From: an uncultured Eubacteriales bacterium | GTDB lineage: Bacteria; Bacillota; Clostridia; Christensenellales; UBA1242 | Assembly: GCA_949031345.1 (NCBI GenBank) | Contig: CARNVA010000004.1 | Coordinates: forward strand, 468 to 64,467 | Length of the DNA: 64,000 nucleotides | Reading direction: 5' to 3' | Shown here: piece by piece, positions 1-64,000 of the stretch | Layout: every line of letters starts with the position of its first letter | Position numbering within the stretch: the first letter of the stretch is position 1 | Position numbers and translations under genes: made by a program | Notes under the pieces: model-generated | What the model was told of the DNA's origin: nothing | The model's database searches: none | The model's input: only the letters and a program-made list of their open reading frames with translations

Positions 1-210
1 ATTATTTAATTTACACTCAATTAGAGTAGTTCCACCGCCAACAAATTGATCTAAAACTAAATCATTTGGCTCCGAATAGCGAAGTATAATATTTTTTGCA
101 ACATACGGTGAAAAGTTTCCTCGGTATTTTGCATCATGAGTTGCCCATTTGCCACGGTTAGGAAAACTCCAAACAGTATTGGTTTCAAGCTCAAATTTTT
201 CTTCTTTCAT
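1..210 (-). CDS. DNA methyltransferase, N-terminal fragment (gene runs off the window start)
   Basis: The ATG at 208-210 overlaps the stop of the upstream endonuclease gene (TAATG). My translation is MKEEKFELETNTVWSFPNRGKWATHDAKYRGNFSPYVAKNIILRYSEPNDLVLDQFVGGGTTLIECKLNN. It contains an AdoMet-binding FxGxG-type motif (DQFVGGGTT). Confidence 0.5.
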   Translation of the reverse strand, partial: MKEEKFELETNTVWSFPNRGKWATHDAKYRGNFSPYVAKNIILRYSEPNDLVLDQFVGGGTTLIECKLNN

Positions 211-1073
211 TATTTGAGTAATTCCTTTAGTTTACCATTTTCTAATTCTTTGAGATTATAGATGTCATCCATAATATCAAAGGTTTCTTCCAAATTATGT
301 CTGGCACTTCTCCAAGCAGTTCCATCAGTTATCCAAACAAATTTAAATTTAGGAATACTTTTTGATTCTTCACTTAGCATTTTATAACTTCTTGCTGTTT
401 CGTTGAGTTTAGATCCTCCACCAAATCCGCCATAAAAGTTTGTTTCAATTGCATAAATACAATTATTTGTTTTTACAACAAAATCAAATCGCTTTTTTGC
501 TTTGCCATTATTAGAAAGAGCAGATAAATTAATATTCCATCTTTTTTCAATATCTGCCAAATACATTTCTTTAAAATAAGAAACATCCTTTTTTAGCCCA
601 ACATTAATAAGATGCTTTTCTACCATATCTTCCATAAGGTGTCCGCCACGATTTTTTCTTCCATTAGAATCCAACCCTACTTCAACACCAAGAACATAAT
701 CAACTAAGTTATTTATTATTCTATTTGAAATTAGTTCAAATAAACCTGATTTTTCCATAAACTCTGACAAAACATTAATATCCAAACTTTTATTAAATAC
801 AAAGTTTATATCCTGATTGTTATCATTAACCCTTATTTCATTACCTCTAACCGCAAGAAGAATAGGGATGCATTTAATGGTTTCGGGATACTTTTTTAAT
901 AAGTCCACAAAATCAGTTTTAATATTTTTTGATCCAACAAGTGAGTTTAAAATATTCAATTCAACTTTTATATTATCAACGTTGTTGTACACTTTTACAA
1001 AATCAACATAATAGGTATAATTTGAAATGCTCACTCTAAATTGGTTTAACCATTCTTTAAAATCTCTTTTCAT
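210..1073 (-). CDS. DpnII-family type II restriction endonuclease (GATC-type)
   Basis: 287-aa ORF. The N-terminus (FKEWLNQFRVSISNYTYYVDFVKVYNNVDNIKVELNILNSLVGSKNIKTDF) closely parallels my recollection of the pneumococcal DpnII endonuclease. It shares an operon with a Dam-type methylase. Confidence 0.7.
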   Translation of the reverse strand: MKRDFKEWLNQFRVSISNYTYYVDFVKVYNNVDNIKVELNILNSLVGSKNIKTDFVDLLKKYPETIKCIPILLAVRGNEIRVNDNNQDINFVFNKSLDINVLSEFMEKSGLFELISNRIINNLVDYVLGVEVGLDSNGRKNRGGHLMEDMVEKHLINVGLKKDVSYFKEMYLADIEKRWNINLSALSNNGKAKKRFDFVVKTNNCIYAIETNFYGGFGGGSKLNETARSYKMLSEESKSIPKFKFVWITDGTAWRSARHNLEETFDIMDDIYNLKELENGKLKELLK

Positions 1074-1076
1074 GTG

Positions 1077-1913
1077 TTATTCTCCTTTAATCTCTACGAG
1101 TGTTTTGTCCTTAGAATAATGCCAAAGGGCAATTTTAGGAATAAAAATATTGTTTTCAGAGATCAAGCCTTCTTCTTTAAAAATTTTAGTTACGCCACCT
1201 AAATATGTGCGTTCAGCATTTATATTTAATGAGTATTGCTTATCATTAATAATCAGGCTTAATTTTGCTGAATCTTTAGGTAATTCTTTCTCAATTTCTG
1301 ATGGTATCCTTAAAATTCTAGCACGAATATCGTTTAAACTAATCTTTTTGCTGACAACAATATCATAAGTATCGGCTTTTTGCTTATCTATCGCATGTTC
1401 GATTGACTTTTTCTTTAATGTTAAGTTCTCCAAAGCATTTGCATCAAAAACGGGTTTTAAGTTAAATCCCAACCCTATTGAAATACATTGTTGCACTAGA
1501 GTTCTACCATCTATTAAAATAATCTGTCTTGATTTATCTTCTTCCGCAAATTCTTTTGCTCCAGCAGGGAATTTTGCCGTTGTAATAAATATCCCTTTAT
1601 AATTCAACGGCATTACACCTCTTAACTCTCTTAAATCTTTTATGGATATTGTAGAAGATGGCTTATAACGTTTTGCTTGAATATAATATTTTACTTCATC
1701 TAAGTTAGACAAACCGTTAATTCCTGATTTTATACATGTCAAATCTATACCACCATCTCTTGATCTCTGTGTTACAGCAACTTCTTCGAGCCCGATTTTT
1801 TCTAAAAAGTATTTCAAGAACTCTTCAAATTCATAGCCATTATCAAATGAACTATAAAGTTTTTCCACACTTTCTTTTAATTCATTATCCGATAATTCTA
1901 TAATATTACTCAT
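1077..1913 (-). CDS. Mrr_cat (PD-(D/E)xK) nuclease-domain protein with an uncharacterised, possibly B3-like, C-terminal domain
   Basis: 278-aa ORF. The N-terminal half shows the Mrr_cat pattern (GYEFEEFLKYFLEKIG...RDGGIDL...YYIQAKRY). The C-terminal ~110 aa (KKISLNDIRARILRIPSEIEKELP...LIINDKQYSLNI...GGVTKIFKEEGL) resembles a B3/EcoRII-N pseudobarrel by eye. The start overlaps the Dam stop by 8 nt. Confidence 0.6.
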   Translation of the reverse strand: MSNIIELSDNELKESVEKLYSSFDNGYEFEEFLKYFLEKIGLEEVAVTQRSRDGGIDLTCIKSGINGLSNLDEVKYYIQAKRYKPSSTISIKDLRELRGVMPLNYKGIFITTAKFPAGAKEFAEEDKSRQIILIDGRTLVQQCISIGLGFNLKPVFDANALENLTLKKKSIEHAIDKQKADTYDIVVSKKISLNDIRARILRIPSEIEKELPKDSAKLSLIINDKQYSLNINAERTYLGGVTKIFKEEGLISENNIFIPKIALWHYSKDKTLVEIKGE

Positions 1914-2817
1914 CAGTTTTTCTCCTTTTGTAATTCAATACAACAATTTCAGTTATATCTCCTCGCCTGCTAGCTTGGCAATTTATCATTCTTTTTGCAA
2001 AAACTCTTTCAATTTCAAATCCTTCATATATATCATCAAAGAAATTATCTTCTTCATTAGTGTTCTTTGGATCAGAGTTTGAAAGCATTAACAAACAACC
2101 TTTTTTATTGAGTTCTTTATAATTATCTGCAAGTTTAATTTGATCGTTATCATCAAAACCTGATTTATCATAGCTCACAAAAGAATTCTTTTCTATAAGT
2201 GGTCTATATGGTGGGTCAAAATATATAAATGCATTTTTATCTGCTTTGTCTAAAACTTGTTCATAACCCCCAAAATTAATTTCTACTCTTTGCAATAATT
2301 TAGAGCATAATCTCAAATTGTCTTGGTCGCAAATTAATGGATTTTTATATCTACCATGTGGCACATTAAATTTGCCATCCCTATTAACACGATAAAGTCC
2401 ATTAAAACAAGTTCTATTTAAGAATATAAAGTCAGCACATTTTTCAAAGTCCAGATGTCCGTTTAAGTGAATTTCATTATATCTGTTTCTTACTTCGTAG
2501 AAATAACTGTTTCTATCTACACAAGATAAATATTCATTTTCTAATGCTTTTAATTGCTTTATAACTTCTTCAATATCTGCCTTAATGCAACGATAACAAT
2601 TTATAAGTTCTTTATTGATGTCATTAATATATGCTTTTTTTATTTCATAATTTTGCAACACATTGAAAAGCACAGCACCACCACCAACAAACGGCTCAAT
2701 ATATGTTTCAATTTTTCCATCAATTAATGCTTGCGGATACAGTTCTTCAAACTTGTTTAGAAGTTGACCTTTTCCACCAGCCCACTTTAAAAAAGGTTTA
2801 GCAACTCCTTTACACAT
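1906..2817 (-). CDS. Dam-family N6-adenine DNA methyltransferase (GATC-type)
   Basis: 303-aa ORF with KPFLKWAGGKGQLL, EPFVGGGAVLFN (FxGxG) and FIYFDPPY (DPPY) motifs typical of the Dam/DpnM D12 class. Confidence 0.85.
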   Translation of the reverse strand: MCKGVAKPFLKWAGGKGQLLNKFEELYPQALIDGKIETYIEPFVGGGAVLFNVLQNYEIKKAYINDINKELINCYRCIKADIEEVIKQLKALENEYLSCVDRNSYFYEVRNRYNEIHLNGHLDFEKCADFIFLNRTCFNGLYRVNRDGKFNVPHGRYKNPLICDQDNLRLCSKLLQRVEINFGGYEQVLDKADKNAFIYFDPPYRPLIEKNSFVSYDKSGFDDNDQIKLADNYKELNKKGCLLMLSNSDPKNTNEEDNFFDDIYEGFEIERVFAKRMINCQASRRGDITEIVVLNYKRRKTDE

Positions 2818-3034
2818 TTTGATTCTCCTTAATAATTTCCATTACATCTGAAATATCACAACTAAGAACTTTACATATCCTTAAGAGTACATCTAAACTC
2901 ACTTGCTCATTTTTACCCATCTTTGCTAGAGTTGAAGTTCCAATATCTGCTTTCATTCTTAAATCTGTTTTTGTCATGTTTTTATCAATTAGTTGTTTCC
3001 ATAGTTTATTATATGAAATACTCATTTTAAACAC
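2810..3034 (-). CDS. XRE-family helix-turn-helix protein, candidate R-M controller
   Basis: 74-aa ORF. The HTH signature is MTKTDLRMKADIGTSTLAKMGKNEQVSLDVLLRICKVL. It is the first gene of the R-M operon and overlaps the methylase start by 8 nt. Confidence 0.7.
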   Translation of the reverse strand: MFKMSISYNKLWKQLIDKNMTKTDLRMKADIGTSTLAKMGKNEQVSLDVLLRICKVLSCDISDVMEIIKENQNV

Positions 3035-3141
3035 CTCAAAATTTTATACAATCATAGTATACATAAAAAATATTAAAAACACAACAAAATATTCGCCTTT
3101 TGAAATAATTTATTTTATTTTTAATATTTTGATTGTAAATA

Positions 3142-3178
3142 AAAAGATACTTTATCAAAAAATGATAAAGTATCTTTT
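3142..3178. repeat. Perfect palindrome (16-bp arms, 5-nt centre) between divergent HTH genes
   Basis: AAAAGATACTTTATCA-AAAAA-TGATAAAGTATCTTTT, read directly from the sequence. Confidence 0.8.
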
Positions 3179-3355
3179 AAACATTTCGCTAGTTTCAAAA
3201 TTTACAGCCTATCGCAGTTTTTTATTTTCTCACTAATGAGACTAAAAATAAACAAAAGAAGATTTATGTATTATAGTACTCATTTTGAGCGGCATTGAAA
3301 ATTTTTATGTATTTTGCTTTCATAGTAAAATATATTTTTAATTTATAATTAAATC

Positions 3356-3667
3356 ATGATATTTGAAATGGATATGAAAGAAATTTTGACAAGATTAGGC
3401 TATGTCAGAAATCAAGCAAATTTATCAGCCAGACAATTAAGTTTACAATTAGGAAAAAGTCCTCAATACATAGCGCAAATAGAAAATGGCCGAATAGCAT
3501 TAACGATTGAAAGACTTTTGCAAATACTTGAAATTTGCAATTTTTCTGTTGAAAGATTTTTCAGCCCCAATATTCAAAGCCATTATGAAGACAAAGAGCT
3601 CGTAAATCTTATTATGGAATTATCGCAAGACAAAAAGAAAAATATTATTGAGTTTATAAGAAAATAA
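3356..3667 (+). CDS. XRE-family helix-turn-helix transcriptional regulator
   Basis: 103-aa ORF. The HTH signature is LSARQLSLQLGKSPQYIAQIENGRIALTIERLLQILEI. Confidence 0.7.
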   Translation: MIFEMDMKEILTRLGYVRNQANLSARQLSLQLGKSPQYIAQIENGRIALTIERLLQILEICNFSVERFFSPNIQSHYEDKELVNLIMELSQDKKKNIIEFIRK

Positions 3668-3689
3668 CCTGTACAGATAAGGTTTTCAA

Positions 3690-4271
3690 ATGGCAAGTTG
3701 TAGTATAATCGGACATAGAGAATTTAAAACAAATTAAGATGAAAATAAAAAGCTTAAAAAGTTGATTGCAGACTTAATTTTAAATAAAAATGTGGATATC
3801 TTTCTTTTCAGCAGCAAAAGCGAGTTTGTAGATGAAGTTTGGGAAATTGTAAGCTCATTGCAATCAACTGATTTTACTTCAATCAAAATGGTGGCATTTG
3901 ATTGCAGAAATGAAAGCTCAATTTTAAAAACGGAAAAAGAAACAGTTGAAAAAAGAATTTCAAAAATTCTCAATAAAGAAATAAAATTTCAATATTTCGA
4001 TGAAATAGTAAAATGTGAAAAGTCTTATAATGATGGCAAGAATGCTTACATAATTCGCAACCAACAAATAATTGATGAAAGCGACATTTGCCTTTTTTAT
4101 TACGATCCCAATTATACACCACCTCATAATGAAAAACATTTTCAAACAAAAAAAAGTGGCACCATGCAGGCTTATCAATATGCGTTGCGCAGGAAAAGAC
4201 CAATAATAAATTTCTTTGAGTTAAGTGAAATACCCTCTGCGTCAAACCAAACTTTTCTCAACAAACAATAA
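3690..4271 (+). pseudogene. SLOG/DUF1273-like protein interrupted by an in-frame TAA
   Basis: ATG at 3690 gives MASCSIIGHREFKTN, then TAA at 3735-3737. The same frame continues DENKKLKKLIADLILNKNVDIFLFSSKSEFVDEVWEIV... The CxxxGHR start followed by a Rossmann-like segment matches my recollection of clostridial DUF1273 proteins. The tracked ORF at 3762 starts at a TTG. Confidence 0.45.
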
Positions 4272-4316
4272 AAAAATAAAAAATTAAAGCCAAAAATCAC
4301 TTAATAAACAAAGTCG

Positions 4317-4351
4317 CAAAAAAACTCTTCTAATTTAAGAAGAGTTTTTGT
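4317..4351. terminator. Bidirectional Rho-independent terminator
   Basis: 8-bp stem ACTCTTCT/AGAAGAGT with a 6-nt loop, flanked by an A run and a T run, between convergent genes. Confidence 0.7.
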
Positions 4352-4363
4352 TTTAACGATTTT

Positions 4364-7300
4364 TTACAATGCTGTATACCCAAGCTCTGCAAGTTTTTCC
4401 ATTGTTAAGTTTCCTCCGCTGCTGCTTATCCATGAAAACCCTTTTGGCAATGGTTGATCGTTTACTGCCAGTGTCCAGTTTGCAAATGGGTTTGTTTCGC
4501 TGCTATGGGTCACATACTTCTTTACTATGTTGTCGTTATCCTTGTTCTGTATATACAAGCTGCTCTTGATTGTTCCGCTTCCCTTTGTAATGGCATAGTT
4601 TGTTGTAGAGTTTGCAAAGCAGTCAATTACGCTTCCGCCGTTTAAGTTGCCTGTAAGAAGGCCTGTATTACTTCCTCCTGTTACGCTTCCAATAAAACCA
4701 CATGATTGCAAGGTTATTCCGCTTGTTGTTGTTTGGCCGAGTATTCCTCCACAGTCTGCATTTGATGCCGACGCTGTTACGCTGCCCTTCATATAGCAGT
4801 TTTCAAGGCGTGTACCTGTTCCGCCATTACGCCCAAGGATTCCTCCTACATAGTCATTTCCGTTTACGCTTCCATAGTTATAGCTTGACAAAATTGATGT
4901 GCTTACTCCATAGCCTATCATTCCTACATTGTTGTGTCCTGTCACTGTTGCTCCGCTTCGGCAGTTTTCTATGCTTCCGTTGTTGAGGTTGCCGACTATC
5001 GAGCCAACATTATCATAGCCTCGGATAGTACCCGATATGATATTCACATTCTTTATCGTTGCATTTCTTGTATAACCAAACAGACCTACATTTGAATAGA
5101 GATAATAGCCAGATTCACTCTCAACTCTCGCACTTGAGGTGGTAAGATTTGTTATCAAATAACCATTGCCATCATAATTGCCTTGAAAAGCTGTCTTCTC
5201 ACTGCCTATCGGCAACCACAATCTTCCACTTAAATCTATACTTTCAGTCTGCTTAAAATACTTTCCTGCAAAAGTTATACCATTTGCCACCGCTTTTGAA
5301 ATGTACGCAAGGTCTTCCTTGCATGAAATAAAATATGGATCGTTTATTGTTCCACTTCCAGTTAGACCGCTTGAAGCATAAGTGTTCCATGTTTCATCCC
5401 ACTGCGCAAATAAGGTAATATTATTTGTAAAATTTGAAACATATTGTCTTTCATAAAATTTTGTACCACTGCCATTAGCACTTGTGTTCCAACCTTTAAA
5501 TAAATAATCATTTCTAGAAAACGCATTGCTTGTCAACTGTTTAGCAGCACTGTTGTAAGTCAATTGCATACTTTCCATGTTGCCAACTCCGCCATTTGAA
5601 TTAAAGCAAATGTTTATTGTTTTAGGCGTCCAGTGTGCATATAATGTATGATTACCCACAATCGTCACCGTTGCATTGCTTTCGATCTTACTTCCACCAC
5701 TTAAATCTGTATACCAGCCATCAAAGTCATAGCCTATTCTGTCATTAACAAGAGGCAGATGTCCATAACTCGAATTAAATTTTACATTTTTTTCGACATT
5801 ATTTCCATTCATCACCCAATCTTTCAATTCGTAAATGTAAAAACTTCCTCCGTTTGCATTGGCCGTGACTTTATAAGTGTTTGCCTCCCACACTGCATAC
5901 AAATCAACGGTAGAAGCACCAGCAGTCGTCAATTTGCTTACACTTGCTCCATCAGAATAGATTACTCCACCGTTTGCGCTTGTAGCCCATCCTTTAAATG
6001 TATATCCCGGCCGGACAAAAGTATTCCTTTGTAAAGCATGAGGTGTGCCATATGTAAACCCGCCTTGTGATGTTGTTGTATACGGAGAAAAGTTGGAATT
6101 AAACCGGACTGAATATGATATCCCTGTCCAGTGCGCGTAAATAGTGTGATCGCATGCCGTTGTCATTTTTGTAGAAGAGCTTACCACTGTTCCACCAATT
6201 GCTTCTGTATACCATCCTGTAAAATTATAGCCCGTTCTTGTAGGTGTTGGAAGTGTGTCATAAGTTGAATCATAATTGATACTTTTAGTTGCTATAGACC
6301 CACTGCCAGTCCATCCAGTTGTATATGGAATGCTTCCGTATTCGCCATTTACATCTGCAGTCACCGTGTATGAATTTGATACCCAATGTGCATATATTGT
6401 GCGGTTGCCTAAAGTTGTCACTTTTGTAGAAGATGAAACATATGTCCCGCCACTTGCTGAGGTATACCAACCTAAAAAACTATCTCCCGTTCTTGTAGGT
6501 GTTGGAAGGTGGCCATATTTGCTGTCATAATAAACCGTCTTTTTTGAAGTTAAAACACTTCCGCCATTGGGATCAAAGAGCAAATCATATTCATTTGCAG
6601 GACAATACGCATAAAAATAAGGGTTTATAGTGTAGGCTACACAATCGGCATTATTCTGATATGTCGAAAGTTTTACATTGTTTGAGTCTCTCCATTCTTG
6701 AAAATGATAACCCGTCTTAACAGAAGTTGCAGGCAAACGGTATTTCTTACCATATTCTGTTGTCACCGAACCTATATAACTGGTTGTAGTACCGACATCA
6801 GGAGAGTAATATTTGTGATAGTGCTTGGCATCTACAGATTTTGCTGACACATAAAAATCCACCTTGAATGAAACATTTCCCCAGATTCCAACAGCAAGTT
6901 GAGCATTTTTGCTACTATCGTAGTTAGCATCTGCATAACTATCAAAATTGGTTACTTTCTTCTCAAACTTCTCAAAATCACCATCCGCATATATATTTGC
7001 ATAAACATCATAATAATATGACCTAAACCCTTCAAGGTATAAGTTTACAGCACAGTCTTTATTACTGATGGCTGAGCCTGAAGTTGAGCTTGAGTTTGAT
7101 GTTGATGAAGAGTTTATGAAGGCGTGCCCCCAGTCAAAGTCTGGGTCTGGGCCATCTATGCCCTGTTTAACATTATAAGAAGCACCGGGCCCGTAAATTG
7201 AGTATGTATGTCCGTCAGAGGTGACTGATAAAGTATTCTTAGTTGCATCCAAATTGCTTTTCAACGCGCCACCACTTGCATAAAGATATATGGTCGTTCT

Positions 7301-7426
7301 TATCGTCTTTGCGTCAGTCTGTATATTTTTAAGCTGTGGCGTAAAAAGAATAAGCAATCCACATGCCAAACAAATCAAACATATAAATGAAAGTGAAAAA
7401 TATTTAAAATTTCTTTTCATTTTCAT
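4364..7426 (-). CDS. Large surface protein A: Listeria-Bacteroides (Flg_new) repeats plus a C-terminal GLUG-repeat module
   Basis: 1020-aa ORF with an N-terminal hydrophobic signal/anchor (FSLSFICLICLACGLLILF). About 5 repeats carry the G(Y/F)xFxGW(Y/N)T...(T/L)(I/L)YA(H/V)W signature. The C-terminal ~330 aa has GLUG-like units (NVGLFGY, VGSIVGN, VGGILGR, CGGILGQ). It is paralogous to 37270-40659, 49856-53407 and 58570-61593. Confidence 0.8.
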   Translation of the reverse strand: MKMKRNFKYFSLSFICLICLACGLLILFTPQLKNIQTDAKTIRTTIYLYASGGALKSNLDATKNTLSVTSDGHTYSIYGPGASYNVKQGIDGPDPDFDWGHAFINSSSTSNSSSTSGSAISNKDCAVNLYLEGFRSYYYDVYANIYADGDFEKFEKKVTNFDSYADANYDSSKNAQLAVGIWGNVSFKVDFYVSAKSVDAKHYHKYYSPDVGTTTSYIGSVTTEYGKKYRLPATSVKTGYHFQEWRDSNNVKLSTYQNNADCVAYTINPYFYAYCPANEYDLLFDPNGGSVLTSKKTVYYDSKYGHLPTPTRTGDSFLGWYTSASGGTYVSSSTKVTTLGNRTIYAHWVSNSYTVTADVNGEYGSIPYTTGWTGSGSIATKSINYDSTYDTLPTPTRTGYNFTGWYTEAIGGTVVSSSTKMTTACDHTIYAHWTGISYSVRFNSNFSPYTTTSQGGFTYGTPHALQRNTFVRPGYTFKGWATSANGGVIYSDGASVSKLTTAGASTVDLYAVWEANTYKVTANANGGSFYIYELKDWVMNGNNVEKNVKFNSSYGHLPLVNDRIGYDFDGWYTDLSGGSKIESNATVTIVGNHTLYAHWTPKTINICFNSNGGVGNMESMQLTYNSAAKQLTSNAFSRNDYLFKGWNTSANGSGTKFYERQYVSNFTNNITLFAQWDETWNTYASSGLTGSGTINDPYFISCKEDLAYISKAVANGITFAGKYFKQTESIDLSGRLWLPIGSEKTAFQGNYDGNGYLITNLTTSSARVESESGYYLYSNVGLFGYTRNATIKNVNIISGTIRGYDNVGSIVGNLNNGSIENCRSGATVTGHNNVGMIGYGVSTSILSSYNYGSVNGNDYVGGILGRNGGTGTRLENCYMKGSVTASASNADCGGILGQTTTSGITLQSCGFIGSVTGGSNTGLLTGNLNGGSVIDCFANSTTNYAITKGSGTIKSSLYIQNKDNDNIVKKYVTHSSETNPFANWTLAVNDQPLPKGFSWISSSGGNLTMEKLAELGYTAL

Positions 7427-7521
7427 AGGCTCCTATATTTAGTTTAACAAATTTTTTATAATATAAACTATATAAAGCTTTTCAATAACATTTATTATAA
7501 AATAATAAATAATATAATTTA

Positions 7522-7549
7522 ATTTTACCCCCCCCCGATTTATTGTCAA
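7522..7549 (-). promoter_or_regulatory. Sigma-A-type promoter with a G9 tract in the spacer (surface gene A)
   Basis: Minus strand 7549->7522 reads TTGACA ATAAATC GGGGGGGGG TAAAAT. The plus-strand C9 is at 7528-7536 and the spacer is 16 nt. The promoter lies ~95 nt upstream of the ATG at 7426. Confidence 0.7.
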
Positions 7550-7649
7550 ATGTTTTACCGTATTTTTTTTTACTTTAGTAATTTTTCTTAAAAATCGTTT
7601 TCTAAAAATCAACATCAACATAATAATTTAAATATGATTTTAGACAATA

Positions 7650-7685
7650 AAAAACCCTTCTTAATAATAAGAAGAGCCTTTTTAT
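7650..7685 (-). terminator. Rho-independent terminator of the 7688-7921 gene
   Basis: The minus strand reads GGCTCTTCTTATTATTAAGAAGGGTTTTTT: a stem-loop followed by a T run. Confidence 0.6.
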
Positions 7686-7687
7686 AA

Positions 7688-7921
7688 TTAGTCAATCCAC
7701 CAAACATGACCAATGATGAGTATACAAAGCATATCAATCAACCATAAGAATGGAATGCCAATGATGATGAAAATGACAGCAATAAGCACACCAACCCAGT
7801 TTTGTTTATCTACAGATCTGATTATTCTATAAACAACCCAAACGATGTCAAGAAATGGAAGTGCAAGCAACACCTTTACAAGCAAAGGCAATTTTTCCAT
7901 TGCAACGATAAAGCTTTTCAT
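7688..7921 (-). CDS. Small integral membrane protein (hypothetical)
   Basis: 77-aa ORF with two clear hydrophobic segments (LLVKVLLALPFLDIVWVVY; VGVLIAVIFIIIGIPFLWLIDMLCILII). Confidence 0.5.
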   Translation of the reverse strand: MKSFIVAMEKLPLLVKVLLALPFLDIVWVVYRIIRSVDKQNWVGVLIAVIFIIIGIPFLWLIDMLCILIIGHVWWID

Positions 7922-8020
7922 GATTTTCCTCCTTTATATTCTATATATATTTTACTACACCTTTTCTTTTTGTCAATCATAAAGTTATCAAAAATTTAAA
8001 ACTTTTCATCTCAAATATTG

Positions 8021-8506
8021 TCACCTTACAATTATGCCTTCAATATGAATTGGCATAACTTCAAAAAAAGAATAATTTTGAAGAGGTTTGTCTTTGGCAT
8101 CATTTGAATGGGCACACACTATGATTTGTCTGCCTATAATATTTGTCACAATCACACTATGGTTAAAATGCGTGGGGTTTTGGCGCAGCTGCAATATATC
8201 ACCAATCATAACTTGATTCAATTGAACAACCCTTCCATAAGGCCCAACACTTTTATCCTTTCTCAACAGAAATTTCATTAAAGCATCAACTGATGTCCAG
8301 CTTGGCGAACGCGACGCTTGAGAGTTATAAAACCAGCCATTATGCCGGTCATAATTCATCACGCCGCCACCTGAGAGAAGACATTGCGAAACAAAGTTTG
8401 TACAATCTCCGCCAATGCCTCCAAAATGATAATATTCTGGATTGGCAGAAAGCGCCCATCTTCTAGCATAAGCCGCCGCTTTAGCCCTATCGTAATTTTT
8501 AACCAT
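8021..8506 (-). CDS. Putative amidase-domain protein (Amidase_6-like)
   Basis: 161-aa ORF. YDRAKAAAYARRWALSANPEYY...GGDCTNFVSQCLLSGG matches the remembered signature of the putative amidase domain family. Confidence 0.5.
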   Translation of the reverse strand: MVKNYDRAKAAAYARRWALSANPEYYHFGGIGGDCTNFVSQCLLSGGGVMNYDRHNGWFYNSQASRSPSWTSVDALMKFLLRKDKSVGPYGRVVQLNQVMIGDILQLRQNPTHFNHSVIVTNIIGRQIIVCAHSNDAKDKPLQNYSFFEVMPIHIEGIIVR

Positions 8507-8583
8507 AGTTTGTTATATGATAATTTTTCAGTATTTGACAATAGATTATTTAAAAAAGCCAGGTTTCAAACCTGACCATTTAA

Positions 8584-9387
8584 TTATATTTCAATTTCGT
8601 CATCAATATTTTGATCAACCTTTTGCGTAGAAGCAAAATTATTTTCCAGCACATCAAGCGAGCAAAAACCTCTGCATTCGTTACAATTTTGAAGTTGCTC
8701 TTTTTCCGCTTTTCTAAGCCTGCTGTAGCTTATTTTGTTATCAACAGTAGGATTTACATTCATCACCTTTGCAACAGCATCAGAATGAATAACATACAAG
8801 TTTGTGCGGCTGCTGACCAAGTTTTGCTCTTCTGCAGCAACGACAGACGAAAGAATGCTGTTTACAGTACCACCAATTATGTAAATACAATCATATGCAC
8901 TTTTGATTTTATCATTCAAAATATCTTTGTTTGGATGACTGTTGAAAAGAAAATAATTTTCGTCGTAAACGCTTGTCAAATTTAAATGAGAATCAATGCT
9001 TGTCCATTGAGAAGCACAGTTTCCATACTCTTGCACCAGTTTGATATTTTCTAAAACAGCACTTATTCTGCTGTAACCACCACTTATAGAAAAATATTTA
9101 TTATTGACCTGCCCAACGCATTTGATATTCATTGGCACATATTGATCTTTTTCACCTATTGCATAAAGAAAAACAATAAGACCAGTATTTTCATTTACAA
9201 AAAGATGATTAAAATGGTTTTTGCCCATGGTCTTATCAGTATATGAAAAATCTGCATCTTTTTTAAAACCCAAAGCCTCAAGTTTTTCGACAACACCATC
9301 AAATCTTTCACTTTCATGCTTCTTCATGATTTTTTTCTTATTTTTGATTGAAGTTTCAAAAGCTTGAATTACCCAACTTTTTGCCAT
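8584..9387 (-). CDS. Hypothetical protein
   Basis: 267-aa ORF with a G-rich RBS (AGGGGGGA) 4 nt upstream of the ATG. I recognise no family. Confidence 0.5.
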   Translation of the reverse strand: MAKSWVIQAFETSIKNKKKIMKKHESERFDGVVEKLEALGFKKDADFSYTDKTMGKNHFNHLFVNENTGLIVFLYAIGEKDQYVPMNIKCVGQVNNKYFSISGGYSRISAVLENIKLVQEYGNCASQWTSIDSHLNLTSVYDENYFLFNSHPNKDILNDKIKSAYDCIYIIGGTVNSILSSVVAAEEQNLVSSRTNLYVIHSDAVAKVMNVNPTVDNKISYSRLRKAEKEQLQNCNECRGFCSLDVLENNFASTQKVDQNIDDEIEI

Positions 9388-9442
9388 ATATCCCCCCTAT
9401 ATAAACGAAAAACACCTTTGCTATAAAGGCGCTTTTTCTTAA

Positions 9443-9610
9443 TTAAAACATTTCAATATCGTCAAATAAATCTTCTTTAACTTTTTTGTTTGCATTTACG
9501 CTGAAGAATTTTACTTGGTTTGTATTTATATCAGCTTTTCGAGCGATTGTGCAATTTTTAAGATATTCTTTGTTTATTCTGTATTTTAAAGTCTGCTTAT
9601 TTTCTGCCAT
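9443..9610 (-). CDS. Small hypothetical protein with an acidic C-terminal tail
   Basis: The internal ATG at 9610 is preceded by GGAGG (GATATGGAGGATATTATG). The product is MAENKQTLKYRINKEY...EDLFDDIEMF. The longer tracked ORF start has no RBS. Confidence 0.4.
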   Translation of the reverse strand: MAENKQTLKYRINKEYLKNCTIARKADINTNQVKFFSVNANKKVKEDLFDDIEMF

Positions 9611-9681
9611 AATATCCTCCATATCTTGTCTATATGATAACATACTTTTTGGCAAATGTAAATACCTTTTTTGAAAATATT

Positions 9682-11442
9682 TTACATTTTTTTAGGCACT
9701 TCAACTGCCAAAATATCCAGCGCTTGAAGCATCTTTTTCCTTACAATTTTAAGAAGTGAAATTTGACTGTTTTGCCTATTTTCATCCTTCTGACCAAGCA
9801 CATTATGATTGTTATAAAATCCAGAAAATGCACTTGCAAGGTCATAAAGCGCACTGCAAAGTGCATTTAATGACCTGTCTTTATAACATATACCAAAAGC
9901 CGAGTTGAGCTTGATAATATTCCTCAAAATCTCGCGTTCTTCCTCGCAGTAAATAGAAATCTCTCCGCCCTCTCTGCCTTCAAGTTTGCTTAAGATTGAA
10001 TTTATTCTCACAACCATATATTGAAGATATGGGCCAGTCTTGCCTTCAAATGACATAAACTTATCAATGTCGAAAACATAATCTTTGCTTACCGTATTTG
10101 AAAGGTCGCCAAACTTCATGGCAGCCACACCAATCATAAGCGCTGTCTCATCATCGGCCTCAGCACCATTTGACTTAAGCTTCTCTTTTGCCTTATCCCT
10201 CAGCATCGCAATAATATCTTCAAGCTTTATCGTATCCCCCGAGCGTGTCTTGAAAGGCTTGCCATCTGCGCCATTCATTGTGCCATTTATGATATGAACA
10301 AGCTCTTGCCCCTCTGGTGAAATTCCGCTTTTTTTACACACTCTAAACACCTGTGTAAAGTGCATTTTTTGTCTGCCATCCGTGACATACTCAATACGGT
10401 CAAGCTTGTATTGCTTATTTCTCATAAGAATGGTCGCAATGTCTGTTGTCGCATAAAGGTCAGCTCCATTACTCTTTTGAATTAAACATGGAGGCATTGG
10501 ATTAAGATATCTCTGAACGCCATCTTCCTTGACTGGAGCTGGTACATTCTCGCCTTCCTCAGCCACATCAACAACAAGCGCCCCCTCACTTTCATAAGCA
10601 AGCCCCTTGCTTTTGATAAAATCAACAGCTTCCTTGCAATAATCACTTGCATCACTTTCGCCTTTCCATAGGTCAAATGTGGCACCCAGCCTTGAATAAT
10701 TGGTTGAAATTTCTTTTACCGAAAGTTGCCTAATATCTTTATAAACCTCATAATATGGCTCTTCTTTTCTTTGAATTTTAAGAGTCCACTCTTCCGCCTT
10801 TCTCTTAAAGTCTTCTTCTTGCCCTTTTCGCTTGTTGGCAGCTGGATATGCCTCATTCAAATCTTCAATAGTAAGTATTCTCTTCTCGCCGCCTTTGCCA
10901 AAATAATAGTCAAGCTTTCCCTCTTCAAAAAGCTGAAGCTCGGTAAGCCCCATTTGAAGCCCCCAGTCTCCAAGATGAACATCACTGATGACCTCATCAC
11001 CAAGCAAACGATAAAGCCTTTTCAAACTTTCACCAATGATTGCAGGCCTAAGATGCCCAATATGTAAAGCTTTTGCAACATTTGCACCACCATAATCAAG
11101 CAATACTTTTTGTGAGACTTCATTTTTTTCAAGACCACCGCGCTCGTCTTCCAAAATAAAATTTGCAAACTTTGCAAAGGCCTTGTCGCTTATTTTAATG
11201 TTGATAAAAGCAGGCTTCGCAACTTCAAAAACAAAGTCCTCGTTGCCCTGCAAATAAGAAATTATGTCTGATGCAATGTCAAAAGGATTTTTGCCATACT
11301 TTTTCGATAAAGCAAAACAACCATTGCATTGCAAATCACAAATTCCCTTTTGAGCAGAAAAGCTGACCGATAAATTTTCTTTATAGCCAGCCTTATCTGC
11401 AGCATCCATCAATAACTTTTCAATTTCTTTGATTAAATTCAT
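9682..11442 (-). CDS. argS: Arginine--tRNA ligase
   Basis: Class I HIGH motif (ALHIGHLRPAIIGESL) and overall ArgRS-like layout. I chose the start MNLIKEIEKL at 11442, which has a GGAGAAAAAATG RBS. The tracked ORF is over-extended to 11562. Confidence 0.85.
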   Translation of the reverse strand: MNLIKEIEKLLMDAADKAGYKENLSVSFSAQKGICDLQCNGCFALSKKYGKNPFDIASDIISYLQGNEDFVFEVAKPAFINIKISDKAFAKFANFILEDERGGLEKNEVSQKVLLDYGGANVAKALHIGHLRPAIIGESLKRLYRLLGDEVISDVHLGDWGLQMGLTELQLFEEGKLDYYFGKGGEKRILTIEDLNEAYPAANKRKGQEEDFKRKAEEWTLKIQRKEEPYYEVYKDIRQLSVKEISTNYSRLGATFDLWKGESDASDYCKEAVDFIKSKGLAYESEGALVVDVAEEGENVPAPVKEDGVQRYLNPMPPCLIQKSNGADLYATTDIATILMRNKQYKLDRIEYVTDGRQKMHFTQVFRVCKKSGISPEGQELVHIINGTMNGADGKPFKTRSGDTIKLEDIIAMLRDKAKEKLKSNGAEADDETALMIGVAAMKFGDLSNTVSKDYVFDIDKFMSFEGKTGPYLQYMVVRINSILSKLEGREGGEISIYCEEEREILRNIIKLNSAFGICYKDRSLNALCSALYDLASAFSGFYNNHNVLGQKDENRQNSQISLLKIVRKKMLQALDILAVEVPKKM

Positions 11443-11556
11443 TTTTTCTCCGATAATACTATATTTAGTAAGATTTCTCTTATACATAATACAATATCTG
11501 TTATGCCTTAGGCACATTTTAATAGTAATTTTTAACATTCTCGCACTTAGCAAATA

Positions 11557-11747
11557 AAGCATTACGCCAATTTGTATCTCTAAGCACTTTGCTCCCAGCA
11601 GCCTACTCGCTTCCTGCTTCAGAACGCAATTATAAACAAGTAAGGCAAGGCTCGAATGCAGCTCTCAAGCATGAGTTTAAAGGGTAAATGAGTGTTTGAG
11701 ACTGCTTTCAGTAAACGAAGCATTACGCAGTTTATAATTGCGTTCTG
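11557..11747 (-). other. Structured intergenic element (nested hairpins, direct repeat) of unknown function
   Basis: A perfect 18-bp inverted repeat joins 11620-11637 and 11730-11747, and the right arm covers the last recR codons and stop. An inner 10-bp stem joins 11658-11668 and 11696-11705. The 11-nt direct repeat aagcattacgc occurs at 11557 and 11717. Confidence 0.4.
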
Positions 11748-12319
11748 GCTTCGAGAGCTTTCGACAATGTCACCTCATCCGCATACTCAAGATCACTGCC
11801 CATGGCAACACCCTGAGCAAGTCGAGTAACTTTCACACCAAGGGGCGAAAGAAGTTTGGCAATATACATGGCTGTTGCATCCCCTTCAACATCTGGGTTT
11901 GTCGCCATGATGACCTCTTCAACTTTGTCTTCTTGAATGCGAGCAAGAAGCTCTTTAATTTTAATATCGTTTGGCCCTCTGTGTTCAAGTGGACTTATTG
12001 TTCCAAACAAAACATGATAAACGCCTTGATAAGATTTTACCTTTTCCATAGCAAGCACATCTTTAGGGTCTTTTACTACACAAATAATTTTTCTGTTGCG
12101 ATGAGTGCAAATCGGACAAACTTCTCTGTCCGTAAAATTTCCACAAACTTTGCAAAAACCTATTTTTGATTTAGCCTCTAAAATTGCCTCGCTAAACCTC
12201 TTTGCACGATCTTCTTTGCCTTCAATAATAGAAAAAGCATAGCGCTGAGCAGTTTTATAACCAACGCCAGGCAAGGTGCGAAACTGCTCTATCAACTTTT
12301 CAATTGTATCTTCATTCAT
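11732..12319 (-). CDS. recR: Recombination protein RecR
   Basis: [14 protein letters not shown] helix-hairpin-helix, C4 zinc finger ([16 protein letters not shown]) and a Toprim-like C-terminus. I chose the start at the ATG at 12319 (MNEDTIEKL). Confidence 0.9.
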
Positions 12320-12330
12320 AACAAAACCTA

Positions 12331-12654
12331 TTAAAAGAGTCCTGGCACTGATGGCATGGTTGACTGCTCTTTGCGAGTAATTTGTTCGAGACAATCATTG
12401 ACAGCAGAAATAACAAGGTCTTCAAGCATTTCTTTATCATCAGGGTCAACAACCTCATCTTCAATATTGATTGATTTCATAACTCTTGCACCAGTCATTT
12501 TTACTTCAACCATTCCACCACCCACAGAAGAAGTGAAAACCGTGTTTTCAAGCTCTTCCTTAGCTTTTGCCATATCCTCTTGCATTTTTTGTGCCTGACG
12601 CATAAGTTGATTCATGTTTGCGCCACCAAATCCTCCAAAATTTCCGTATCCCAT
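12331..12654 (-). CDS. ybaB: YbaB/EbfC-family nucleoid-associated protein
   Basis: 107-aa ORF with [23 protein letters not shown]...[11 protein letters not shown]. It sits in the conserved dnaX-ybaB-recR position. Confidence 0.85.
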
Positions 12655-12658
12655 ATTA

Positions 12659-13027
12659 TTACCTCCAATTTATAATATTCTTTTTCTTTTCGATTTTTAC
12701 ATCTTCAAAGATGCCTTTAAGTTTTTTGATATCTTTTTCCGCTTTGCTACTTTCAACTTCTTTCAGCCGCACTTCGACCTCAAGCTCAAGCCCCTGCCAG
12801 CGCAGTGCCCTTTCAATCTTACCTTTTCCCTCTTCAAGCAAGCTTACAATGACCCGCTCGATAACATTGATGATAAGTTTGCCATTTGAAAGCTCTACAT
12901 CAGTTATATCTCCACATGCAACATGAAGTGCAACTTCGTGATGGTCCTTTAAATAAAGCACCACCTTGCCCCAAATAGTTTTGACTGACAAATTACCTTG
13001 ACTGGCCTGCGTTTTCAGTTTTTTTTT
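12659..13027 (-). CDS. dnaX: DnaX C-terminal (tau-specific) extension, in the -1 frame relative to the upstream dnaX ORF
   Basis: The -1 frame is open from the A9 run onward: KKKLKTQASQGNLSVKTIWGKVVLYLKDHH...WR*. There is no RBS or ATG of its own, and the tracked ORF begins at a TTG. The W..vl..lk / l.i.f pattern resembles Firmicute DnaX C-termini. Confidence 0.55.
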   Translation of the reverse strand, partial: KKKLKTQASQGNLSVKTIWGKVVLYLKDHHEVALHVACGDITDVELSNGKLIINVIERVIVSLLEEGKGKIERALRWQGLELEVEVRLKEVESSKAEKDIKKLKGIFEDVKIEKKKNIINWR

Positions 13028-14127
13028 ACCTCATCCGCACTAAGCCCTGTCATAACTGACAAGGATAAAGTCTCCAGCAAAAGCCGTGGTGACATTGTAT
13101 AACGCAATTCATTTTCTGCCCCGCCGAAGCTTTGCATATAGCCAATAAGAGTTTTTTCATCAAACCCTTCAGCTTGCGCTTTAAGTTTGCCAAAACTTTC
13201 TTCCGACATATTGAGAATGTCGTTTGGATTTTGACAAGACTTGCAAATTAAAAGATTTCTTGCATGCTTAGAAAGGTCTTTTACAAGAATTGACATATTT
13301 TTCCCGCCCTCATCAATTCGATTGACAAGTTGCAAAAGTCCACCGACATCTTTTTTAGAAAGTTTATCAAAATATTCCACCATAAGACTTTCATCTGTCG
13401 AGCCAAGCACCCTTTGAACGCCCTCAAGAGTGACTTTACCTATTGAGTAAGCAATCACGCAGTCGGCAATGGAAAGTGTATCTCTCACACTGCCCTCACC
13501 AGCAACAGCTATTGCTTTAAGCGCCTCATCATCATATTCAATGTTTTCACTGTCGAATACATTTTTGAGAAGCCCTGTCAAATCATCAAGCCCAACAAGC
13601 CTAAAGTCAAATCTTATACACCTTGAAAGAATAGTTGCAGGAAGCTTATGCGCTTCAGTCGTTGCCAAGATAAAAATCACATAACTTGGTGGCTCTTCCA
13701 ATGTCTTCAACAGTGCATTGAAAGCTGAGTCAGTCAGCATGTGCACTTCGTCAATAATGTAAACCTTATATTTTGCATCAACTGGAGTAAACTTAACCTT
13801 CTCTCGCAGCTCTCTTACATCATCAACCCTATTGTTTGATGCGGCGTCAATTTCAATAACATTTATATCCGCCTGATTTTCAAGCTTTCTGCAACTTTCG
13901 CACTTTCCGCAAGGTGATCCATTCTGATTGTCCAAACAATTGACAGCTTTAGCCAGTATTCTTGCAATAGAGGTCTTCCCTATTCCTCTAGAGCCAGTAA
14001 AAAGATAAGCATGTCCAATGCTTCCAGTTGCAATTTGATTTTTAAGCGCCCGCGTAATATGCTCTTGCCCAACAACTTCATCAAAGGTTGCAGGTCTGTA
14101 TTTGCGATATAGAGCAAGATGTTCCAT
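13015..14127 (-). CDS. dnaX: DNA polymerase III subunit gamma/tau, zero-frame product (370 aa, domains I-III)
   Basis: Walker A (GSRGIGKTS), zinc module (CGKCESC), DEVHML and the SRC motif (LSRCIRFDF). The ORF ends at TGA one codon after an A9 run (13019-13027). Confidence 0.9.
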   Translation of the reverse strand: MEHLALYRKYRPATFDEVVGQEHITRALKNQIATGSIGHAYLFTGSRGIGKTSIARILAKAVNCLDNQNGSPCGKCESCRKLENQADINVIEIDAASNNRVDDVRELREKVKFTPVDAKYKVYIIDEVHMLTDSAFNALLKTLEEPPSYVIFILATTEAHKLPATILSRCIRFDFRLVGLDDLTGLLKNVFDSENIEYDDEALKAIAVAGEGSVRDTLSIADCVIAYSIGKVTLEGVQRVLGSTDESLMVEYFDKLSKKDVGGLLQLVNRIDEGGKNMSILVKDLSKHARNLLICKSCQNPNDILNMSEESFGKLKAQAEGFDEKTLIGYMQSFGGAENELRYTMSPRLLLETLSLSVMTGLSADEVKKN

Positions 14128-14252
14128 ATATCTCCTTTTTATACCCTTCTAGTATAACTGCAAATAAAAATAAAATCAATCAAAATTGATTAAAAATAAT
14201 CAATCAAAAATAAACGGTTTTATTTTTTAACAAATCTCACCTTCATTTTAAA

Positions 14253-14286
14253 GTCGAATTTTGTAAAATATTTTACAAATATCGAC
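14253..14286. promoter_or_regulatory. Palindromic operator-like site 1
   Basis: GTCGAATTTTGTAAAATATTTTACAAATATCGAC: near-perfect dyad, related to the sites at 14391 and 14701. Confidence 0.5.
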
Positions 14287-14390
14287 ATATTAAATTAAAC
14301 TTGACCTTATAAAATTAAATTTTTATTCACAAACTTGCAATGGTTTTGTCATTATTTTATTAAATAAGAGCGCTCCGAATTTTAGCATGC

Positions 14391-14424
14391 GTCGAATTTT
14401 GTAAATATTTTTACAAAATTCGAC
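14391..14424. promoter_or_regulatory. Palindromic operator-like site 2 (perfect 15-bp arms)
   Basis: GTCGAATTTTGTAAA-TATT-TTTACAAAATTCGAC, immediately downstream of the HTH gene stop. Confidence 0.5.
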
Positions 14425-14428
14425 CTTT

Positions 14429-14632
14429 TCAATATTCAAGCCCTGCAATATAATCAAGCGTAACTTTAAAATACCTTGCCAAAATAATCACCGCTTGCAA
14501 ATTTGGCACTCTTTCATTTCGCTCCCAATGACCAATTGCGGCATGCGTAAGCCCCACCTTTTGTGCAAGTTTCAATTGACTTAACCCCTCATCTATTCTC
14601 ATTTCTTTCAATCTTTCTCCAAAGTTTCCCAT
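14429..14632 (-). CDS. XRE-family helix-turn-helix protein (67 aa)
   Basis: The ATG at 14632 is preceded by GGAGGCAAAAAATG. The product is MGNFGERLKEMRIDEGLSQLKLAQKVGLTHAAIGHWERNERVPNLQAVIILARYF. The tracked ORF to 14809 is over-extended. Confidence 0.7.
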   Translation of the reverse strand: MGNFGERLKEMRIDEGLSQLKLAQKVGLTHAAIGHWERNERVPNLQAVIILARYFKVTLDYIAGLEY

Positions 14633-14700
14633 TTTTTGCCTCCATGCAGATATATTACAATAATTTTCATCAAAACTCTTAAAAGCTGAATGTTGATATT

Positions 14701-14734
14701 TGACGATTTTTGTAAATATTTTTACAAAATTCGA
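14701..14734. promoter_or_regulatory. Palindromic operator-like site 3 (in the HTH gene upstream region)
   Basis: GACGATTTTTGTAAATATTTTTACAAAATTCGAC has the same core, TTTGTAAA-N4-TTTACAAA. Confidence 0.5.
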
Positions 14735-14864
14735 CACCATTTGGAGTTTTTTGATTTTTTCTAAAAAATTTGTATTACACTTGTGAAAGATAGTTAAGAG
14801 AATAAGCAAAATTTTAAGATAAAACTTGTTCTGCTTATCAAAATTTACTTGAAAGGAGGGAAAA

Positions 14865-15095
14865 ATGGAAGAGATTGCAAAATTGTTTTACAAAAGTTAT
14901 ATTAAAGAAAATCATAAACAGCATTATCAAACAAGTCAAGAATTGCAAGAATGCGAGAAAGAGTTTATGGAAAAACTTGATGAGCCGCTGAAAAATAATT
15001 ACTTTGCATTAAACATGCTTTACACCGACCACATGGAAGAGCGAGAGCTCAAACTTATCATTTATATTTTAGAGCTTCTTCAGCCAGAAATTTAA
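14865..15095 (+). CDS. Hypothetical small protein
   Basis: 76-aa ORF with a GGAGGGAAAAATG RBS. It is divergent from the HTH gene. I recognise no family. Confidence 0.45.
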   Translation: MEEIAKLFYKSYIKENHKQHYQTSQELQECEKEFMEKLDEPLKNNYFALNMLYTDHMEERELKLIIYILELLQPEI

Positions 15096-17368
15096 AAGAT
15101 TTTTACCACTAGCACAGTCATATCATCAACTGCAAAACCGCTGTTTGCCGCCAGTGCCCTTTCAAGAATTTGGTCTGCATATTCTTGAGGATTTTGACCT
15201 TTGACAGAAAGCAGAAAATCTTTAAATTCCCCGTCACTGCCAAAGGCGTCATTTATGCCATCAGAGCAGAGAATTATGTAGTCTTGATTATTTAAGACCA
15301 GCTTTTTTGTGACCGCCTTTGCATTGTCTAAAATACCAATAGGAAGAGAATTGCACTCCACGATTTCGCAGCCTTCCTCGCCACGAATATATGAGCTTGC
15401 TGCACCCATTTTTATAAAATCACCTATTCCATCTTTTAAATCAACAATGCAAATATCCATGCTCGAAAAAATATCATTACCTTCCAAATTCATAAGTTTA
15501 TTGACAGAAGAAAGAATGATTTCACTTTCAAATCCTGCCTTATAAAAATTTTCAATCAATCCAATTGCCGTCTCAGCCTTCTTTCCAGCAACCTCACCAC
15601 TGCCCATTCCGTCGCAAATGGCAAAGATAAATCTGTCTCCGTCAAGCCTCTCAATCGAGTGCCGATCACCTGAAACTGAGCCGCCGCTCTTGGTCATGCT
15701 TGCCAATCCAAATATACAATCAAAGCGTGGCGCCGTTTTTAAGTTGACCGCAACAAGCCCAGCCTTTTCGGTTGGATAAACATCATTTATCACCATTTTG
15801 TTGCCACAAATTTTTGAGGTAATGCCCTGAAGTTTAAGTTTATTGACATCTTCCTCCCTTACCACAAGAGTTGCCATAAAGGTGCGCGCATCTCTTTCAT
15901 AAACTACCGCATCACTGCAGATAATGTTATTTGATGAAAGCTCATCTATAAGCCGCTGTTCTCTAGCACCGTCAAGACTTATCATGGTGTCAACTTCACC
16001 CGCAAGCGACTTCATTAAAAGAGAAATCCCCTCAAGCTGGTCTGAAATAAGAAGTTTGCTGGTATCAATGTTTCCGACAAGTTGACTGTAATTTTTATAT
16101 TGACTGGTCAGCGTGTTGACCTCTGAAATAAGCCGCCCCGCCTGAGAACACCTTGATGAAAGATAGCTTGGAAGATCTAGTAAAGTTATCTTCCCTCTCG
16201 CAAACGCAATCGAAACAAGATTGATAAAAATCTTGCGTGTATCTTCACTGAAGGTGCGGTGACAATGCTTGTGTTCTGGACAATTCTTGCAAATAGAGCT
16301 TTTAAGCTCTTCATAAAGCATTTCTTTAATTTCGTCCTCACTTGCCTCTTTTTTGATGAGACTGCGAAAGACAGCATTCATATCATAAAACACTTCACCC
16401 AGCCTGTTAAGCCGCCTTTGCATAAGGTCACGATTTCGATTTAACAGACATTTAACGCCACTTCGTTCGCTGCCAGTTGACAATAGAAGAGATAGTGACT
16501 GATAAAAGTTTTTAGGGATGGCCAAAAATATAATTGCAGCAATTGGCACTGGTAAAAAGGAAGCAACGCTGAAGCCATAATATAGGTCGAAATAAAAAAT
16601 TATCAACACCTCGCTTAAAAGAAGAGCCATTGCTGAAAAAATTCTATTTGAAAACTTAAAAGCTATTATAGCCAACGCCCAAATGATAAAAGGCGTCATA
16701 AAAATTGGATTATTTCCACTTATAAGAGAGCCAAGCCCCATCAAAGCAGCAAAAATCATCGTTCTTCCACTGCTCGTCACCTGTGAAATGGCAAGCAAAC
16801 AAAACGCAACAAAGAGTTTAAGAAAAGAAAAGCCAAAAAAGTTGCAACTTGTCAGCCCACTTGCCACACTCATGAGAATTATCCCCCCTGCGATAACCTC
16901 AGGAAGTGTCATCTTATAAGAAAATCCCCGCCTTAAAAGAGACTCAAACACAAAAACTGACAGATAAAGATAGACAAGCCCTACCACTATTGAAAGGACT
17001 ATATAATATATTTGCATTCCGCTTAAGGCAGAAAATACAACAAAAGAGAGCTGACTTAACCCTGCAAAAATAAAAAGCTCCCATTTAAACATCGGCTTTT
17101 TGATGGCGATATGCACATAATAAGGCAATACTAAAAGCAACACTGTCACCACAGTCGAGATTATGCCTTCAAAGGAATAATTGTTTGCAATGCAACCTAT
17201 TAAATATGCCGGAGCAAGCAACCACACTTTTTGATTTGCCCAAGCAAGCGCAAAAAGCATAGCAAAAGCAAAAGGATAAATTTCGCCGTTCACACCAGCC
17301 CTTGACAAAACAAAGAAAAGCAGCATAAATGCCAAGAATTTTATTACATAGTTTAATTTGGATTTCAT
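15092..17368 (-). CDS. spoIIE: Stage II sporulation protein E (membrane PP2C phosphatase)
   Basis: About 10 N-terminal transmembrane segments and a C-terminal PP2C-like domain (SGDRHSIERL...FAICDGMGSG...ILCSDGINDAF...DDMTVLV). The start is uncertain: ATG at 17368 versus GTG at 17386. Confidence 0.85.
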   Translation of the reverse strand: MKSKLNYVIKFLAFMLLFFVLSRAGVNGEIYPFAFAMLFALAWANQKVWLLAPAYLIGCIANNYSFEGIISTVVTVLLLVLPYYVHIAIKKPMFKWELFIFAGLSQLSFVVFSALSGMQIYYIVLSIVVGLVYLYLSVFVFESLLRRGFSYKMTLPEVIAGGIILMSVASGLTSCNFFGFSFLKLFVAFCLLAISQVTSSGRTMIFAALMGLGSLISGNNPIFMTPFIIWALAIIAFKFSNRIFSAMALLLSEVLIIFYFDLYYGFSVASFLPVPIAAIIFLAIPKNFYQSLSLLLSTGSERSGVKCLLNRNRDLMQRRLNRLGEVFYDMNAVFRSLIKKEASEDEIKEMLYEELKSSICKNCPEHKHCHRTFSEDTRKIFINLVSIAFARGKITLLDLPSYLSSRCSQAGRLISEVNTLTSQYKNYSQLVGNIDTSKLLISDQLEGISLLMKSLAGEVDTMISLDGAREQRLIDELSSNNIICSDAVVYERDARTFMATLVVREEDVNKLKLQGITSKICGNKMVINDVYPTEKAGLVAVNLKTAPRFDCIFGLASMTKSGGSVSGDRHSIERLDGDRFIFAICDGMGSGEVAGKKAETAIGLIENFYKAGFESEIILSSVNKLMNLEGNDIFSSMDICIVDLKDGIGDFIKMGAASSYIRGEEGCEIVECNSLPIGILDNAKAVTKKLVLNNQDYIILCSDGINDAFGSDGEFKDFLLSVKGQNPQEYADQILERALAANSGFAVDDMTVLVVKIF

Positions 17369-17388
17369 AAAAAAATTATAAAACACAT

Positions 17389-17402
17389 GTCGTCATTCGT
17401 CA
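17389..17402 (-). promoter_or_regulatory. Two tandem Spo0A-box-like motifs upstream of spoIIE
   Basis: The minus strand reads TGACGAA TGACGAC, against the 0A-box consensus TGNCGAA. spoIIE is a known Spo0A target in Bacillus. Confidence 0.3.
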
Positions 17403-17599
17403 TTATATATTCTTGTCAATATTTGCCGAAAAAGGTTTTTTAAAATGTTTTTAAGTTGAAATTCGCTTGTCTTTTTCATTTCTGCACTTTTCAAACGATT
17501 TTTAAACTTAAAACCCCTTCAAAAAGTTTTTAAGCAGTTTTTATTGACTTTTTTGCCTTTTTGGGTTAAACTAACTATGAAAGAATGGAGGGCAAACTA

Positions 17600-18127
17600 A
17601 TGGAAATTAAACACTATGCCAGCATAACAACAAACAAAAATGTTGTACCCCAAAATAAGACAAAACAAGTTGATACAACAAATATACTCGACATAAAAAT
17701 TCCAAAGTCTGCCTATCGCGTAGTTTTGTTTGACAGAATTGTAAGTGAAATAGAATTTGGTGGCAAAAAAATGCCTGTTGCAACTAAAAGAATAAATCAA
17801 AAAATATATCATATTGGCAGATTTGAAACTCTTGAAAGTCTGACAAGAAAAGACCCTCTTTTTGTCACAATAGCCAAAGCTGACGGCTGCATTGGAATGG
17901 TGACTTCATACAATGGTGTTGAGACCTTGGTTTTTGAGGGTGAAGGAATAATCGACCCATTAAATAACGAGGATAAAATTACAAAAGAATGCAAAGTTAT
18001 CGCAAACAAAGTCGATGCTGTTGCAAAAGCCTCAACCACCACCCCAAAACATATAACATCTATGAAAAAGACAGCAAAACAAACTCAAGCTGCCGCTGAA
18101 AAAGAAAACAAAAATATTCAAGCTTAA
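17600..18127 (+). CDS. Hypothetical protein
   Basis: The ATG at 17600 is preceded by GGAGGGCAAACTAATG, and the tracked start at 17585 lies inside that RBS. I recognise no family. The C-terminus is Lys/Ala-rich. Confidence 0.5.
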   Translation: MEIKHYASITTNKNVVPQNKTKQVDTTNILDIKIPKSAYRVVLFDRIVSEIEFGGKKMPVATKRINQKIYHIGRFETLESLTRKDPLFVTIAKADGCIGMVTSYNGVETLVFEGEGIIDPLNNEDKITKECKVIANKVDAVAKASTTTPKHITSMKKTAKQTQAAAEKENKNIQA

Positions 18128-18144
18128 TCAGACAAAAATTGAAT

Positions 18145-18175
18145 TAAAAAAAGACTGCATTATGCAGTCTTTTTG
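18145..18175. terminator. Bidirectional Rho-independent terminator
   Basis: AAAAAAAGACTGCA-TTA-TGCAGTCTTTTT lies between convergent genes. Confidence 0.75.
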
Positions 18176-18176
18176 T

Positions 18177-18740
18177 TTAAACTCTTTTGACCTTATCAAT
18201 AAATGCAGATATGGTCGCAACAGTCTTATCAAGGTCAATGTTTTCAACTACAAGGTCATAGCGATCTTTATAAGAACGCTCCATCTCACTTCTTGAAAGC
18301 CTTATCTCAATGTCTTCAGGGCTGTCTCCTCTTTTTAAAAGTCGCTCTCTTAAAACATCGTTTGGTGCATCTAAAAATATCGAAATAAGCCCACATTTGT
18401 CAGCGAAAAATTTTTTCAAATTGACAACGCCCTTGACATCAATATCACGAATATAGTCATTCTTAACATCCTCTGCCGCAAACTGAAGTCTTTCTAAATT
18501 TGTGCCATAAAAATGCCCATGCACATCTTCATACTCAAAAAATAAACCGTCCTCAATGCCCTTTTTAAACTCCTCGTCAGAATAATAAATATATGTATTA
18601 AACTGACTGTCACTCTCTCTTGGCGGACGCGTCGTGCAAGAAGAGCGCTCCAAAACTTTTAAATTTTCTCTTTTTTTGACAAGCTCGTTGATAACAGTGT
18701 TTTTTCCGCTCGATGAAACACCACTAAAAGCAATAAACAT
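18177..18740 (-). CDS. gmk: Guanylate kinase-like protein
   Basis: P-loop (FSGVSSSGKNT), then SCTTRPPRESD...FFEYEDVHGHFYGT, collinear with guanylate kinase. Confidence 0.7.
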   Translation of the reverse strand: MFIAFSGVSSSGKNTVINELVKKRENLKVLERSSCTTRPPRESDSQFNTYIYYSDEEFKKGIEDGLFFEYEDVHGHFYGTNLERLQFAAEDVKNDYIRDIDVKGVVNLKKFFADKCGLISIFLDAPNDVLRERLLKRGDSPEDIEIRLSRSEMERSYKDRYDLVVENIDLDKTVATISAFIDKVKRV

Positions 18741-18891
18741 ACTTTCTCTCCATGAAAGTATAGTACAATTAAATCAAAAAAAAGTCAAACAAAATTTGTC
18801 TTAATAAAAACTTAAAAGAAGGCAGCTGCCTCCTTTTTATCTAATAAGAACACCTTATACTAAAATTTTAAAAAAATCCCTATAAAAAGAA

Positions 18892-19587
18892 TCACATTTC
18901 AAAATAAGAGATTATCCCAGCCAAAATGCTGTAACAAAACTTTTCACAATATTTTTCGCTTACAAGCAACTTTTCTTCTTTAGGACTTGACAAAAAGCCA
19001 CACTCAATAAGTATTGCTGGCATCTTAGCCGTATTGATGACATAATAGTCCCCCACGCTTACATAATCTCTTGCACTCGAGAAAGATTTGCATATATTCA
19101 ATTGCACACTTTTGGCAAGGTCAAACCCACTTTCACTGCCCTTCGCATAAAAGACAGCTGCACCCTCACAAGAAGGTAGCGGAAAAGAATTCATGTGAAT
19201 GCTGACCATTAAATCGGCACCACTTCCATTGATAATTTGCTTTCGTCTCTCCATTTCACTCTTTTTCTTGTTTGAAGCGTTTTCATCATAAAGCCCTTTC
19301 ATGTCATTGCGAGTGAGAGTAGCTTTTATTCCAAAATCGCCAGCAAGCTCGGCAAGCTTTTTAGCATAAGTAAGATTAAGCTCACTTTCAGTCACCCCAG
19401 TGCTAACCCCAATCGCTCCGCCATCCCTGCCACCATGCCCGACATCAATAACAATGCTGTGCTTATACTTAGGAATTGCAGCCGCTTTGACAGAATAAAA
19501 AGCTCCGCAAAAAACACCAACGCATAAAAAACACAAGAAAATAGCAATAATAGTCTTCTTTTTTATAGTCAAAAATTTAAGTTTCAT
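18892..19587 (-). CDS. cwlD: N-acetylmuramoyl-L-alanine amidase, CwlD-like (Amidase_3)
   Basis: Signal/anchor, then IVIDVGHGGRDGGA...LTRND...DLMVSIHMNS. I chose the start at the ATG at 19587 (MKLKFLTIKKK). Confidence 0.75.
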   Translation of the reverse strand: MKLKFLTIKKKTIIAIFLCFLCVGVFCGAFYSVKAAAIPKYKHSIVIDVGHGGRDGGAIGVSTGVTESELNLTYAKKLAELAGDFGIKATLTRNDMKGLYDENASNKKKSEMERRKQIINGSGADLMVSIHMNSFPLPSCEGAAVFYAKGSESGFDLAKSVQLNICKSFSSARDYVSVGDYYVINTAKMPAILIECGFLSSPKEEKLLVSEKYCEKFCYSILAGIISYFEM

Positions 19588-19710
19588 CAAGATATTGTAT
19601 TTGACAAATTTTGCAATTATCACAAATTTTGTCAGTAAGACTTGAAAAAATAAAATTTCGCATGTTAACATCTTCGCATAATCAACATTTAAAAATATGA
19701 GGAGAATAAA

Positions 19711-20448
19711 ATGATTAAAAACGAACAACTAAGTTTGCTATTTTCTACTTTAGATAATGAAACAGATTACGAAGAAGAAAAGCGAAAAAAGAAACAAAAA
19801 CTTGTGCGAAATGAGTTTGAAAAAATTGGTAAATATGGAATGCCACTTATTAAAAAACAAAACATTGATTTAGATAAAATTGAACTTCTAAGTTTTTTAA
19901 AAACAAAGCCTAATGATTTAAATAACAAGCAAAAAACTATACACTTTTTTACTTATGATTGGAATTTTGAATCTGTATATGAAAAAGCAGAGCAAAGTCT
20001 AGAAAAATTGGATCAATACTATGCCCTGCTAACACCTGAATTTAGCACATATAAAGATATGCCACTTGCAAGACAGATTGATAGTGTATTTAAAAATCGC
20101 TGGTGTGGTGCATTTTGGCAAAAACAAGGAATGCTTGTAATCCCAACAATTTCTTGGGGCTCTTATGATTGCTTTGATTTCTTCTGTGATGGCGTTGAAA
20201 AAGGCTCTGTAGTAGCAGTTTCAACTTATACAAGAGAAGATAATAAAAAAGGATTTATGGAAGGTTATGAAATAATGATGAAAAAAATAAATCCAAGCGC
20301 AATAATCTGTTATGGCACCCCTTTTGAAGAAATGACAGGTAATATTAAAGCAATTGACCCATTCAATAGTGAAGAACTTATTAAAAAAATAGGATTTGAA
20401 GAATTTACAAGAAAATATCTCGCTGGACAGTTATATCCAGAAATTTAG
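19711..20448 (+). CDS. DUF4417-like protein
   Basis: 245-aa ORF. IHFFTYDWNFESVY...LLTPEFSTYKDMPLARQIDSVFKNRWCGAFWQKQGMLVIPTISW matches my recollection of the DUF4417 signature. Confidence 0.5.
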   Translation: MIKNEQLSLLFSTLDNETDYEEEKRKKKQKLVRNEFEKIGKYGMPLIKKQNIDLDKIELLSFLKTKPNDLNNKQKTIHFFTYDWNFESVYEKAEQSLEKLDQYYALLTPEFSTYKDMPLARQIDSVFKNRWCGAFWQKQGMLVIPTISWGSYDCFDFFCDGVEKGSVVAVSTYTREDNKKGFMEGYEIMMKKINPSAIICYGTPFEEMTGNIKAIDPFNSEELIKKIGFEEFTRKYLAGQLYPEI

Positions 20449-20457
20449 GAGCTGACT

Positions 20458-21276
20458 ATGGAAGAATTAAAACTAACAATAAATATGCTACCAAAAGGTG
20501 CTTGGAATAATGACTTTAGCAAAACTTTATCAAAAAAGGATTGGGACAAACTTCGCGAGTTTGCATTAACAAGGGCAAATAACCAGTGTGAAATTTGCGG
20601 ATATAAAACTGACGACCTTGATGTACATGAAGAATGGGAATTTGATGTTAAAAAGAAAACACAAACATTGAAAAAAATTATTGCAATTTGCAGCCGATGC
20701 CACGGTGTCAAACATTTCAAAAATTCAGTACGACTTGGCTTTGGCGAAGAAGCACAAAAGCATTTTTTGAAAGTAAACAACTGCTCTGAAATGCAATTTG
20801 CTTCACATCTAAACAAAGCTTTACTTGAATATGAAGAAAGAAACAAAATTTTTAGGTGGAAAATTATCGCAGATTTAGAAAATTTTGGTGGCAAAGATAT
20901 TCAATTTAAACAAAACAACATTCCCCTAATTAAAAACCCTTATGAAAATGTGGAATGGGACATGCTCTCGTTCGAAGAAACGAAGAGCTTATTCGAAATA
21001 AAAAGAAATGACAACTTAATAGGCGCGCCGAAAATTCTAAATGTTTATGTCGACAATTATCAAGGAATGATTTGTGTAAAATCATTATTCGCTGACAAAA
21101 TTGAATGGTTTCTAGACGGAGAAAAAATAAAAACCAAATATAATGTTATTGGATTGTTTACGACTCAAATTAAAATTAAAGACTTCACTGGAGCACGATT
21201 AAAATTTAAACTTACAGGCATAGGCGGAGAAGTAGTTTCAAAAACATTTGAAATCTTGCCTCTGGAGGTGCTATAA
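20458..21276 (+). CDS. HNH-like endonuclease-domain protein with an unknown C-terminal domain
   Basis: CEICGYKTDDLDVHEEWEFD...IAICSRCHGVKHF gives CxxC...HE...CxxCH..H. An AGGAG RBS is present. Its stop overlaps the next start (TAATG). Confidence 0.55.
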   Translation: MEELKLTINMLPKGAWNNDFSKTLSKKDWDKLREFALTRANNQCEICGYKTDDLDVHEEWEFDVKKKTQTLKKIIAICSRCHGVKHFKNSVRLGFGEEAQKHFLKVNNCSEMQFASHLNKALLEYEERNKIFRWKIIADLENFGGKDIQFKQNNIPLIKNPYENVEWDMLSFEETKSLFEIKRNDNLIGAPKILNVYVDNYQGMICVKSLFADKIEWFLDGEKIKTKYNVIGLFTTQIKIKDFTGARLKFKLTGIGGEVVSKTFEILPLEVL

Positions 21277-21569
21277 TGGGAATGTGTAAACCAAGCGGTG
21301 GAATAAGCAATCAAACAGGAAGAGTTGGCTCTTTACCCAGAATATGGTTACCAAATAAAAGAATTGACCTTTATGACAAAAATGGTAATCTTCTCCAACA
21401 GGGATGGTATGGTCCAGATGGTAAAATAATATGGTATCGTGATTGGGCTCATGGCAGTGGAGAACATGAATGGCCTCATGACCATTCTGTTGATTGGGGA
21501 AACAACAAAAAACCAAGACCACCGTATGAAGGCCCTAATGGAGAAAAAACAAACCCTAGTTTTTGCTAA
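21276..21569 (+). CDS. Small His-rich hypothetical protein (possible toxin-tip-like module)
   Basis: 97-aa ORF, translationally coupled to the HNH-like gene. It contains ...DLYDKNGNLLQQGWYGPDGKIIWYRDWAHGSGEHEWPHDHSVDW... A decayed second copy lies at 22066-22223. Confidence 0.45.
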   Translation: MGMCKPSGGISNQTGRVGSLPRIWLPNKRIDLYDKNGNLLQQGWYGPDGKIIWYRDWAHGSGEHEWPHDHSVDWGNNKKPRPPYEGPNGEKTNPSFC

Positions 21570-21581
21570 AAGGAGAATAAT

Positions 21582-22037
21582 ATGAATATAGAAAAAAGCT
21601 ACAAAAAATCATGTGAAGTATGTAAAAAAACAATAAATGTTGATATTTACAAACAAGGAGAATGTCCTTATTGCGGATGGTGGAATTGTTTCTTAAACGA
21701 AGAAAACCCTGACAATATAGCAATGCCCAATTTAATTTCCCTAAATAAAGCTCGTCAACTTTATAGTGAAGGTAAACCTTTCGAACCAAACCTCGATGAA
21801 TTTATTGAAGCATTGTTTAGTTATAGTGAAATGCAGTTTGAATATAAAGGGACATATTATGCAGTTGAATTGTTATTTGATAAAAATAAAGAAACTAAAA
21901 TAAGTTTGTTTAATTCACAAACAAAAAAAGAAGACATCTTTAATGATGACGAAGACTTTAAAAACAATGCAAATATTGATGGTAAACTTTTAAAAGATAT
22001 TTGGGATGATACTACTGACAGATATTGGTTGCAATAA
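21582..22037 (+). CDS. Zinc-ribbon (CxxC-x14-CPxC) protein, paralog 1
   Basis: 151-aa ORF with an AAGGAG RBS. The four Cys are in CEVCKK...ECPYCGW. It is highly similar to 22236-22703 (shared ...KPFEPNLDEFIEALF.YSE.QFEYKGTY.AVEL...DGKLLKDIWDDTTDRYWLQ). Confidence 0.6.
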   Translation: MNIEKSYKKSCEVCKKTINVDIYKQGECPYCGWWNCFLNEENPDNIAMPNLISLNKARQLYSEGKPFEPNLDEFIEALFSYSEMQFEYKGTYYAVELLFDKNKETKISLFNSQTKKEDIFNDDEDFKNNANIDGKLLKDIWDDTTDRYWLQ

Positions 22038-22065
22038 TTATATAAAAACCAACTAAAAATAACAC

Positions 22066-22223
22066 CCTGATGGTAAAGCCATTTGGAATAGAGATTGGTG
22101 ACACTCCAATAAAGATGGAGTGACAAGTTTCCGCATGATCACCCTTGGGATTGGAACAAACCTCCATACAGATTTGCTTATGATGGGACAAATGGCACAA
22201 AAACAAATACAAATATTTGTTAA
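22066..22223 (+). pseudogene. Decayed copy of the 21276-21569 small ORF (3' part only)
   Basis: One frame reads PDGKAIWNRDW, then TGA at 22099. After a frame change it reads FPHDHPWDWNKPPYRFAYDGTNGTKTNTNIC*. The intact copy reads GPDGKIIWYRDWAHGSGEHEWPHDHSVDWGNNKKPRPPYEGPNGEKTNPSFC*. Confidence 0.7.
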
Positions 22224-22235
22224 AAGGAGTAAATT

Positions 22236-22703
22236 ATGGAAAATAAAAATATATACGATGAAATTTTTGACAAGTCTTGTTCAGTTTGTGGAAGAAAAAT
22301 TAAAAAAGATGTTTATGATCAAGGAGATTGTCCATTTTGTAAATGGAAAAATAATCATTTTGCGGATATCAATCCAAATACAGTTTTTTATCCAAACTTA
22401 ATTTCTTTAAACAAAGCAAAGCAACTCTACAAAGCAGGTAAACCTTTTGAGCCCAACCTTGATGAATTTATTGAAGCTCTGTTTTTTTATAGTGAAACGC
22501 AGTTTGAATACAAAGGCACTTATTTTGCGGTTGAACTTGTTGGCAAAAATAAAGATGAGTTAAATATTCAACTTTACAATTCAAAAACAAAAGAAAGTCA
22601 AATATTTAAAACAAAAGATGACTTTAAAAACAATGCAAAAGTTGATGGTAAACTTTTGAAAGATATTTGGGATGACACTACTGACAGATATTGGCTGCAA
22701 TAA
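22236..22703 (+). CDS. Zinc-ribbon (CxxC-x14-CPxC) protein, paralog 2
   Basis: 155-aa ORF with an AAGGAG RBS. The Cys are in CSVCGR...DCPFCKW. It is a tandem paralog of 21582-22037. Confidence 0.6.
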   Translation: MENKNIYDEIFDKSCSVCGRKIKKDVYDQGDCPFCKWKNNHFADINPNTVFYPNLISLNKAKQLYKAGKPFEPNLDEFIEALFFYSETQFEYKGTYFAVELVGKNKDELNIQLYNSKTKESQIFKTKDDFKNNAKVDGKLLKDIWDDTTDRYWLQ

Positions 22704-22945
22704 ATTTAATTTAAAAAAATATCATTGCTAGAATAATATACAAAAAATTGTAATATAAAAGATAACTCATAAAAAATCCAACAACATGTTTAAAAACTGC
22801 AATTGCCAAGATGCAACAATGGTTTAGAAATTCACACTCAGATAAAAAATGTTTATAAATATATTAAAGCCTATCACAAAGGATGGGCTTTTTTTATTTG
22901 ACTATTTTTCAAAATTATTTTAAACTCAATTGTAGGAGGAATTTT

Positions 22946-24127
22946 ATGTTTCCATTAAATATTTTTAAATTTGACAAAACTGAAGAGCATGTTTTTGACA
23001 AATATTTTGCTGAAGAAAATGGTGAATTTTACTTTGAAGGAATGTGGTTTCGCAATCAAAGACCTGAAAACAAAAATCAATCTGGATATATAGACGAGTC
23101 CACTCAAAGAAGAAGATATATTCATTTCTATAATACATATACAAATGTAAGCAGTCACCTTTCATTGAAATATGCTTATTTGATTGTTTCAAACACCCTA
23201 CCAAAAGAGGAAAATGAAAGCTATTTAAACAAAATTTTGACCGCAATTAAAGAAAATGACTTTAATCAAGTTGACCAGCGAATTTGGGAGAAGGAAAATC
23301 TTCAGATAATTATTGATTGTTATGACAACCACCCTAAAAATGAGTCGTGCAATGACACCTTCCCAGGCAACTACAACTCTGTTGATGTCATTGCTGTGAC
23401 AAAAGGCTTTGACTATGAGCATCATTATCACAGAATGTGGAGGCATTCGACAAAGCTTTTCAGAATCCCAGAAACACGCGAAAACCCAACCTATCTCACA
23501 AATGTTGATGAGCTTGAAAAATATCTTCCAGCCCAAATTGAAATGGGATGCGGCCCATCAATCTCAACTGGCATTGACCCATTATATGAAATGCATGAAA
23601 CCTACAGAGTGCAAAATCACCTCACCAAAAAATTCTATTTTGCAGAAGATGACGACCTTATTTTAAGTTTAATCAAAGACCCTGTTTCTACTTACATCAA
23701 TTTTTCACAGACGCCTAAAAAGTGCATTCAAGCCAAGCACTCAGAAGCGTATAAGATTTTTAATCAGCTCTATAAAAAAGGCTTGTTTGTCGGAACAGTT
23801 TACAACAACAATTTTGACAGGCTTGTAAAAAGATTTGATATTCCAGAAATTATTCTCAGGACTTACGAGCTTGAGACCTATATACAAAAAATTGACTTTG
23901 ACCCACGCGCAAAATCTCTGATTTGCATGGGCGCACATGCAGACAGACGCCAAGTTGAAAGACAGGCTCGTGCGGCTGGCAAGAAAGTCATCTTTATCGA
24001 CCCAGAAGGCTTTTATACAAAAGATGGCTTTGAAGCTTATCCAATTGAAGGCCCAAAAGATGATGACTTGATTTTGAAAATGACCTTTGAAGAAGCTATG
24101 GAAAAACTTAAAGACAAATATCTATAA
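22946..24127 (+). CDS. SIR2-like (sirtuin-fold) domain protein with an unknown N-terminal domain
   Basis: The ATG at 22946 follows GGAGGAATTTT. The C-terminal half has GCGPSISTGIDPL (compare GAGIS.S.GIPDF) and VYNNNFDRL (compare TQNID.L), then LICMGAHADR and KVIFIDPEG. No zinc-ribbon Cys are present, and the usual catalytic His position reads R. Confidence 0.45.
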   Translation: MFPLNIFKFDKTEEHVFDKYFAEENGEFYFEGMWFRNQRPENKNQSGYIDESTQRRRYIHFYNTYTNVSSHLSLKYAYLIVSNTLPKEENESYLNKILTAIKENDFNQVDQRIWEKENLQIIIDCYDNHPKNESCNDTFPGNYNSVDVIAVTKGFDYEHHYHRMWRHSTKLFRIPETRENPTYLTNVDELEKYLPAQIEMGCGPSISTGIDPLYEMHETYRVQNHLTKKFYFAEDDDLILSLIKDPVSTYINFSQTPKKCIQAKHSEAYKIFNQLYKKGLFVGTVYNNNFDRLVKRFDIPEIILRTYELETYIQKIDFDPRAKSLICMGAHADRRQVERQARAAGKKVIFIDPEGFYTKDGFEAYPIEGPKDDDLILKMTFEEAMEKLKDKYL

Positions 24128-24135
24128 AAAGCACA

Positions 24136-24166
24136 AAAGTCCACTTAAGACAGTGGACTTTTTTTA
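24136..24166 (+). terminator. Rho-independent terminator closing the plus-strand island
   Basis: AAAGTCCACT-TAAGAC-AGTGGACTTTTTTT. Confidence 0.75.
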
Positions 24167-24200
24167 TAAAAAAGACAGCTCATTTAAAGCCATCTTTCAA

Positions 24201-24395
24201 TTATTTTGATGTTTTTACTTTGCCAGTTGCAACCTCTTCACAAGCAATGCTGATTGCCTTTTTATCTTGGTCAGCAAGCTCAAGCCTGCGCACACTTTCA
24301 ATTTCCTTTGCCCTCTTTGAAACCACATTGCAAAGAATGTATTTATTTCCTTTTGTCTGACTTAAAAGTTTGTCAATTGATGGTTCAATCATCAT
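24201..24395 (-). CDS. rpoZ: DNA-directed RNA polymerase subunit omega
   Basis: 64-aa ORF. PSIDKLLSQTKGNKYILCNVVSKRAKEI is the typical RpoZ N-terminus. Confidence 0.8.
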   Translation of the reverse strand: MMIEPSIDKLLSQTKGNKYILCNVVSKRAKEIESVRRLELADQDKKAISIACEEVATGKVKTSK

Positions 24396-24588
24396 GATAA
24401 TTCACCTCTTTATTTAATTTGCAAGTTTATTCTAACATAAAATTTGAAAAAAGTAAACAACTTATATTGTTTTTTGTGAAAAATATAGACTAAAAATAAA
24501 AGATATGCTACAATTAAATTGAAATTGATTTTTATAAAGAGCTTTTATGAAAATTTTAGATTATATTCAAACAAACCCAAACTAATAG

Positions 24589-25230
24589 TTATTTTAAGCT
24601 TTCCATAATTTTAGCATAAAGCATGTTTGCAAGTTTTTGATGAGCGCCTTCTGTGAAATGCACCCCATCTATGCCTGTCTCAAGCATAAGCGCCGAGAGA
24701 AACATGCAATCGTTTTTTCTTGATAACTCCTTATAAATTCCTTCAAGCAGAAGGCTTTTTTCTTCAGAGCTCTCATCATATTTGCCTTCTTTTCCTGCAT
24801 TAGCAAGTTTGCTGTTTACTTTTGGTGGTGAAATAACTATGACTTTTGGCACATTGCCATTATAATACTTTCTCGTCAAAATAGGCTTAACAATAAATTC
24901 TTCAAAGTCTCTGCCTATCTCTTCGGGCGATTTGTTAAAAGCAATCTTCAACTCATTTGTGCCAAGCATGACAATCACATAATCGAGTGGGTCATGGCTG
25001 TCAAGGCAAGGCAAAAGATAATCAAAGCCGCATCGCCCCTCTTTTCCCTTTCTTAAATCTTTTGAAATAATGGTGCGAGAGTTAAGCCCCTCTTCAATAA
25101 TTTTAAATTGAAGCCCTAAAAGTTTTTGCAACACACCTGTCCAGCGCTTGTTCTCATCATAACGCCTATGTTCGGAGCCAGAAATATAGCCGAAAGTATT
25201 GCTGTCACCAAAACATAAAATTCTTTTCAT
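24589..25230 (-). CDS. SGNH/GDSL-family hydrolase
   Basis: ILCFGDSNTFGY (block I GDS), LGTNE, and DGVHFT (DxxH). Confidence 0.75.
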   Translation of the reverse strand: MKRILCFGDSNTFGYISGSEHRRYDENKRWTGVLQKLLGLQFKIIEEGLNSRTIISKDLRKGKEGRCGFDYLLPCLDSHDPLDYVIVMLGTNELKIAFNKSPEEIGRDFEEFIVKPILTRKYYNGNVPKVIVISPPKVNSKLANAGKEGKYDESSEEKSLLLEGIYKELSRKNDCMFLSALMLETGIDGVHFTEGAHQKLANMLYAKIMESLK

Positions 25231-25318
25231 AATACACCTTTTATAACTATTCCTATCAACCTAAAAAATCGAGCACACAAATAATTGTCGCCTCTATTTA
25301 ATCAAGAATACTTTTTAA

Positions 25319-26131
25319 TTAAAATTCTGGAGGCAACTCTTTATTTCTGTTTGAAGGCACCGAGCCCGTTGAATTTTGTGGGCCTTCTCTTCTGTTGTCT
25401 CTTAAAAGGTCAACAATATCTTCATATTTATCGTTTCTGTTGAAATATCTCACAATGCACTTATTGCTCATGCTGTAAATTCCATCTTCACCAATGATGA
25501 AATCATCCCGCAAAGTGCAACCAGCAAATTCAAATTTTCTTTCAAGGTCAACATGCGCCTCCACATCCTGTTCTGAAGCCTTACAGCTTCCACCTGGATG
25601 ATTGTGTGCAATGCTTATGTATGGCACTTTGAATGTATTGACAAAATTGCTTATCTCTCGCATTTCAATGCCAACCATTTTAAGCGTTCCGCGCGCCAGA
25701 CATCTATCAGCAACAAAATCATTCATGCTGTTGAAACCAAATACATACAATTCTTCTTCAGTTTTATATCTCAATAAATTTTCAGCGTAATCATAAATAT
25801 CACCAAAGGTGCTTAAGCCATCTTCATGCTTTGCTTTTGAAGAGGTGTAAAGATAAAAAACATCCAAAAGTGCCTTAAGCTTTTTAGAAGAAATTTCTCC
25901 CATACCCTTCACTGTCATTAAATCGTCAACTGAAGCATCCATAATAGTAGAAACATTTTTAAACTTATCAAGCAACCTATGTGCCAGCGGATTTACATCA
26001 CCTCTTGGAAAGATGTAAAAAAGGATAAACTCAACAGCTTGTACCTTGCTTAAACCCTGAAGACCAACATTATGCACCGTCTCTAAAAGTCGTTCTCTAT
26101 GTCCAGAATGAATGTTTTCATCTTTTGCCAT
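25319..26131 (-). CDS. radC: RadC-like JAB-domain protein
   Basis: HSGHRERL N-terminus, HhH (VKGMGEISSKKL) and JAMM motif (SIAHNHPGGSCKASEQD). Confidence 0.8.
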   Translation of the reverse strand: MAKDENIHSGHRERLLETVHNVGLQGLSKVQAVEFILFYIFPRGDVNPLAHRLLDKFKNVSTIMDASVDDLMTVKGMGEISSKKLKALLDVFYLYTSSKAKHEDGLSTFGDIYDYAENLLRYKTEEELYVFGFNSMNDFVADRCLARGTLKMVGIEMREISNFVNTFKVPYISIAHNHPGGSCKASEQDVEAHVDLERKFEFAGCTLRDDFIIGEDGIYSMSNKCIVRYFNRNDKYEDIVDLLRDNRREGPQNSTGSVPSNRNKELPPEF

Positions 26132-26281
26132 AACGCCCTCCTTGGCGTAAAATATTGTTATAATTTGCTAAAAAACAAGCAAAATGATTAAAATTTATTA
26201 AAAAATTGCAATTTTTGCTAAATTTAACCTTTTTTTATTTAAATTTTTGGTTATTATCAAAATAAAGTAAAATTAAACAAT

Positions 26282-27172
26282 CTACCTTTTCATTCTTCTT
26301 GTCGCCTTTTTCTTTTTATCCAAAATGGCTGTAGCAATAATTACGACCACCATTACACAAAGCGGAATGACAAGCGCAATAAAATACCACCAACCGCCAT
26401 TTACTATTCTTAGTCTTAGTTTAAGCGTATCTGCAGAAGATAGTTTATCAAGTTTCCATGAATGGTGAAACAGGTTATCTTCGCCATAATATACATTTTG
26501 ACAGTTTGAATAAGCATGGGCGTTTCCTGTGATAACCTCAAACAACAAAATTGGCTTATAATCACTTATCAATTTGCTTTCAAATTCAAGACCTTGACAA
26601 GCGGTGAAAATGGCATTCAAATATGCCGATTTTCTGCTTACTGGAAACACCTCTCGCGAATAAAAGCAATCTGCCGAAATGTCCAGTTTTGCCATTGAAA
26701 CAAATGCCTTTTCGTCTATTTGATAATTTATATCTTTATAATATTTTCTGTAAGTCTCAAACGAATTAAAGGTCAGTCCATAGCTTATTTTATTCTCAGC
26801 AAAATCAACTTTCAGCTCAGAAAACTTGACATTTTCTTCTGTCAAATCTTGCTCAGTTGAAAGGTCTGTAATAAATTGTTTTTCTTGGTCTAAAACTTTC
26901 TTAAACTCTTCATTGAGTGCATTTTCAAAAACTTTAACCTGAGCTTGGTCGTTTGTATAAGTATAAAGGTCAATACTAATTATATAACCCACTTCAAACT
27001 TATCATCCTCTTTAAAACGGGCATAAGAAACAAAATAATTGAATTTGTTTTCCCTTATTAAATTTTCACCATCTGAGACAAAAGAATTTCCTGCAAAGGC
27101 AAAAAGAGAAACTAAAAGAAAAAGCAGTGCAACAAGTATTCCTCTTTTAACATAAGTTTTGCTCATCTTCAT
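26282..27172 (-). CDS. Hypothetical membrane-anchored protein
   Basis: 296-aa ORF with an N-terminal signal/anchor and a C-terminal TM followed by a basic tail (KKKKATRRMKR). Confidence 0.5.
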   Translation of the reverse strand: MKMSKTYVKRGILVALLFLLVSLFAFAGNSFVSDGENLIRENKFNYFVSYARFKEDDKFEVGYIISIDLYTYTNDQAQVKVFENALNEEFKKVLDQEKQFITDLSTEQDLTEENVKFSELKVDFAENKISYGLTFNSFETYRKYYKDINYQIDEKAFVSMAKLDISADCFYSREVFPVSRKSAYLNAIFTACQGLEFESKLISDYKPILLFEVITGNAHAYSNCQNVYYGEDNLFHHSWKLDKLSSADTLKLRLRIVNGGWWYFIALVIPLCVMVVVIIATAILDKKKKATRRMKR

Positions 27173-27182
27173 CTCCTAAATA

Positions 27183-27932
27183 TCAATTTTTAACATCTTT
27201 CACAAGTTGGCTGAAATTTATAGGGTCAAGACAAGCCCCTCCTACAAGCAAGCCGCTAAGCTCTTTTATCTTTGAAATTGAAGCGCAGTTTTTATTATCA
27301 ACGCTTCCGCCATAGACAATTTCAATCTTCTCAGCTGCCTTTTTAGAGAAATCATTTTCAACAACTTTTCTTATTATTTTTGCGCACCCTTCAATCTCTT
27401 TAACTGTTGGCACCTTTCCACTGCCAATCGCCCAAATAGGCTCATAGGCAATGATAATGTTGTCAAGCTCATTTTCATAAAGCCCTTTCAGCCCATCTTC
27501 AAGTTGGACTTTCAAAACTTCAGCCGTCTTTTGAAGATTTTTTTCTGTCAAACTTTCACCAATGCAAAAGATGACTTTCAGTCTGTTTTTGAGGGCAATT
27601 TTAATTTTTTTGTTGATACATTTGCCATTTTCTTTAAATTTCGCTCTTCTTTCACTGTGCCCTAAAATGACATAGTCAGCACCGCAGTCTTTCAACATAA
27701 CGCCACTGATTTCGCCAGTATTTTTACCAGCTTCCTCATCAGAGACATTTTGACCACCAAGCTTGACAGCGCTTCCCTCTAAAAGATACTTCGCCATAAA
27801 GAGCGAAACTGAAGGCAGACATAATACAATTTCCGCCTTTCCTTCATCAACACGGGAAAGAAACTTCATGATATAATCTTTTGTCTCGGTGACAGTTTTG
27901 TTCATTTTGAAATTTCCAATTACTTTTTTCAT
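27183..27932 (-). CDS. tpiA: Triosephosphate isomerase
   Basis: GNFKMNK, ILGHSERR, YEPIWAIGSG and GGSV motifs. It lies downstream of pgk. Confidence 0.9.
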   Translation of the reverse strand: MKKVIGNFKMNKTVTETKDYIMKFLSRVDEGKAEIVLCLPSVSLFMAKYLLEGSAVKLGGQNVSDEEAGKNTGEISGVMLKDCGADYVILGHSERRAKFKENGKCINKKIKIALKNRLKVIFCIGESLTEKNLQKTAEVLKVQLEDGLKGLYENELDNIIIAYEPIWAIGSGKVPTVKEIEGCAKIIRKVVENDFSKKAAEKIEIVYGGSVDNKNCASISKIKELSGLLVGGACLDPINFSQLVKDVKN

Positions 27933-27967
27933 TCAAAACTCCTTATTTTGAGGCTTTTAGCGCCTAA

Positions 27968-29149
27968 TTATCTTATTTTTTCCTGTATTACTTCAATGCA
28001 AGGCAGAGTGCCATTCTCGAGAAATTCCATGCTCGCCCCACCGCCAGTAGATATAAAGTTGATTTTATCAGCAACTCCAAAAGAATTTACAGCACTCACT
28101 GTATCTCCGCCACCAACAATACTGTAAGCATTTGATGACGCTATTGCATCAGCAACGCCCTTTGTTCCGGCAGCAAACTGAGGCTTTTCGAACATTCCCA
28201 TTGGGCCATTCCAGAAAATCTGGCTGGCATTTTCAATTTCTTCTTTAAACAGTTTTACAGTTTCCTCACCGATATCATAGCCCATCAAATCACCCTTCAA
28301 TGTCTGCACCTTAACAACGGCCGCCTTTCTGTCACTTACACTTACGCCCACATGGTCAATTGGAAGAAGAATTTTCTTGCCTCGCTCTTCAGCTTTGGCA
28401 AGCACCTCTTTTGCGTAGTCAATACAGTCATTTTGAACAAGGCTCATTCCCACCATATCCCCCTTTGCAAGAAGGAAGGTGTAAGCCATAGCACCGCCGA
28501 TAATGATGGTATCAGCAATTTCAAGGAATTTTTCAATAATTTTAATTTTTGTATCCACTTTTGCTCCGCCAAGCACAGCAACAAAAGGTCTTTTTGGCTC
28601 AAGCATTGCATCAGATAAATTTTCGATTTCCTTTTCCATTAAAAGCCCAATAGCATTTGGAAGTATTCTTGCAAGTGCATAAGTAGAAGCGTTTTTGCGG
28701 TGTGCAGTGCCAAATGCGTCGTTTACAAAAATGTCACCATAGGAAGCCAACTCTTTTGCAAAGTCCATATCGCATGCGTCTTCACCCTTATAGAAACGAA
28801 TATTTTCAAGAAGCAACACATTTCCTTCTTTCAGATAAGAAATGCGTTCCTTGACCTCCTCACCAATTGCTGCATTGCAAAAATCAACATTGCAAGGCAG
28901 TTTTCTCATAAGAGACATTGCAATAGGCCAAAGTGACTTATGAATTTCAAACCCCTTTGGTCTGCCAAGATGAGAAAGCACAACCACCCTTGCTTTCTGT
29001 TCTATCAGATATTTAATCGTAGGAATTGCATTGACAATTCTTGTCTCATCCAAAATTCTTCCTGTTTCATCCATAGGCACATTGAAGTCAACTCTAAGCA
29101 GCACAACCTTTCCTTTAAGTCCAACCAAATCTTTAATCGTTCTTTTCAT
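27968..29149 (-). CDS. pgk: Phosphoglycerate kinase
   Basis: RVDFNVP, SHLGRPKG, FVNDAFGTAHR, WNGPMGMFE and STGGGASMEF motifs. Confidence 0.92.
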   Translation of the reverse strand: MKRTIKDLVGLKGKVVLLRVDFNVPMDETGRILDETRIVNAIPTIKYLIEQKARVVVLSHLGRPKGFEIHKSLWPIAMSLMRKLPCNVDFCNAAIGEEVKERISYLKEGNVLLLENIRFYKGEDACDMDFAKELASYGDIFVNDAFGTAHRKNASTYALARILPNAIGLLMEKEIENLSDAMLEPKRPFVAVLGGAKVDTKIKIIEKFLEIADTIIIGGAMAYTFLLAKGDMVGMSLVQNDCIDYAKEVLAKAEERGKKILLPIDHVGVSVSDRKAAVVKVQTLKGDLMGYDIGEETVKLFKEEIENASQIFWNGPMGMFEKPQFAAGTKGVADAIASSNAYSIVGGGDTVSAVNSFGVADKINFISTGGGASMEFLENGTLPCIEVIQEKIR

Positions 29150-29253
29150 AATAAACTCCTTTTTTTCTTTTATTATTTTGATTTTGATTTTTATTATTTA
29201 ATTTAATTTCTATTTAGATTGAATTAACAAAATCACTTTACACTTATTAAAAC

Positions 29254-30183
29254 TCACCTTGCATTCAATGATTTCAAACTGTTTTCAATAATCTTTATTG
29301 ACTTGTCAATCGAAGGGCTTGTCGCCACCTCGATTCGCTCATCACTTTTTAAAAATGAGCCATACCACAAAAGATGTTTTCGCATGTATTTAACAATGAA
29401 GTCTTCATCATAATATTTTCTCAACAACTCAATATGTCGCCTTATCACCCACATTAAGTCACAACAAACATCAAGTTTCTTAAGCTGACTGAAAATGAAT
29501 GGATTGCCTTGCGCGCCTCTGCCAATCATCACACCGTCAACACCAGTTTCAAGCATTTTTTGATAGCTTTTTTCATCTCGAACATCACCATTTCCAACAA
29601 CTGGTATTTTTAGCGCACTTTTAAGCCTTGCGATTGCTTCATAATCTGCCTGACCGCTGTATCCCTGCTCAGCTGTTCGAGCATGAAGAGTGACAAATCT
29701 CGCCCCACTTTCTTCACACATTCTCCCTATTTCAAGACTGTTGTCACTGCTTGTGCCCAGTCTGATTTTAACTGAAACTGGCTTTTTGCTTGCCTTTACA
29801 CACTCTGAAATAATTTTGCTTGCAAGCGGAAGGTCTTTAAGAAGCGCTGACCCCTCTCCATTTTTGACTATTTTAGGAGCAGGACACCCCATGTTGATAT
29901 CTATTATTTGATAATGGTCAAGCAAAGGATTCTGAATAGCCTCTGCCATAACCTCTGGCTCATGCCCAAAAATTTGTCCAATTTTCACCTTCTCATTTGG
30001 TGAATATATCGTCATAAACGCGGTTTTCTTTGGGTTGTGTTTCATAGCCCTTGCTGACAACATTTCACTGTAAGTTGCATCCGCTCCTAAAACCGAGCAA
30101 ACATCCCTAAAGCCAACATCACTTACACCGGCCATAGGCGCAAGAATTAAGTTTCCACCAAAATCAATATCTTCAATTTTCAT
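29254..30183 (-). CDS. tRNA-dihydrouridine synthase
   Basis: LAPMAGVSDVGFR, DINMGCP and VKIRLG motifs of the Dus family. Confidence 0.8.
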   Translation of the reverse strand: MKIEDIDFGGNLILAPMAGVSDVGFRDVCSVLGADATYSEMLSARAMKHNPKKTAFMTIYSPNEKVKIGQIFGHEPEVMAEAIQNPLLDHYQIIDINMGCPAPKIVKNGEGSALLKDLPLASKIISECVKASKKPVSVKIRLGTSSDNSLEIGRMCEESGARFVTLHARTAEQGYSGQADYEAIARLKSALKIPVVGNGDVRDEKSYQKMLETGVDGVMIGRGAQGNPFIFSQLKKLDVCCDLMWVIRRHIELLRKYYDEDFIVKYMRKHLLWYGSFLKSDERIEVATSPSIDKSIKIIENSLKSLNAR

Positions 30184-30343
30184 GGTTATATTTTAACATT
30201 TCCCTCTCAAATAAGCAAATTTTTAAAAGCACTTTTTTGTAATTTGACACCTCTTTTTTTCATCACATTTATAAGCCGACAATTTAATTCAAATAAGCAC
30301 AAATAATTTTATCTGAAACAAATGCCTAGGGCGCCATTTAAAG

Positions 30344-30372
30344 TTGACAAAATAAGGCTTAAATAATATACT
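30344..30372 (+). promoter_or_regulatory. Candidate sigma-A promoter of fhs
   Basis: TTGACA-N17-TATACT, ~30 nt upstream of GAGGTGAAAATG. Confidence 0.45.
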
Positions 30373-30401
30373 TAAATTACAAAAAAACTTAAGTTTGCGA
30401 G

Positions 30402-32006
30402 GTGAAAATGCATAAAATAATCGATATAGCAAGAAAAATTGGCTTAAATGAAGATGATATTGAATTATATGGCAAATATATAGCAAAAATTGACAGAGCC
30501 GACCTTTACAAACAAAACTCAAAAGGCAAACTAATTTTGGTAAGCGCAATGACACCGACCACCTCAGGAGAAGGCAAAACCACCGTTTCCATCGGACTTT
30601 GCGACGCTTTAAACTTGCTTGAAAGCAAAGCTGTGCTTTCATTAAGAGAGCCATCTCTTGGCCCAGTATTTGGCATGAAAGGAGGCGCAACAGGGGGCGG
30701 AAAGGCAGTAATTGAGCCAAGCAACGAAATAAACCTGCATTTTACTGGCGATATGCATGCAATAACAAGTGCGAACAACTTGCTCTGCGCCATGCTGGAC
30801 AACTCCATCTTTCATGGCAACCCGTTGAATATCGACCAAAATCAAATATTTTTCAAACGCTGCATGGACATGAATGACCGCAGCCTACGCGAAATTGAAA
30901 TTTCTCTTGAGCCTCTCAAAAATCAAACTCCTCGCAAAGATGGTTTTGTTATCACCGCAGCAAGCGAAATCATGGCGCTACTTTGCCTTGCTAAAGACTT
31001 TCAAGATTTAAAAGACAGACTGGGAAAAATTATCGTTGCACTTTCAAAAGATGGGAAGCCTGTTTACGCAAAAGACTTAAACGCAACCGACTCAATGGCA
31101 GCCCTTCTTGTACAAGCTATCAAGCCGAATCTCGTTCAGACTGGCGAAGGCAACCCAGCAATTGTTCATGGTGGTCCTTTTGCAAATATTGCACATGGCT
31201 GCAGCTCTGTCATAGCCACCAAAACAGCCCTTTCTTTAGGCGACTTTGTCATAACTGAAGGCGGCTTTGGTGCCGACCTTGGCGGTGAAAAATTTATGGA
31301 TATCGTATGCCGACAAAACCAGCTTAACCCTGCCCTTGTTGTGCTTGTCGCAACAGTAAAAGCAATCAAAGCCCACTCTGAAAAGGGCGAGCTTGAAGAT
31401 GGTATTGAAAATCTTAAAAAACATATTGAAAATTTTCAAACTGTGTTCAATCAACGAGTACTTGTTGCAATCAATCGCTTCAATGATGACAGCGAAGACG
31501 ATTTAAATAAAGTGAAAATGTTATGTCAACAAATGGGAGTAGACGCCGAAATTTGCAATCAGTTTGCTGAAGGCGGCAAAGGTGCTTTGAAACTGGCAAA
31601 AAAAGCAAAAGAGCTGGCCTCTCTTCCAATAAAAAAGCCAAACTTTCCTTATGCGCTTAATGAAAATCTGACCCAAAAAATTGAAAAGCTGGCACAAAAA
31701 ATCTATGGTGCAGACAAAGTGGAATATTCAAGTTTCGCAAACGAGGAAATAAAAAATATCGAAAAACTTTGCCAAAATATGCCAATTGTGGTGGCAAAAA
31801 CACAATATTCTCTTTCAGACGACCCAAAACTTATCGGAGCACCTCAAAATACCACCCTTCATGTCAGCGGTGTAGAGCTTAAAAACGGAAGCGGCTTTGT
31901 CGTTGTCAAAACAGGCAAAATGACACTTATGCCAGGGCTTAACAAAGAGCCAAACGCTTTCAAAATCAAAGTGGATGAAGATATGAAAATATACAATCTT
32001 AAATAA
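30402..32006 (+). CDS. fhs: Formate--tetrahydrofolate ligase
   Basis: IARKIGLNEDDIELYGKY, TPTTSGEGKTTVSIGL and EPSLGPVFGMKGGATGGG are typical of FTHFS. Confidence 0.9.
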   Translation: MKMHKIIDIARKIGLNEDDIELYGKYIAKIDRADLYKQNSKGKLILVSAMTPTTSGEGKTTVSIGLCDALNLLESKAVLSLREPSLGPVFGMKGGATGGGKAVIEPSNEINLHFTGDMHAITSANNLLCAMLDNSIFHGNPLNIDQNQIFFKRCMDMNDRSLREIEISLEPLKNQTPRKDGFVITAASEIMALLCLAKDFQDLKDRLGKIIVALSKDGKPVYAKDLNATDSMAALLVQAIKPNLVQTGEGNPAIVHGGPFANIAHGCSSVIATKTALSLGDFVITEGGFGADLGGEKFMDIVCRQNQLNPALVVLVATVKAIKAHSEKGELEDGIENLKKHIENFQTVFNQRVLVAINRFNDDSEDDLNKVKMLCQQMGVDAEICNQFAEGGKGALKLAKKAKELASLPIKKPNFPYALNENLTQKIEKLAQKIYGADKVEYSSFANEEIKNIEKLCQNMPIVVAKTQYSLSDDPKLIGAPQNTTLHVSGVELKNGSGFVVVKTGKMTLMPGLNKEPNAFKIKVDEDMKIYNLK

Positions 32007-32040
32007 AAATTGTTCATAAAACGATAATTTTTATAACTCG

Positions 32041-33066
32041 CTATTGACCAAGCAAATATTTCAATTTCTTCAAAACATAATATCCTTTGATCATTCCGCC
32101 ATAGGTGTAATCTCCTGACTTCCATTCAACAAACATATACTTTTGATTTTCAATTTCTTTTATTTCATATTCGCTTGCAGTTGAAATATTTTTATCTATT
32201 ACAACACCTTTTGACCAACAGCATTTGCAAATATCTTCAAAAGCATGATATGAAGCAAGAAGGGTTCCATCTGGCTCAAAGGTATATCGTTTTAAAAACA
32301 TATCCTCTTGCCAGTAAGTTTTTTGCGGCTCAAACTGCTCTTTCTTTTCAACGAAATCAACAACATCCCAAAAACCAACCGCTTCTTCATCTAAAATAAA
32401 AGGTATATCGGTGTTGTCTTTTATTCTGATTTCATTTTTTGTATAAATCTTATCATCCACTTTTTCATAGACTGCAAAATTGTCAATCTCGTTTGTCAAA
32501 TAGTCAACAACTCCAACAAACAGCTTTCCGTCAATTATTTCATAAGGCATTTGTCTATCATTGACATAAAGCACCCCTTTAGACCAACTAAGCACCCAGT
32601 ATTGCTGTCCATTTGGCAGAAAATATAACTCTTCAAAAGGAAAATAAACCTCTTTTTCAAATTTATTTTTTGCAAAATCTTCTTTTGTTTTGACAACAGC
32701 CACCTTCTTCCATTTTCCTATAACTGCATCGTCATTTATAAAACTTTTCATTTTTACTCCTCCATTCTCTGCGTGAATAGAAGAAAGTTTATGAATATTT
32801 TCTTTAAGCTTTTTAATCGTCTCTTTTGACTGGACAATCTTCTCTTGTATGCTTTTTTCATTTAAGTCTTTTATTTCATTCAAAGAAAACCCCAATTCTT
32901 TCAGTCTGGCAATTTCGCTCAGTCTCCCCAAACTATTTTCATCATAATAACGATAATTTGTCCAACGGTCGACCATTGCAGGACAAATCAATCCCTTTTC
33001 TTCATAAAATCGAATGGTTTGAATTGAAACGCCAGAAAGTTTTGAAAGCTCGCCAATTTTTATCAT
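32041..33066 (-). CDS. MerR-family transcriptional regulator with a large C-terminal domain
   Basis: MIKIGELSKLSGVSIQTIRFYEEKGLI is a MerR HTH. I chose the start at the ATG at 33066, after AAGGAG. Confidence 0.75.
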   Translation of the reverse strand: MIKIGELSKLSGVSIQTIRFYEEKGLICPAMVDRWTNYRYYDENSLGRLSEIARLKELGFSLNEIKDLNEKSIQEKIVQSKETIKKLKENIHKLSSIHAENGGVKMKSFINDDAVIGKWKKVAVVKTKEDFAKNKFEKEVYFPFEELYFLPNGQQYWVLSWSKGVLYVNDRQMPYEIIDGKLFVGVVDYLTNEIDNFAVYEKVDDKIYTKNEIRIKDNTDIPFILDEEAVGFWDVVDFVEKKEQFEPQKTYWQEDMFLKRYTFEPDGTLLASYHAFEDICKCCWSKGVVIDKNISTASEYEIKEIENQKYMFVEWKSGDYTYGGMIKGYYVLKKLKYLLGQ

Positions 33067-33305
33067 AATTTCTCCTTTCACAACCTTACTTTAACACTAA
33101 AGCAAACTATAGAGTCAATAGTTTTTTTAAAAAAGTTTTATTTTTTTAGCAAAATTATTATATCACAATTTTTTATCATTCAAAAGAGTTTATTTGTCAT
33201 CAAGTGTTTTTCTATAATAAAACAACCCCAAGTATTTAATTTTTCCTTAGGGTTGTTTTTATTAAATATAGAAAATGCAAAATTTTCAAGCCGCTTTGTT
33301 ATTAA

Positions 33306-33956
33306 CTATTTTTTTCTTTTAAAAAAGTTCTTCCAACCTTTTTTAGTAATTTCAATAGCACTTTCTGCCTGCTCTTCCTTCTCATCGTCTTCTTGATTTA
33401 TTTTTATATTTTCAATTGCCAACTGAACAATTTGACTGTTATCTTTTTCCTTTCTTGAAAACATTTCTTTAAATTCAAGCAAAAACCAAGCTAGCCAAAT
33501 TAAAAGCATAGCAACAACATTAGAAATGCCTATGGTCAAAAACTGTTGGAATAATTCATAGTTTACGTTTGAAAATGCATCTGGATAATATTCATTGAAT
33601 GAAGGTATAGTTGCCCTCAATTCTGTCACCAAAACAATAAAAACTACCACAGCTGCTACACATACCAAAGTAAGTACACTAAATCCAACAACTTTTTTCT
33701 TTTTAAACAGCATAGCAAACACAAATGCAGCAACAAAAACAAAAGCAACCACAGTTATTCCAACTATATAACTTGCACTTTTATCAATATAATTTTGACC
33801 ATAATACACAGTACCAATATAATCAGCTCTTATCAAGCCTATATCTTTATAAAGTGTAGCAGCTGCTGAAATTCCTGCAATGATTTGGGTAAAAAGTGAT
33901 ACAAATGCAACAGCAAGTATAGCCAATAAGAATATTCTAATTTCTTTCCTTGTCAT
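33306..33956 (-). CDS. Hypothetical multi-pass membrane protein
   Basis: 216-aa ORF with ~4 hydrophobic segments and an acidic/basic C-terminal tail. Confidence 0.5.
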   Translation of the reverse strand: MTRKEIRIFLLAILAVAFVSLFTQIIAGISAAATLYKDIGLIRADYIGTVYYGQNYIDKSASYIVGITVVAFVFVAAFVFAMLFKKKKVVGFSVLTLVCVAAVVVFIVLVTELRATIPSFNEYYPDAFSNVNYELFQQFLTIGISNVVAMLLIWLAWFLLEFKEMFSRKEKDNSQIVQLAIENIKINQEDDEKEEQAESAIEITKKGWKNFFKRKK

Positions 33957-34016
33957 ATAAGAACCTCCTTTTAAAAATCAAACCGTGTAAGGAATTCCAA
34001 ACACGGCTTTGAATTT

Positions 34017-36641
34017 TTATCTTCTTGGATTTTTAATATTAGCTTGAGCAGCAGCAAGTCTTGCAATAGGCACTCTAAATGGAGAGCAAGATACATAAGT
34101 GAGCCCTGCATTATGGCAGAATTCAACACTTGATGGGTCTCCACCATGTTCACCACAGATTCCAAGTTTGATATCTGGGCGAGCTTTTCTTCCAAGTTCG
34201 CAAGCCATTTTTACAAGTTTACCAACACCATTTTGGTCAAGTCTTGCAAATGGGTCGCTCTCAAAAATCTTCTTAGCATAGTAAACATCAAGGAATTTAC
34301 CAGCATCATCACGGCTGAAACCATAAGACATTTGAGTAAGGTCGTTTGTACCAAATGAGAAGAATTCAGCATATTTTGCCACTTCATCAGCAGTAACAGC
34401 AGCACGAGGAATTTCAATCATTGTACCAATTTTGTAAGAAAGTTCTACACCATTTTCTGCAATAACTTCGTCAGCTTTTGCAGCAACAATATCGCGAACA
34501 TACTTAAACTCTTTTGAGTCACAAGTAAGCGGAATCATGATTTCAGGAACAATCTTGAAGCCCATTTCTTTATTTACATCAATTGCAGCTTCAATGACTG
34601 CTTGAGTTTGCATTTCAGCAATTTCAGGATAAGTTACGGCAAGTCTAAGACCACGGTGACCCATCATTGGGTTGAATTCGTGAAGGTCAGCAACAGTTTG
34701 CTTAAGCTTATCAAATGTGATGCCCATTTCTTCAGCAAGTTCTCTTATCTCAGTGTTTTCATGAGGAAGGAATTCATGAAGAGGTGGATCAAGGAAACGA
34801 ATAGTCACAGGAAGACCTTGCATTGCCTTGTAAATTCCAATAAAGTCTTTTCTTTGCATAGGAAGAAGTTTCGCAAGAGCTTTCTTTCTCTCTTCAACAG
34901 TTGTTGAAACAATCATTTCTCTCACTGCAGGAATTCTGTCAGCTTCAAAGAACATGTGTTCTGTTCTGCAAAGACCAACACCTTGAGCGCCAAAGTTGAA
35001 CGCATTTTTAGCGTCTTTTGGATTGTCGGCGTTTGTTCTTACTTGCATAGCGCGATATTTATCAGCCCATTCCATGATAGTGGCAAATTCGCCAGAAATC
35101 TTAGCAGGCTCAGTAGTGATAAGACCATCATAAACTTTTCCAGTAGAGCCGTCAAATGAGAGTTCATCACCTTCATGATAAACTTTTCCACCAAGAGTGA
35201 AAGAGCTTTCATCTTCAGCAAATTTGATTGCACTGCAACCAGCAACGCAGGCAGTACCCATACCACGAGCAACAACGGCAGCGTGAGAAGTCATACCACC
35301 TCTTGCAGTGAGAACGCCTTGGCTGACAGCCATACCTTCGATATCTTCAGGAGAAGTTTCAAGTCTTACAAGTACAACTTTGTCAGTTTGAGCCATTTCT
35401 TTTGCTCTTTCAGCTGTGAAAGCAATTTTTCCACAAGCAGCACCAGGAGAAGCAGGTAAAGCTTCAGCAATTGGAGTAGCAGCCTTTAAAGCTTTTTCTT
35501 CAAATTGTGGGTGCAAGAGAGCATCAAGCTGTTTTGGATCAAGCATCATAAGAGCTTCTTTTTCAGTAATCATGCCCTCGCTTACGAGGTCAACAGCAAC
35601 TTTTAAAGCAGCTTTTGCAGTACGCTTTCCATTTCTTGTTTGAAGCATATAGAGTTTGCCATTTTCGATTGTAAACTCCATATCTTGCATATCTTTGTTA
35701 TGCTCTTCAAGTTTCTTTGCAATATTTGCAAATTCTTTATATACTTTTGGATTTTGTTTTTCAAGGGTTGAAATAGGCAGTGGTGTTCTAATTCCGGCAA
35801 CAACATCTTCGCCTTGAGCATTCATAAGATATTCTCCGTAAAGAACATTTTCACCAGTTGCAGGGTTTCTAGAGAACGCAACACCTGTACCAGAAGTTTC
35901 GCCCATGTTTCCGAATACCATTGATTGAACATTGACAGCAGTGCCCCATTCGTATGGAATGTCATGCATTCTTCTGTAAACATTAGCTCTGTCATTATCC
36001 CAAGAACGGAATACCGCTCTTACCGCCTCAATAAGTTGCACTCTTGGCTCTTGAGGGAAGTCCTCGCCTTGAGATTGCTTATAAAGGTCTTTAAACATAG
36101 CTACGATTTCTTTAAGGTCGTCAGCTGTGAGGTCTTTGTCAAACTCAACACCCTTTTCTTCCTTAACTTTGTCAAGTATTCTTTCATACTTAGACTTTTC
36201 TTGTTGCATAACAACATCACTGAACATTTGGATAAATCTTCTGTAAGAGTCATAAGCAAATCTAGGATTGTTTGTAAGTTTTGCAAGCCCTTCAACAACT
36301 TCATCATTAAGACCAAGGTTGAGAATAGTATCCATCATACCAGGCATTGAAACTCTTGCACCAGAACGAACAGAAACAAGAAGAGGATTTTTCTTATCTC
36401 CGAAATTTTTTCCAGTCATTTTTTCAAGCTCAGAAAGCTTGTATTCAATTTGTGACATGATAAGGTCATTTATCTTTCTGCCATCCTTGTAATACTGAGT
36501 GCAGGCCTCAGTTGTAATGGTAAAACCCTGTGGAACAGGCATACCAAGATTTGTCATTTCAGCGAGGTTTGCGCCCTTGCCACCAAAGAGAGCCTTATCT
36601 TTTCCATTGGCTTCTTTGAACAGATAAACAAATTGTTTCAT
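34017..36641 (-). CDS. ppdK: Pyruvate, phosphate dikinase
   Basis: 874 aa, with GGKGANLAEM, the phospho-His region GGMTSHAAVVARGMG, and the PEP-utilising C-terminus (FFSFGTNDLTQ). Confidence 0.92.
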   Translation of the reverse strand: MKQFVYLFKEANGKDKALFGGKGANLAEMTNLGMPVPQGFTITTEACTQYYKDGRKINDLIMSQIEYKLSELEKMTGKNFGDKKNPLLVSVRSGARVSMPGMMDTILNLGLNDEVVEGLAKLTNNPRFAYDSYRRFIQMFSDVVMQQEKSKYERILDKVKEEKGVEFDKDLTADDLKEIVAMFKDLYKQSQGEDFPQEPRVQLIEAVRAVFRSWDNDRANVYRRMHDIPYEWGTAVNVQSMVFGNMGETSGTGVAFSRNPATGENVLYGEYLMNAQGEDVVAGIRTPLPISTLEKQNPKVYKEFANIAKKLEEHNKDMQDMEFTIENGKLYMLQTRNGKRTAKAALKVAVDLVSEGMITEKEALMMLDPKQLDALLHPQFEEKALKAATPIAEALPASPGAACGKIAFTAERAKEMAQTDKVVLVRLETSPEDIEGMAVSQGVLTARGGMTSHAAVVARGMGTACVAGCSAIKFAEDESSFTLGGKVYHEGDELSFDGSTGKVYDGLITTEPAKISGEFATIMEWADKYRAMQVRTNADNPKDAKNAFNFGAQGVGLCRTEHMFFEADRIPAVREMIVSTTVEERKKALAKLLPMQRKDFIGIYKAMQGLPVTIRFLDPPLHEFLPHENTEIRELAEEMGITFDKLKQTVADLHEFNPMMGHRGLRLAVTYPEIAEMQTQAVIEAAIDVNKEMGFKIVPEIMIPLTCDSKEFKYVRDIVAAKADEVIAENGVELSYKIGTMIEIPRAAVTADEVAKYAEFFSFGTNDLTQMSYGFSRDDAGKFLDVYYAKKIFESDPFARLDQNGVGKLVKMACELGRKARPDIKLGICGEHGGDPSSVEFCHNAGLTYVSCSPFRVPIARLAAAQANIKNPRR

Positions 36642-36761
36642 ATAGTCTCCTTTTATAATTTCCTCTTAAAGTATAGCTCATTTAAAAAAAATCTCCAAAT
36701 AATTTGGAGCAATTTTTATAATTTTTTATCTTATGTAAAATTTAATCTTCATCAAAAACTT

Positions 36762-37028
36762 TTATGAGCAAGCAGAAACTATCAACCCAATAAACATCAA
36801 AAATACAACAAGCCCAATCATAACGCCAAGCCCGATAAGCCAGCCTTTAATAAAAGTCTTTCGTTCATACTCATATTGTGGCAATGGATATAAAAGCAGG
36901 CCGACAATAAGCCCGATTATTCCAAGCAGAAATAAAAGTATCCCAATTCCAAGTTTTGATTGTCTTTTGAAAGAAAGACCTTTAAAATCTTCCCCATTTT
37001 GCCCATTCTTATCTTCAAAATGTTCCAA
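36762..37028 (-). CDS. Small membrane protein (paralog of 42600-42895)
   Basis: The in-frame TTG at 37026-37028 is preceded by AAGGTGGGAGAAT. The product is (M)EHFEDKNGQNGEDFKGLSFKRQSKLGIGILLFLLGIIGLIVGLLLYP...ERKTFIKGWL... The tracked ORF start (TTG at 37076) is actually the -35 hexamer. Confidence 0.55.
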   Translation of the reverse strand: MEHFEDKNGQNGEDFKGLSFKRQSKLGIGILLFLLGIIGLIVGLLLYPLPQYEYERKTFIKGWLIGLGVMIGLVVFLMFIGLIVSACS

Positions 37029-37049
37029 ATTCTCCCACCTTCCACTTTC

Positions 37050-37076
37050 ATTATACCCCCCCCCGAAATATGTCAA
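37050..37076 (-). promoter_or_regulatory. Sigma-A-type promoter with a G9 tract in the spacer (small membrane-protein gene)
   Basis: Minus strand 37076->37050 reads TTGACA TATTTC GGGGGGGGG TATAAT. The plus-strand C9 is at 37056-37064 and the spacer is 15 nt. Confidence 0.65.
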
Positions 37077-37084
37077 GTAATTTT

Positions 37085-37119
37085 AAAAAAAATCTCCAAT
37101 TTTTGGAGATTTCTTTTTT
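37085..37119. terminator. Hairpin terminator (A-run / T-run flanked)
   Basis: AAAAAAAATCTCCAA-TTT-TTGGAGATTTCTTTTTT. It is homologous to the hairpin at 40851-40876. Confidence 0.65.
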
Positions 37120-37129
37120 ATTTTAATTT

Positions 37130-37259
37130 TTTCATCTATTACTCATGCTAAAATAGTCGTCTTGCTAAATACTCTTATTTTGACAAGACCAGTGACGCTG
37201 CGACAACAACACTTCCTTTTTTATCTGTTTACAACCAATAAAACAAAGAATTTTTGTCA
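37130..37259 (-). pseudogene. Degenerate relic of the 3' end of the FAD-dependent oxidoreductase gene
   Basis: gacaagaccagtgacgctgcgacaacaacacttcc...ccaataaaacaaagaatttttgtca aligns with 40931-41010 (gacaagaccggtggctgccgcgacaacaatgtttcc...ccaatgaaataaagattttttgtca). There are indels and no open frame. Confidence 0.7.
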
Positions 37260-37269
37260 TGGCACAATT

Positions 37270-40200
37270 TTAATATTGCTCAAATCCCCATTTTACAAGG
37301 TCTTCTGTTGTTATGCCTTTATTCCCTCTTGCAAGCCACGAAAGTCCATCTGGCAGCGGTTGCCCAGTATCAGTAATAATCCAAGCCGAAAAGTCACTTC
37401 CTATAAAATGCTTTTGTATGCCCTCGATTTCATAAATTGAGTTGTTTACCACAACATTTTCTATATCCATCGCACTCCAAACAGAAGATTTTGCAAAGCA
37501 GTTGTTGACAGAGCTTTTGATATCACTGTTTACTTGACCGACAATAAGCCCTAAAAAGTCGCCGCCAACAATATCACCCATATAGCCACAAGCTGCAATT
37601 CTTATTACGCTTGCGTTTGCACAACCCAAGATGCCGCCGATGTACATTTCACCAGAAATATTACTTTTTGAAAAACTATTTTCAATTGCGATGAAGTTTT
37701 CAGTTGTAATGGTGCCATTGTAAAAGCCAATTATTCCACCCAAATTATATTCGCCAGTAATATTGCCATAGTTGAAACACCCAACAACTTTAACATCCTC
37801 GCCTCTGCCTATCATTCCACAAGAGTCATAACCAACGATTTTTACTCCACTTCGGCAATTTTCAATCAAGCCTGTGTACGCAACTCCGACTAACGAGCCC
37901 ACATTTTCATAACCATAAACATTTCCAGAAACAATATTTATATTTTTAAGTATTGCACTGTTGCAAAAGCCAAACAAACCGACATTTGAATAAATTTGAT
38001 TTCCATAAGCATCAACCACATCAATAGTTTTTAAATTGCTTATTAAAAAACCTTGCCCGTCATAAACGCCCTTAAAAGCACGCTGACTATTATCTGTCCC
38101 AATTGGAAGCCAAATATTGTCTAAAAGGTCAATTGGTCTTGTTTGCTTAAAGTATTTATCACCGAAAGTTTCACCATGTTTAACTCGATATGATAAATAT
38201 GCCAAATCTTCAGCACTTGAAATTAAATATGGTGAGCTTTCATCGCCATTACCTTGAAAAGCCTCTGTTCTATTTAAAATCGGCAAATGCCAAGTTGTAT
38301 CCCATTGTGCATAAAGTGTCAAATTTGCAGTAAGATTGCTTATTGCACTGTTTTCAAGATAAATCTCACCACCATATTGCGAAGTTGACCAATGTTTAAA
38401 AGTATATCCCTCTTTAACAAAAGCATTATCTGCAAGCCTCACAAAGCCTGCATCATAGGTCACCGATTGAGAAGGCATGCTTCCACTGCCACCATTGCCA
38501 TAAAAAATTATTGAATATGTTTTTGGCCTCCAATGAGCGTAGAGAATGCTGTCTCCTGCGATATTGTATTTTCCTGTTGTATCAACTTTTGTTCCGCCAG
38601 TCGCACTTGTCCACCAACCCTCAAAGATATATTCTCCATCTTTTGTTGGCGTTGGAATATCACCATAGACTTCATCATAAGTGACCTCTTTGGTAATTTC
38701 TTCTGCAACTTCGTTTGACGAGCTTATCAAATCAAAAGCGATTTCATAATCTATATTATTACCAATAAACTTAGCACTGATTGGTGCAAAGAAATAGAAA
38801 TAAAAGACATGGCTTCCAGCACTGATATCTGAAAATATAACACGAGTGCTTCCGCTTAAATTTTTCGTGGTCCAATATGGCTTATCGTATGAAAAGCTGT
38901 CTAATTGAGTAACTCCGAAGTCCACAGCGTAAAGGTCTTTACCCGTTTTTTGTTTAATATCAAAGCTTATAGACAAACTTATCCTAGCATCTTTGATGGC
39001 AACAAAACTTACCGAATATAAAGCGTCCCCTGCCCAAAATCCACCTTTTATCTTTCCGCCAGTTTCAGTCTTTGCTATTCCAGGGCCATAAGTCAAATTA
39101 CTTATTATTTCGTTGCTTTTGAAATCAAAGTATCCGCTATTTGCGTTTAGCGTCAATTCATAATTATTTGGTTTCCAAATTGCCTTGAAAGTTTTCGTCC
39201 CATTGGCTCCTAAATAAGGGACTTTGTCTATTCTGCAAGTTCCATCAGCGTTTGCATTATAAAAATAGTTTGTATAACCAGGTTGTGTGCATTGCCAACC
39301 AACAAGACTATAGCCTCTTTTTACAGGCACAGGGAAGCTGTATGGTCTCCTTTCTATGACGCCACTTTGACTTGAAGATGAGCTATCATTATATATGCCA
39401 CCATTATAATCAAGACAGAATGTATATTCTTGGAAAAGTGTTGAGATGGCTTTTGAAAGATTGAAGTGAAGCGCTGGTCGAACAGCAAGTGACTGATTTA
39501 CATATTCGCCGTCCCCTTGTGCTCCATTTGGAAAAAGAAGCATGCCATACAAAGAGCTGTCAAGAAATGCCGACCTGGTCCACGAGTATGTATAAACTCC
39601 ACTATTGTTTCTAGTGCCAACTGTTCCTAACAAGTCAGTTGTGCTGCCGTTGAAATTTTTTCGTTGGTTATTTGACAAACCCCACATACCAGGATGAGAG
39701 CTGCTATCACCAGTTTCTGAAATGCTAGGCAGCCATATAAAATCATTGCTCCAGGCACTATTTAATGATTTATTTGCATAATTGTAATAGCTTCTCTTGG
39801 AAGAATTATAATAAAAACGATAAGACGTTCCATTATAAGAGCCCGAATTTGGAATGCTTGATGACCAATTTTCATTCGAAGCAGAATATGCTACACCTAT
39901 ATAAGTCCTAGTATTTTGACCATACTCCTGCCATTGAACATTTGCCGGTTTAACTAAGTATTCGGTAACATTTCCGCTCACACTCGACATAGTAAACTTT
40001 GCAAAAGGGCTGTCAGTACTTTGAGAGCCTGGATTCAAAGCATTGCTTCGTGCAGCATAAGACCCACCATTATTTAAAGTAGCCGACCTTATATAACTTA
40101 GCCCATACATGTTTGATGGATTATGACTACTTGGTGCATCCTCTCTCCAATTTGCAGACCAATCTGAATATAACCCGCCATTCAACAGCCCATGATAATT

Positions 40201-40659
40201 ACCTAAATTTTTGGTTGTAGAGCCCCAAGCTTCCTGCTTGCAGTTTGTAAGCCATAAAGTAATAATGGTATTGCCCGAGGTGTCTTTTGAAAGATAAACC
40301 ACCTGCCAATCAAGTCCACCAAAACGAACAACAACATCTTGCGAAGAGGTCTTATTGTATGTCTTTGACCTTATAATTGAAGCTTTTGTTTTGGATGAGG
40401 CCATACCATCAATAGTTGCCTTATTTGAAATAGTGGTGTCGGCGCTTCCAGAAATATATTTAAGAAGGGTATTTAAATTTGTTTCTGAAAAACTGCTTCC
40501 ATTATAAAGCTCATCAACCTTAACATAGGATGTTGTATCAGTTGAGGTAATAGCCTCCGTTTGCTTGATAATTCCACTATATTGAAGCCCCATAAGAAAA
40601 CTGCATAAAGCAAAAAGGAGACAAGACATTGTTACTGAAATCCTCCTCAATAATCTCAT
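37270..40659 (-). CDS. Large surface protein B: distinct N-terminal region, Flg_new repeats and a GLUG-repeat C-terminal module
   Basis: 1129-aa ORF with a GGAGGTGAGATATG RBS and a signal/anchor. The N-terminal ~400 aa (VVVRFGGLDWQVVYLSKD...IWLPSISETG...YSWTRSA) is possibly DUF6273-like. Flg_new units are present (GYSLVGWQC, FEGWWTSATGGT...LYAHW, GYTFKHWST...LYAQW). The conserved C-terminal module is SPYLISSAEDLAYLSYRV...GLFGF...LGGIIGF...IGGILGC...QPLPDGLSW. Confidence 0.8.
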   Translation of the reverse strand: MRLLRRISVTMSCLLFALCSFLMGLQYSGIIKQTEAITSTDTTSYVKVDELYNGSSFSETNLNTLLKYISGSADTTISNKATIDGMASSKTKASIIRSKTYNKTSSQDVVVRFGGLDWQVVYLSKDTSGNTIITLWLTNCKQEAWGSTTKNLGNYHGLLNGGLYSDWSANWREDAPSSHNPSNMYGLSYIRSATLNNGGSYAARSNALNPGSQSTDSPFAKFTMSSVSGNVTEYLVKPANVQWQEYGQNTRTYIGVAYSASNENWSSSIPNSGSYNGTSYRFYYNSSKRSYYNYANKSLNSAWSNDFIWLPSISETGDSSSHPGMWGLSNNQRKNFNGSTTDLLGTVGTRNNSGVYTYSWTRSAFLDSSLYGMLLFPNGAQGDGEYVNQSLAVRPALHFNLSKAISTLFQEYTFCLDYNGGIYNDSSSSSQSGVIERRPYSFPVPVKRGYSLVGWQCTQPGYTNYFYNANADGTCRIDKVPYLGANGTKTFKAIWKPNNYELTLNANSGYFDFKSNEIISNLTYGPGIAKTETGGKIKGGFWAGDALYSVSFVAIKDARISLSISFDIKQKTGKDLYAVDFGVTQLDSFSYDKPYWTTKNLSGSTRVIFSDISAGSHVFYFYFFAPISAKFIGNNIDYEIAFDLISSSNEVAEEITKEVTYDEVYGDIPTPTKDGEYIFEGWWTSATGGTKVDTTGKYNIAGDSILYAHWRPKTYSIIFYGNGGSGSMPSQSVTYDAGFVRLADNAFVKEGYTFKHWSTSQYGGEIYLENSAISNLTANLTLYAQWDTTWHLPILNRTEAFQGNGDESSPYLISSAEDLAYLSYRVKHGETFGDKYFKQTRPIDLLDNIWLPIGTDNSQRAFKGVYDGQGFLISNLKTIDVVDAYGNQIYSNVGLFGFCNSAILKNINIVSGNVYGYENVGSLVGVAYTGLIENCRSGVKIVGYDSCGMIGRGEDVKVVGCFNYGNITGEYNLGGIIGFYNGTITTENFIAIENSFSKSNISGEMYIGGILGCANASVIRIAACGYMGDIVGGDFLGLIVGQVNSDIKSSVNNCFAKSSVWSAMDIENVVVNNSIYEIEGIQKHFIGSDFSAWIITDTGQPLPDGLSWLARGNKGITTEDLVKWGFEQY

Positions 40660-40810
40660 ATCTCACCTCCTTCTATTATTATGCGCATAAAGTAATATTA
40701 CATTTACACAACATCTTTTTTATCAACTAATAGAATAAAAATAAAACATAATGCTAATCCTCTTGTAAATTTTCTTTATTCATATTTTTTCGTTTAATAT
40801 TTATGTCATA

Positions 40811-40839
40811 ATTTTACCCCCCCCGGTAAATTTTGTCAA
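40811..40839 (-). promoter_or_regulatory. Sigma-A-type promoter with a G8 tract in the spacer (surface gene B)
   Basis: Minus strand 40839->40811 reads TTGACA AAATTTACC GGGGGGGG TAAAAT. The plus-strand C8 is at 40817-40824 and the spacer is 17 nt. Confidence 0.7.
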
Positions 40840-40850
40840 GTAAAATACAA

Positions 40851-40876
40851 GAAATCTTCAAATTTTTGAAGATTTC
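40851..40876 (-). terminator. Hairpin terminator after the oxidoreductase gene
   Basis: Perfect 12-bp-arm palindrome GAAATCTTCAAA-TT-TTTGAAGATTTC. Confidence 0.55.
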
Positions 40877-40891
40877 TTATATATTATTTTA

Positions 40892-42292
40892 TTATATTGA
40901 TTTTACTCTTTCTAAAATATCTCTTGCTGAGACAAGACCGGTGGCTGCCGCGACAACAATGTTTCCTGCCTTACCAGCACCATCTCCAATGAAATAAAGA
41001 TTTTTTGTCAAACACTTAAACTTATTATCTGTTTCAATTTCATTGCTGAAGAATTTAATTTCTGGACCATACAACAGTGTCTCATCATTATTCACACCTG
41101 GGATAATCTTATCAAGTTCTTCCAGTCCCTCTAAAATATTTTTTATAATTCTATATGGAAGCACCAGCGCAAGGTCTCCAGCAACGCAATCTTTAAGTGT
41201 TGGCTCAATGAAACCTTTGTTAAGCCTGTGCCATTCACTTCTTCTTCCACATCTTAAATCTCTCAGACACTGAATAATAGGCTTTTTGTCACCAAGAACA
41301 TTGGCTATTCTTGCAATTGACTCACCAAATTGCCTTGTATTTGTCACCGGCTGAGTAAGATTAACCTTGCAAATGAAAGCGAAGTTTGAATTGTTTGATT
41401 TTACATCTTTCAATGCGTGACCGTTGACGCAAATATAACCATAGTAATTTTCTTTTGTAACATATCCGCCAGGATTTGTGCAGAATGTCCTTATCTCATC
41501 ACCATAAGTTTTTGTCTTTATAAATATAGTTGGGTCATATATGACATCAGTGATTTTTTTCAAGACTTCCTTTCTTGTCTCCACCCTAACGCCAATCTCT
41601 ATGCTTTGAGAATTGTAAGGGATGTTATGCTTGTCCAAAAAGCCTTGCATCCAGCCAGCACCCGTTCTTCCAGGGGCAATTGTCACAAACTTTGCCAAAA
41701 AACTGTCATCTTTGCCAGCAAGCTTGAAGATGACTTTATTGTCATTTCCTTCATCTTCAATATCAATTACATCACAGTCTTCAAGAATTGTCACGCCTTT
41801 ATTTTCTAAATATTCAGTAAAATTTTCAATGTATGACGGAAGTTTGTCTGAGCCTAAATGTTTTTGCTTAATTAAAAGAAGTCTTGCACCTTTAAGTGTA
41901 ACATTTTCTTTAATTCTTTCGCTTTCTTCGCTGCTTTTTGGATAAACTTCGGCATCCATTCCAAACTTATTAAAGATTTCTTCCGTTTCATCAATAAGTT
42001 TATAAGCCTCTTCCTGCCCCATATACTTAAACAAATCGCTTTTTCCAAGCTTTGGAATAAAATTTAATTTACCATCTGAAAAAGTACCTGCACCGCCATA
42101 ACCAGATAAAATTTGACAAGGATTGCAATTAAAACATTTGCCTGTCTTTTTCATAGGACAAACTCTGTTTCTTGCCCTTTTTCCCTTGTCAAGAAGACAA
42201 ATCTTCAAAGCGGGATTATTTTCAATCAATTCATAAGCACAAAACAGACCTGCAGGCCCTGCGCCAACTATTACAACATCAAATTTTTCCAT
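40892..42292 (-). CDS. FAD-dependent oxidoreductase (COG2509-like)
   Basis: FDVVIVGAGPAGLFCAYEL dinucleotide-binding motif. 466 aa, with a C-terminal GDGAGKAGNIVVAAATG. Confidence 0.75.
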   Translation of the reverse strand: MEKFDVVIVGAGPAGLFCAYELIENNPALKICLLDKGKRARNRVCPMKKTGKCFNCNPCQILSGYGGAGTFSDGKLNFIPKLGKSDLFKYMGQEEAYKLIDETEEIFNKFGMDAEVYPKSSEESERIKENVTLKGARLLLIKQKHLGSDKLPSYIENFTEYLENKGVTILEDCDVIDIEDEGNDNKVIFKLAGKDDSFLAKFVTIAPGRTGAGWMQGFLDKHNIPYNSQSIEIGVRVETRKEVLKKITDVIYDPTIFIKTKTYGDEIRTFCTNPGGYVTKENYYGYICVNGHALKDVKSNNSNFAFICKVNLTQPVTNTRQFGESIARIANVLGDKKPIIQCLRDLRCGRRSEWHRLNKGFIEPTLKDCVAGDLALVLPYRIIKNILEGLEELDKIIPGVNNDETLLYGPEIKFFSNEIETDNKFKCLTKNLYFIGDGAGKAGNIVVAAATGLVSARDILERVKSI

Positions 42293-42599
42293 AACATCCT
42301 CAATTTAAATTGTATTTAAAACAACATTATTTATTATATAACATAATCAAAAATTATCAAACTAAATTCCCACTTTAAAAAATATTATTAAAAATTGATT
42401 TTAATTTTTATTTTAAAAACATTATACAAGTATAAAAAGTCAGTTTTGAAAGAAATTTTTTACAAAATAAATTTAAACCAACTCTTAAGATAAGTCAAGA
42501 TATTTTTTAAAAATTTAAAAACAAAAACCAATAACATTATTAGTTTATTAAAAATAAAAAAGTTGCCTTAAAAAGCAACTTTTTTAAATACATTTATCC

Positions 42600-42895
42600 T
42601 TAACAAATAAACATTAAGCTTGCAGCCGCACTAAGCACTGTAGCATAAAGAATAATAACGATAACTACATACACAGCGAGTGAAACGAAGAAGCACCAAA
42701 GCCATCCTTTAAGGAAAGTCTTGCGTTCTAAAGAGCCGTCTTTATAAAGCAAAAGACCAATAATAAGCCCAATAAGCCCAATAAAGCCACACAAAACACC
42801 AATACCAACTTTAGAGGCCCCCCATTAGTGTTGCCTTGGTTTTGAACATTGTTTGTGTTGTTGTCACTGTATTGATTGTTGTTTTGTTCTTCCAT
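42600..42895 (-). pseudogene. Small membrane protein (paralog of 36762-37028) with its frame broken at a G6 run
   Basis: ATG at 42895 after AAGGAGG gives MEEQNNNQYSDNNTNNVQNQGNTNGG, then runs out of frame at C6 (42818-42823). G7 would fuse it to ...ASKVGIGVLCGFIGLIGLIIGLLLYKDGSLERKTFLKGWL... (tracked ORF 42600-42794). Confidence 0.65.
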
Positions 42896-43019
42896 GCCTT
42901 CCTCCTTTTAAAAAGATTTAATTTTATTTCATCATTTGCTTTATTGCAAATGCCAAAATATAAAACTAATTTTATTTTACAATATAATATGCAAAAGTCA
43001 AGAATTTAATAATAATTTT

Positions 43020-43682
43020 TTATTTTTTCAACTTGTTTATCGCATCCAATCTGTCATGTGCTTTGAAAACATAATTTCCGCTGACAAGAATGTCCGCCCC
43101 AGAGTCAATAATGTCTTCCGCATTGTCAAGACCTACACCACCGTCCACTTCAATTTTAAACTTAAAATTGTTTTGCTGCCTTAAATCATCAAGCAACTTA
43201 ATTTTTTGCATAGTCTCTGGTATAAACTTTTGTCCACTTGCCCCCGGCTCTACACCAAGCACTAAGATGACATCAAAATCATGCAAGAACATTTTTATTT
43301 CTTTAATTTCCGTTTCAGGTCTTATTGCAAGCCCTGCAAGCGCCTTATAATCTTTAATTTTTTCTAATGCCAAAACAATGTCATTTTTATTTTCAAAAGC
43401 TTCATAATGTATTGTGACAATGTTTGCCCCCGCTTTTAAATATTCATCAACAAGCTTAAGCGGCTCACTGCACATAAGATGAACATCAAGCATAGTAAGG
43501 CAATTTTGATTTATGTTGTTTGCAAGTGCACTGTCAAAATTTTTGCTTGAAACAAATATTCCATCTTTGACATCACAATGAATAAAGTCGGCAATGCCTT
43601 GCAGGCTTTTTGCATACTCAACTGTCTTTTGATATTCTTTAATAGGGTCAGTCGATACTGACACATAAATATTTTTTTTCAT
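43020..43682 (-). CDS. rpe: Ribulose-phosphate 3-epimerase
   Basis: HCDVKDGIFV, LDVHLM, and a GVEPGASGQKF-type C-terminal half. 220 aa. Confidence 0.85.
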   Translation of the reverse strand: MKKNIYVSVSTDPIKEYQKTVEYAKSLQGIADFIHCDVKDGIFVSSKNFDSALANNINQNCLTMLDVHLMCSEPLKLVDEYLKAGANIVTIHYEAFENKNDIVLALEKIKDYKALAGLAIRPETEIKEIKMFLHDFDVILVLGVEPGASGQKFIPETMQKIKLLDDLRQQNNFKFKIEVDGGVGLDNAEDIIDSGADILVSGNYVFKAHDRLDAINKLKK

Positions 43683-43904
43683 TTTTTCTCCTAATCGTTT
43701 AAATAAACCTATCTTATCCTCAATACGCCTTTCATCTAGTTTTAGTTTAACATATTTTTCAGCTTTATTTCAAATATTTTCAATTCTCTTTGAATTATTA
43801 TTTTTAAAACTTTTATTTTAAACTGCAAAAAACAATAATTGATAAAAGATTAGAAAACAAAGTCGTTAAACCTTAATCAAGCCTCAATCACTAGGCAATT
43901 AAAA

Positions 43905-44741
43905 TCAAAATCGCCTGTTGTTTTTAAGCTCATCCAAAATCTTTAAATAGTTTTCATATCTTCTTTTGCTTATCTTTCCACTCTGCAAATCTTCAACCAC
44001 ACCACACTCTTTGCCACCTTCATGAAGACAAGAGCGATATTTGCACCTTGCCCTGCCATCGAGAAATTCTGGATAATAAGAAGAAAGCTCTCTCACTTCA
44101 AGCTTTGAAACATAACCAAGGTCCAAAAGTGAAAAACCTGCCGTGTCAGCAAGATAACTTTGCCCCAGCTTAAAAAGTTTTACTATTCTTGTGGTCTGTT
44201 TTCCACGCTCGATTTTCTTTGACAGACTTCCAATCTTCTCATCACTGTCTAAAAGAGCATTGATAAGTGAAGATTTCCCAACCGCACTCTGTCCTGCAAG
44301 CACACAAAGCCCTTTAATCTCTTTGGCAAGCGGCTGGACATTTTTTGTCTTGGCACAAACCTCAACTATTTTAAAACTATGCCCATAATCTTGATAGACA
44401 TCCTTTACAAATTCACCTTTTGCGAGGTCAATTTTATTTAAAACAATTATTGGCTCAATGTCATTAAGCACACAATAAATAATCAGTTTATCAACAAGGG
44501 CAAAATCAGGTCTAGGCGAAGGTGAAAGCACAATAAAAATGCGGTCAATGTTTGCAACAGGCGGTCTGATTAAAAGATTTTTTCTTGGCAATACTTTGGT
44601 AATATTTTCACCAAACTCCACCCTGTCACCAACAAAAATGCCACCCTCTTTAGTCTTCCCACTGGGCTTTATATTATATATTTCGTTGCCACTTTCCACT
44701 GAAAACAGGTCAGCATTTTTGGTAATTACAAGTCCTTGCAC
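43905..44741 (-). CDS. rsgA: Ribosome small subunit-dependent GTPase A
   Basis: Circularly permuted GTPase motifs (NKIDL, then GQSAVGKSSLINAL) and a C-terminal zinc knuckle (CKYRSCLHEGGKECGV). Confidence 0.85.
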   Translation of the reverse strand: MQGLVITKNADLFSVESGNEIYNIKPSGKTKEGGIFVGDRVEFGENITKVLPRKNLLIRPPVANIDRIFIVLSPSPRPDFALVDKLIIYCVLNDIEPIIVLNKIDLAKGEFVKDVYQDYGHSFKIVEVCAKTKNVQPLAKEIKGLCVLAGQSAVGKSSLINALLDSDEKIGSLSKKIERGKQTTRIVKLFKLGQSYLADTAGFSLLDLGYVSKLEVRELSSYYPEFLDGRARCKYRSCLHEGGKECGVVEDLQSGKISKRRYENYLKILDELKNNRRF

Positions 44742-44910
44742 CCTTCCTCCATGTTATACTTTTTTTAGTAATATTGTTTATATTTATAAAAAATTGTTTA
44801 AAAACAGCGAAATTATTTAAAAAAAATGCTATTTTTTCGTTTTTTTAATGAAATTTTCCTATATTTCTGTTTGTTTTTGCAAATATAAAAAAATTATCAT
44901 ATTGCAATTT

Positions 44911-45948
44911 TTAATTGCCCTGTTTTTTCTCTTTGATAATCTTGTTTCGCAGTTGGCCACAAGCGCCCTCTATATCTTCACCCATAGTCCGCCTAACAGT
45001 CGCACTTGTCTTGAAGTTTTTGAGAAGGTCGGCAAACTTATAGGCTTCCAGCCTGCTTGTTCCTTTCAAAGTGCGTTCTTTGACCTCATTGAGCGGAATA
45101 ATATTGACATGTGCATTTAAGCCTCTAAGCAGCCCGCTCAATCTTTTTGCATCCTCTTCGCAGTCATTAACCCCTTTAATCAAGGTGTATTCAATATAAA
45201 TCTTTCTGCCAGTTTTATCATAATAGCGTCTGCACGCGTCAATAATCTCTTTTATCGAAAAGCGGTTTGCAATAGGCATAACCTCTCTTCTTTTCTCATC
45301 CAGCGTCGCATGAAGAGAAATGGTAAGAGAAATATTGTAATCTTTTTCAGCCAACAGATCAATCTTATCCACCAGCCCACAGGTTGAAAGCGAAATGTTT
45401 CGCTGGCTTATATTAAGTCCGCGCGAAGAGGAAACCAAATCAATAAATTTGCAAACATTTTCAAAATTATCAAGCGGCTCGCCACTTCCCATTAGTACAA
45501 GATTGGTGATTTTTCGGTCTTTCTCACTGCCTCCCAAATGCCTGTTGATGAGAAGCACTTGCCCCAAGATTTCTCCACTTGAAAGATTTCGCACCAGTCC
45601 ATTTAAAGTCGAAGCGCAAAACTTGCAACCCATTCGACACCCAACCTGAGTTGACAGGCAAAGTGTATAACCATATTTATATTTCATAAGCACGCATTCG
45701 ACAATGTTTCCGTCGCCAAATTCAACTATATATTTTCGCGTGCCATCCTTGCTTTCCAAAAATCTGTCGATTTTATAACTTGGATAATCTACGGCAATAA
45801 TTTCCTTAATCGCTTTAGGCAGATTTGAAATCTCATCCAAATTTTTTCCGCTGTGGATTGCATTAAAAATTTGTTCTGCCCTAAACTTTGGCAGACCAAT
45901 CTTTGTCACATATTCGCCCATTTCGGCAAAATTTAAGTCGCTAAGCAT
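44911..45948 (-). CDS. rlmN: 23S rRNA/tRNA adenine-C2 methyltransferase RlmN (radical SAM)
   Basis: The CRMGCKFCAS radical-SAM cluster, GSGEPLDN and GACGQL. I chose the start at the ATG at 45948, after AGAGGG. Confidence 0.85.
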   Translation of the reverse strand: MLSDLNFAEMGEYVTKIGLPKFRAEQIFNAIHSGKNLDEISNLPKAIKEIIAVDYPSYKIDRFLESKDGTRKYIVEFGDGNIVECVLMKYKYGYTLCLSTQVGCRMGCKFCASTLNGLVRNLSSGEILGQVLLINRHLGGSEKDRKITNLVLMGSGEPLDNFENVCKFIDLVSSSRGLNISQRNISLSTCGLVDKIDLLAEKDYNISLTISLHATLDEKRREVMPIANRFSIKEIIDACRRYYDKTGRKIYIEYTLIKGVNDCEEDAKRLSGLLRGLNAHVNIIPLNEVKERTLKGTSRLEAYKFADLLKNFKTSATVRRTMGEDIEGACGQLRNKIIKEKKQGN

Positions 45949-46858
45949 TTTCAACCCTCTTTCCAAGCAGGTCATTATGACCGTTTAAGAAATCTCTTCC
46001 GCTTACACTCTTGCCAGATGGTGCTTTGCAGCTTACAATCTCTACAGCACCATTCTTGCACCCTATAACAAAATGCTTTTTATTATTCAACACCTTTCCT
46101 TGCTCAACCTGAAACTCGTCACTTACATTTTCAAGTTTTTCCACCTTGATATTAAGCTGATTTAACACAAAATATGTGCCCACCTCTTCCGATAAAGCTC
46201 TGACTTTGCAAACAAGTTCATCTGCCTTGAGCGAAAAATCTAAAAGGCCGTCTTCTTTGGAAAATTTGCCCACCTTGACAGCCTTTTCATGCTGCTGAGG
46301 GGTAAATGTAATTTGCCCTTTTTGATAATTTTTCACCACCTCTGCCACCATTTCGCCGCCAAGCTTTGCCAGCTTATCTTCAAGTTGAAGATAATATTCA
46401 TTTTCGACCGCCACCTGTTTTTGCAATATTATATCCCCTGCGTCAACTTCTTGTGCCACCTTCATGATTGAAACGCCACTTTGCTTATCTCCATTTAAAA
46501 TGGCACTTTGAATAGGCGAAGCGCCTCTATACTTTGGCAGCAATGACGGATGAACATTTATGCAAAGTCTATGCTCTAAAAACTCGTTTGGCAAAATTTG
46601 TCCAAAAGAAGCAACCACTGACAAATCAAAGTCAATGGCCTTAACTTCATCCATATGCAAACGAAGTTTGTCAAAGGTTTTAACTTCAATTCCTCTTTCA
46701 AGAGCAAAAGTTTTCACCTCGGTCGGCGTCAACTTATGCCCTCTTCCAGAAGGTCTATCTGGCTGAGTAATCACTGTGCCAACCTCAATCCCCTCTTCAA
46801 GCATTTTTTGCAGAACAATTAAAGAAAAACGCGAGCTGCCCAAAAATAATATCTTCAT
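45941..46858 (-). CDS. fmt: Methionyl-tRNA formyltransferase
   Basis: MKILFLGSS...QPDRPSGRG..., HPSLLPKYRGASPIQ. It lies in the def-fmt context. Confidence 0.9.
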   Translation of the reverse strand: MKILFLGSSRFSLIVLQKMLEEGIEVGTVITQPDRPSGRGHKLTPTEVKTFALERGIEVKTFDKLRLHMDEVKAIDFDLSVVASFGQILPNEFLEHRLCINVHPSLLPKYRGASPIQSAILNGDKQSGVSIMKVAQEVDAGDIILQKQVAVENEYYLQLEDKLAKLGGEMVAEVVKNYQKGQITFTPQQHEKAVKVGKFSKEDGLLDFSLKADELVCKVRALSEEVGTYFVLNQLNIKVEKLENVSDEFQVEQGKVLNNKKHFVIGCKNGAVEIVSCKAPSGKSVSGRDFLNGHNDLLGKRVENA

Positions 46859-47005
46859 AAAACTCCTATAAAACCAAAACTTTTTTTCGGTCTTGATTTA
46901 AATTAAAATAGATTAAATTCAATCAAAAAGCCTAAATCAAGCTTTCAAAATTAAAATTCAACAAAAGCAATTCAACAAGCAGACAAATTATCCACCATAA
47001 GCAGA

Positions 47006-47479
47006 TTAAAGCTGACCGCCATTTTTGACATACTTATCTTTGTCAATGCTTTTGTCAACAAACAATACACCATCCAAATGGTCAAGCTCATGACAAATGC
47101 ATCTTGCAAGCCACTTTTCACCAGTCAAAGTGAATGGATATCCAAAGCGGTCAAAAGCCTTAACAGTCACTTCGTATGGCCTTTCAACTCTGCCGCGAAA
47201 TCTTCCCACAGAAAGACAACCTTCCTCTTCAACATCTTTGCCTTTTGATTTGATTATCTCTGGGTTGACAAGCTCAAAAAATGCGTTGTTGACATCCATT
47301 ACAACAACCCTTCTAAGCACTCCCACCTGTGGCGCAGCCAAACCCATTCCGTCATTTTTATACATAGTGTCTTTCATATCATCAAGAAGCTGCCAAAGGT
47401 CTTCGTCGAAATCTTTGACTGGTTTTGACTTCTTTCTAAGTGACGCCTCTCCAATTTTTACAACATCTCTTAATGCCAT
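47006..47479 (-). CDS. def: Peptide deformylase
   Basis: GLAAPQVG, EGCLSV and HELDH motifs. I chose the start at the ATG at 47479, after GGAGG. Confidence 0.9.
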   Translation of the reverse strand: MALRDVVKIGEASLRKKSKPVKDFDEDLWQLLDDMKDTMYKNDGMGLAAPQVGVLRRVVVMDVNNAFFELVNPEIIKSKGKDVEEEGCLSVGRFRGRVERPYEVTVKAFDRFGYPFTLTGEKWLARCICHELDHLDGVLFVDKSIDKDKYVKNGGQL

Positions 47480-47523
47480 ATTATCCTCCGAATTTAAGAT
47501 TAAATTAAAACAAATTAACAAAA

Positions 47524-49695
47524 TCAAGAAAGGTTTTGCGGATTGACTTCAAAAAACACCGATGTTTTTGACGCCCTGTCAACAATCTTGAAAACTTCAT
47601 TTTCGATTTCATCTGCCTTGTTCAATTTTAATCTCATCATAATTTGATATCGATATTTATCTTGAATGCGTTTGATTGGTGACTTCATTGCGTCAAGATA
47701 TAAAATATCATCTCCATAAACGCCCTTCAATTTTTCTATTTCAGTATAACATATTTTTAATAATTCTCGCACATAATTTTCGTCAAAATCACTAAAAAGC
47801 ACTCTTAAAATGCGAGTAAAAGGTGGAAATTGTGCTGTTTGCCTCATATTTATCTCTTTTTTAAAGAAACCCTTATAGTCATAATTTGCGGCAAACTTAT
47901 AAACATAGTGTCTTGGGCTGTATGTTTGAAGCACAACCTTTCCTTCCGCTTCGCTGCGTCCCGCACGCCCCGCAACCTGAGTAATAAGTGCGAAGGTACG
48001 CTCGGTAGAACGATAATCAGTGTGATATAAACTTTGATCGGCATCAACAATTCCCACCAAAGTCACATCTTCAAAGTCATGCCCCTTTGCAATCATCTGC
48101 GTGCCAACAAGTATGCCTGGCTTTGAAACTTTAAACTCACTCAAAATCTTCTGGTGAGCATTTTTAGTGGATGTCGTGTCATTATCCATTCTTAATATCT
48201 TCACATCTGGGAAATATTCCTGCAGTTTATGAACAATCTGTTCTGTGCCAACCGCGCCATGCTTGATATTTTCACTCTTGCAATTTGGACAACGATTAAG
48301 CACCTTATATTGCTTGCCACAGTAATGACATTTAAGCCTGTTATCCTCTCTATGATAGACCAAACTTACATCACAATCGCTACATTTCGCAACATAGCCG
48401 CAATCACGGCATCTCATAAAAGAAGAGAAGCCCCTGCGATTTATGAAAATCATAGCCTGCTTTTTGTTGTTGATAACATTTGCAAGGTCTGCAAGCAGTT
48501 GATTTGAAAAAATTCCACTATTGCCACTGCGAATTTCCCCCATCATGTCGATTATTTGAACGGGCGGAAGAGGTCTGCCATTTGCCCTGACCGGCAATTC
48601 AATCAATTGGTAAACACCCTCTTTTGCCCTTTGATAACTTTCTGTTGAAGGAGTCGCACTGCCAAGAACAAGCGGACAACCATTAAATCTTGCCCTAAAC
48701 TCAGCCACATCGTGTGTGTCATAACGGGGATTTGATTCTGATATATAGCTTGCTTCATGCTCTTCATCAATAATCACCATTCCAAGATTTTCAAGCGGTG
48801 CAAAAATGGCTGACCTTGCCCCAATAGCAATTCTCGCCTCACCCGAAAAGAGCCTCTTCCATTCGTCAAAGCGTTCACCTGCCGACAACCCACTGTGAAG
48901 CAAAGCCACCGACTCACCAAAGCGTCCCTTAAAATTTGACATTATCTGTGGCGTAAGCGAAATTTCAGGCACAAGCATAATGGCATTTTTCCCTTCTTGT
49001 AAAGTACGCTCAATCAAATTCATATAAATTTCCGTCTTACCACTGCCTGTGACGCCATGCAAAAGATAGGTCTTATTTTCACAAATGGTCTTAATTGCCT
49101 CTCTCTGCCCTTCGTTTAAATTGACACGCCTGTCCTCTTGCATGACAACAAAAGGTGAGCGTTTAATCTCTTCACTCTCTTTTTTGATATACCCCTTTTC
49201 CAGCAACGCTTTTAAAGCTGAATAACCAAACTTATCACCAAGCTGGGCTGCCGAAACCCTTCCATTTTGCAATTCATCCAAAATTTCCTGCTGTTTTTTT
49301 GCACTCTTTGAAAGCTTAACCTCAATGCCATCCACTAAAGAATAATAAGTTTTAAAAAGCTCTTTTACCCTGCCCTCTCTCATTTCAGCAGGCAAGAACA
49401 GCCTCAATATTGACGCCAGTTTCAAATGATTTTTGTCTGCCATAAATTTCATAAGTTGCAACATTTCGCCCTTAATTGCCGGAGTTTCTTCAATTTTAGA
49501 GCGGATTTCTTTTATCTTTGACTCTTCATAGTTGCAAGTTTCCTTTATGCCGACAACAAATCCCTGCACCATGCGACTTGAAAAAGGGATGTAGACACGC
49601 ATGCCTACACAAATGGTCATATCCTCTGGAATTTTGTATTCAAAAACGCGGTCAAGCGCCTTTGCATCTTGGTCAATTATTATCTCAGCAAACAA
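47524..49695 (-). CDS. priA: Primosomal protein N' (replication restart helicase PriA)
   Basis: Walker A (GVTGSGKTE), DEEH, a Cys-rich zinc region (CRDCGYVAKCSDCD...CHYCGK...CPNC) and a helicase C-domain. I prefer the TTG start at 49695 (GGAG 7 nt upstream; product (M)FAEIIIDQ). The alternative is the ATG at 49728. Confidence 0.88.
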   Translation of the reverse strand: MFAEIIIDQDAKALDRVFEYKIPEDMTICVGMRVYIPFSSRMVQGFVVGIKETCNYEESKIKEIRSKIEETPAIKGEMLQLMKFMADKNHLKLASILRLFLPAEMREGRVKELFKTYYSLVDGIEVKLSKSAKKQQEILDELQNGRVSAAQLGDKFGYSALKALLEKGYIKKESEEIKRSPFVVMQEDRRVNLNEGQREAIKTICENKTYLLHGVTGSGKTEIYMNLIERTLQEGKNAIMLVPEISLTPQIMSNFKGRFGESVALLHSGLSAGERFDEWKRLFSGEARIAIGARSAIFAPLENLGMVIIDEEHEASYISESNPRYDTHDVAEFRARFNGCPLVLGSATPSTESYQRAKEGVYQLIELPVRANGRPLPPVQIIDMMGEIRSGNSGIFSNQLLADLANVINNKKQAMIFINRRGFSSFMRCRDCGYVAKCSDCDVSLVYHREDNRLKCHYCGKQYKVLNRCPNCKSENIKHGAVGTEQIVHKLQEYFPDVKILRMDNDTTSTKNAHQKILSEFKVSKPGILVGTQMIAKGHDFEDVTLVGIVDADQSLYHTDYRSTERTFALITQVAGRAGRSEAEGKVVLQTYSPRHYVYKFAANYDYKGFFKKEINMRQTAQFPPFTRILRVLFSDFDENYVRELLKICYTEIEKLKGVYGDDILYLDAMKSPIKRIQDKYRYQIMMRLKLNKADEIENEVFKIVDRASKTSVFFEVNPQNLS

Positions 49696-49730
49696 TTTTT
49701 TACTCCACAGCCATTTTATCACAACCATAT

Positions 49731-49766
49731 TAAAAAAGCAACCAACATAACGCGGTTGCTTTTCTT
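49731..49766 (-). terminator. Rho-independent terminator after surface gene C
   Basis: The minus strand reads AAAGCAACC-GCGTTATGTT-GGTTGCTTTTTT. Confidence 0.65.
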
Positions 49767-49769
49767 GAC

Positions 49770-49855
49770 AATATTTTTACTATTCTTAAATTCTGCTTGC
49801 CACAATATTGACGCTTAAGGCTGTTGTCATTTCTGCGATAAACTAAGCTTACATC
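49770..49855 (-). pseudogene. Relic fragment homologous to an internal segment of priA (zinc-finger region)
   Basis: 49786-49855 aligns at roughly 75-80% identity with priA 48305-48372. The relic translates DVSLVYRRNDNSLKRQYCGKQ versus the priA sequence DVSLVYHREDNRLKCHYCGKQ. Confidence 0.65.
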
Positions 49856-52800
49856 TTACATTTGATTAAATCCAAGCTCAGTCAATTTTTCAATGGTAAG
49901 TTTTTCTCCGCCTTCGCCAAGCCAAGCTAAGCCTTTTGGAAGAGGTTGACCATTCTCTAAAATAGACCAATTTTCAAAAGGATTTTCCAAAGTGCTTATT
50001 TTGTAATATTTTTTCTCTGAGGATCCCCCTTTATTTTCTATAATTAAAGTGCTTTTTATAGAAAATGAAGATCGAGAAAATGGCAGAAAAGCTGAAGCAA
50101 AAGCAAAGCAATCCACAACTTCACCATCCATTCTTCCACAGAATTGACCTGCCCCGCTTCCTCCTTGCACTGTTCCCAGCACACCACAACTTCTAATAAT
50201 ATTGCCAGTTGTATTGTCAGCATTACCAAGAATGCCTCCACTATTAGAATAATTTGCGGCAGCTTTAATAAACGCATCAACAAAACAATTTTCAATTACA
50301 GATTTCTCTTTTGAAATTGCGCCAGCTATTCCCCCAACACTATTCAAACCTGTCAAATTTCCATAATTTAAACAAGAAGATACTGTAAAGCCTGAAACTG
50401 CGCCAAACATTCCACAATATGCATATCCATTTACATTCACACTGCTTTTGCAATTTATCGCAGCTCCTGTATCAGAATATCCTGTTATCGCCCCTGAATA
50501 ATACTGCCCAAAGACATTTCCTTTTACAAGGTTGATATTTTTTAACACTGCACCTTTGCTGAAACCAAAAAGACCAACATAGTTGTAAAGATAGATTTCA
50601 CCCAAAGCCATATAATAAGTCTGAACAAGTCTCATATTTAAAATCGGAAAGCCCTGCCCATCATAAATTCCTTGAAAGCTGTTTCCAGTATTCGTCGCGC
50701 TGACAGTCGAGCCGCCAATTGGTCGCCATAAATTGTATCCAAGCTCAATAGGTGCGGTCTGCTTAAAATATTTGCCAGCAAAAGTCACTCCTTCTTCAAC
50801 TCTCTTTGAAATATAAGCCAAATCCTCAGCACTTGCAATCAAGTATGGATTTTCTGCGCTGCCTTGATTTTCAGTCTGGCTTGCTTGAAGTGTATTTGAC
50901 GCAAAAATGTTCCAAGTCTCCTGCCACTCTGCCCTCAATTCAAACAATCGGTCACTGCTGTCAACAACGCTGCTTGGCAGTGTGCTTATTGTCGCTCCGT
51001 CATAATAAGCTTTGCCATTGTTTGTCCAATTTCTAAACAAATATCCTGTTTTTAAATATGAAATGGTTGGCAAAGTCAAACTTGTGCCATAGGTGTAAAC
51101 CCTGTCTTGCATCTGTCCTGAGGTATGCCCATTGCCATTAAATCTGATGGTATATTGTTTTGGCGTCCACTTAGCATACAAGGTAAATGATGACAAATAG
51201 CTTGTATATGGGCTGCTTGAAATGCTATTCAAAACCTTTCTTTCTGAAAGCGGCGCCCCTTCATTATCTTGCAAACTTTCACCATTTTCAAATTCGACTC
51301 CGCCTCCTAAAGACTTTGCCCAGCCTACAAAATCATAACCCGTGCGAGTAAACTCATTGTTTTTAATCTCTTGGCCGTTGCCATAAACGCAACTTTGACT
51401 GGTCATGCTTCCATTTCCGCCATTTGCATTAAAATTTATTGTATAAGGCCTTCCACTCCAAACTGCATACAAATCGAATACTTCATTCTCATTCGACCTC
51501 AAGTTTGAAACGCTTTGCCCTGGATTATAGACCTTGGTTTGTCCAGCACTGCTTGTATCCCATCCAAGCAAGGTAAACCCATGCCGGACAAACTCATTCG
51601 CTTTAAGGTTTTGCGACTGATTGTATGTAAATTGCTGTGATATGGATTTTTTCCCGTCACCCGTGAGAATGTCTCCACCAGCACTGTTTTTTCCGCCATG
51701 AAAGGTTACACTATATTTAATAGGCGTCCAATGCGCATAAATTGTGTGATTATTAGCTATATTCAAAATCGTAGAAGTAGAAATCTTTGTTCCGCCCGTC
51801 TGCGCTGTAAACCATCCGTCAAATTTATATCCTGTTCTGCTTACAGAAGGAAGATATTGATAGGTTTCTCCAAAGATTACATTTCTTATGCAACCTTCAC
51901 CAGAAATTACCCAGCCGGTAGTGGAAGTAAAACTTCCGCCATTTGCATCCGCTGTAGCCAGATATGTCATTGGTGCCCATTGCGCATAAAGCGTCACATT
52001 GCCAATTATATCATACTTTTTTATTGCTTGACCGTTCTCATTATAATATTGGGTCCCGCCCCTTCCAGAACTAGTATAATAACCTTTGAATCTATATCCA
52101 GTTTTTACAGGAATTTTCACAGTGTTCATTTCCTTGCCAAGCCAAACATTGCAAGAACTATCACTTGAGTTTTGAAAACTGCCACCATCCGCATTAAAAC
52201 TTGCAGTATATTTTATTTCATCAAGCTCACCATTTGTATAGTAATCTCTATATCTTCCAGAAACATAAGATACATCAGAATAAAGCGTGCCTCTGCCACC
52301 CTTACTTCCTGTTGCGCCACCAATTCCACCGGTGGCTTGACTTAATACATCATTGCAATAAGTATCATAGTAGGCAGATTCTCCACTAGAACCACCAATT
52401 AACCCGGTACCACCGGAGCCACCAGCTCCACCGCTATATTTATATCCCTTTCTAGAAGTATAGGTGCCACCAGCACCTCCGCCGCCTCCGCCGCCTCCGG
52501 CACCTGCGCCACCACCAATTGCATCAGCATTAACAGAACCTGCGCCACCACCGCCGCCTGCTCCGCCTCCGCCAGAGGCGTAATAATTTTTCCAACCAGA
52601 ACCAGCATCATTTGCTGTTCCTCCAGCGCTGCCACCACTGCCACCTTTAAAATTTTGTTCTCTTCCACCAGCAGTTGCAATTACTGTAACTCCACCAAAG
52701 ACATACAGGTCACCCATTGCAGAGCCGTCACCGCCTTTATATCCATTTTTTCCGAAACCGCCCTGCGCGTCATATTGATCACCATATTCACATTCTTTTG

Positions 52801-53407
52801 TCGCACATACACCACCAGAGCCACCATAACCGCCAGAGCCGCCATAGCCACCAATTCCTGCGCCAGCACCTGAGCCTCCTCTGCCTCCGTCGCCACCAGT
52901 ACCACCTCTGTACTTGTTGTCACTAATTGAAAGATAACCATTATATCCACTATCTCCATTACCGCCGCTTCCCGCATTTCCACCAGTGGCTTTTAAAGAT
53001 CCTTCACCTACGACTATCAGTCTCTTTCCATAATGCAATGAAATTCCTGCCTCGCCAACACTAGCGGTTACGGTCACTGTAATATTTTTTGGTATATATA
53101 AAACAACAGTGCCGCTCACACTTGCTCCATAAGACATAGTCACATTACTAATTGCTTTATAGACAGTATCTGAATAAAAGTATTGCTTATTACTAAAAGT
53201 GCCATTCATTGTAATACACTTTGTAAAACCACTACTCGCATTAGCGACTTTTTCTTCTTCCAAATTTTTATACGAGGTCACAACTGAAAAATAAAATATA
53301 AAAAACGCAAGGCAAATAAAAAGACAAGAAAGATAAATCTTTCTCATTTCAGAGTTATTCTTTTTATGACTTATTTCATTCTTTAAACTTTTATTAAACT
53401 TTGCCAA
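49856..53407 (-). CDS. Large surface protein C: Gly-rich N-terminal region, Flg_new repeats and a GLUG-repeat C-terminal module
   Basis: 1183-aa ORF with a TTG start after GGAGG and a TM anchor (IYLSCLFICLAFFIFYFSVV). A ~230-aa glycine-rich region is followed by Flg_new units (GYRFKGYYTS, GYKFDGWFTAQTGGT...IYAHW, GFTLLGWDT, GYDFVGWAK, GYLFRNWT). The conserved C-terminal module is NPYLIASAEDLAYISKRV...GLFGF...VGGIAGA...SGGILGN...QPLPKGLAW. Confidence 0.8.
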   Translation of the reverse strand: MAKFNKSLKNEISHKKNNSEMRKIYLSCLFICLAFFIFYFSVVTSYKNLEEEKVANASSGFTKCITMNGTFSNKQYFYSDTVYKAISNVTMSYGASVSGTVVLYIPKNITVTVTASVGEAGISLHYGKRLIVVGEGSLKATGGNAGSGGNGDSGYNGYLSISDNKYRGGTGGDGGRGGSGAGAGIGGYGGSGGYGGSGGVCATKECEYGDQYDAQGGFGKNGYKGGDGSAMGDLYVFGGVTVIATAGGREQNFKGGSGGSAGGTANDAGSGWKNYYASGGGGAGGGGGAGSVNADAIGGGAGAGGGGGGGGAGGTYTSRKGYKYSGGAGGSGGTGLIGGSSGESAYYDTYCNDVLSQATGGIGGATGSKGGRGTLYSDVSYVSGRYRDYYTNGELDEIKYTASFNADGGSFQNSSDSSCNVWLGKEMNTVKIPVKTGYRFKGYYTSSGRGGTQYYNENGQAIKKYDIIGNVTLYAQWAPMTYLATADANGGSFTSTTGWVISGEGCIRNVIFGETYQYLPSVSRTGYKFDGWFTAQTGGTKISTSTILNIANNHTIYAHWTPIKYSVTFHGGKNSAGGDILTGDGKKSISQQFTYNQSQNLKANEFVRHGFTLLGWDTSSAGQTKVYNPGQSVSNLRSNENEVFDLYAVWSGRPYTINFNANGGNGSMTSQSCVYGNGQEIKNNEFTRTGYDFVGWAKSLGGGVEFENGESLQDNEGAPLSERKVLNSISSSPYTSYLSSFTLYAKWTPKQYTIRFNGNGHTSGQMQDRVYTYGTSLTLPTISYLKTGYLFRNWTNNGKAYYDGATISTLPSSVVDSSDRLFELRAEWQETWNIFASNTLQASQTENQGSAENPYLIASAEDLAYISKRVEEGVTFAGKYFKQTAPIELGYNLWRPIGGSTVSATNTGNSFQGIYDGQGFPILNMRLVQTYYMALGEIYLYNYVGLFGFSKGAVLKNINLVKGNVFGQYYSGAITGYSDTGAAINCKSSVNVNGYAYCGMFGAVSGFTVSSCLNYGNLTGLNSVGGIAGAISKEKSVIENCFVDAFIKAAANYSNSGGILGNADNTTGNIIRSCGVLGTVQGGSGAGQFCGRMDGEVVDCFAFASAFLPFSRSSFSIKSTLIIENKGGSSEKKYYKISTLENPFENWSILENGQPLPKGLAWLGEGGEKLTIEKLTELGFNQM
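52300..52990 (-). repeat. Low-complexity GGN-rich coding region (glycine-rich domain of protein C)
   Basis: The plus strand is dominated by imperfect ccacc/gccgcc/accagc units and encodes GGTGGDGGRGGSGAGAGIGGYGGSGGYGGSGG...GGGGAGGGGGAGS...GGGAGAGGGGGGGGAGG. GC content here is locally much higher than in the rest of the window. Confidence 0.8.
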
Positions 53408-53506
53408 AAAGCCTCCATTTCAGTCAAGCTTTAAATTGTCTTTATATTTGCAAGCTTATTATTTTCATCATTTATATGCTTATTTATATCTCAAATTACA
53501 CTTTTA

Positions 53507-53534
53507 ATTTTACCCCCCCCCGACACATTGTCAA
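53507..53534 (-). promoter_or_regulatory. Sigma-A-type promoter with a G9 tract in the spacer (surface gene C)
   Basis: Minus strand 53534->53507 reads TTGACA ATGTGTC GGGGGGGGG TAAAAT. The plus-strand C9 is at 53513-53521 and the spacer is 16 nt. Confidence 0.7.
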
Positions 53535-53698
53535 GCAAATCAAAGTGACTTCATAAATAAAGCTATAAATTTATAAAATATATATTTAAAATAAAACGTC
53601 TTTTTTCAAAAATCTTACGGAATTTACAATTTTTAAAGTCTTTTTAATGATAATTGAAAAAAAGCTTCTCCATAAAAGAGAGGCTTTTTCATTTTTAA

Positions 53699-55099
53699 TT
53701 ACATTAAAAGATTGCCGTCTTCAGTTTCAATCACTTTAAGTACATTTTCAAGATTTCCATTTGCAGCATTGAAATAGAAGTAATAAGTGCCATCATCGTT
53801 GTCTGCTTCAACTTCAATACAAACAACCTCTCGATTATAATCAAGCGGTGAAAGCACCACTCTGCTTTGCACAATCTCAAATGTTGAAGGCACCTTTCCT
53901 CTTGCATCAGATTGAGACAATGTTCCGCTTGAAAGGTTTCGTTTTGTATGATTTGTAAAATAGGTTGTTGCATCATAACCTACAACAGTCCCGCTTGTAA
54001 GATTGATTTTTACTTTAACAAGGTCTGGATAAAGAATTATGCCGCTTGACTTAGGTGCTATATTAAGATAAACATCATTTTCAATGCTGTCACTCCAAAC
54101 AACCTCAGGGTTTTCAACACCGTTATCCTTGGCAAAATTCTTTGCGATATCTTTTGCAGCATCCATATCAATGCTGTTTTGTCCATCTCTGCCAGCACCA
54201 CTCACTGTCAAGATATGCCCGCCAATCTTAGTGACTTGAACATAAAGTTTTTCATTGTCAGCGTTTCTTATTCTAAAGTTGTAAGTCTCAAACCTGCCCT
54301 TAGTCTCGCCTTCAAACTCAATATCAGCAACACTTTTGAAATGTTTCTTGATATTTTCGCCAGCCTCAGATTTTGTTACAACTTCACCATAAAGACCTTT
54401 GACCTTGCTGTTTGTCACCGAGTCAGAGAAAGGTCCATCATAAATCATAGTTGGATATTCAACATCATTGTTCTTAAGAGAGGTAAGCGATCTTGTAAAG
54501 CTGTTGACATCATTATCAACATTCATTCTTCCATCTAAAATTGAATATCCGCCATTAAGCCTCTTTTCAAAATCATTGAGTTGCAATTTCAAATTGATTA
54601 CACTTTGATGAATGTTTTCAAGCGTTGTTCTCTCTTCGTCAGTAAGCGTTCCACCATTGACCATCTTTTCAGCAAGGGTTGAGGTATAACCAGAAATTTG
54701 GTTGACAAGCTTGATTGTCTCTTGAATTTCAGACTGTGAAAGAGGAAGTTGAGACACAGATATCTCTGCCTCACTTGCATTCTTTGACGCCTCTAAAAGC
54801 ATTTTTCTTTGATAAGTTGTTCCACTTCCTGACGAAATAGTTTTCGAAAGTTTGTTTTCAAGATTGTTTACGCTGTCAAGCAGATTGTAAAAATTTTGAT
54901 TATAGACATTTTCAAGGTCTGTGCGATAACTCATTGCTGCATGTTGAGAAAATCCGAGACCAACTCCAAGGCCGATAGTCGAAAGTGCAAGCACCGAGGT
55001 TGCAATTGCAAGACCAACTATCACGCCATTTTTCTTTTTGTTTTCTTTCTTTTCACTCTTCAAGGCACTTCTGCCTTCATTATTTTTTACTTCACTCAT
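53699..55099 (-). CDS. ypeB: Germination protein YpeB
   Basis: It follows sleB directly, with an N-terminal TM and then the YRTDLENVYNQNFYNLLDSVNNLENKLSK region. The C-terminus has PepSY-like repeats. I chose the start at the ATG at 55099, after AAGGGGG. Confidence 0.75.
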   Translation of the reverse strand: MSEVKNNEGRSALKSEKKENKKKNGVIVGLAIATSVLALSTIGLGVGLGFSQHAAMSYRTDLENVYNQNFYNLLDSVNNLENKLSKTISSGSGTTYQRKMLLEASKNASEAEISVSQLPLSQSEIQETIKLVNQISGYTSTLAEKMVNGGTLTDEERTTLENIHQSVINLKLQLNDFEKRLNGGYSILDGRMNVDNDVNSFTRSLTSLKNNDVEYPTMIYDGPFSDSVTNSKVKGLYGEVVTKSEAGENIKKHFKSVADIEFEGETKGRFETYNFRIRNADNEKLYVQVTKIGGHILTVSGAGRDGQNSIDMDAAKDIAKNFAKDNGVENPEVVWSDSIENDVYLNIAPKSSGIILYPDLVKVKINLTSGTVVGYDATTYFTNHTKRNLSSGTLSQSDARGKVPSTFEIVQSRVVLSPLDYNREVVCIEVEADNDDGTYYFYFNAANGNLENVLKVIETEDGNLLM

Positions 55100-55110
55100 G
55101 ATTGCCCCCT

Positions 55111-55815
55111 TTATAATGCGAAGATATGGTTGCCAATTGTCACCACTGTCTGTCTTGACCATATCCAAGAACTTGTTGCTGTTCTAGGGTTGTAATAATA
55201 CAAACAACCATAAGTTGGGTCCCAACCATTTAAAGCATCTTGCGCTGCTTTATAAGCGGTTGAATTTGGTGAAAGATTGATTTGACCGTCATTTACAGCA
55301 GTAAAGGCATATGGCTGATAGATAACACCAGCAATAGTGTTTGGGAATGAAGAACTCTTCACTCTGTTTAAGATAACCGCAGCCACAGCCACCTGTCCAG
55401 TGTAAGGCTCACCTCTTGCTTCGGCATGAACACACTTTGCAAGGAGATGCAAATCATTTGATGACTGAGAAGTAGTTGAAGAGCCTCCCTTAATGCTCAT
55501 TCCAAGTGCTGCAGCCGTTTTTGGCCCTACAATGCCGTCGACAGCAAGCCCATTCTTGCTTTGAAAGCTTTTAACAGCCGCCTTTGTCTTAGCCCCATAA
55601 ATTCCATCAACAGAGCCTTTGTAATAACCCCATCTTTTAAGTTTGGTTTGCACTGTTTTATTTTCAGCAGTCGTCAAAGCATCAATTGCCATCTCTTGCT
55701 TGCTGCTGGCAGCATCACCCTCATTTAAAAGGTTTTTTCCTGTTATGCCCGCCCCCGTGAAAGCAATTGCAAACACGAAAATCAGAGACATAATAATTAA
55801 AAGTCTTTTCTTCAT
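55111..55815 (-). CDS. sleB: Spore cortex-lytic enzyme SleB
   Basis: Signal peptide, PG_binding_1 (LKRWGYYKGSVDGIYGAKTKAAVKSFQSKNGLAVDGIVG) and a Hydrolase_2 domain (AEARGEPYTGQVAVAAVILNRV...YQPYAFT). Confidence 0.85.
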   Translation of the reverse strand: MKKRLLIIMSLIFVFAIAFTGAGITGKNLLNEGDAASSKQEMAIDALTTAENKTVQTKLKRWGYYKGSVDGIYGAKTKAAVKSFQSKNGLAVDGIVGPKTAAALGMSIKGGSSTTSQSSNDLHLLAKCVHAEARGEPYTGQVAVAAVILNRVKSSSFPNTIAGVIYQPYAFTAVNDGQINLSPNSTAYKAAQDALNGWDPTYGCLYYYNPRTATSSWIWSRQTVVTIGNHIFAL

Positions 55816-56351
55816 TATTTCCTCCTAGAATACACTTTTAATTTTTCCCAAATTTTCGAAATATATACAATATTGTCGGTTTTTTGCGAATTTGTGAAGC
55901 AAAATGCCGGATAAACCAAACACCACCAATTATCACCCTCTCCACTTCCAAGCCTTAAAATCAACGCATCATAATAGCCCTCTTCAAGAGTCAAACTGTC
56001 ATAAATGCGGGTTGGAAAATATTCGTTGTCAATTGACGCACGACAACCATAATAGAAACCTTCTTTATTTAAAGTCTCATTTGCCACCCTTTCAATGAAG
56101 TCAAAATTTTCACTCATAACCACTTTAGCCTCTTCAAACTCATCAATATCAGCAAGAAGTGGAATAAGCGCATCAACAACCGCTTCTTTAACCTTATATT
56201 TAACACGCTGGTCTTCTTGCGAATTGGAGTTTGCACGGATATGTATTCTGAGATATTCATTTTCAACTCTTCCACCTAAAATATTCATAGGACAAAACAC
56301 CAAAATTAAAACTATTCCAACAACCGCAATACCAGCTAAAATATATTTCAT
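55815..56351 (-). CDS. spoIIR: Stage II sporulation protein R
   Basis: LRIHIRANSNSQEDQRVKYKVKEAVVDAL and GEGDNWWCLVYP are typical of SpoIIR. The stop overlaps the sleB start by 1 nt. Confidence 0.8.
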   Translation of the reverse strand: MKYILAGIAVVGIVLILVFCPMNILGGRVENEYLRIHIRANSNSQEDQRVKYKVKEAVVDALIPLLADIDEFEEAKVVMSENFDFIERVANETLNKEGFYYGCRASIDNEYFPTRIYDSLTLEEGYYDALILRLGSGEGDNWWCLVYPAFCFTNSQKTDNIVYISKIWEKLKVYSRRK

Positions 56352-56396
56352 ATAAACCTCGCTTAAACTTTATTGACATTAAAAAATGTATAGAAT

Positions 56397-56432
56397 AAAA
56401 AAAAATAGGCGAAAAATCACCTATTTTATATT
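56397..56432 (-). terminator. Rho-independent terminator after the DUF3794 gene
   Basis: The minus strand reads AATAGGTG-ATTTTT-CGCCTATTTTTTTTT. Confidence 0.7.
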
Positions 56433-56511
56433 TTTTAAATGAAATTTAGCTTTTAAGCCATATTTTTAAACACTATTTCGGCCATATCATAAAATTATGA
56501 AATTTCTGCTT

Positions 56512-58029
56512 TTATTGCATTCTTTGATAAAATAGCACAAGTGGAGTATTGTTTTCTGTAGGGAAAGACACCTCTGGATTTTGCATGAGAATTTGCTCTT
56601 CTTTCACTCTTGCACTCTTTGCCACGCTCCAAAGCTCGCTTCCGCTTGGTGCAAAAATGACCTCCATTGCATAATCTTTATTGCCGTATTCTTCCATAAC
56701 ACTTGCCTCAGAAATCACACCAGCTGAAAGCTGACAAGAATAGTTTACACAAGCTTTAATCTTTGCGTCATAATAAATTTCTCTACCCTTCTTCACAACC
56801 ACATCAACATCAGTTGCAACAGCATCAACGCTAAGCACGCCCCCTTCGTTTTCTGCATTAAATTTGTCAGAAATGATGAAAGGCACATCAATTTGCACAC
56901 TGTGAAGAGAAGAGTCCTCATCATTCAAATACACCGCCGTTGACCTTGCAATGCCTTCCACAAAAACCTCATTGTCTTTAAGGTAATAATTTGTAACAAC
57001 AACTCCATTGCCACCATTAAATAAAAGTTTGTCAACTCTTGGCATGTTTTCTTCAAGAGTAAGCGAGCCTTCAATCTTACCTTCAGCAACTCCCATTGGA
57101 TAGATTGAAGTCATGCTGAAAGATGAAGTTGTCACATTAAGCTCATTTTTCACGCTGTATAGGTCATTTATTACACTGATTTTTCCCTCTTGGAAAGCTC
57201 TGACCTTAAGCACAAGTGGCACTTTGACAATAATCTTGCCACCTTTTTCATCCTGAACAATTTCTGTCTCAATCCCGTCATGCTTAACAAAGGCATCACC
57301 TTCGACAAAACTTTCTCGCGTAACGCCGCTAAGCTCCACTTCTTCTTTAAAGGTGTCATTGATATAGCCACTTTCAAACTTATCATTTTCATTCACATAC
57401 AAAATTCTTGTGACCACATCACCGCTTATAGTGACAAAGTCAGCACCAGCATCAACATTCTTGACAACAGCTCTGCTTTCAACAAGCAAAATCTTTTTGA
57501 TGTTTTCGCGAAGATTTATTTCACTTGACAAAGACACCTCACTTGAAGCTGAGCCTACATATTTAACAACTGAAATATCATCCTTCTTAAAGCAGATATC
57601 GTCATCATGGCAATCAATAGTGCCAATCTCCTGATTGCCCACAACAAATCCATTTTGCTCAAGCACAACAGCAAGTTTGACCATTTCGCCACCCACGCTT
57701 TCAATATTATAATCAACAACTTTGACTTTTACAAAAGCGTCTTGCCCATTTTCAATTTCTTCACTTTCAAAACGAGAAGAAAAAGGACAACTATTGCAAA
57801 CGGTGTTAATTTGCCCGTCTTCTGCCATAATCACAAGTTTGGCATCAACCGCACCTGAATAGTTTACCACCCCGTTCAACGCTTCAACATTTTGACCATA
57901 ACCTTCAACGGAAACTGCCAAGACTTTTGAAACATTCACGCCAGCGGAAATATTGCACTCAACAGTGACTTCTCCTTTCGCAAGAGTAGTTTTTCTTGCA
58001 ACATTAAAATTTTCTCTTTCAAATGCCAT
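56512..58029 (-). CDS. DUF3794/SPOCS-domain protein (SipL-like, sporulation-associated)
   Basis: The ATG at 58029 follows GGAGGG. The protein has repeated beta-rich DUF3794-like modules and a C-terminal LysM-like segment (SELWSVAKSARVKEEQILMQNPEV). It neighbours spoIIR, as in clostridia. Confidence 0.55.
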   Translation of the reverse strand: MAFERENFNVARKTTLAKGEVTVECNISAGVNVSKVLAVSVEGYGQNVEALNGVVNYSGAVDAKLVIMAEDGQINTVCNSCPFSSRFESEEIENGQDAFVKVKVVDYNIESVGGEMVKLAVVLEQNGFVVGNQEIGTIDCHDDDICFKKDDISVVKYVGSASSEVSLSSEINLRENIKKILLVESRAVVKNVDAGADFVTISGDVVTRILYVNENDKFESGYINDTFKEEVELSGVTRESFVEGDAFVKHDGIETEIVQDEKGGKIIVKVPLVLKVRAFQEGKISVINDLYSVKNELNVTTSSFSMTSIYPMGVAEGKIEGSLTLEENMPRVDKLLFNGGNGVVVTNYYLKDNEVFVEGIARSTAVYLNDEDSSLHSVQIDVPFIISDKFNAENEGGVLSVDAVATDVDVVVKKGREIYYDAKIKACVNYSCQLSAGVISEASVMEEYGNKDYAMEVIFAPSGSELWSVAKSARVKEEQILMQNPEVSFPTENNTPLVLFYQRMQ

Positions 58030-58283
58030 TTTACCCTCCAAACATTTTACATGGTATCTTACGAGCCCCAACTGACAAATATTACAAAAATGTTTAAAAT
58101 CTTTATTTTTTGTCAACAATCCTTTGAAATAAACTTGCATTTTTTTAAAAAAAAGGTCAAATTTTGAAGATTTTTTGCAAAATAAGCCCAGTATTTTCAA
58201 AAAAAATATTAAATTGAAAATATTTCAACTAAAAAATCTTTAAGCAAGCATTTATTTAAATATATTAAAATTGGGAGGAAAAT

Positions 58284-58520
58284 ATGAGAAAAGCTGGAAT
58301 GGGAATAAACGATATAAAAGCAAAAATACTCACTCTTAAAGGACGAGAAGTTGAGATGAATGTCAATCGCGGCAGAAAGAAATATGACACATTAAACGGG
58401 ACAATTAAGGATTGCTATCCAAGCGTGTTTACCGTTGCCTTAACTGAAAATTCGTCACTGCAAACCTTTTCGTACTATGATGTGCTATGCGGCAATGTCG
58501 TTTTTATAGAAGAGGAATAA
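58284..58520 (+). CDS. veg: Veg family protein
   Basis: 78-aa ORF. IKAKILTLKGREVEMNVNRGRKKYDTLNGTIKDCYPSVFTV...FSYYDVLCGNV is collinear with Veg. Confidence 0.8.
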   Translation: MRKAGMGINDIKAKILTLKGREVEMNVNRGRKKYDTLNGTIKDCYPSVFTVALTENSSLQTFSYYDVLCGNVVFIEEE

Positions 58521-58539
58521 ACTTTTTTATATTGCAAAC

Positions 58540-58568
58540 AAAAAAAAGAGGTCTTATCCTCTTTTTTT
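58540..58568. terminator. Bidirectional terminator between veg and surface gene D
   Basis: AAAAAAAGAGG-TCTTAT-CCTCTTTTTTT. Confidence 0.7.
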
Positions 58569-58569
58569 G

Positions 58570-61500
58570 TTATGCTTTTGAAAAGCCACTTTCACTTAAA
58601 TCAAATTCAACTTCAGTGCTGCCACGCCATATAAGTGCTCTTGGTAAAGGCTTTCCGTCTTCTAGCATTATCCACTGTGAAAAATCTTCTCCAACATATT
58701 TTTTAACGCCATTAAACTCAAATAAGCAATTCAATACCGTCGCTTCCCCATAATATTGCAAAACGAAGCCATCGGCATTATTCAACAATTTTGAAAAGCA
58801 GTTTTCTATCGTTCCACTTAAAACAGAATAGCCAACAAACAAGCCTCGTTTGCCACTTGCTACTTCCATATTTTCCTCAAAACAACAAGCTGAAAGTATA
58901 AAGTTTTGAGCAGCATAGCCTATCAGCCCACCACAATAGTTTGAAGCAATCAAGCTCATTTTTGACATGCAGTTTTTCATTTCAAAATTTATTCCCGAAA
59001 CTTCACCAATCAGCCCTCCAACCTTATCACCTGTCGCTGAAATGCTTCCATAACAATAGCAGTTTTCAACAGAGACATTATCTTTTACTCGGCCAATAAC
59101 ACCTCCTACTTTTGCCGAAGCTTTAATTTCTACAGACGCGGAAGAGCCCACTATAACTGCATTTTCTGCTTTGCCAACTATCGCTGCCACCTCTTCATTT
59201 CCAGAGACTTTGCCAAATAATCTGACATTTTTAATAATGACTGGATTATCTATTTTCTCACCTTCAACACGACCGAATAGTCCTTGACAATTATCATAAT
59301 AGCCATTGATAACATTTATTCCTTCTATCTTAAAACCCTGTCCATCAAAACAGCCTTTAAAAGCAAAATCCTCACTGCCAATTGGCTTCCATATATTATC
59401 ACTTAAATCAATGTTTGCTGTTTGTTTAACTTGAAATCTGGAATTATTGATTTCACATTCACTTGCAAGCCAAGCAAGCTCTTGGGCATTTGAAATGAGA
59501 TAAATTCCACCTTCATTTTTAGGTTGTTTAATATTTGATAAATGGGCCCAACTGTCTTGCCATTCTGCAGTTAAAGTCACATCTTCTGCCTTGATTATCG
59601 TATTCTCACCTGCAATAAGCCCATTCACATCAAACCAGCCCAGAAAAATCTGTCCCCTCTTGGTCGGTTTTGGCAAATATCCAAAAGCAGAATTATATTC
59701 AATATCTTTAACAGCCATTCCATTCTCAATTTTCCATCCATTCATGTTGATGGGATAACTTCCACCTTTAATGTCAAGTTTCAGTTTATAATGATTTATT
59801 TCCCAAATAGCATGGAGATTTATGATTTCGCCCTCTTTTGAGGCCAAGTTTTTCACAATCTGCTCATCATAATATAGAGGCTCTTTCGCACTTGAGTCAG
59901 TATTCCAGCCCACAAATGAATAGCCCTCTTTTGTAAAGCTGTTTGAAGAAAGAGCATTGCCTTGCTCAGAAGCGCTTTTGTAAATAAAGTTTTGATTTGG
60001 CATGGAGCCTATTCCACTATTGCCATTAAAACAAACGCTATAACTATTTGCCCGCCACTGAGCAAAGAAGGTTGCAATGACTTCATTATTGCCAAGATTT
60101 GGCATAGTTAAATATAAACTTTGGTCGGAAGAATTGGTCTGATAAATTACATCGTCAAAACTGCATCGCCAGCCCGTCAAAGTGTAACCTTCCTTCTTAG
60201 GAATTGGGAAATAATACCCCTGCCCAAACTTTAGTTTGGTTGAAGAAGAGGAAGAATTATCAGAATTGAGTCCACCGTTGAAATCAAATACAACATTATA
60301 ATCATTTTCGAGCCACTGTGCATAAATCGAGTGTGCCGATCCCTTATTCATAACAGTGCTTGAAGTCACCTCTGTGCCTCCACTTGAAGCAAAATACCAG
60401 CCTTTTAAATGACAACCATCCCTTATAACCTGCGGAAAATTTCCATAATTGGTCAAATATGTAATATCTTTCTTCGCATTGTCGCCATTCTTAGTCCAAC
60501 CATTTAAGTTAGAGCCCAGCTTGCCTCCATTGACATTTGCAGTGACCGCATAACTACCTTTTTCCCATTGAGCATAAATGTAAGCAAGCGTTTCAAACCC
60601 AAAAGTTGTTGACACAGTAACCTCTGTACCTCCACTCGCTTCAGTAAACCAACCTTTCAAGACATAACCAGTCCTTGACACAATTGGAAAGCTTCCTAAA
60701 GGATTGCCATAGGCTATATTTTTTGTAATAGAACTTGCAATTTGATTCCAACCATTTGCAGAAACAAGAGTGCCTCCATTTGTATAAGCACTTACCGAAC
60801 AAGTTTGAGCTCTCCACTGTGCATAAAGAGTCATAGACGGCGGTGCAACTTTTAATGCAGCACCACTGCTGCTGAAATAATCATCGCCTCTGCCATCAGC
60901 TCGAGAGTTATAGCCCAAAAATGTATGTCCAGTTTTAGTAGGACAGGTTATTGATGACATGCTCATCCCATAACTTACTCGTTTGCTTGATGTTCCACCC
61001 GACCCGCCTTGCTTATCAAAGGTAAGCGTCACACCACTTGCCACCGAATAAAACAAAGGTGTTATAATTATTTCTTCGTCAAAAGAGGCCGAATTCGAAT
61101 AATTGTTTACATCTGTTTGCGACATTCTCCAATATGTTTCTGAGCTTATTTTAGTCCAACCATAATCGCTATTGTTTTCATACCAGCCTGCAAATTTAAC
61201 TACACTTGAAGATGAAAGATAAAAACTTAAGGCTATTGGATAATAATCTGTGGTAGAATTAAGAGACAGATTATGAGGCAAACTATAAACTATTTCATCA
61301 TAAGAATCGTCTGAATAGAGATACATGCTTGGTCGATTGATATACACTTTTTCTTGGTCGCTTGAAGATATATCTTTTACACTTATTCTATTTGACGATG
61401 GGGCACTTGTTGAAGCATATAGTCTTGGCCCTGCCACTTTTAAAGTGTAATTTGCAGCACTGACAGAATTTTCGCTTATTTTAGCAATCTTGTCATAAAA

Positions 61501-61593
61501 AAGCTTTCCCATTCCAGATATGGTGAATATCCCCATGAGGCACAAAAATATTGCAATGAAAGATAATACTATAAAGTTTAAATTCTTTTTCAT
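58570..61593 (-). CDS. Large surface protein D: Flg_new repeats and a divergent GLUG-repeat C-terminal module
   Basis: 1007-aa ORF with a signal/anchor (FIVLSFIAIFLCLMGIF). Flg_new units are present (GHTFLGYNS...LYAQW, GYVLKGWFTEASGGT...IYAQW, GCHLKGWYFASSGGT, GYTLTGWRC, GYSFVGWNT, GQIFLGWFD). The C-terminal module is IYLISNAQELAWLA...GLFGR...VGGVIGR...VGGLIGE...CGGLIGY...KPLPRALIW. Confidence 0.8.
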   Translation of the reverse strand: MKKNLNFIVLSFIAIFLCLMGIFTISGMGKLFYDKIAKISENSVSAANYTLKVAGPRLYASTSAPSSNRISVKDISSSDQEKVYINRPSMYLYSDDSYDEIVYSLPHNLSLNSTTDYYPIALSFYLSSSSVVKFAGWYENNSDYGWTKISSETYWRMSQTDVNNYSNSASFDEEIIITPLFYSVASGVTLTFDKQGGSGGTSSKRVSYGMSMSSITCPTKTGHTFLGYNSRADGRGDDYFSSSGAALKVAPPSMTLYAQWRAQTCSVSAYTNGGTLVSANGWNQIASSITKNIAYGNPLGSFPIVSRTGYVLKGWFTEASGGTEVTVSTTFGFETLAYIYAQWEKGSYAVTANVNGGKLGSNLNGWTKNGDNAKKDITYLTNYGNFPQVIRDGCHLKGWYFASSGGTEVTSSTVMNKGSAHSIYAQWLENDYNVVFDFNGGLNSDNSSSSSTKLKFGQGYYFPIPKKEGYTLTGWRCSFDDVIYQTNSSDQSLYLTMPNLGNNEVIATFFAQWRANSYSVCFNGNSGIGSMPNQNFIYKSASEQGNALSSNSFTKEGYSFVGWNTDSSAKEPLYYDEQIVKNLASKEGEIINLHAIWEINHYKLKLDIKGGSYPINMNGWKIENGMAVKDIEYNSAFGYLPKPTKRGQIFLGWFDVNGLIAGENTIIKAEDVTLTAEWQDSWAHLSNIKQPKNEGGIYLISNAQELAWLASECEINNSRFQVKQTANIDLSDNIWKPIGSEDFAFKGCFDGQGFKIEGINVINGYYDNCQGLFGRVEGEKIDNPVIIKNVRLFGKVSGNEEVAAIVGKAENAVIVGSSASVEIKASAKVGGVIGRVKDNVSVENCYCYGSISATGDKVGGLIGEVSGINFEMKNCMSKMSLIASNYCGGLIGYAAQNFILSACCFEENMEVASGKRGLFVGYSVLSGTIENCFSKLLNNADGFVLQYYGEATVLNCLFEFNGVKKYVGEDFSQWIMLEDGKPLPRALIWRGSTEVEFDLSESGFSKA

Positions 61594-61697
61594 AACCCCT
61601 CTAAACCTTACAAACTTTTAAAGAATAATTAAACTTTTAATCTTAAAATCTATATGTTTTTTAATTTATCCAATTTATCAAATTAGTTTATACTTTA

Positions 61698-61726
61698 ATT
61701 TTATAATTAAACAAGCGTTTCGTCAA
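61698..61726 (-). promoter_or_regulatory. Homologous promoter of surface gene D without a homopolymer tract
   Basis: Minus strand 61726->61698 reads TTGACG AAACGCTTGTTTAATTA TAAAAT, with a 17-nt spacer. It has the same TAAAATTAAA -10 context as genes A and C. Confidence 0.55.
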
Positions 61727-61819
61727 GTTTTAATTTAAAAAACCTTTTTAAACGGTCTTAATTTAAAATAAAAAACTAAATTAAAACAAAAAATCCACAT
61801 TGAATGTGGATTTTCTTAT

Positions 61820-63826
61820 TTAATCATCATATTGGTTTCTTGGCTTCATAACTATTGCGTTTCTTCTGTCAATATCATAGAAGATTTCATCAATATTAAG
61901 CTGTTTTGAAAGTGCCATTGGGTCTGGCTTTTTGAGTTTTTCCATACATTTTGTTTGGAAGAAAGGTGTCATAACATCTTTCATAATACTCTTTCTGAAT
62001 ATCTTTGCAATAATAGTCCATCTCTCAAGCTGACGAAGCTCTTGCTTATCAAGAAGAGGTTTTCTTGTACGCTGAGTAGATGTCGTAATATTTTCACCAC
62101 CAGTTGCGATATCTCTGTTTGTCTGACGAGAACGAGAAATCTCCTCGTGGAAAACAGTTGTTTCACCGCAGGCTTCTGAGAACGCTTGAATTGTCGATGG
62201 GTCTTCAGAGCCTAGGAACACTTCCATCTGGAAGTTTCCGCGAATGTTTTGTGCCTCATCCTGACCATATTTAATATCAAGCTGCTTATATGACTGCAAG
62301 ATAATTTCAAAGAAGATTTTTCTTGAACGCGATACGGTAACCATAGTACCAAAGTTTGGCACGGCTGGCATGTTTCCAAATTCATCAAGAATGAAATAAA
62401 CAGGGCGTTTCAATGTTCCGCCTGTCTTATTTGCAACATCGACAAGCACCTTATAAAGCTGACTGATACAAAGCACACCAAGAGGGTGTCTTTCTGTCTT
62501 ATGGTCAGGGATTCTGATAAAGAATGCAGTTGGCTCTTCAGGAATTTTTGTAAAGTCAATATCTGTTCCGCTTGTAAGGAACAAGATACCTTCATCACCA
62601 AGGGTCTTACCAATTGAAGAAGAAAGAGTTGAAAGGAAAGATCTTTGAGTTACACCACTGGCAAGGCAAACACCACTCATAAGCTGATAAACATTGCCTC
62701 TTACCTTATCTCTGCCGTCGGCGTAAGTTGTAAGTGTTTTAAGAGCACTTTCTCTGTCACCTGCTGGGTCACGCCTCATACAAATTTTGTAAAGGTTGAA
62801 GAAATTGAATTTGTCAATTGTCATGCCAAGACGAGGATCTCTTGAGTCTTCAAGCATGGCGTACATAATTCCTGTAATAAAGTCACGGCAACCATTAGAC
62901 CAAGTTGGGTCTTTGCTGTTTGGGTCATCTGGAATAAGAGAGAGACCAATGTTTTTAATGTCTGACTTTGCTTCATCTTCAAGCTGAATTCTTCTTGACT
63001 CAAGCTCTTGCTGCAAAAGCTCTTTAGTTGGGAAAGCTTTGCCTTCAAAGCCATACCAAACATTGCCATATTCCACACCTTGAAGCACATCTTGCCCAAA
63101 TCTCTTGTGCTTGACATCTTCAGGTTTTACATCTGTATATTTTTTTACCTCTTCGGTAAGTTTACCCGCTCTTTGATAGGTGCGGAAAGCAATTTCCATT
63201 GGATTCCACATAGAAGAAGCGTATGGGTCGTTTAAGTTGAGCACAATACACTTATACCCTTCTTTTTCAAGAACGGCAGCATTGTCGTTGTAAAGTTCGC
63301 CCTTAGGGTCTGTCATAACCATACTTGGCTTTTGACCAGAGTGAGCTAAAATTCTGATTGTAGGGTTTGCAAGAAGCTGTGTTTTACCTACACCGGTGGT
63401 ACCAAGCACCAATGCGTGAGTTTCTGGCTTCATGTTCACCTCAAAATGCCCACCTGTCTGCTTCATTCTGAAAACAAAACCTGTCTTTTTCATGTTTGGA
63501 AGGTTGTTCCAAGTCGAATAAAGAAGTTCGCTGTCCTTTTTCATCTGTTCTGGTGTGATAAACTTTGAGTCAAAGTTTACATCTGTTTCTTTGCCATCGG
63601 CAGTTGTACCAACATTGCTTCCAGCATTGATTTTTCGTCTGCTGAATAAGCCCATGCCTAGTCCAACAAGCCCGCCAACAATGGCACAAACAATGACAGC
63701 TGGGCTTTTAAGCGCGGCTGAAATGTCGTTGCTGTTCATAAAGTATCCAACAGCCAGACCAATTCCAAAACCTACTGCACCCAAAACCAGCATAAAGATT
63801 GCTGCAAGTTTTACTCTTCTTCCCAT
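61820..63826 (-). CDS. Type IV secretion coupling protein (VirD4/TraG/TraD-family ATPase)
   Basis: 668 aa. Two N-terminal TM segments, Walker A (LVLGTTGVGKTQ) and Walker B (VYFILDEFGNMP). An AAGGAG RBS is present. The terminator hairpin AATCCACATTGAATGTGGATT lies downstream. Confidence 0.7.
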   Translation of the reverse strand: MGRRVKLAAIFMLVLGAVGFGIGLAVGYFMNSNDISAALKSPAVIVCAIVGGLVGLGMGLFSRRKINAGSNVGTTADGKETDVNFDSKFITPEQMKKDSELLYSTWNNLPNMKKTGFVFRMKQTGGHFEVNMKPETHALVLGTTGVGKTQLLANPTIRILAHSGQKPSMVMTDPKGELYNDNAAVLEKEGYKCIVLNLNDPYASSMWNPMEIAFRTYQRAGKLTEEVKKYTDVKPEDVKHKRFGQDVLQGVEYGNVWYGFEGKAFPTKELLQQELESRRIQLEDEAKSDIKNIGLSLIPDDPNSKDPTWSNGCRDFITGIMYAMLEDSRDPRLGMTIDKFNFFNLYKICMRRDPAGDRESALKTLTTYADGRDKVRGNVYQLMSGVCLASGVTQRSFLSTLSSSIGKTLGDEGILFLTSGTDIDFTKIPEEPTAFFIRIPDHKTERHPLGVLCISQLYKVLVDVANKTGGTLKRPVYFILDEFGNMPAVPNFGTMVTVSRSRKIFFEIILQSYKQLDIKYGQDEAQNIRGNFQMEVFLGSEDPSTIQAFSEACGETTVFHEEISRSRQTNRDIATGGENITTSTQRTRKPLLDKQELRQLERWTIIAKIFRKSIMKDVMTPFFQTKCMEKLKKPDPMALSKQLNIDEIFYDIDRRNAIVMKPRNQYDD

Positions 63827-64000
63827 ATCTTCTCCTTTATTAAAATTAAATTATATAGGCAAATATTAAATAAGCCCTCTTACAACTTAATCTTAACATT
63901 TTTAAAAGAGTTATGTCAAACAAGTTGCAATAATTTACAAAAATATTTTTATGCAACAATTGCCAAACATTTTACACTTTTGTTTTCAAAAACAGTTTGT

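Follow-up and report, generated by a model that had tools for sequence, protein, structure and literature searches.

Four diverged paralogs with Flg_new repeats, a C-terminal GLUG module and, in three of them, poly-G promoter tracts in an uncultured gut Clostridia bacterium

A 64,000-nt stretch of DNA (hereafter the window) from an uncultured, spore-forming gut Clostridia bacterium includes four related genes, A to D, each encoding a protein of about a thousand residues. What kind of proteins are these, which end holds them to the cell, and how do they vary? A reading made from the sequence only had described giant surface proteins with a conserved C-terminal tail, possibly a new attachment or sorting element, and with near-identical stretches suited to gene conversion. 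In the analysis reported here, A to D are old, diverged paralogs built of well-known parts. The family is probably of an ordinary adhesin-like kind and phase-variable.

Family architecture and genomic setting

The four minus-strand open reading frames lie exactly where the sequence-only reading had placed them (Table 1). Their paralogy is beyond chance (pairwise BLASTP E-values from 1e-41 to 1e-143), with 27-38% protein identity. All share one plan: an N-terminal hydrophobic segment, an unrelated N-terminal region, three to six Flg_new repeats, and a C-terminal module of 328-354 aa. The modular plan as first described, including its variable number of repeats, is borne out by BLASTP, Pfam, and alignment. 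Flg_new (PF09479) is strongly recognized in all four proteins (Pfam, E-values from 1e-25 to 3e-62). In the N-terminal regions, BLASTP alignments between paralogs begin only at residues ~280-410, and no Pfam family was matched in any of the four. Only a single strongly hydrophobic segment is present per protein, the N-terminal one. LPXTG, a usable lipobox, and HExxH are absent from all four, and Pfam found no SLH, CWB, GW, or LysM domains in them, in agreement with the earlier remark that classical Gram-positive anchors are absent. The label "giant" is overstated, since relatives that carry this module are as long as 2,000-7,800 aa. Core and sporulation genes predominate among the neighbors as described (ArgS, RecR, DnaX, SpoIIE; PPDK; PriA, Def, Fmt; SpoIIR, SleB, YpeB, Veg), but a DpnII restriction-modification cluster also adjoins gene A, and next to gene D is a TraG/VirD4-like gene.

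Table 1. Genes, modules, and promoters of the family (residue ranges within each protein; Flg_new copies counted with a family-specific HMM)
Feature	Position	Strand	Description
Paralog A	4364..7426	-	1020 aa (ORF call); hydrophobic segment 10-28; unique region to ~202; six Flg_new 203-675; GLUG module 678-1020
GLUG beta-helix module of A	4367..5395	-	343 aa (alignment, AlphaFold2 model)
Promoter of A	7522..7549	-	TTGACA, 16-nt spacer, TAAAAT; G9 at 7528-7536 within spacer
Paralog B	37270..40659	-	1129 aa (ORF call); hydrophobic segment ~7-25; DUF6273-related, possibly lectin-like domain 26-410; three Flg_new (412-492, 638-709, 715-785) plus one split copy; ~140-aa insert without assignment ~500-637; GLUG module 788-1129
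GLUG module of B	37273..38298	-	342 aa (alignment)
Promoter of B	40811..40839	-	TTGACA, 17-nt spacer, TAAAAT; G8 at 40817-40824 within spacer
Paralog C	49856..53407	-	1183 aa from TTG after GGAGG, 1163 aa if ATG at 53347; Lys-rich tail and hydrophobic segment 24-43; Gly-rich unique domain to ~399; five Flg_new 400-816; GLUG module 830-1183
GLUG module of C	49859..50920	-	354 aa (alignment)
5' ~1.45 kb of C, hypervariable between lineages	~51955-53407	-	
Promoter of C	53507..53534	-	TTGACA, 16-nt spacer, TAAAAT; G9 at 53513-53521 within spacer
Paralog D (most divergent member)	58570..61593	-	1007 aa (ORF call); hydrophobic segment 7-27; unique region to 187; six Flg_new 188-677; GLUG module 680-1007
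GLUG module of D	58573..59556	-	328 aa (alignment, Pfam Glug)
Promoter of D	61698..61726	-	TTGACG, 17-nt spacer, TAAAAT; homopolymer tract absent

Homologs of the N-terminal domain of B pass the cutoff of DUF6273 (PF19789), while B itself falls below Pfam significance. Its structural model (pLDDT 88.5) has its best fold match in the Thomasclavelia ramosa IgAse (9qa6, probability 0.96), and the match is partial (TM 0.31, 13% identity). The N-terminal domain of this IgAse has a C-type-lectin-like core (PMC12237041). The domain of B is folded and possibly lectin-like.

The C-terminal module

The C-terminal modules of A to D align end to end with 32-43% protein identity and 59 invariant columns, most of them structural positions occupied by Gly, Trp, Pro, or Phe. 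The expected Pfam domains were found in part: Flg_new in all four proteins, Glug above its cutoff only in D (24.8 against 20.5 bits), with A and B sub-threshold and C giving no match. The name GLUG therefore rests on homologs and predicted fold. With module A as the query, 610 homologs were retrieved, mostly with PF07581. The AlphaFold2 model of module A has a pLDDT of 86 and a pTM of 0.88, and its low-confidence stretch is the tail (module residues 290-343). The top fold match is 3n6z, a GLUG protein of Bacteroides ovatus (E 1.4e-8, TM 0.6), followed by the beta-helices of IgA1 proteases (6xjb, 7uvl, and 7uvk, probability 1.0). The sole sequence match in PDB is also 7uvl. By its homologs and predicted fold, the shared module is a widespread GLUG beta-helix domain.

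The profile of the module matches 91,286 protein clusters, and the best matches are proteins of 2-7.8k aa with up to 31 matching stretches. In relatives the module may stand N-terminally, internally, or in tandem up to ~31 times, and in some of them what follows it is a T9SS C-terminal domain or else a transmembrane helix at the C-terminus. For example, the Clostridia protein P0034 opens with a classical signal peptide, carries a GLUG module, and ends in a transmembrane helix. Related MAG proteins have the same Lys-rich tail and long hydrophobic start, followed by GLUG directly, in tandem, or with further domains after it.

The motifs first quoted for the start and end of the module fit B, are approximate in A and C, and fit D poorly in the alignment. 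On motif inspection the end, FxxW...QPLPxGLxW, matches the usual domain end WDFxxxW...(G)YPxLxW, and the part specific to a small clade is the last ~20 residues only (GGxxLTxExLxxLGF). Among all ORFs examined the tail occurs only joined to GLUG modules, and no hydrophobic or charged features of a sorting signal are present in it in A to D. The proposal of a new attachment or sorting element is not supported, on these grounds: the domain is common, its placement in relatives is varied, and sorting features are lacking.

Divergence and promoter tracts

The longest exact DNA word common to any pair of paralogs is 13-15 nt, and BLASTN aligns them at only ~70-75% identity over ~100 nt. The codon-aligned modules are 48-54% identical in nucleotides and 35-44% identical at third positions. 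A GENECONV-like test found no conversion tract among the four modules (permutation p 0.13-0.99 over every pair). The "long near-identical stretches" are thus not present, and gene conversion among the four copies of the window, for which they had been taken as substrates, is refuted by low DNA identity and absent tracts. Variation is seen between lineages instead. In a ~95%-identical lineage another allele takes the place of the first ~485 codons of C: compared with its counterpart in L003, C is 26-64% identical over residues 1-485 and 82-100% over the remainder. The divergent segment has its homolog in the Gly-rich domain of C itself and not in A, B, or D. Between A and P0001 divergence also falls on the N-terminal side. 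Compared across lineages, both C and A have mosaic alleles.

The poly-G promoter tracts reported for three members were confirmed as G8-G9 in A, B, and C, and upstream of each of these genes the promoter with the tract is the highest-ranking match (11 of 12 consensus positions). The window has more runs of G7 or longer than expected (11 overlapping matches, expectation 2.3; 0 of 100 shuffles reached this count). The tract of A is also G9 in another assembly (L056). In the near-clonal MAG GCA_948709035.1 the tract of B is G9 and that of C is G10. The common sequence of the two assemblies (13.6 kb and 15.4 kb) differs in total by two SNPs and two indels, and both indels across these 29 kb are one additional G in the tracts of B and C. 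Note that tract lengths are those of MAG consensus sequences, in which homopolymer assembly errors are possible in principle. The promoter of D is unchanged in the four other assemblies covering that stretch. The same -35/poly-G/-10 design is found upstream of homologous genes in the Clostridia MAGs L003, L006, and L025 and of a small ORF in L004, and L021 has a related design but with an out-of-range 20-nt spacer.

In Mycoplasma hyorhinis, vlp genes undergo phase variation through a poly-A homopolymer in the promoter. Poly-G switches in the promoter spacer have been shown experimentally for tp0126 and tpr of T. pallidum and porA of N. meningitidis (PMC7864442). A, B, and C are probably switched on and off by their poly-G tracts. 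Since the functional range of spacers takes in 16, 17, and 18 nt alike, the tract may modulate rather than switch expression.

Proposed layout and comparison with known systems

The reading favored here, with moderate confidence, is of adhesin-like surface paralogs with an N-terminal helix tether, GLUG directed outward, stochastic poly-G expression, and 5' allele exchange between lineages. Each of the genes has a promoter of its own. The N-terminal Lys/Arg-rich tail and 19-21-residue hydrophobic helix would direct export, and the helix would most likely remain as a membrane tether, i.e., an uncleaved signal anchor. Outward of it would follow the paralog-specific N-terminal domain (of DUF6273 type and resembling a C-type lectin in B, Gly-rich in C), a stalk of three to six Flg_new (internalin B-repeat) domains, and outermost the small GLUG-type beta-helix, which would serve for binding or be carried as a passenger. 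Slipped-strand changes in the G8-G10 tract within the -35/-10 spacer would stochastically switch or tune A, B, and C, a one-base change shifting the spacer among 16, 17, and 18 nt, while D would keep a fixed 17-nt spacer. If so, up to eight combinations of surface proteins could exist within one clonal population. Allelic diversity would come from exchange of divergent 5' segments between lineages and not from conversion between paralogs.

The opposite orientation, which underlay the sequence-only reading, is unlikely but explains several features. In this arrangement the signal peptide would be cleaved, the GLUG beta-helix together with its clade-specific last 20 residues would attach non-covalently to a polymer of the cell wall, and the Flg_new stalk would display the variable N-terminal domains outward, in parallel to InlB with its GW modules and the CWB2 family of C. 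difficile. The order of head, B-repeats, and anchor is that of internalins, and NCBIfam internalin models match through the B-repeat region only. The C-terminal part is the one conserved among paralogs and also between lineages (C and L003, A and P0001), other anchors are absent, and the N-terminal domain of B resembles a lectin-type head. Beta-helices often bind polysaccharides, and the weaker fold matches include pectate lyases and phage tailspikes. N-terminal variability also fits this arrangement better, with the C-terminus attached and the N-terminal head exposed, while an N-terminal anchor puts the fast-diverging domains nearest the membrane, opposite to the usual variable exposed tip. 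Against it, GLUG is cargo elsewhere (it accompanies a T9SS C-terminal domain or a transmembrane helix at the C-terminus, forms arrays of up to 31, or gates the IgA1 protease), and the relative L045, an N-terminal hydrophobic segment with two GLUG modules only, would be all anchor. The tail is modelled at low confidence, lacks sorting-signal features, and never occurs apart from GLUG among the ORFs examined. Hydrophobic segments of 19-21 residues, in C with a Lys-rich tail of 23 residues ahead, are what signal anchors typically have. Inspection by eye shows plausible signal-peptidase sites (VTS|Y in C, GMG|K in D, and TEA|I in B), and these count against an uncleaved anchor.

Still less probable is a released or enzymatic protein, in which the beta-helix degrades or modifies glycans or serves a secreted factor and the Flg_new repeats are spacers. 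The module does show weak fold likeness to pectin methylesterases, pectate lyases, polygalacturonases, alginate epimerases, and phage tailspikes (E 2e-3 to 0.3, TM 0.2-0.38), but such low TM values point to no more than the solenoid fold in general. The specific matches are to 3n6z, a non-catalytic GLUG protein, and to the N-terminal domain of IgA1 protease, no catalytic Pfam or NCBIfam family and no HExxH is found in A to D, and the invariant residues are mostly structural. Cassette-type antigenic variation by gene conversion would suit co-oriented copies within 57 kb and the mosaic alleles of C and A. It is very improbable given the short exact words, the low module and third-position identities, the absence of a significant run of shared sites, and a divergent 5' segment akin to C's own domain.

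The family has counterparts among known systems. GLUG proteins (PF07581; prototype BACOVA_03286 of B. ovatus, 3n6z) and A to D have the same module fold and sequence signature: the head GSGTxxDPYlIxxxxdLxxl...YFKQTxDIDL...WxPIG...FxGxyDGnG, repeated rungs (N)C...G.v.G...vGG(i/l)vG, and the close W...(Y/Q)PxL/PxxxW. A to D differ in having a single module at the extreme C-terminus after Flg_new repeats, in ending with QPLP instead of (G)YPxL plus ~20 clade-specific residues, and in scoring below the cutoff of the Pfam motif model in three of four. IgA1 proteases are, like A to D in the favored layout, large surface proteins held at the N-terminus. The N-terminal beta-helix of the Gram-positive M26 type (S. 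pneumoniae, G. haemolysans; 6xjb, 7uvl, 7uvk) is the only sequence relative of solved structure (E 4.6e-9) and a confident fold match, but A to D lack the M26 catalytic domain, HExxH, G5 domains, and LPXTG. In IgA1 protease the beta-helix gates the active site (PMC7695701), whereas A to D have no active site to gate. Similarly, B lacks the M64 catalytic domain of the T. ramosa IgAse (9qa6). With Listeria internalins (InlB, InlA, InlH) A to D have in common the stalk of Flg_new (Listeria-Bacteroides) repeats, but not the LRR, the inter-repeat region, or the GW or LPXTG anchor, and NCBIfam scores are 41-77 bits against cutoffs of 1050-1600.

In gut microbes, Flg_new and GLUG proteins are regarded as adhesin-like, the function of GLUG being unknown (PMC9723798). 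Multi-copy membrane-bound families with Flg_new and/or GLUG in Methanomassiliicoccales, Methanimicrococcus blatticola, and host-associated bacteria are read as adaptations for gut attachment; unlike A to D, these adhesin-like proteins are archaeal, some are anchored by PGF-CTERM, and promoter-tract switching is not described for them (PMC9723798). For the promoters, the closest systems are tp0126/tpr of T. pallidum, porA of N. meningitidis, and vlp of M. hyorhinis. The host here differs in being a spore-forming gut Clostridia commensal, and what is shown for its tracts is a length polymorphism between assemblies. As in A, B, and C, a homopolymer between -35 and -10 sets the spacer in those systems, with one tract per gene in a paralogous surface-protein family.

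Four dispersed paralogs and their repeats

Four minus-strand open reading frames, here called A, B, C and D, are confirmed where the sequence-only reading had placed them (see the table). In one assembly's gene call C starts at an internal ATG, which gives 1163 aa. By pairwise BLASTP the four proteins are mutually homologous (E 1e-41 to 1e-143), with an identity of just 27-38%. The alignments start at residues ~280-410, indicating that the N-terminal 190-400 residues are unrelated and bearing out the claim that these regions differ.

Features of the four paralogous genes and of nearby elements (window positions; Flg_new repeats counted with an HMM built from A-D themselves)
Feature	Position	Strand	Size or content	Flg_new repeats (family HMM)	Promoter	Neighbours
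A	4364-7426	minus	1020 aa	6 (residues 203-675)	TTGACA-16 nt including G9-TAAAAT, minus strand; best upstream sigma-70-type match, 11/12	upstream SpoIIE, DnaX, YbaB, RecR, ArgS, Amidase_6 gene; downstream two HTH genes and DpnII-type restriction-modification cluster
B	37270-40659	minus	1129 aa	3 and one interrupted copy (412-492, 638-709, 715-785)	TTGACA-17 nt including G8-TAAAAT, minus strand; best upstream sigma-70-type match, 11/12	FAD-dependent oxidoreductase and PPDK
C	49856-53407	minus	1183 aa from TTG preceded by GGAGG	5 (residues 400-816)	TTGACA-16 nt including G9-TAAAAT, minus strand; best upstream sigma-70-type match, 11/12	SpoIIR/SleB/YpeB and PriA-Def-Fmt
D	58570-61593	minus	1007 aa	6 (residues 188-677)	TTGACG-17 nt-TAAAAT, minus strand; no tract	TraG/VirD4-like gene and Veg with SipL-like gene
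DpnII-type restriction-modification cluster	210-2817	minus				directly 3' of A
Small HTH genes	2810-3667
ORF behind fourth poly-G promoter	36762-37028	minus	~81-88 aa
Fourth poly-G promoter	37050-37076	minus			TTGACA-TATTTC-G9-TATAAT, 15-nt spacer	between B and PPDK gene
Insert in B	38770-39160		~140 residues (~500-637), no Pfam match
C stop to priA start	49728-49856		128 nt
Divergent 5' segment of C	~51955-53407		L003 129-1592
Site of extra T in D ortholog	~60284		D nt 1310; L013 ~2190
TraG/VirD4-like type IV coupling protein gene	61820-63826	minus	668 aa			directly upstream of D

Several MAGs and metagenome assemblies contain contigs identical to the window, GCA_949036025.1, GCA_948845435.1 and GCA_948665775.1 among them. 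The closest species-level relatives in GTDB come from animal guts and carry the labels uncultured bacterium, Eubacteriales, Christensenella sp. or Clostridia. Annotation of the neighbors largely agrees with the view that each gene is inserted singly among core or sporulation genes. A sister lineage (MAG CASLXJ01), at ~95% nucleotide identity, has B, C, and D orthologs in matching positions. The dispersal of the family is ancient.

Two neighborhoods have further contents. The restriction-modification cluster beside A encodes a DpnII endonuclease, an Mrr_cat protein, and a Dam-like D12 methyltransferase, with an N6_N4 methyltransferase just outside the window, and is flanked by HTH regulator genes. 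The TraG/VirD4-like gene beside D adjoins MarR and DegV genes and may be left over from a conjugative element within this core-gene setting.

All four proteins carry Flg_new repeats (PF09479, 90-207 bits against a Pfam cutoff of 27; NCBIfam TIGR02543, 42-102 bits against 20.95). Their number varies among the paralogs, as the sequence-only reading had held. In B the repeat array is split by an insert. Flg_new, Flg_new_2, and Glug are the only Pfam matches of A-D at E<=0.01.

Each protein has one strongly hydrophobic stretch, always N-terminal. A sortase-type C-terminal hydrophobic helix is found in none of them. Regular-expression searches of A-D found no LPx[TSA][GNA], NPxTN, or N-terminal lipobox, and Pfam/NCBIfam searches gave no match to SLH, CWB1/choline-binding, CWB2, GW/SH3_8, or LysM. 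The reported absence of LPXTG, SLH, and choline-binding anchors thus stands, and A-D are not classed as LPXTG or SLH/CWB/GW proteins. Three other assignments were rejected. A-D are not Listeria internalins, because Pfam finds no LRR and the Internalin_A and internalin_H models reach 35-77 bits, far under their NCBIfam cutoffs (1600/1050), with the match confined to the B-repeat region. They are not M26 IgA1 metalloproteases (ZmpA family), because there is no M26 Pfam match and HExxH occurs in none of the four. Nor are they type IX secretion (T9SS) cargo, because the sorting domain PF18962 is absent by Pfam and the organism is a spore-forming Clostridia bacterium.

The C-terminal module and the N-terminal regions

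A-D can be aligned over the whole of their last 328-354 residues; 59 columns are invariant, and identity to A is 32-43%. The Pfam model Glug (PF07581) scores above its cutoff of 20.5 bits in D (24.8); A (17.5) and B (17.1) are under it, and C has no match. A search with the module of A found 610 proteins, and PF07581 is on most of the 120 matches listed. The homologs belong to Bacteroidota, where they often carry a T9SS C-terminal sorting domain, to Clostridia, to Chlorobi, and to other groups. They have in common with the A-D modules a head, GSGTxxDPYlI...YFKQTxDIDL...WxPIG...FxGxyDGnG, and repeated rungs, ...NC...G.v.G...vGGlvG.

The AlphaFold2 model of this module, built on a 50-sequence alignment, is a beta-solenoid (pLDDT 86, pTM 0.88) whose last ~55 residues are of low confidence. 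Its best fold match is PDB 3n6z, the GLUG protein BACOVA_03286 of Bacteroides ovatus (E 1.4e-8, TM 0.59/0.60). Ranked second are the N-terminal beta-helices of the IgA1 metalloproteases of S. pneumoniae and G. haemolysans (probability 1.0), and IgA1 protease is the sole PDB sequence relative of the module. In IgA1 protease the beta-helix is mobile and gates the active site (PMC7695701). By homology and predicted fold, the C-terminal module of A-D is a GLUG beta-helix. The shared GLUG module proposed earlier is upheld on these two grounds, the Pfam score exceeding the cutoff in D alone.

At E<=1e-3, an exhaustive profile search with the module matched 91,286 protein clusters, of which 13,841 also pass E<=1e-30. 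The best matches are proteins of 2,000-7,800 aa with up to 31 matching stretches. Given this spread, the module counts among the most frequent passenger domains in large surface proteins of bacteria and is not novel. Most of the matches span positions ~16-265 of 336, stopping short of the tail.

Of the 120 listed homologs, 47 match a simple pattern for a closing motif such as 'W(D/N)F..vW......(G)YPxLxW', which stands at the extreme C-terminus in some, internally in others, and twice in tandem-module proteins. Since 'FxxW........QPLPxGLxW' of A-D matches it in form and position, it is read as the closing element, with QPLP replacing (G)YPxL. The last ~20 residues (GGxxLTxExLxxLGF) are limited to A-D, their orthologs, one locus from another assembly (L005), and one homologous protein (P0015). 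Neither a hydrophobic helix nor a basic tail is present in them. Searched against every ORF of 60 aa or more in the window and in 56 fetched loci, an HMM of the last 48 residues matched GLUG-bearing ORFs alone, and the tail was rejected as an independent sorting tag. Absent from the other ORFs of this set, it is unlike a sorting tag common to unrelated cargo. The idea that the conserved tail is a new sorting signal therefore has to be given up, the module being a common GLUG beta-helix and the tail having no sorting features. As a clade-specific element the 20-residue tail may be modestly new. A literature search found no functional papers on GLUG.

For the isolated N-terminal regions of A-D, Pfam at E<=10 gives nothing but an extra weak Flg_new copy in A, and PDB sequence searches with those of B and C return low-complexity noise alone. 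Residues 26-410 of B have homologs above the DUF6273 cutoff. The AlphaFold2 model of this region (pLDDT 88.5, pTM 0.90) has one notable fold match, the T. ramosa IgA peptidase 9qa6 (probability 0.96, TM 0.31). The N-terminal domain of that peptidase is an enlarged C-type-lectin-like domain and resembles the Legionella Lcl C-terminal domain (PMC12237041). The match weakly suggests that the N-terminal region of B is a ligand-binding domain. Matches from the homolog search with the Gly-rich N-terminal region of C score chiefly through low complexity or through the first Flg_new repeat. No family was assigned to this region, as the sole Gly_rich_2 carrier, the homologous protein P0348, aligns through Flg_new alone.

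Poly-G tracts in promoter spacers

The poly-G promoter tracts that had been described for three members are indeed present in A, B, and C, where the G runs fill the 3' part of the promoter spacer. Runs of G7 or longer give 11 overlapping matches in the window against 2.3 expected, and 0/100 shuffles reach the observed count. All are on the minus strand, at four sites, and each site is a promoter spacer. Behind the fourth such promoter is a small ORF, apparently with two transmembrane helices, for which the public assembly has no gene call. This promoter and its tract are kept in the sister MAG (L004 3633-3641), before a small two-transmembrane ORF downstream of B.

Over the 13.6 kb and 15.4 kb that it shares with the window, the near-clonal MAG GCA_948709035.1 has two SNPs and two indels as its sole differences. 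Both indels, the only ones in 29 kb, add a single G: the B tract goes from G8 to G9 and the C tract from G9 to G10, lengths taken from MAG consensus assemblies. Thus, a tract inside the promoter spacer is seen at A, B, and C, and length polymorphism between near-identical genomes at B and C, both features of contingency loci. We infer that tract length at A, B, and C probably alters transcription.

The -35/poly-G/-10 design is also found before the C ortholog of the sister lineage (L003, tract 91-99) and before GLUG-protein genes of distant Clostridia MAGs: TTGACG-C-G10-ATTTGG-TAAAAT in L006 (tract 1333-1342), TTGACA-C-G9-ATTTGC-TATACT in L025 (tract 2668-2676), and a similar layout in L021 (tract 800-809), whose spacer of 20 nt is beyond the usual range. 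The design therefore appears to be lineage-wide and not peculiar to one genome. In the distant MAGs the G9-G10 tracts sit right behind the TTGAC(A/G) hexamer, upstream of GLUG/Flg_new protein genes. A poly-G promoter switch recurring in gut Clostridia MAGs may be modestly new; literature searches of limited reach found no description of one in Clostridia.

An alignment of five poly-G-type upstream regions has no conserved element outside the -35/tract/-10 core, and an Rfam scan found no leader RNA in the window. Terminator-like hairpins immediately precede the promoters of B, C, and D, and upstream of A no such hairpin was detected. Nor was one found between the C stop and the priA start, so that the variable C promoter might drive read-through into priA-def-fmt.

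Diversification, surface orientation and known systems

Co-oriented paralogs with long near-identical stretches had been expected to allow gene conversion, in the manner of cassette antigenic variation. No such stretches exist. The longest exact DNA word between any pair is 13-15 nt, and BLASTN aligns ~100 nt at no more than ~70-75% identity, with no match for B-D and C-D. When the four modules are aligned by codon, they are 48-54% identical in nucleotides and 35-44% identical at third positions. The proposed check for recombination tracts, run as a GENECONV-style permutation test on this alignment, gave no significant tract in any pair (p = 0.13-0.99). A-D are old duplicates and not substrates for homologous recombination with one another, and it is hardly conceivable that they diversify one another by conversion.

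Comparison between lineages gives another picture. Compared with the sister lineage, the B and D proteins are uniformly ~90-95% identical, whereas C is 26-64% identical to its ortholog (L003) over the first ~485 residues and 82-100% identical thereafter. At the DNA level the similarity begins abruptly, at window ~51955, and the divergent 5' segment of the ortholog encodes a homologous but very different Gly-rich domain. Likewise P0001, a fragment of a different metagenome, shares ~45% identity with A over the final Flg_new repeat and the module's first ~100 residues, and 96-100% from that point to the end. These two patterns imply that diversity arises via exchange of divergent 5' segments between lineages, with the C-terminal side conserved. 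Such replacement of N-terminal segments may be modestly new. The L003 contig of the sister lineage stops just 5' of the promoter of the C ortholog. In the same lineage, an additional T within a T-run breaks the D ortholog into two ORFs; this may be a pseudogene or, given ~5x coverage, an assembly error.

Flg_new/GLUG proteins of gut microbes are viewed as adhesin-like (PMC9723798). A-D would likewise be exported, adhesin-like surface proteins, probably held by the N-terminal Lys-rich tail and a hydrophobic helix of 19-21 residues. The paralog-specific domain, the Flg_new stalk, and the GLUG beta-helix passenger domain would follow in outward order. Slippage of the G tracts would switch or tune A, B, and C independently, and D would be constitutive. 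We lean somewhat towards this model as a whole. N-terminal anchoring is favored because the hydrophobic segments are long, because the helix of C is preceded by a 23-residue basic tail that is longer still in the ortholog, because relatives begin with a similar hydrophobic segment, and because GLUG is cargo in every other context seen. In these relatives one or two GLUG modules come right after the segment, or the GLUG modules have additional domains behind them.

The opposite orientation, a weaker form of the earlier idea, has a cleaved signal peptide, a C-terminal module that binds the wall, and N-terminal heads that face outward. Its order would be internalin-like (head, B-repeats, C-terminal module), the N-terminal side is the one that diversifies while the C-terminal side is conserved, and cleavage sites are possible by eye in B, C, and D. 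However, the long hydrophobic segments, the basic tail of C, the similar N-termini of relatives, and the cargo role of GLUG elsewhere oppose it, and we consider it unlikely. The bolder proposal, which we find quite unlikely, is that the module with its ~20-residue extension is an unrecognized non-covalent envelope attachment module of Christensenellales-like Clostridia, in a family shuffled per cell by poly-G switches. If true, the family would display exchangeable lectin-like or Gly-rich N-terminal heads. That A-D are enzymatic or released proteins is suggested by generic solenoid similarity and nothing further, and seems very unlikely.

Every component of A-D is of a known kind: Flg_new, GLUG beta-helix, the DUF6273-like region in B, and the putative homopolymer promoter switch. 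Two attractive ideas prove wrong: a tail acting as a new sorting signal, and paralogs able to convert one another. Few surface protein families of gut anaerobes are as expanded and as little understood as the Flg_new/GLUG proteins, and homopolymer phase variation of the surface is documented mainly in pathogens. With four paralogs, three promoter tracts that look switchable, and one promoter without a tract, this compact locus is suited to asking whether uncultured gut Clostridia vary their surface in this way, and which end of Flg_new/GLUG proteins faces outward.

Were the attachment proposal true, the family would correspond in function to the GW or CWB2 anchoring families. The promoter layout at A, B, and C is that of classical promoter-spacer phase variation. 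The vlp genes of Mycoplasma hyorhinis reportedly have poly-A tracts that act likewise as promoter-spacer switches. Switching by poly-G tracts in promoter spacers is experimentally shown for tp0126 and the tpr genes of T. pallidum and for porA of N. meningitidis (PMC7864442).

Follow-up and report, generated by a model that had tools for sequence, protein, structure and literature searches.

Control of transcription by slippage of a repeat within the promoter spacer is a textbook mechanism. In the gut microbiota, studies of phase variation have concentrated on invertible promoters, and repeat-slippage switches are known mainly from pathogens.

In the porA gene of Neisseria meningitidis a G homopolymer fills the spacer of a surface-protein promoter, and slippage by one base alters the distance between the two hexamers; as PMC7864442 summarises, expression peaks at a spacer of 17 nt and declines with shorter spacers. 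The Treponema pallidum gene tp0126, which encodes an OmpW homologue, likewise carries a poly-G tract between -35 and -10, for which an optimal spacer of 17 nt was shown experimentally (PMC7864442). Several poly-G tracts are scattered through the T. pallidum genome; G9 is the commonest length, variants range between G7 and G11, and the majority of the tracts tested vary (PMC7864442). In the mycoplasmas several paralogous surface-protein genes have a spacer switch of their own, and for vlp of Mycoplasma hyorhinis, maa2 of M. arthritidis and vmm of M. mycoides it has been established experimentally that indels in the spacer tract switch transcription (PMC2268961). Several promoters of paralogous surface-structure genes also contain a G:C homopolymer in Bordetella pertussis (fim2, fim3 and fimX), where single-base differences in the C stretch change the transcript levels (PMC1891110). 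A gut commensal, Bifidobacterium breve, switches a sortase pilus by slippage of an intragenic G tract (PMC9187656). The invertible promoters of gut Bacteroidales and Clostridia likewise exert stochastic control over the cell surface.

Here we describe a G9 tract in the promoter of a gene for a large repeat protein (gene A) from an uncultured mouse-gut Clostridia bacterium. The sporulation genes found in the species include SpoIIE, SpoIIR, YpeB and a gene for a SipL-domain protein. The window, that is, the whole stretch of DNA that was analysed, is 64,000 nt long and has a G+C content of about 36%. The features at gene A are the following.

7649 to 7682, minus strand: terminator-like hairpin with U run at the end of the gene for a 77-aa membrane protein (-15.7 kcal/mol, z = -4.56)
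7544 to 7549, minus strand: -35 hexamer TTGACA of the gene A promoter (promoter scan; same in 13 of 13 assemblies of the species)
7537 to 7543, minus strand: ATAAATC, the part of the spacer of promoter A that is not G; with G9 it makes up a 16-nt spacer
7528 to 7536, minus strand: G9 homopolymer, abutting the -10 hexamer (G9 in 12 assemblies, G8 in one, L173)
7522 to 7527, minus strand: -10 hexamer TAAAAT of the gene A promoter (promoter scan)
4364 to 7426, minus strand: gene A, 1020 aa, with a hydrophobic N-terminus (signal or anchor) and six Flg_new (InlB B-repeat) domains

The first-pass annotation of this DNA had read the promoter as TTGACA-ATAAATC-G9-TAAAAT with a 16-nt spacer. This reading is correct: the minus strand from 7549 to 7522 is TTGACA-ATAAATC-GGGGGGGGG-TAAAAT, and nine of the 16 spacer nucleotides are G. 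The hexamers were assigned by consensus and place the tract between the -35 and -10 elements; in the promoter scan they match a sigma-A-type promoter at 11 of 12 positions, which makes the promoter near-consensus. This core is unchanged across lineages in which the 5′ UTR and the gene body have diverged. The hairpin and U run upstream of the promoter, which are missing from the list of a simple terminator scan, indicate that gene A is a separate transcription unit, and promoter A stands alone between this hairpin and gene A. A weaker promoter-like site (TTGAAA-N16-TATTAT, 7485-7458) was reported by the promoter scan between the tract and the start codon and could, lying in the leader of gene A, allow transcription independent of the tract.

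Two further observations concern the same region. An ORF of 60 aa (7439-7621, minus strand) runs across promoter A and reads the G9 as Arg-Gly-Gly; it is annotated as a gene in public MAGs (L002, L174) and is almost certainly spurious. An A9 run (7563-7571), located 14 nt upstream of the -35 hexamer, is A8 in two of nine assemblies and is the only variable A/T run of 7-9 nt in the regions surveyed.

In the PDB, protein A matched the internalin B repeat only. Its C-terminal region is common to GLUG-containing paralogues. With a signal- or anchor-like N-terminus and Flg_new domains, protein A would be exposed at the cell surface. The gene differs considerably between lineages: identity is 92-96% over roughly the first kilobase and about 82% over roughly the last, the central Flg_new repeats (window 5275-6363) are replaced by barely alignable sequence in other lineages, and the alleles are only 49% identical over the whole protein. 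This suggests a cassette-like allelic replacement of the central region or diversifying selection on it. We also considered that the divergence of gene A starts at the promoter; this was rejected, because the first approximately 1,060 nt align at 92-96% and the divergence is that of the central repeat region. Downstream of gene A lies a DpnII-type restriction-modification cluster (DpnII, Mrr_cat nuclease and a D12-class methyltransferase; window 210-2817), which the strain of the window (L174) has but the other lineage looked at (L173) lacks, and which appears to be a strain-specific island.

The setting of this promoter differs from that of each of the described systems. porA is a single locus coding for an outer-membrane porin in a Gram-negative pathogen, and T. 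pallidum is a spirochaete pathogen in which fragment-length analysis and GFP reporters confirmed the effect, whereas here at least seven loci of an uncultured spore-forming gut Clostridia bacterium are described by comparison of assemblies alone. Some of the T. pallidum tpr tracts act outside the spacer, whereas the promoter tracts here lie within it. The mycoplasma tracts are poly-A or TA repeats that belong to lipoproteins of wall-less Mollicutes; here the tracts are poly-G, the genome is that of an AT-rich Clostridia bacterium and the proteins are large and contain InlB B-repeats and GLUG. In B. pertussis the tract is longer (C7-C19) and separates the site of the activator BvgA from the -10, while the consensus -35 and -10 elements of the promoters here suggest that they could be recognised independently of an activator, unlike fim. 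The B. breve tract resembles a coding tract of our species (42818-42823, see below) and, being intragenic, is unlike the promoter tracts. Invertible promoters depend on recombinases and inverted repeats and not, as proposed here, on a change of spacer length.

The first-pass annotation knew of no such switch for Flg_new proteins of spore-forming Firmicutes. In agreement with this, literature searches of incomplete coverage found no prior description for Flg_new proteins or gut Clostridia. A 2025 review of phase variation lacks the terms 'spacer' and 'Gram-positive', and its matched passages on Clostridioides and Bacteroides deal with invertible promoters and invertases. New here are a multi-locus set of poly-G tracts in an uncultured spore-forming commensal and the variation of their length in metagenomes, together with a hint that such tracts are common in gut anaerobes.

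The tract at gene A is one of a set. Altogether, the 64 kb contain only four G/C runs of at least eight nucleotides (7528-7536, 37056-37064, 40817-40824 and 53513-53521). All four are G on the minus strand and all have the context TTGACA-N6..9-(C)G8/9-TAWAAT, with spacers of 16, 15, 17 and 16 nt in that order. The three sibling promoters, the genes behind them and a promoter for comparison are the following.

37050 to 37076, minus strand: sibling promoter S, TTGACA-TATTTC-G9-TATAAT, 15-nt spacer (G9 in 13 assemblies, G8 in three)
36762 to 37028, minus strand: gene behind promoter S, encoding a membrane protein of 88 aa with two TM segments and starting at TTG (gene callers also give 88 aa in other assemblies)
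40811 to 40839, minus strand: sibling promoter B, TTGACA-AAATTTACC-G8-TAAAAT, 17-nt spacer in the window (G9 in nine assemblies, G8 in four)
37270 to 40659, minus strand: gene B behind promoter B, 1129-aa Flg_new paralogue
53507 to 53534, minus strand: sibling promoter C, TTGACA-ATGTGTC-G9-TAAAAT, 16-nt spacer (G9 in three of three assemblies)
49856 to 53407, minus strand: gene C behind promoter C, 1183-aa Flg_new paralogue
61698 to 61726, minus strand: plain promoter of paralogue D, TTGACG-N17-TAAAAT, without G tract (comparison case)

Runs of this length are not expected by chance. On the plus strand the window has 15 C runs of five nucleotides, three of six, one of eight and three of nine, but not a single one of seven. 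Seven G8 matches were counted, whereas 100 dinucleotide-preserving shuffles gave 0.6 on average and never reached seven; the earlier judgement that a G9 run is very unlikely by chance is thereby borne out. The recurrence of the design at three sibling promoters was also noted correctly, but one of the three drives the 88-aa membrane protein and not an adhesin; three of the four tracts in the window are located upstream of large Flg_new (InlB B-repeat) proteins. The products of genes B and C are 31-37% identical to protein A and have the C-terminal half in common with it. We rejected the possibility that the promoters are copies of a repeated or mobile cassette: the four sites align nowhere outside the hexamers and the tract, and with otherwise unrelated flanks they are not a repeated element.

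A fourth Flg_new/GLUG paralogue of the window, paralogue D (58570-61593, 1007 aa), is the one with the plain promoter. Its gene is located directly downstream of a gene for a TraG/VirD4-type coupling protein (61820-63826), which raises the possibility that paralogue D belongs to an integrated conjugative element. One strain carries an IS element inserted upstream of promoter S (L009 3095-3115, upstream of an rve transposase gene). This element has a G9 of its own (TGTGGAAAACTC-G9-TCGTAT) close to its end; promoter S is G8 in the IS-bearing contig L009 and G9 in the same strain background from another run.

Three additional loci outside the window were found via homologues of protein A, and a scan of contigs of the species for G runs revealed a tract within a coding region.

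Outside the window: promoter of the P0027 locus, TTGACA-TTTTTC-Gn-TAAAAT, with n = 8, 8, 8, 9 and 11 and identical 420-nt flanks
Outside the window: promoter of the P0006 locus, TTGACA-ATAAATC-G9-TAAAAT
Outside the window: promoter of the P0015 locus, TTGACA-ATATATC-G9-TAAAAT
42600 to 42895, minus strand: gene for a small two-TM membrane protein with an intragenic poly-G tract (42818-42823)

The set in this species thus comprises at least seven promoter-spacer tracts and at least one coding-region tract; the promoter tracts precede genes for Flg_new/GLUG surface proteins and for a small membrane protein. The coding tract lies in a paralogue of the 88-aa protein behind promoter S (36% identity, E = 6e-7); the gene caller missed this paralogue in the strain of the window. 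There the tract is G6 and the gene is frameshifted (OFF); G8 is also out of frame, while G7 and G9+A, found in other assemblies, are in frame and give proteins of 98 and 99 aa. In two contigs with 0 substitutions in 4.4 kb this tract is the sole difference. Judged by its reading frames, the gene looks like a frameshift-type phase-variable gene. Poly-G tracts in promoters and in a coding region point to transcriptional and translational use in the same organism, and the frame switching of the coding tract strengthens the interpretation of the promoter tracts as contingency loci.

We propose, with a probability of roughly 70%, that the tract at gene A is a hypermutable contingency tract, that is, a slipped-strand switch in the promoter spacer of the porA, tp0126 or vlp type. 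Promoter anatomy, the non-random recurrence of the design and length polymorphism between closely related genomes are the direct observations behind this proposal. Slipped-strand mispairing during replication would add or remove single G:C pairs. The tract would thereby set the distance between -35 and -10 to 15 nt (G8), 16 nt (G9) or 17 nt (G10) and would also shift the angular register of the two hexamers. The altered spacing and register would change the strength of the gene A promoter, and the outcome would be heritable, reversible subpopulations with differing amounts of protein A. We infer that transcription begins at this promoter, that expression depends on tract length and that clones switch internally; host IgA, phage or niche would be the selective agent.

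Alternatively, the G run might be a fixed cis-element, such as a rigid G:C spacer that fixes the basal promoter strength, a G at -14 or a site for a regulator of a surface-protein regulon, with incidental changes in length that were not selected for switching. We consider this unlikely, and the lengths of the tracts in other assemblies bear on it in both directions. Same-species assemblies came from mouse gut and consisted of MAGs, ENA and Logan assemblies and one JGI sample, which were found by exact-protein look-ups. The same loci were taken from these consensus assemblies and duplicates were removed by sample; since some of the NCBI MAGs may share reads with ENA or Logan assemblies, the tract counts are not all independent, and two variant calls come from contigs with about 5x coverage. 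The flank of site A gave 0 matches in a metagenome contig collection that seemingly does not contain this species, and look-ups with protein A and P0002 yielded no additional site-A promoters.

Comparison across MAGs, which the first-pass annotation had suggested as a check, showed variation of the tracts as a class and near-invariance of site A itself. Twelve of the 13 assemblies have G9 at site A; the lone G8 belongs to a lineage that is about 3% divergent (L173), G9 was found in 4/4 and 6/6 assemblies within two other lineages, and G10, which would give a 17-nt spacer, occurs in none of the 13. Site A is far steadier than site B (nine G9, four G8). Site S has 13 G9 and three G8, and site C is G9 in all three assemblies. 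The constancy of sites A and C is what a fixed element would show. So is the modal length of G9 at every promoter locus of the species, whether the remaining part of the spacer is 6, 7 or 9 nt long; this indicates that tract length is not tuned to a spacer of 17 nt, and the consensus spacers observed in the species span 14-18 nt, with 17 nt seldom among them. In addition, the base just 5′ of the tract is C at seven of seven promoter loci and is enriched in other taxa, which hints at a sequence-specific feature, and the poly-T of Mycoplasma agalactiae vpma adjoins the -10 without switching (PMC2268961).

The variation of the tracts as a class is difficult to reconcile with a fixed element. In six near-clonal contigs of a single run series, which are set apart by just 1-4 substitutions over 4.4 kb, the tract at site B is the only internal indel (three times G8 and three times G9). 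As a control, every homopolymer of at least 7 nt in the window was located by its 12-nt flanks in the same contigs. G/C tracts differed from the window in 13 of 40 run-by-assembly observations and A/T runs of 7-9 nt in 2 of 179, a difference of about 30-fold (Fisher p = 3e-9). Length polymorphism above the background indel rate therefore holds for the class of tracts; for site A alone, with one G8 in 13 assemblies and that in a divergent lineage, it is weak. Also against a fixed element are the range from G8 to G11 between identical flanks at the P0027 locus and the poly-G in the coding region, for which a switch of the reading frame is the only plausible effect. Moreover, there is no repeated protein-binding motif beside the tract, and the non-G bases of the spacer differ among the loci.

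Five of the 16 contigs that cover the gene upstream of gene A end within about 40 nt of tract A, one of them inside the tract. This is suggestive of length heterogeneity within samples. It was rejected as proof, because in some lineages single-base differences between strains begin a few bases past the -10, which leaves the contig breaks ambiguous.

If tract A is a spacer switch, a graded "volume control" is more likely than a strict ON/OFF switch. By analogy with porA the 16-nt spacer is probably partly active; at site A, G9 would be intermediate, G10 the maximum and G8 low. The earlier proposal of a slipped-strand ON/OFF switch is therefore retained with respect to slippage, in line with the length variation of the tract class, and modified with respect to its binary output.

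The second alternative is that TTGACA and TAAAAT are not the promoter that is used, and that the tract acts via the leader, via another sigma factor or via DNA structure near 7485-7458. The leaders are long (96-200 nt) and AT-rich, and that of gene A contains further promoter-like matches; in T. pallidum the poly-G of tprL overlaps the -10 region and does not set the spacing (PMC7864442). We regard this explanation as improbable. The -35 hexamer is perfect and the -10 hexamer near-perfect at seven of seven loci, with the tract always abutting the -10, and the Rfam gathering scan of the whole window gave no matches and thus no known leader RNA.

Surveys of other taxa speak to the same question. 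In the first, one genome per species was searched with the pattern TTGACA-N5..10-G8-TAWAAT, which yielded at least 119 loci (L020-L138). The matches listed come mostly from gut Clostridia and Christensenellales-like MAGs, and also from Treponema, Streptobacillus, Helicobacter and others; among them G9 is the modal tract (61 of 124). By a crude heuristic, 72 of the 103 first downstream ORFs of the matches listed begin with a signal- or TM-like segment, compared with 33% of background ORFs. A Flg_new-like protein is located downstream in only one of the 103 listed, so that the association of the tract with Flg_new proteins is specific to this species and not general. The second survey searched metagenome contigs for TTGACA-N-G(8 or more)-TAWAAT with spacers of 11-22 nt allowed and gave at least 120 loci (L183 onward). 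Among the matches listed, 105 of 121 sites have a spacer of 15-20 nt (flat model p = 4e-15); a restriction to 15-20 nt when 11-22 nt were allowed is expected if both hexamers are functional. The hexamer distance of 15-20 nt among the matches listed in two independent surveys likewise argues against use of a different promoter.

Within this range the spacers of the matches listed in both surveys are most frequent at 15-16 and 18-19 nt and dip locally at 17 nt, the canonical optimum; when the surveys are pooled, just 23 of the 133 listed sites in the 16-18 nt class have 17 nt (p = 4e-5). This dip may mean that populations are OFF by default or that G-rich spacers have another optimum. A C directly precedes the tract at 58-68% of the listed survey sites, compared with 33-39% for G4-G7 runs at the same loci. 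As a sequence pattern, the putative poly-G spacer design is widespread in gut MAGs of many phyla.

An artefact of sequencing or assembly, such as Illumina poly-G miscalls or homopolymer errors, is very improbable: homopolymers are prone to error, two variant calls come from the contigs with about 5x coverage and contigs tend to break at tract A, but the tract occupies the same position in over 40 contigs that NCBI, ENA, JGI and Logan assemblies with differing pipelines provide, lies inside unique sequence away from read or contig ends, shows both G8 and G9 repeatedly in several independent runs and is accompanied in the same contigs by A/T runs of equal length that are almost invariant. An inverton is likewise not supported, since the promoter has a single orientation in all 40-plus contigs and no recombinase gene adjoins gene A.

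Beyond the slipped-strand spacer switch at gene A itself, we see an even chance that poly-G spacer phase variation is, next to invertons, widespread and largely unrecognised in gut Firmicutes and other gut anaerobes, and that the tracts of this species, at least seven in promoters and at least one in a coding region, form a coordinated phasome that controls InlB-B-repeat/GLUG surface proteins and small membrane proteins, with consensus spacers systematically shifted away from 17 nt, a low or OFF default and a minority of ON variants, possibly under selection by IgA or phage. On the practical side, poly-G tracts break assemblies and shift gene calls, as seen here with the spurious 60-aa ORF and the small frameshifted gene that was not called. 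Taken together, gene A, the sibling promoters and the two surveys of other taxa suggest that surface proteins of uncultured commensal Clostridia, and of many other gut lineages, are also under the control of spacer-length switches. Because such poly-G switches can be read from metagenomic reads, they would offer a culture-free view of which surface antigens are expressed and of how these respond to IgA, phage and diet.

Follow-up and report, generated by a model that had tools for sequence, protein, structure and literature searches.

Can a run of nine guanines lodged between the two hexamers of a consensus promoter act as a length-dependent switch for a small membrane-protein gene? The question is raised by a locus on the minus strand of the window, i.e. 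the whole 64-kb stretch of DNA analysed here, which comes from an uncultured gut bacterium of low GC content within the Bacillota. Switches of this kind have been described in Neisseria, where the length of a homopolymer between the -35 and -10 elements of porA, fetA and opc sets their spacing and hence promoter strength, resulting in graded expression instead of a plain on/off state (PMC2791445; PMC3960869). We consider it likely that the G9 run is a promoter-spacer expression switch of the porA/opc/fetA type and that in the window it stands at a weak setting.

Architecture of the tract promoter

Read on the minus strand, positions 37076..37050 are TTGACA-TATTTC-GGGGGGGGG-TATAAT, where GGGGGGGGG is G9. 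This agrees to the letter with the preliminary description, which had reported consensus hexamers separated by only 15 nt, and the spacer is indeed composed of the 6 nt of TATTTC and the 9 nt of the tract (Table 1). The locus thus has the layout of a promoter homopolymer, namely, a tract of ~7 nt or more between recognisable -35 and -10 elements. It is absent from the output of the promoter scan because the scanner accepts spacers of 16–18 nt only, and the focal spacer has 15.

The pattern is not a chance match. The window (36% GC, 64 kb) contains only four G or C runs of at least 7 nt; all four are G runs, all lie on the minus strand and every one is flanked by exact TTGACA and TA[AT]AAT. TTGACA-N4-12-G8-TAWAAT is matched four times in the window, against 0.00 matches expected from 100 dinucleotide-preserving shuffles, and a tract is present in four of the five exact-consensus promoters of the window. 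Alternative elements that would bring the spacing closer to the usual value were ruled out by inspection: at 17 nt, the candidate -35 ACTTGA fits the consensus at 1/6 positions, and the candidate -10 hexamers at 16–17 nt (ATAATG and TAATGA) are poor. A search against Rfam found no known structured RNA anywhere in the window.

Table 1. Coordinates of the focal transcription unit and of related tract-bearing loci in the window
Feature	Position	Strand	Remarks
Intrinsic terminator closing the 1129-aa Flg_new surface-protein gene upstream	37085..37117	-	15-bp stem, -15.3 kcal/mol, z = -5.5, followed by U8
-35 hexamer TTGACA	37071..37076	-	Exact consensus; same in 31 same-species contigs; TTGACT in more distant L012/L013
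Non-repeat spacer part TATTTC	37065..37070	-	Invariant among same-species contigs
G9 homopolymer, hypermutable spacer part	37056..37064	-	Abuts the -10; public alleles G8/G9/G10
-10 hexamer TATAAT	37050..37055	-	Exact consensus
Ribosome-binding site GGAAGGTGGG	37034..37043	-	6 nt from AAGGTGG core to start codon
CDS, 88-aa two-transmembrane protein with conserved GIIGLIVGLLLY...ERKTFIKGW core	36762..37028	-	ORF list, orthologues, dN/dS
Terminator 3' of the small gene, CTCCAAATTATTTGGAG then T run	36685..36709	-	Terminator scan and folding
Paralogue with coding G6 tract at 42818-42823	42600..42895	-	Frameshifted in the window; G7 alone gives the 98-aa frame
Sister tract promoter TTGACA-N9-G8-TAAAAT, 17 nt	40811..40839	-	Upstream of 1129-aa Flg_new protein
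Sister tract promoter TTGACA-N7-G9-TAAAAT, 16 nt	7522..7549	-	Upstream of 1020-aa Flg_new protein
Sister tract promoter TTGACA-N7-G9-TAAAAT, 16 nt	53507..53534	-	Upstream of 1183-aa Flg_new protein

The transcription unit and its start codon

The terminator hairpin of the upstream adhesin gene is also kept in other strains and is predicted to shield the small gene from transcription entering from that side. Since this strong terminator ends 8 nt before the -35 hexamer, there is no room for a second promoter: the interval between terminator and ribosome-binding site (RBS) measures 44 nt and is wholly filled by the tract promoter, TTGACA-TATTTC-G9-TATAAT being its sole promoter-capable stretch. 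Another terminator lies 3' of the gene, and because the unit is bounded on both sides, the small gene is monocistronic. Transcription is predicted to start 6–8 nt past the -10, which would leave a leader of ~15 nt beginning at the RBS.

The AAGGTGG RBS and the TTG start of an 88-aa membrane protein, both proposed earlier, proved correct in every detail. In other strains the RBS reads GGAAGGTGAG or GGAAGGAGAG. The start codon of the window strain is TTG (37028-37026), and its position is fixed by the ATG that most strains carry at the same place. Besides the TTG start, the window strain and L002 share a substitution in the RBS, GGTGGGAG for GGTGAGAG at 37034-37037. The change from GGTGAGAG to GGTGGGAG removes the TGA that closes the upstream frame, and gene callers therefore output a 104-aa form. 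This longer ORF (36762..37076, N-terminus MTYFGGGYNESGRW...), which begins at the TTG of TTGACA, is an artefact of the window strain type. No RBS precedes its TTG, which lies just 8 nt past the terminator; in most other strains the TGA within GGTGAGAG closes the upstream frame before the true start; and orthologues begin at the ATG that matches window position 37028. The focal tract is consequently not located inside a translated frame, as a tract acting by translational phase variation would be.

The small membrane protein and its relatives

The product consists of two hydrophobic helices linked by a conserved loop (GIIGLIVGLLLY...ERKTFIKGW). At least 23 public contigs carry a gene for exactly the same 88-aa protein; for a second allele type, of 92 aa and 72–75% identical to the first (MCI8555112.1, ‘Clostridia bacterium’), 94 contigs are listed. 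With a dN/dS of 0.28 between the two types, the small gene is real and under purifying selection. In the same genome pair, dS reaches 0.455 in the small gene and 0.042 in the adjacent PPDK gene (34017-36641), a difference of about ten times. Likewise, identity in sliding windows is 81–84% over the small gene as compared to 98–100% over the PPDK gene, and towards its 3' end the adhesin gene, too, drops to 85–95%. The small gene and the adhesin 3' end are hot spots of divergence, which suggests old alleles or recombination at these two loci. The combination of high dS with purifying selection is consistent with a contingency locus, albeit not specific to one.

Searches of the 88-aa protein against Pfam and NCBIfam returned sub-threshold matches only, driven by the transmembrane helices. 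An alignment of a few close relatives has 20 invariant columns, and the two-helix GIIGLIVGLLLY-(loop)-ERKTFIKGW core that it defines is present in the window protein. A profile built from the close relatives retrieved 1609 clusters at E<=1e-3, including 243 at E<=1e-10, among 1.84 billion representatives. Most relatives checked have one to three N-terminal zinc ribbons of the CxxC...CxxC type (PF13240). This domain is absent from the window protein and its paralogue, whose N-termini are of low complexity and acidic or N/Q-rich. As the zinc ribbon of the homologues is expected on the cytoplasmic side, the ERKTFIKGW loop probably faces outward.

The distant zinc-ribbon homologues (L276–L283) have no tract, and their promoters are of the form TTGACA-17 nt-TAAAAT. 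These promoters overlap an inverted repeat (e.g. CATCACTAAATGATG), and a divergent gene of the XRE family (HTH_3) adjoins. Such an arrangement suggests repressor control where the focal lineage has its tract; the tract thus seems to have taken the place of ordinary regulation in this lineage specifically.

Tract length as the sole difference between haplotypes

Thirty-three public contigs have an intact promoter and conserve the hexamers, the tract, the RBS and the start; together with the window they make a set of 34 sequences. Their focal tracts comprise 8 G8, 25 G9 (24 public and the window) and a single G10 allele (L137), a tally in which not all entries are independent, as the contigs are consensus assemblies and several come from the same studies; exact-protein look-ups had supplied further alleles. 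The preliminary description had proposed an invariant tract as the outcome that would speak against a switch, and the tract is not invariant: its length differs among close strains with conserved flanks. L003, L005 and L010 (G9) compared to L006 and L008 (G8), L133, L134 and L135 (G9) compared to L137 (G10), and L004 (G8) compared to L007 (G9) show 0 mismatches over 2.1–3.2 kb, and in each comparison the sole gap column is the tract. A/T homopolymers of 7–8 nt in the same 2.1–3.2 kb stretches display no length differences. Thus, the focal tract is hypermutable, and haplotypes that match in all other respects are told apart by its length only.

The spacers observed are of 14–16 nt only; 17 nt (G11) was never seen among the 34 sequences. 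G9, corresponding to 15 nt, is the mode in both protein allele types, between which the focal promoter is identical, and also in a more distant lineage. The latter, L012/L013 (GCA_948949055.1, ‘uncultured Eubacteriales bacterium MGBC121240’), has TTGACT-TTTTTC-G9-TAAAAT, again with 15 nt, and its orthologue is likewise upstream of PPDK. In one further contig, L142, the sequence around position 1465 is TTGACATATTTC-G9-ATAATG; here the -10 has lost its first T or had it changed to G, which makes L142 a promoter-down variant at the tract boundary. Contigs L152 and L153 end right beside the tract, breaks that may hint at length heterogeneity within a population. A search for the exact focal flanks in a metagenome collection that does not include these mouse-gut samples gave 0 matches.

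Rearrangements were observed next to the locus. In L001 (4724-5725; 1-4059) and L009, a gene for an rve-family transposase and one for an ART-PolyVal protein of >2862 aa lie directly upstream; they replace the adhesin gene together with its terminator, and the tract promoter is intact. A G9 run is also found upstream of the transposase gene of L001 (4494-4502). Furthermore, L012 has TTGACA-ATT-C9-GAG-TATAAT at 2411-2419, with a 15-nt spacer, before a 252-aa gene without Pfam match; a tract may thus consist of C on the coding strand and lie a few nucleotides away from the -10.

Sister tracts in the window

In total, the window holds four promoter tracts and one coding tract. The three sister promoters precede genes for Flg_new surface proteins. 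The promoter of the 1129-aa protein has G8 and the optimal 17 nt in the window, and G9 with 18 nt in every public contig that spans it (9/9). The coding tract belongs to a paralogue of the small gene, whose existence had been claimed in the preliminary description and is borne out here. Its promoter is ordinary, with a 16-nt spacer, and its G6 run occupies codons 24–26, so that the tract lies inside the translated frame, as in intragenic phase variation, and in the window the transmembrane part is out of frame. In public contigs the paralogue tract is G6 (1), G7 (1: L006, called as 98 aa) or G8 (4, called as 75 aa). Hence, all three tracts that were checked in public assemblies, i.e. the focal one, that of the 1129-aa adhesin promoter and the paralogue coding tract, vary in length (3/3).

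Spacer lengths of tract and tract-free promoters

Scans of public DNA for TTGACA-N0-14-G8-TAWAAT identified at least 119 genome stretches (L014–L132) and at least 120 metagenome stretches (L156–L275). The matches listed come mainly from gut Clostridia, Lachnospiraceae, Bacilli/Mollicutes, Treponema and Saccharibacteria, with some from Streptococcus, Streptobacillus and Helicobacter. Among these matches, spacers of 14/15/16/17/18/19/20/21 nt occur 8/18/18/9/24/30/10/2 times in the genome collection and 4/18/14/10/25/27/11/6 times in the metagenome collection, and almost none are shorter than 14 nt. The spacers of the matches listed are thus distributed bimodally, with modes at 15–16 and 18–19 nt and a dip at 17 nt (9/121 in genomes, 10/121 in metagenomes).

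Tract-free exact-consensus promoters from the surrounding DNA differ in this respect. In 837 kb around the genome-collection matches, spacers of 16/17/18 nt number 6/18/7, and 17 nt accounts for 18 of 34 promoters; in 886 kb around the metagenome matches the counts are 3/14/2, and 17 nt accounts for 14 of 21. The deficit of 17-nt spacers in tract as compared to tract-free promoters is significant in each sample (Fisher's exact p ~2e-8, among the matches listed). This internal control establishes 17 nt as the normal spacing in comparable genomes, and the earlier prediction that 15 nt is a weak state fits it well, given how sharply the tract-free consensus promoters peak at 17 nt. It also follows that the poly-G promoter class is widespread and, among the matches listed, mostly off the optimum in consensus assemblies. 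In four clostridial stretches with 16-nt spacers (L031, L088, L104 and L030), a strong hairpin and a T run come directly after the tract promoter (e.g. TAAAAT-AGGGTATCAAAAAAATTTTTGATACCCTATTTT); the hairpins of L031 and L088 have no family matches in Rfam.

Proposed switch and alternative explanations

In the switch that we propose, slipped-strand mispairing during replication would add guanines to the focal tract or remove them. The resulting tract length would set both the distance and the rotational register between the exact TTGACA and TATAAT, and the change in spacing would alter the use of the promoter by housekeeping-sigma RNA polymerase. On this model, output should be weak or off at G8 (14 nt) and G9 (15 nt), intermediate at G10 (16 nt) and maximal at G11 (17 nt), G11 being the optimum by arithmetic and not an observed allele. 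Tract length would thereby act on transcription, switching would be frequent and reversible within a clone, and 15 nt would represent the low state. The retention of G9 across lineages is unexpected for a freely drifting switch; it may indicate that a persistent low state is selected, or that 15 nt is not ‘off’. The dominance of G9 can also mean that most of the population is held in the off state, as often happens with contingency genes.

A hypermutable tract might be devoid of regulatory meaning, if the promoter were permanently weak or the gene were transcribed by terminator read-through from the adhesin transcript, and length variation would then be neutral. The restriction to 14–16 nt in 34 sequences and the dominance of G9 in all lineages agree with such noise, and read-through could draw on the upstream adhesin gene, which is on the same strand and has its own tract promoter. 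However, the terminator is strong, and both hexamers stay exact consensus across lineages as the flanks diverge, something not easily understood if the promoter were never used efficiently. Moreover, the confinement of long G runs to promoter spacers in a 36% GC genome argues for selection, and tracts are carried independently by both paralogues. We regard neutral variation as unlikely. Another possibility is that a rigid G run abutting the -10, or some other contact with the polymerase, makes 15 nt the functional setting, from which changes in length would tune the promoter away. Indeed, 15 nt (N6+G9) is kept in three sequence lineages, L012 has a second tract promoter of that spacing, and tract promoters in two independent samples peak at 15–16 and 18–19 nt and dip at 17 nt among the matches listed. 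Yet this bimodal off-optimum spread is just as much to be expected if, in the majority population, phase-variable genes are mostly OFF, and 17 nt is the spacing both of tract-free promoters in the same DNA and of those of homologous genes. The optimum of sigma-70/sigma-A promoters, as well as of porA and opc, is 17 +/- 1 nt, and in view of this knowledge a displaced optimum seems to us quite improbable.

The length differences themselves could have been produced by sequencing or assembly from a constant tract, as G runs of 8 or more are error-prone, the comparison sequences are all short-read metagenome assemblies, some of low coverage, and L152 and L153 break right next to the tract. Against this, differences between consensus sequences turn up repeatedly, in many assemblies made by different studies and pipelines; A8/T8 runs within the same 2–3 kb never differ; and variation affects three separate tracts, the paralogue spanning three lengths with gene calls that change accordingly. 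An assembly artefact is therefore very unlikely, even if consensus contigs leave some room for homopolymer error. Finally, the tract could be taken for a coding-region (translational) switch in the 104-aa ORF starting at the TTG of TTGACA, since the ORF list gives 36762..37076 and some gene callers predicted such a form (P0001). The lack of an RBS, the TGA in ATG-type strains and the ATG start of orthologues make the chance of this negligible. A promoter-spacer switch at a weak setting is thus the reading that we retain, and to the extent that sequence can tell, the interpretation in the preliminary description is upheld.

Comparison with known systems

The focal promoter most resembles those of Neisseria meningitidis porA (poly-G) and opc/fetA (poly-C), in which a G/C homopolymer is likewise placed between -35 and -10. 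In porA, G11 (17 nt) gives high expression, G10 an intermediate level and G9 the off state, a scheme that maps directly onto the focal G8–G10 alleles. By contrast, the focal host belongs to the uncultured low-GC Bacillota of the gut and is not a proteobacterial pathogen, the focal tract abuts the -10, neither hexamer departs from the consensus, the gene encodes a small inner-membrane protein with two helices rather than an outer-membrane porin or adhesin, and the focal alleles have been seen on the short side of the optimum only. In Mycoplasma hyorhinis, poly-A tracts in the -35/-10 spacers of the vlp genes switch surface-protein genes one promoter at a time. That system shares with the focal one the spacer homopolymer, the low-GC Bacillota/Mollicutes lineage and the large number of such promoters per genome, but its tracts are poly-A and not poly-G, its products are lipoproteins, and its switching was shown experimentally, whereas the focal case is known from sequence.

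Repeat length also controls the spacing of promoter elements in Haemophilus influenzae hifA/hifB, where TA repeats lie in overlapping promoters, and in Bordetella pertussis fim, where the repeat is poly-C. The former is a dinucleotide repeat and in the latter the distance concerned is that from an activator site to the -10, whereas the focal tract is a mononucleotide run in a plain -35/-10 spacer. Campylobacter and Helicobacter are similar in that G/C runs of at least 8 nt are rare in their low-GC genomes and cluster at phase-variable surface-structure genes (PMC8355987; PMC6321876). Their tracts are intragenic as well as intergenic, the former being of the type of the paralogue G6/G7/G8 coding tract; most tracts there are intragenic (translational), whereas four of the five variable tracts of the window lie in promoter spacers. 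With a tract whose length differs between otherwise identical strains, the focal locus is very probably a known kind of switch in a new organism and a new gene family.

Implications

The mechanism is textbook knowledge for a few pathogens and hardly described for uncultured gut Bacillota. A bolder interpretation, which we advance with little confidence, is that poly-G promoter tracts constitute a large uncatalogued ‘phasome’ in uncultured gut anaerobes and are held off 17 nt on either side, either because a poised, mostly silent state, two steps short of full output, is selected or because a G run abutting the -10 shifts the spacing rule of the polymerase and makes 15 nt a working setting. The avoidance of 17 nt by tract promoters, as observed among the matches listed, could become a screen for phase-variable promoters in metagenomes. 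For annotation, the tracts are a cause of gene-calling errors, the 104-aa and 75-aa forms being artefacts of tract state, and tract lengths in assemblies are snapshots of populations and not fixed genotypes. Overall, a sizeable repertoire of stochastic switches seems to operate in this commensal, covering Flg_new surface proteins as well as a family of small membrane proteins, and control of this kind makes it probable that the latter are under pressure from phages, immunity or the niche.

Follow-up and report, generated by a model that had tools for sequence, protein, structure and literature searches.

A candidate poly-G promoter-spacer switch before a predicted surface-protein gene of a gut Clostridia bacterium

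What lies at this locus?

The window, by which we mean the whole stretch of 64,000 nucleotides that was analysed, carries three paralogous genes for large repeat proteins (A, B and C), a further member of the same family (E), and genes for two small membrane proteins, D and its paralog D2, the latter lying between an FAD gene and a ribulose-phosphate epimerase gene (Table 1). Sporulation genes are also present, which places the organism among the spore-forming Clostridia. The names of the samples carrying its proteins point to mouse gut, and the fetched genome loci include no relatives other than 'uncultured Clostridia bacterium' MAGs, whose DNA is about 71% identical.

A, B and C share 32-38% identity across their C-terminal 450-800 residues, and their repeats are of the Listeria-Bacteroides type (Flg_new / TIGR02543; List_Bact_rpt), in other words internalin-type B repeats. 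In the AlphaFold model of B (mean pLDDT 81.7), a hydrophobic helix at residues 2-27 is followed by a globular domain spanning about 45-400, which homologs conserve, a repeat region and a C-terminal beta-helix. Searching the PDB with the sequence of B yielded no match; Foldseek, run with the model, placed 3n6z first, a Bacteroides ovatus 'putative IgA1 protease' (E 1.7e-6), and also returned the IgA1 proteases of Gemella and S. pneumoniae, with 3n6z, 7uvk and 6xja spanning E 1.7e-6 to 1.7e-3. These matches extend over only part of the model, presumably the predicted beta-helix at its C-terminus.

Two tempting identities for the family were tried and rejected. The first is that of an IgA1 protease (an M26 zinc metalloprotease), for which the structural match is partial only, and the HExxH motif is absent from A, B, C, E, P0002 and F, a paralog found on another contig. 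The second is that of a class 1 internalin (InlA / InlH), where scores of 41-76 bits, against NCBIfam cut-offs of 1050-1600, come from the B-repeat region only, and where the LPxTG motif is absent from all family members examined. With neither HExxH nor LPxTG, the B family is thus made up of neither M26 proteases nor internalins. To judge from the model, what B shares with the IgA1 proteases is a non-catalytic fold and not the protease, and the evidence takes us to a predicted repeat protein that is secreted or anchored by its N-terminus, and no further. From their sequences, the products of A, B and C look surface-exposed.

Downstream of D come a hairpin and, after it, a pyruvate phosphate dikinase gene. 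Paralog E, with its tract-free promoter and fixed 17-nt spacer, is apparently a non-switching member of the family. It adjoins a gene for a TraG/VirD4-type coupling protein, so part of the region may belong to a conjugative element.

Table 1. Genes, promoters and hairpins of the window, numbered from its first letter
Feature	Position	Strand	Description
Gene A	4364..7426	minus	1020 aa; carries Flg_new repeats; paralogous to B and C
A promoter	7522..7549	minus	TTGACA-ATAAATC-G9-TAAAAT; G9 at 7536-7528; spacer 16 nt
Gene D	36762..37028	minus	88 aa; hydrophobic in two stretches; begins with TTG here and with ATG in other strains
D promoter	37050..37076	minus	TTGACA-TATTTC-G9-TATAAT; G9 at 37064-37056; spacer 15 nt
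Hairpin upstream of D promoter	37090-37112
Gene B	37270..40659	minus	1129 aa; N-terminal hydrophobic helix, conserved domain at ~45-400, Flg_new repeats, C-terminal GLUG-type beta-helix
B promoter	40811..40839	minus	-35 TTGACA 40839-40834; AAATTTACC 40833-40825; G8 40824-40817; -10 TAAAAT 40816-40811; spacer 17 nt
Terminator-like hairpin of upstream FAD-oxidoreductase gene	40845..40882	minus	17-pair stem, then T-rich tail; ends 5 nt before the B -35
Gene D2	42600..42895	minus	D paralog (37% identity, E 2e-8); G6 at 42823-42818
Gene C	49856..53407	minus	1183 aa; GGAGG precedes its TTG start; carries Flg_new repeats; paralogous to A and B
C promoter	53507..53534	minus	TTGACA-ATGTGTC-G9-TAAAAT; G9 at 53521-53513; spacer 16 nt
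Gene E	58570-61593	minus	1007 aa; Flg_new and GLUG
E promoter	61698..61726	minus	TTGACG-17 nt-TAAAAT; tract-free
TraG/VirD4-type gene	61820-63826	minus	coupling protein

How are the poly-G promoters built?

The original prediction had placed poly-G tracts in the promoter spacers of surface and membrane genes, with TTGACA-AAATTTACC-G8-TAAAAT before B as the only one of four such promoters at 17 nt, A and C standing at 16 nt and the small membrane gene D at 15 nt. All of this agrees with our own reading. The reverse complement of 40500-41100, which holds the B promoter, reads cTTGACAaaatttaccGGGGGGGGTAAAATtatgac (in longer context, cttgtattttacTTGACAaaatttaccGGGGGGGGTAAAATtatgacat), and the sequence, coordinates and lengths are as predicted. 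In a consensus promoter scan the site matches at 11 of 12 positions, with a perfect -35. The repeat therefore sits between recognisable -35 and -10 hexamers, as it does in porA and TP0126, and here it directly adjoins the -10.

Such an arrangement is not what the composition of the window (35% G+C) would produce. Only four G runs of seven or more occur in it, all on the minus strand and each inside one of these promoters, and runs of eight or more are absent outside them; G7 words number 11, against 2.27 expected. The pattern TTGACA-N4-11-G7-TAWAAT has four matches in the 64 kb, against 0.00 in 100 dinucleotide-preserving shuffles, so that chance is no explanation. We also considered that the 16- and 18-nt spacers might be compensated by alternative -35 hexamers shifted by one base, and rejected these by eye, at 2/6 consensus positions only. 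A shorter run, G6 at 9392-9397 on the minus strand, is the ribosome-binding site of the gene at 8584-9387 (AGGGGGGATATATG); three other assemblies (L137, L139 and L144) have G5 there, a difference that may simply track strain lineage.

The terminator-like hairpin just upstream of the B promoter is predicted to insulate B from read-through, and B should hence depend on its own promoter. The hairpins upstream of the B and D promoters are alike (AAGAAATCTTCAAAAATTTGAAGATTTCTT vs AAATCTCCAAAAATTGGAGATTT) and both promoters start 'tacTTGACA'; this shared terminator-promoter module may have been duplicated. Between the -10 and the B gene there is a leader of about 150 nt, which is AT-rich and could hide a second promoter.

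A fifth promoter of the same design belongs to the B-like paralog F (P0006, 1320 aa), which lies on another contig, apparently of the same species; one sample has A, B and F at the same coverage. Its promoter, TTGACA-TTTTTC-G9/G10-TAAAAT (L278-L283, e.g. L280:806-840), stands about 650 nt upstream of the start codon with no ORF between, which would mean either an unusually long leader or a separate small transcript. Rfam and tRNA scans of the window gave no matches, and the long leaders are thus not explained by any known riboswitch or leader RNA.

Do the tracts vary within the species?

They do. We retrieved the loci from other public assemblies via neighbouring conserved proteins (for C, via the SpoIIR gene), leaving near-identical places out of the counts; the tract lengths are those of consensus assemblies, the samples behind some of them may be related, and homopolymers are prone to error. 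B has G8, and hence 17 nt, in one of eight assemblies, GCA_949036025.1, which is evidently the window's own record, and G9 (18 nt) in the other seven. A is G9 in ten (16 nt) and G8 in one (L137); C is G9 in five (16 nt) and G10 in one (17 nt; L148, GCA_948709035.1); D is G9 in nine (15 nt) and G8 in two (L004 and L126); and F is G9 in four and G10 in two. The commonest length at all five promoter loci is therefore G9, whatever the non-G part of the spacer, a regularity that the original prediction overlooked. No locus is without deviations of one G, which run down to G8 at some loci and up to G10 at others.

The flanks of these alleles hardly change. Comparison of the window's G8 allele of B with the G9 of L128 gives a single difference in 1816 nt, and no difference at all separates L148 (G10) from the window (G9) over 2000 nt at C, L004 (G8) from L003 (G9) over 1843 nt at D, or L283 (G10) from L279 (G9) over 1817 nt at F. 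The columns of the B promoter alignment do not vary apart from a few in the flanks, and inside the promoter core only the tract length differs. Repeat-number variation on unchanged flanks, as expected of phase variation of the porA and TP0126 type, is thus found at B, C, D and F. Which locus happens to stand at 17 nt also changes from assembly to assembly: it is B in the window and C in GCA_948709035.1, and most assemblies have no locus at that length, just as independently mutating loci would give. The predicted independence of the loci is borne out in this respect.

Over longer distances the tract persists. L006, a divergent strain, retains it, and L276, from another species, has an ortholog of 47% identity with TTGACA-AAAAGTCGT-G9-TAAAAT, where the tract is kept and the non-G spacer differs. 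A metagenome scan for the exact B-promoter flanks with a free gap between them found nothing.

The interval between B and D varies between strains as well (L001:11300-13401; L126:1-4400): in one strain B is followed by phage-like genes (HTH, ERF), and in another the genes ahead of D encode an rve transposase and an ART-PolyVal protein of 2862 aa. To judge from these gene contents, it looks like an integration hotspot.

D2, which the original prediction also passed over, brings a different kind of poly-G tract into the picture, one that lies inside the gene. The window's G6 allele is out of frame and leaves a 55-aa frameshifted stub; G7 gives the full 98 aa, G8 gives 28 aa and G9 with an added A gives 99 aa. 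As predicted from these alleles, D2 is a classical translational (frameshifting) contingency locus, and it brings the poly-G contingency loci in this organism to at least six, five promoter-spacer tracts and one intragenic. The range from G6 to G9 is too wide for consensus errors of one base, and it indicates that poly-G slippage is at work in this species.

This matters for a sceptical reading of all that precedes, namely that the length differences are sequencing or assembly miscalls, that the tracts are fixed at G9 and that the G8 of the window is an error. The B allele does indeed rest on one consensus MAG and could in itself be a one-base homopolymer miscall, and all the promoter deviations are of a single base around G9. 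Some contigs also end at or beside tracts (L132 at the D -35, L131 at a distance of 50 nt ahead of it, and L145 just past the A -10), where assemblers evidently struggle; yet such breaks are equally expected from real within-sample heterogeneity, so that they are suggestive of either that or poor poly-G coverage. Miscalls would not readily produce deviations at every locus, to G8 at some and to G10 at others, nor the four lengths of D2, nor differences of up to two G between orthologous loci in the survey described below (among the matches listed), and we regard miscalling as the least probable of the alternatives considered here, and very improbable as a general account.

How might spacer length control B?

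The argument turns on whether 17 nt is the spacing that these promoters would prefer. As controls we took tract-free TTGACA-N-TA[TA]AAT pairs in 240 loci fetched from other bacteria (two sets, 0.8 + 0.9 Mb). Among the matches listed, the first set has 24 pairs at 17 nt against 2 at 16 and 3 at 18, and the second has 12 at 17 nt against 3 at 16 and 2 at 18. According to PMC7864442, which summarises the experiments, the poly-G spacers of T. pallidum TP0126 and N. meningitidis porA work best at the same length. The spacer of the tract-free paralog E is likewise 17 nt. The premise that 17 nt is canonical therefore stands, being strongly preferred by the tract-free consensus promoters of comparable bacteria and by E.

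The corollary, that A and C would be 'reduced or OFF', is too strong. Within the window, near-consensus tract-free promoters have 16 nt as often as 17 nt, in counts that lie near the shuffle expectation, and TTGATA-16-TATAAT before the FAD gene is likely a real tract-free 16-nt promoter. In porA, a 16-nt spacer gives intermediate expression. For both of these reasons a graded order, with B high, A and C intermediate and D low, seems more defensible than a choice of ON or OFF; the genes A and C may be well expressed from their 16-nt promoters, and a 16-nt spacer is probably not an OFF state. In addition, with a perfect -35 and a G at -14 (half of an extended -10), the promoter could absorb changes of one nucleotide.

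With a probability of roughly 70%, we think that B is governed by a slipped-strand promoter-spacer switch of the porA / TP0126 type. The G8 run, a hypermutable homopolymer, would form the 3' half of the spacer in a sigma-70/sigma-A-type promoter, and slipped-strand mispairing during replication would add or remove single G's, altering the distance and the rotational phasing between -35 and -10 and, through them, the strength of the promoter that drives B. At G8 the spacer would be at its 17-nt optimum, and the genotype assembled in the window would hence be the high-expression (ON) state of B, the usual G9 (18 nt) being a lower one. A and C, at 16 nt, would lie below their optimum, which would be reached at G10, and D, at 15 nt, far below its own, which would need G11. 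With each locus switching alone, a population would come to carry a mix of surface-protein combinations. It is from sequence comparison that we infer the slippage mechanism, its reversibility, the switching rates and the effect on transcription.

Are such promoters found elsewhere?

Two generic scans, one of genomes (L007-L125) and one of metagenomes (L156-L275), suggest that they are. The genome pattern reached spacers of up to 17 nt only, and the spacer distribution was accordingly taken from a wider pattern applied to metagenome contigs, which gave at least 109 non-duplicate promoters with tracts of G8 or longer. Among the matches listed, 18 have a spacer of 15 nt, 11 of 16, 9 of 17, 22 of 18, 25 of 19 and 10 of 20; after clustering (at least 89 loci) the corresponding numbers among those listed are 15, 10, 8, 17, 21 and 8. 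The distribution of these listed matches is bimodal, with tract-bearing promoters gathered at 15-16 and 18-19 nt and a trough at 17, where only 9 of 85 are found, a deficit against the tract-free controls (Fisher p = 2e-6 and 1e-11). Without its G's the spacer peaks at lengths of 6 and 9 nt, and the G mode is 9-10. The number of G's differs on identical non-G spacers in 6 of 16 multi-member clusters, and orthologous loci from different samples are up to 2 G apart (all among the matches listed).

Among the matches listed, as in the window, the tract always adjoins the -10 and always has its G's on the non-template strand. Genes downstream are mostly those for lipoproteins or signal-peptide proteins, and by a crude heuristic 60% of first downstream ORFs have signal-peptide-like N-termini, against 28% of control ORFs, again among the matches listed. 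Such promoters occur by the hundred in gut metagenomes and MAGs, and the matches listed come from Clostridia, Lachnospiraceae, Christensenellaceae, Treponema, Patescibacteria and Microcystis.

These findings bear on two further ways of reading the tracts at B and its relatives. One grants that the length variation is real and holds it to be near-neutral: B would be driven mainly by another promoter, one in its leader, or any spacer of 16 to 18 nt would do, given the perfect -35 and the G at -14, and the tracts would be mutational hot spots with no role as switches. The length of the leaders (about 150 nt and AT-rich at B, about 650 nt at F), the plausible 16-nt tract-free promoters of the window and the restriction of the promoter alleles to a single G either way are all compatible with this; but it leaves it unexplained that G8-or-longer runs, otherwise absent from the window, share one promoter position before paralogous surface genes four times over, and that the tract is conserved in the 47%-identical ortholog of another species despite a different non-G spacer. 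The enrichment upstream of exported proteins and the avoidance of 17 nt, seen among the survey matches listed, would also be hard to obtain without selection on spacing. We consider near-neutrality unlikely, if the strongest of the competitors.

The other reading makes the number of G's itself the signal, acting through a regulator or through DNA structure and not through spacing, as in tprE/G/J or with the poly-C of meningococcal opc; under such a rule too B, having G8, would be ON and the loci with G9 OFF. It accommodates the prevalence of G9 at all five promoter loci irrespective of the non-G spacer, and the constant position and strand of the tract, and for the tpr genes both a rule that eight or fewer G's are permissive and CRP-dependent modulation are on record (PMC7864442). 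On the other hand, the tract stands squarely between canonical hexamers, the survey spacers cluster at 15-19 nt (among the matches listed), which a pure G-count rule would not need, and TP0126 and porA, with the same anatomy, obey the 17-nt rule. No regulator site was identified. On balance a G-count rule seems to us improbable, somewhat more so than near-neutrality, and the spacer switch is still the reading that we favour.

The constancy of the G9 mode does nonetheless call for some account, and tract length could be set by mutation bias or by something besides spacing. In C. jejuni, the mutational biases of poly-G tracts (insertions at G8, deletions at G11 or longer) keep them at G9-G10 (PMC8355987). 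As G9 is commonest here whatever the non-G spacer, almost every locus in almost every assembly is off the optimum, at 15, 16, 16 or 18 nt. Were a bias like that of C. jejuni to apply, these promoters might rest 1-2 nt away from it and reach 17 nt in minority variants only; the G8 of B in the window would then be one such variant, which should tend to drift back to G9.

From here it is tempting, and we do so quite tentatively since we would sooner bet against the idea than on it, to suggest that 'detuned' poly-G switches form a pervasive and apparently undescribed class in gut Firmicutes (and also in Treponema, Patescibacteria and Microcystis). Their tracts of G8-12 would abut the -10, with a non-G part of 6-7 or 9 nt, so that the G9-10 equilibrium would fall 1-2 nt short of or beyond 17; genes for exported proteins and lipoproteins would be low by default, and the optimum would be attained in minority variants through expansion in one class and contraction in the other.

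The literature that we searched holds no prior description of poly-G promoter switches in gut Clostridia or Lachnospiraceae, an absence that is no proof of novelty. Phase variation in gut commensals is known mostly from the invertible promoters of Bacteroides, and repeat-driven switches are regarded mainly as a trait of pathogens such as Neisseria, Haemophilus, Campylobacter and Treponema. Here, in a gut commensal, poly-G loci are predicted to govern large repeat proteins of one paralogous family, along with two small membrane proteins. The ubiquity of the promoters in gut Firmicutes and their bimodal, 'detuned' design are a more novel lead than the B switch itself. If confirmed, tract length would furnish a cheap sequence read-out of surface-protein state in metagenomes, would explain why assemblies break or disagree at the tract sites, and would mark a family with an IgA1-protease-like beta-helix as being under fluctuating selection, for example by IgA or phage.

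How does this compare with known systems?

The closest counterpart is porA of N. meningitidis, where a G homopolymer likewise sits in the spacer of a promoter of sigma-70 type that serves a surface protein gene, and where expression depends on the total spacer, with an optimum at 17 nt and slippage adding or removing one G (van der Ende et al. 1995, as summarised in PMC7864442). It differs in belonging to a proteobacterial pathogen and encoding a porin, whereas B comes from a Gram-positive-type, spore-forming gut Clostridia MAG, whose products are predicted to be N-terminally anchored Listeria-Bacteroides-repeat proteins and which has at least five promoters of this design in one genome. For B, a surface or envelope product is indicated by predicted features, namely the hydrophobic helix 2-27, the Flg_new/List_Bact_rpt repeats and the GLUG-type beta-helix. 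In T. pallidum, TP0126 (an OmpW homolog) has poly-G between -35 and -10 too, with about 8-10 G that vary between and within strains and the best transcription at a total spacer of 17 nt (Giacani et al. 2015, cited in PMC7864442). That gene belongs to another phylum and another gene family, and the effect of its tract was demonstrated with reporter constructs, where ours is deduced from comparing sequences.

The subfamily II genes tprE/G/J, together with tprL, of T. pallidum have poly-G in the promoters of a paralogous surface-protein family, and at tprE/G/J eight or fewer G's are permissive (PMC7864442). At tprL, however, the tract overlaps the -10 and leaves the spacing unaltered (PMC7864442), in contrast to the tracts described here, which lie strictly between intact hexamers.

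C. jejuni offers the nearest parallel for the genome as a whole, being a low-G+C gut bacterium with many tracts of G8-G11, with a hold at G9-G10 that matches the G9 mode seen here, and with combinatorial 'phasotypes' across its loci; its tracts are mostly intragenic and frameshifting, whereas five of the six known here lie in promoter spacers and only D2 is intragenic. Two other systems, the vlp genes of Mycoplasma hyorhinis, with poly-A in the promoter spacer, and hifA/hifB of Haemophilus influenzae, with TA repeats, also give paralogous surface proteins a spacer tract each, so that independent switching generates combinatorial variation; they differ in the repeat unit, A or TA rather than G, and of course in the organisms and proteins concerned. 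Taken as sequence, then, the anatomy of the B promoter appears to agree with porA and TP0126 feature for feature, and in its multi-locus, combinatorial side the system is akin to the vlp family of Mycoplasma and to the phasome of C. jejuni.
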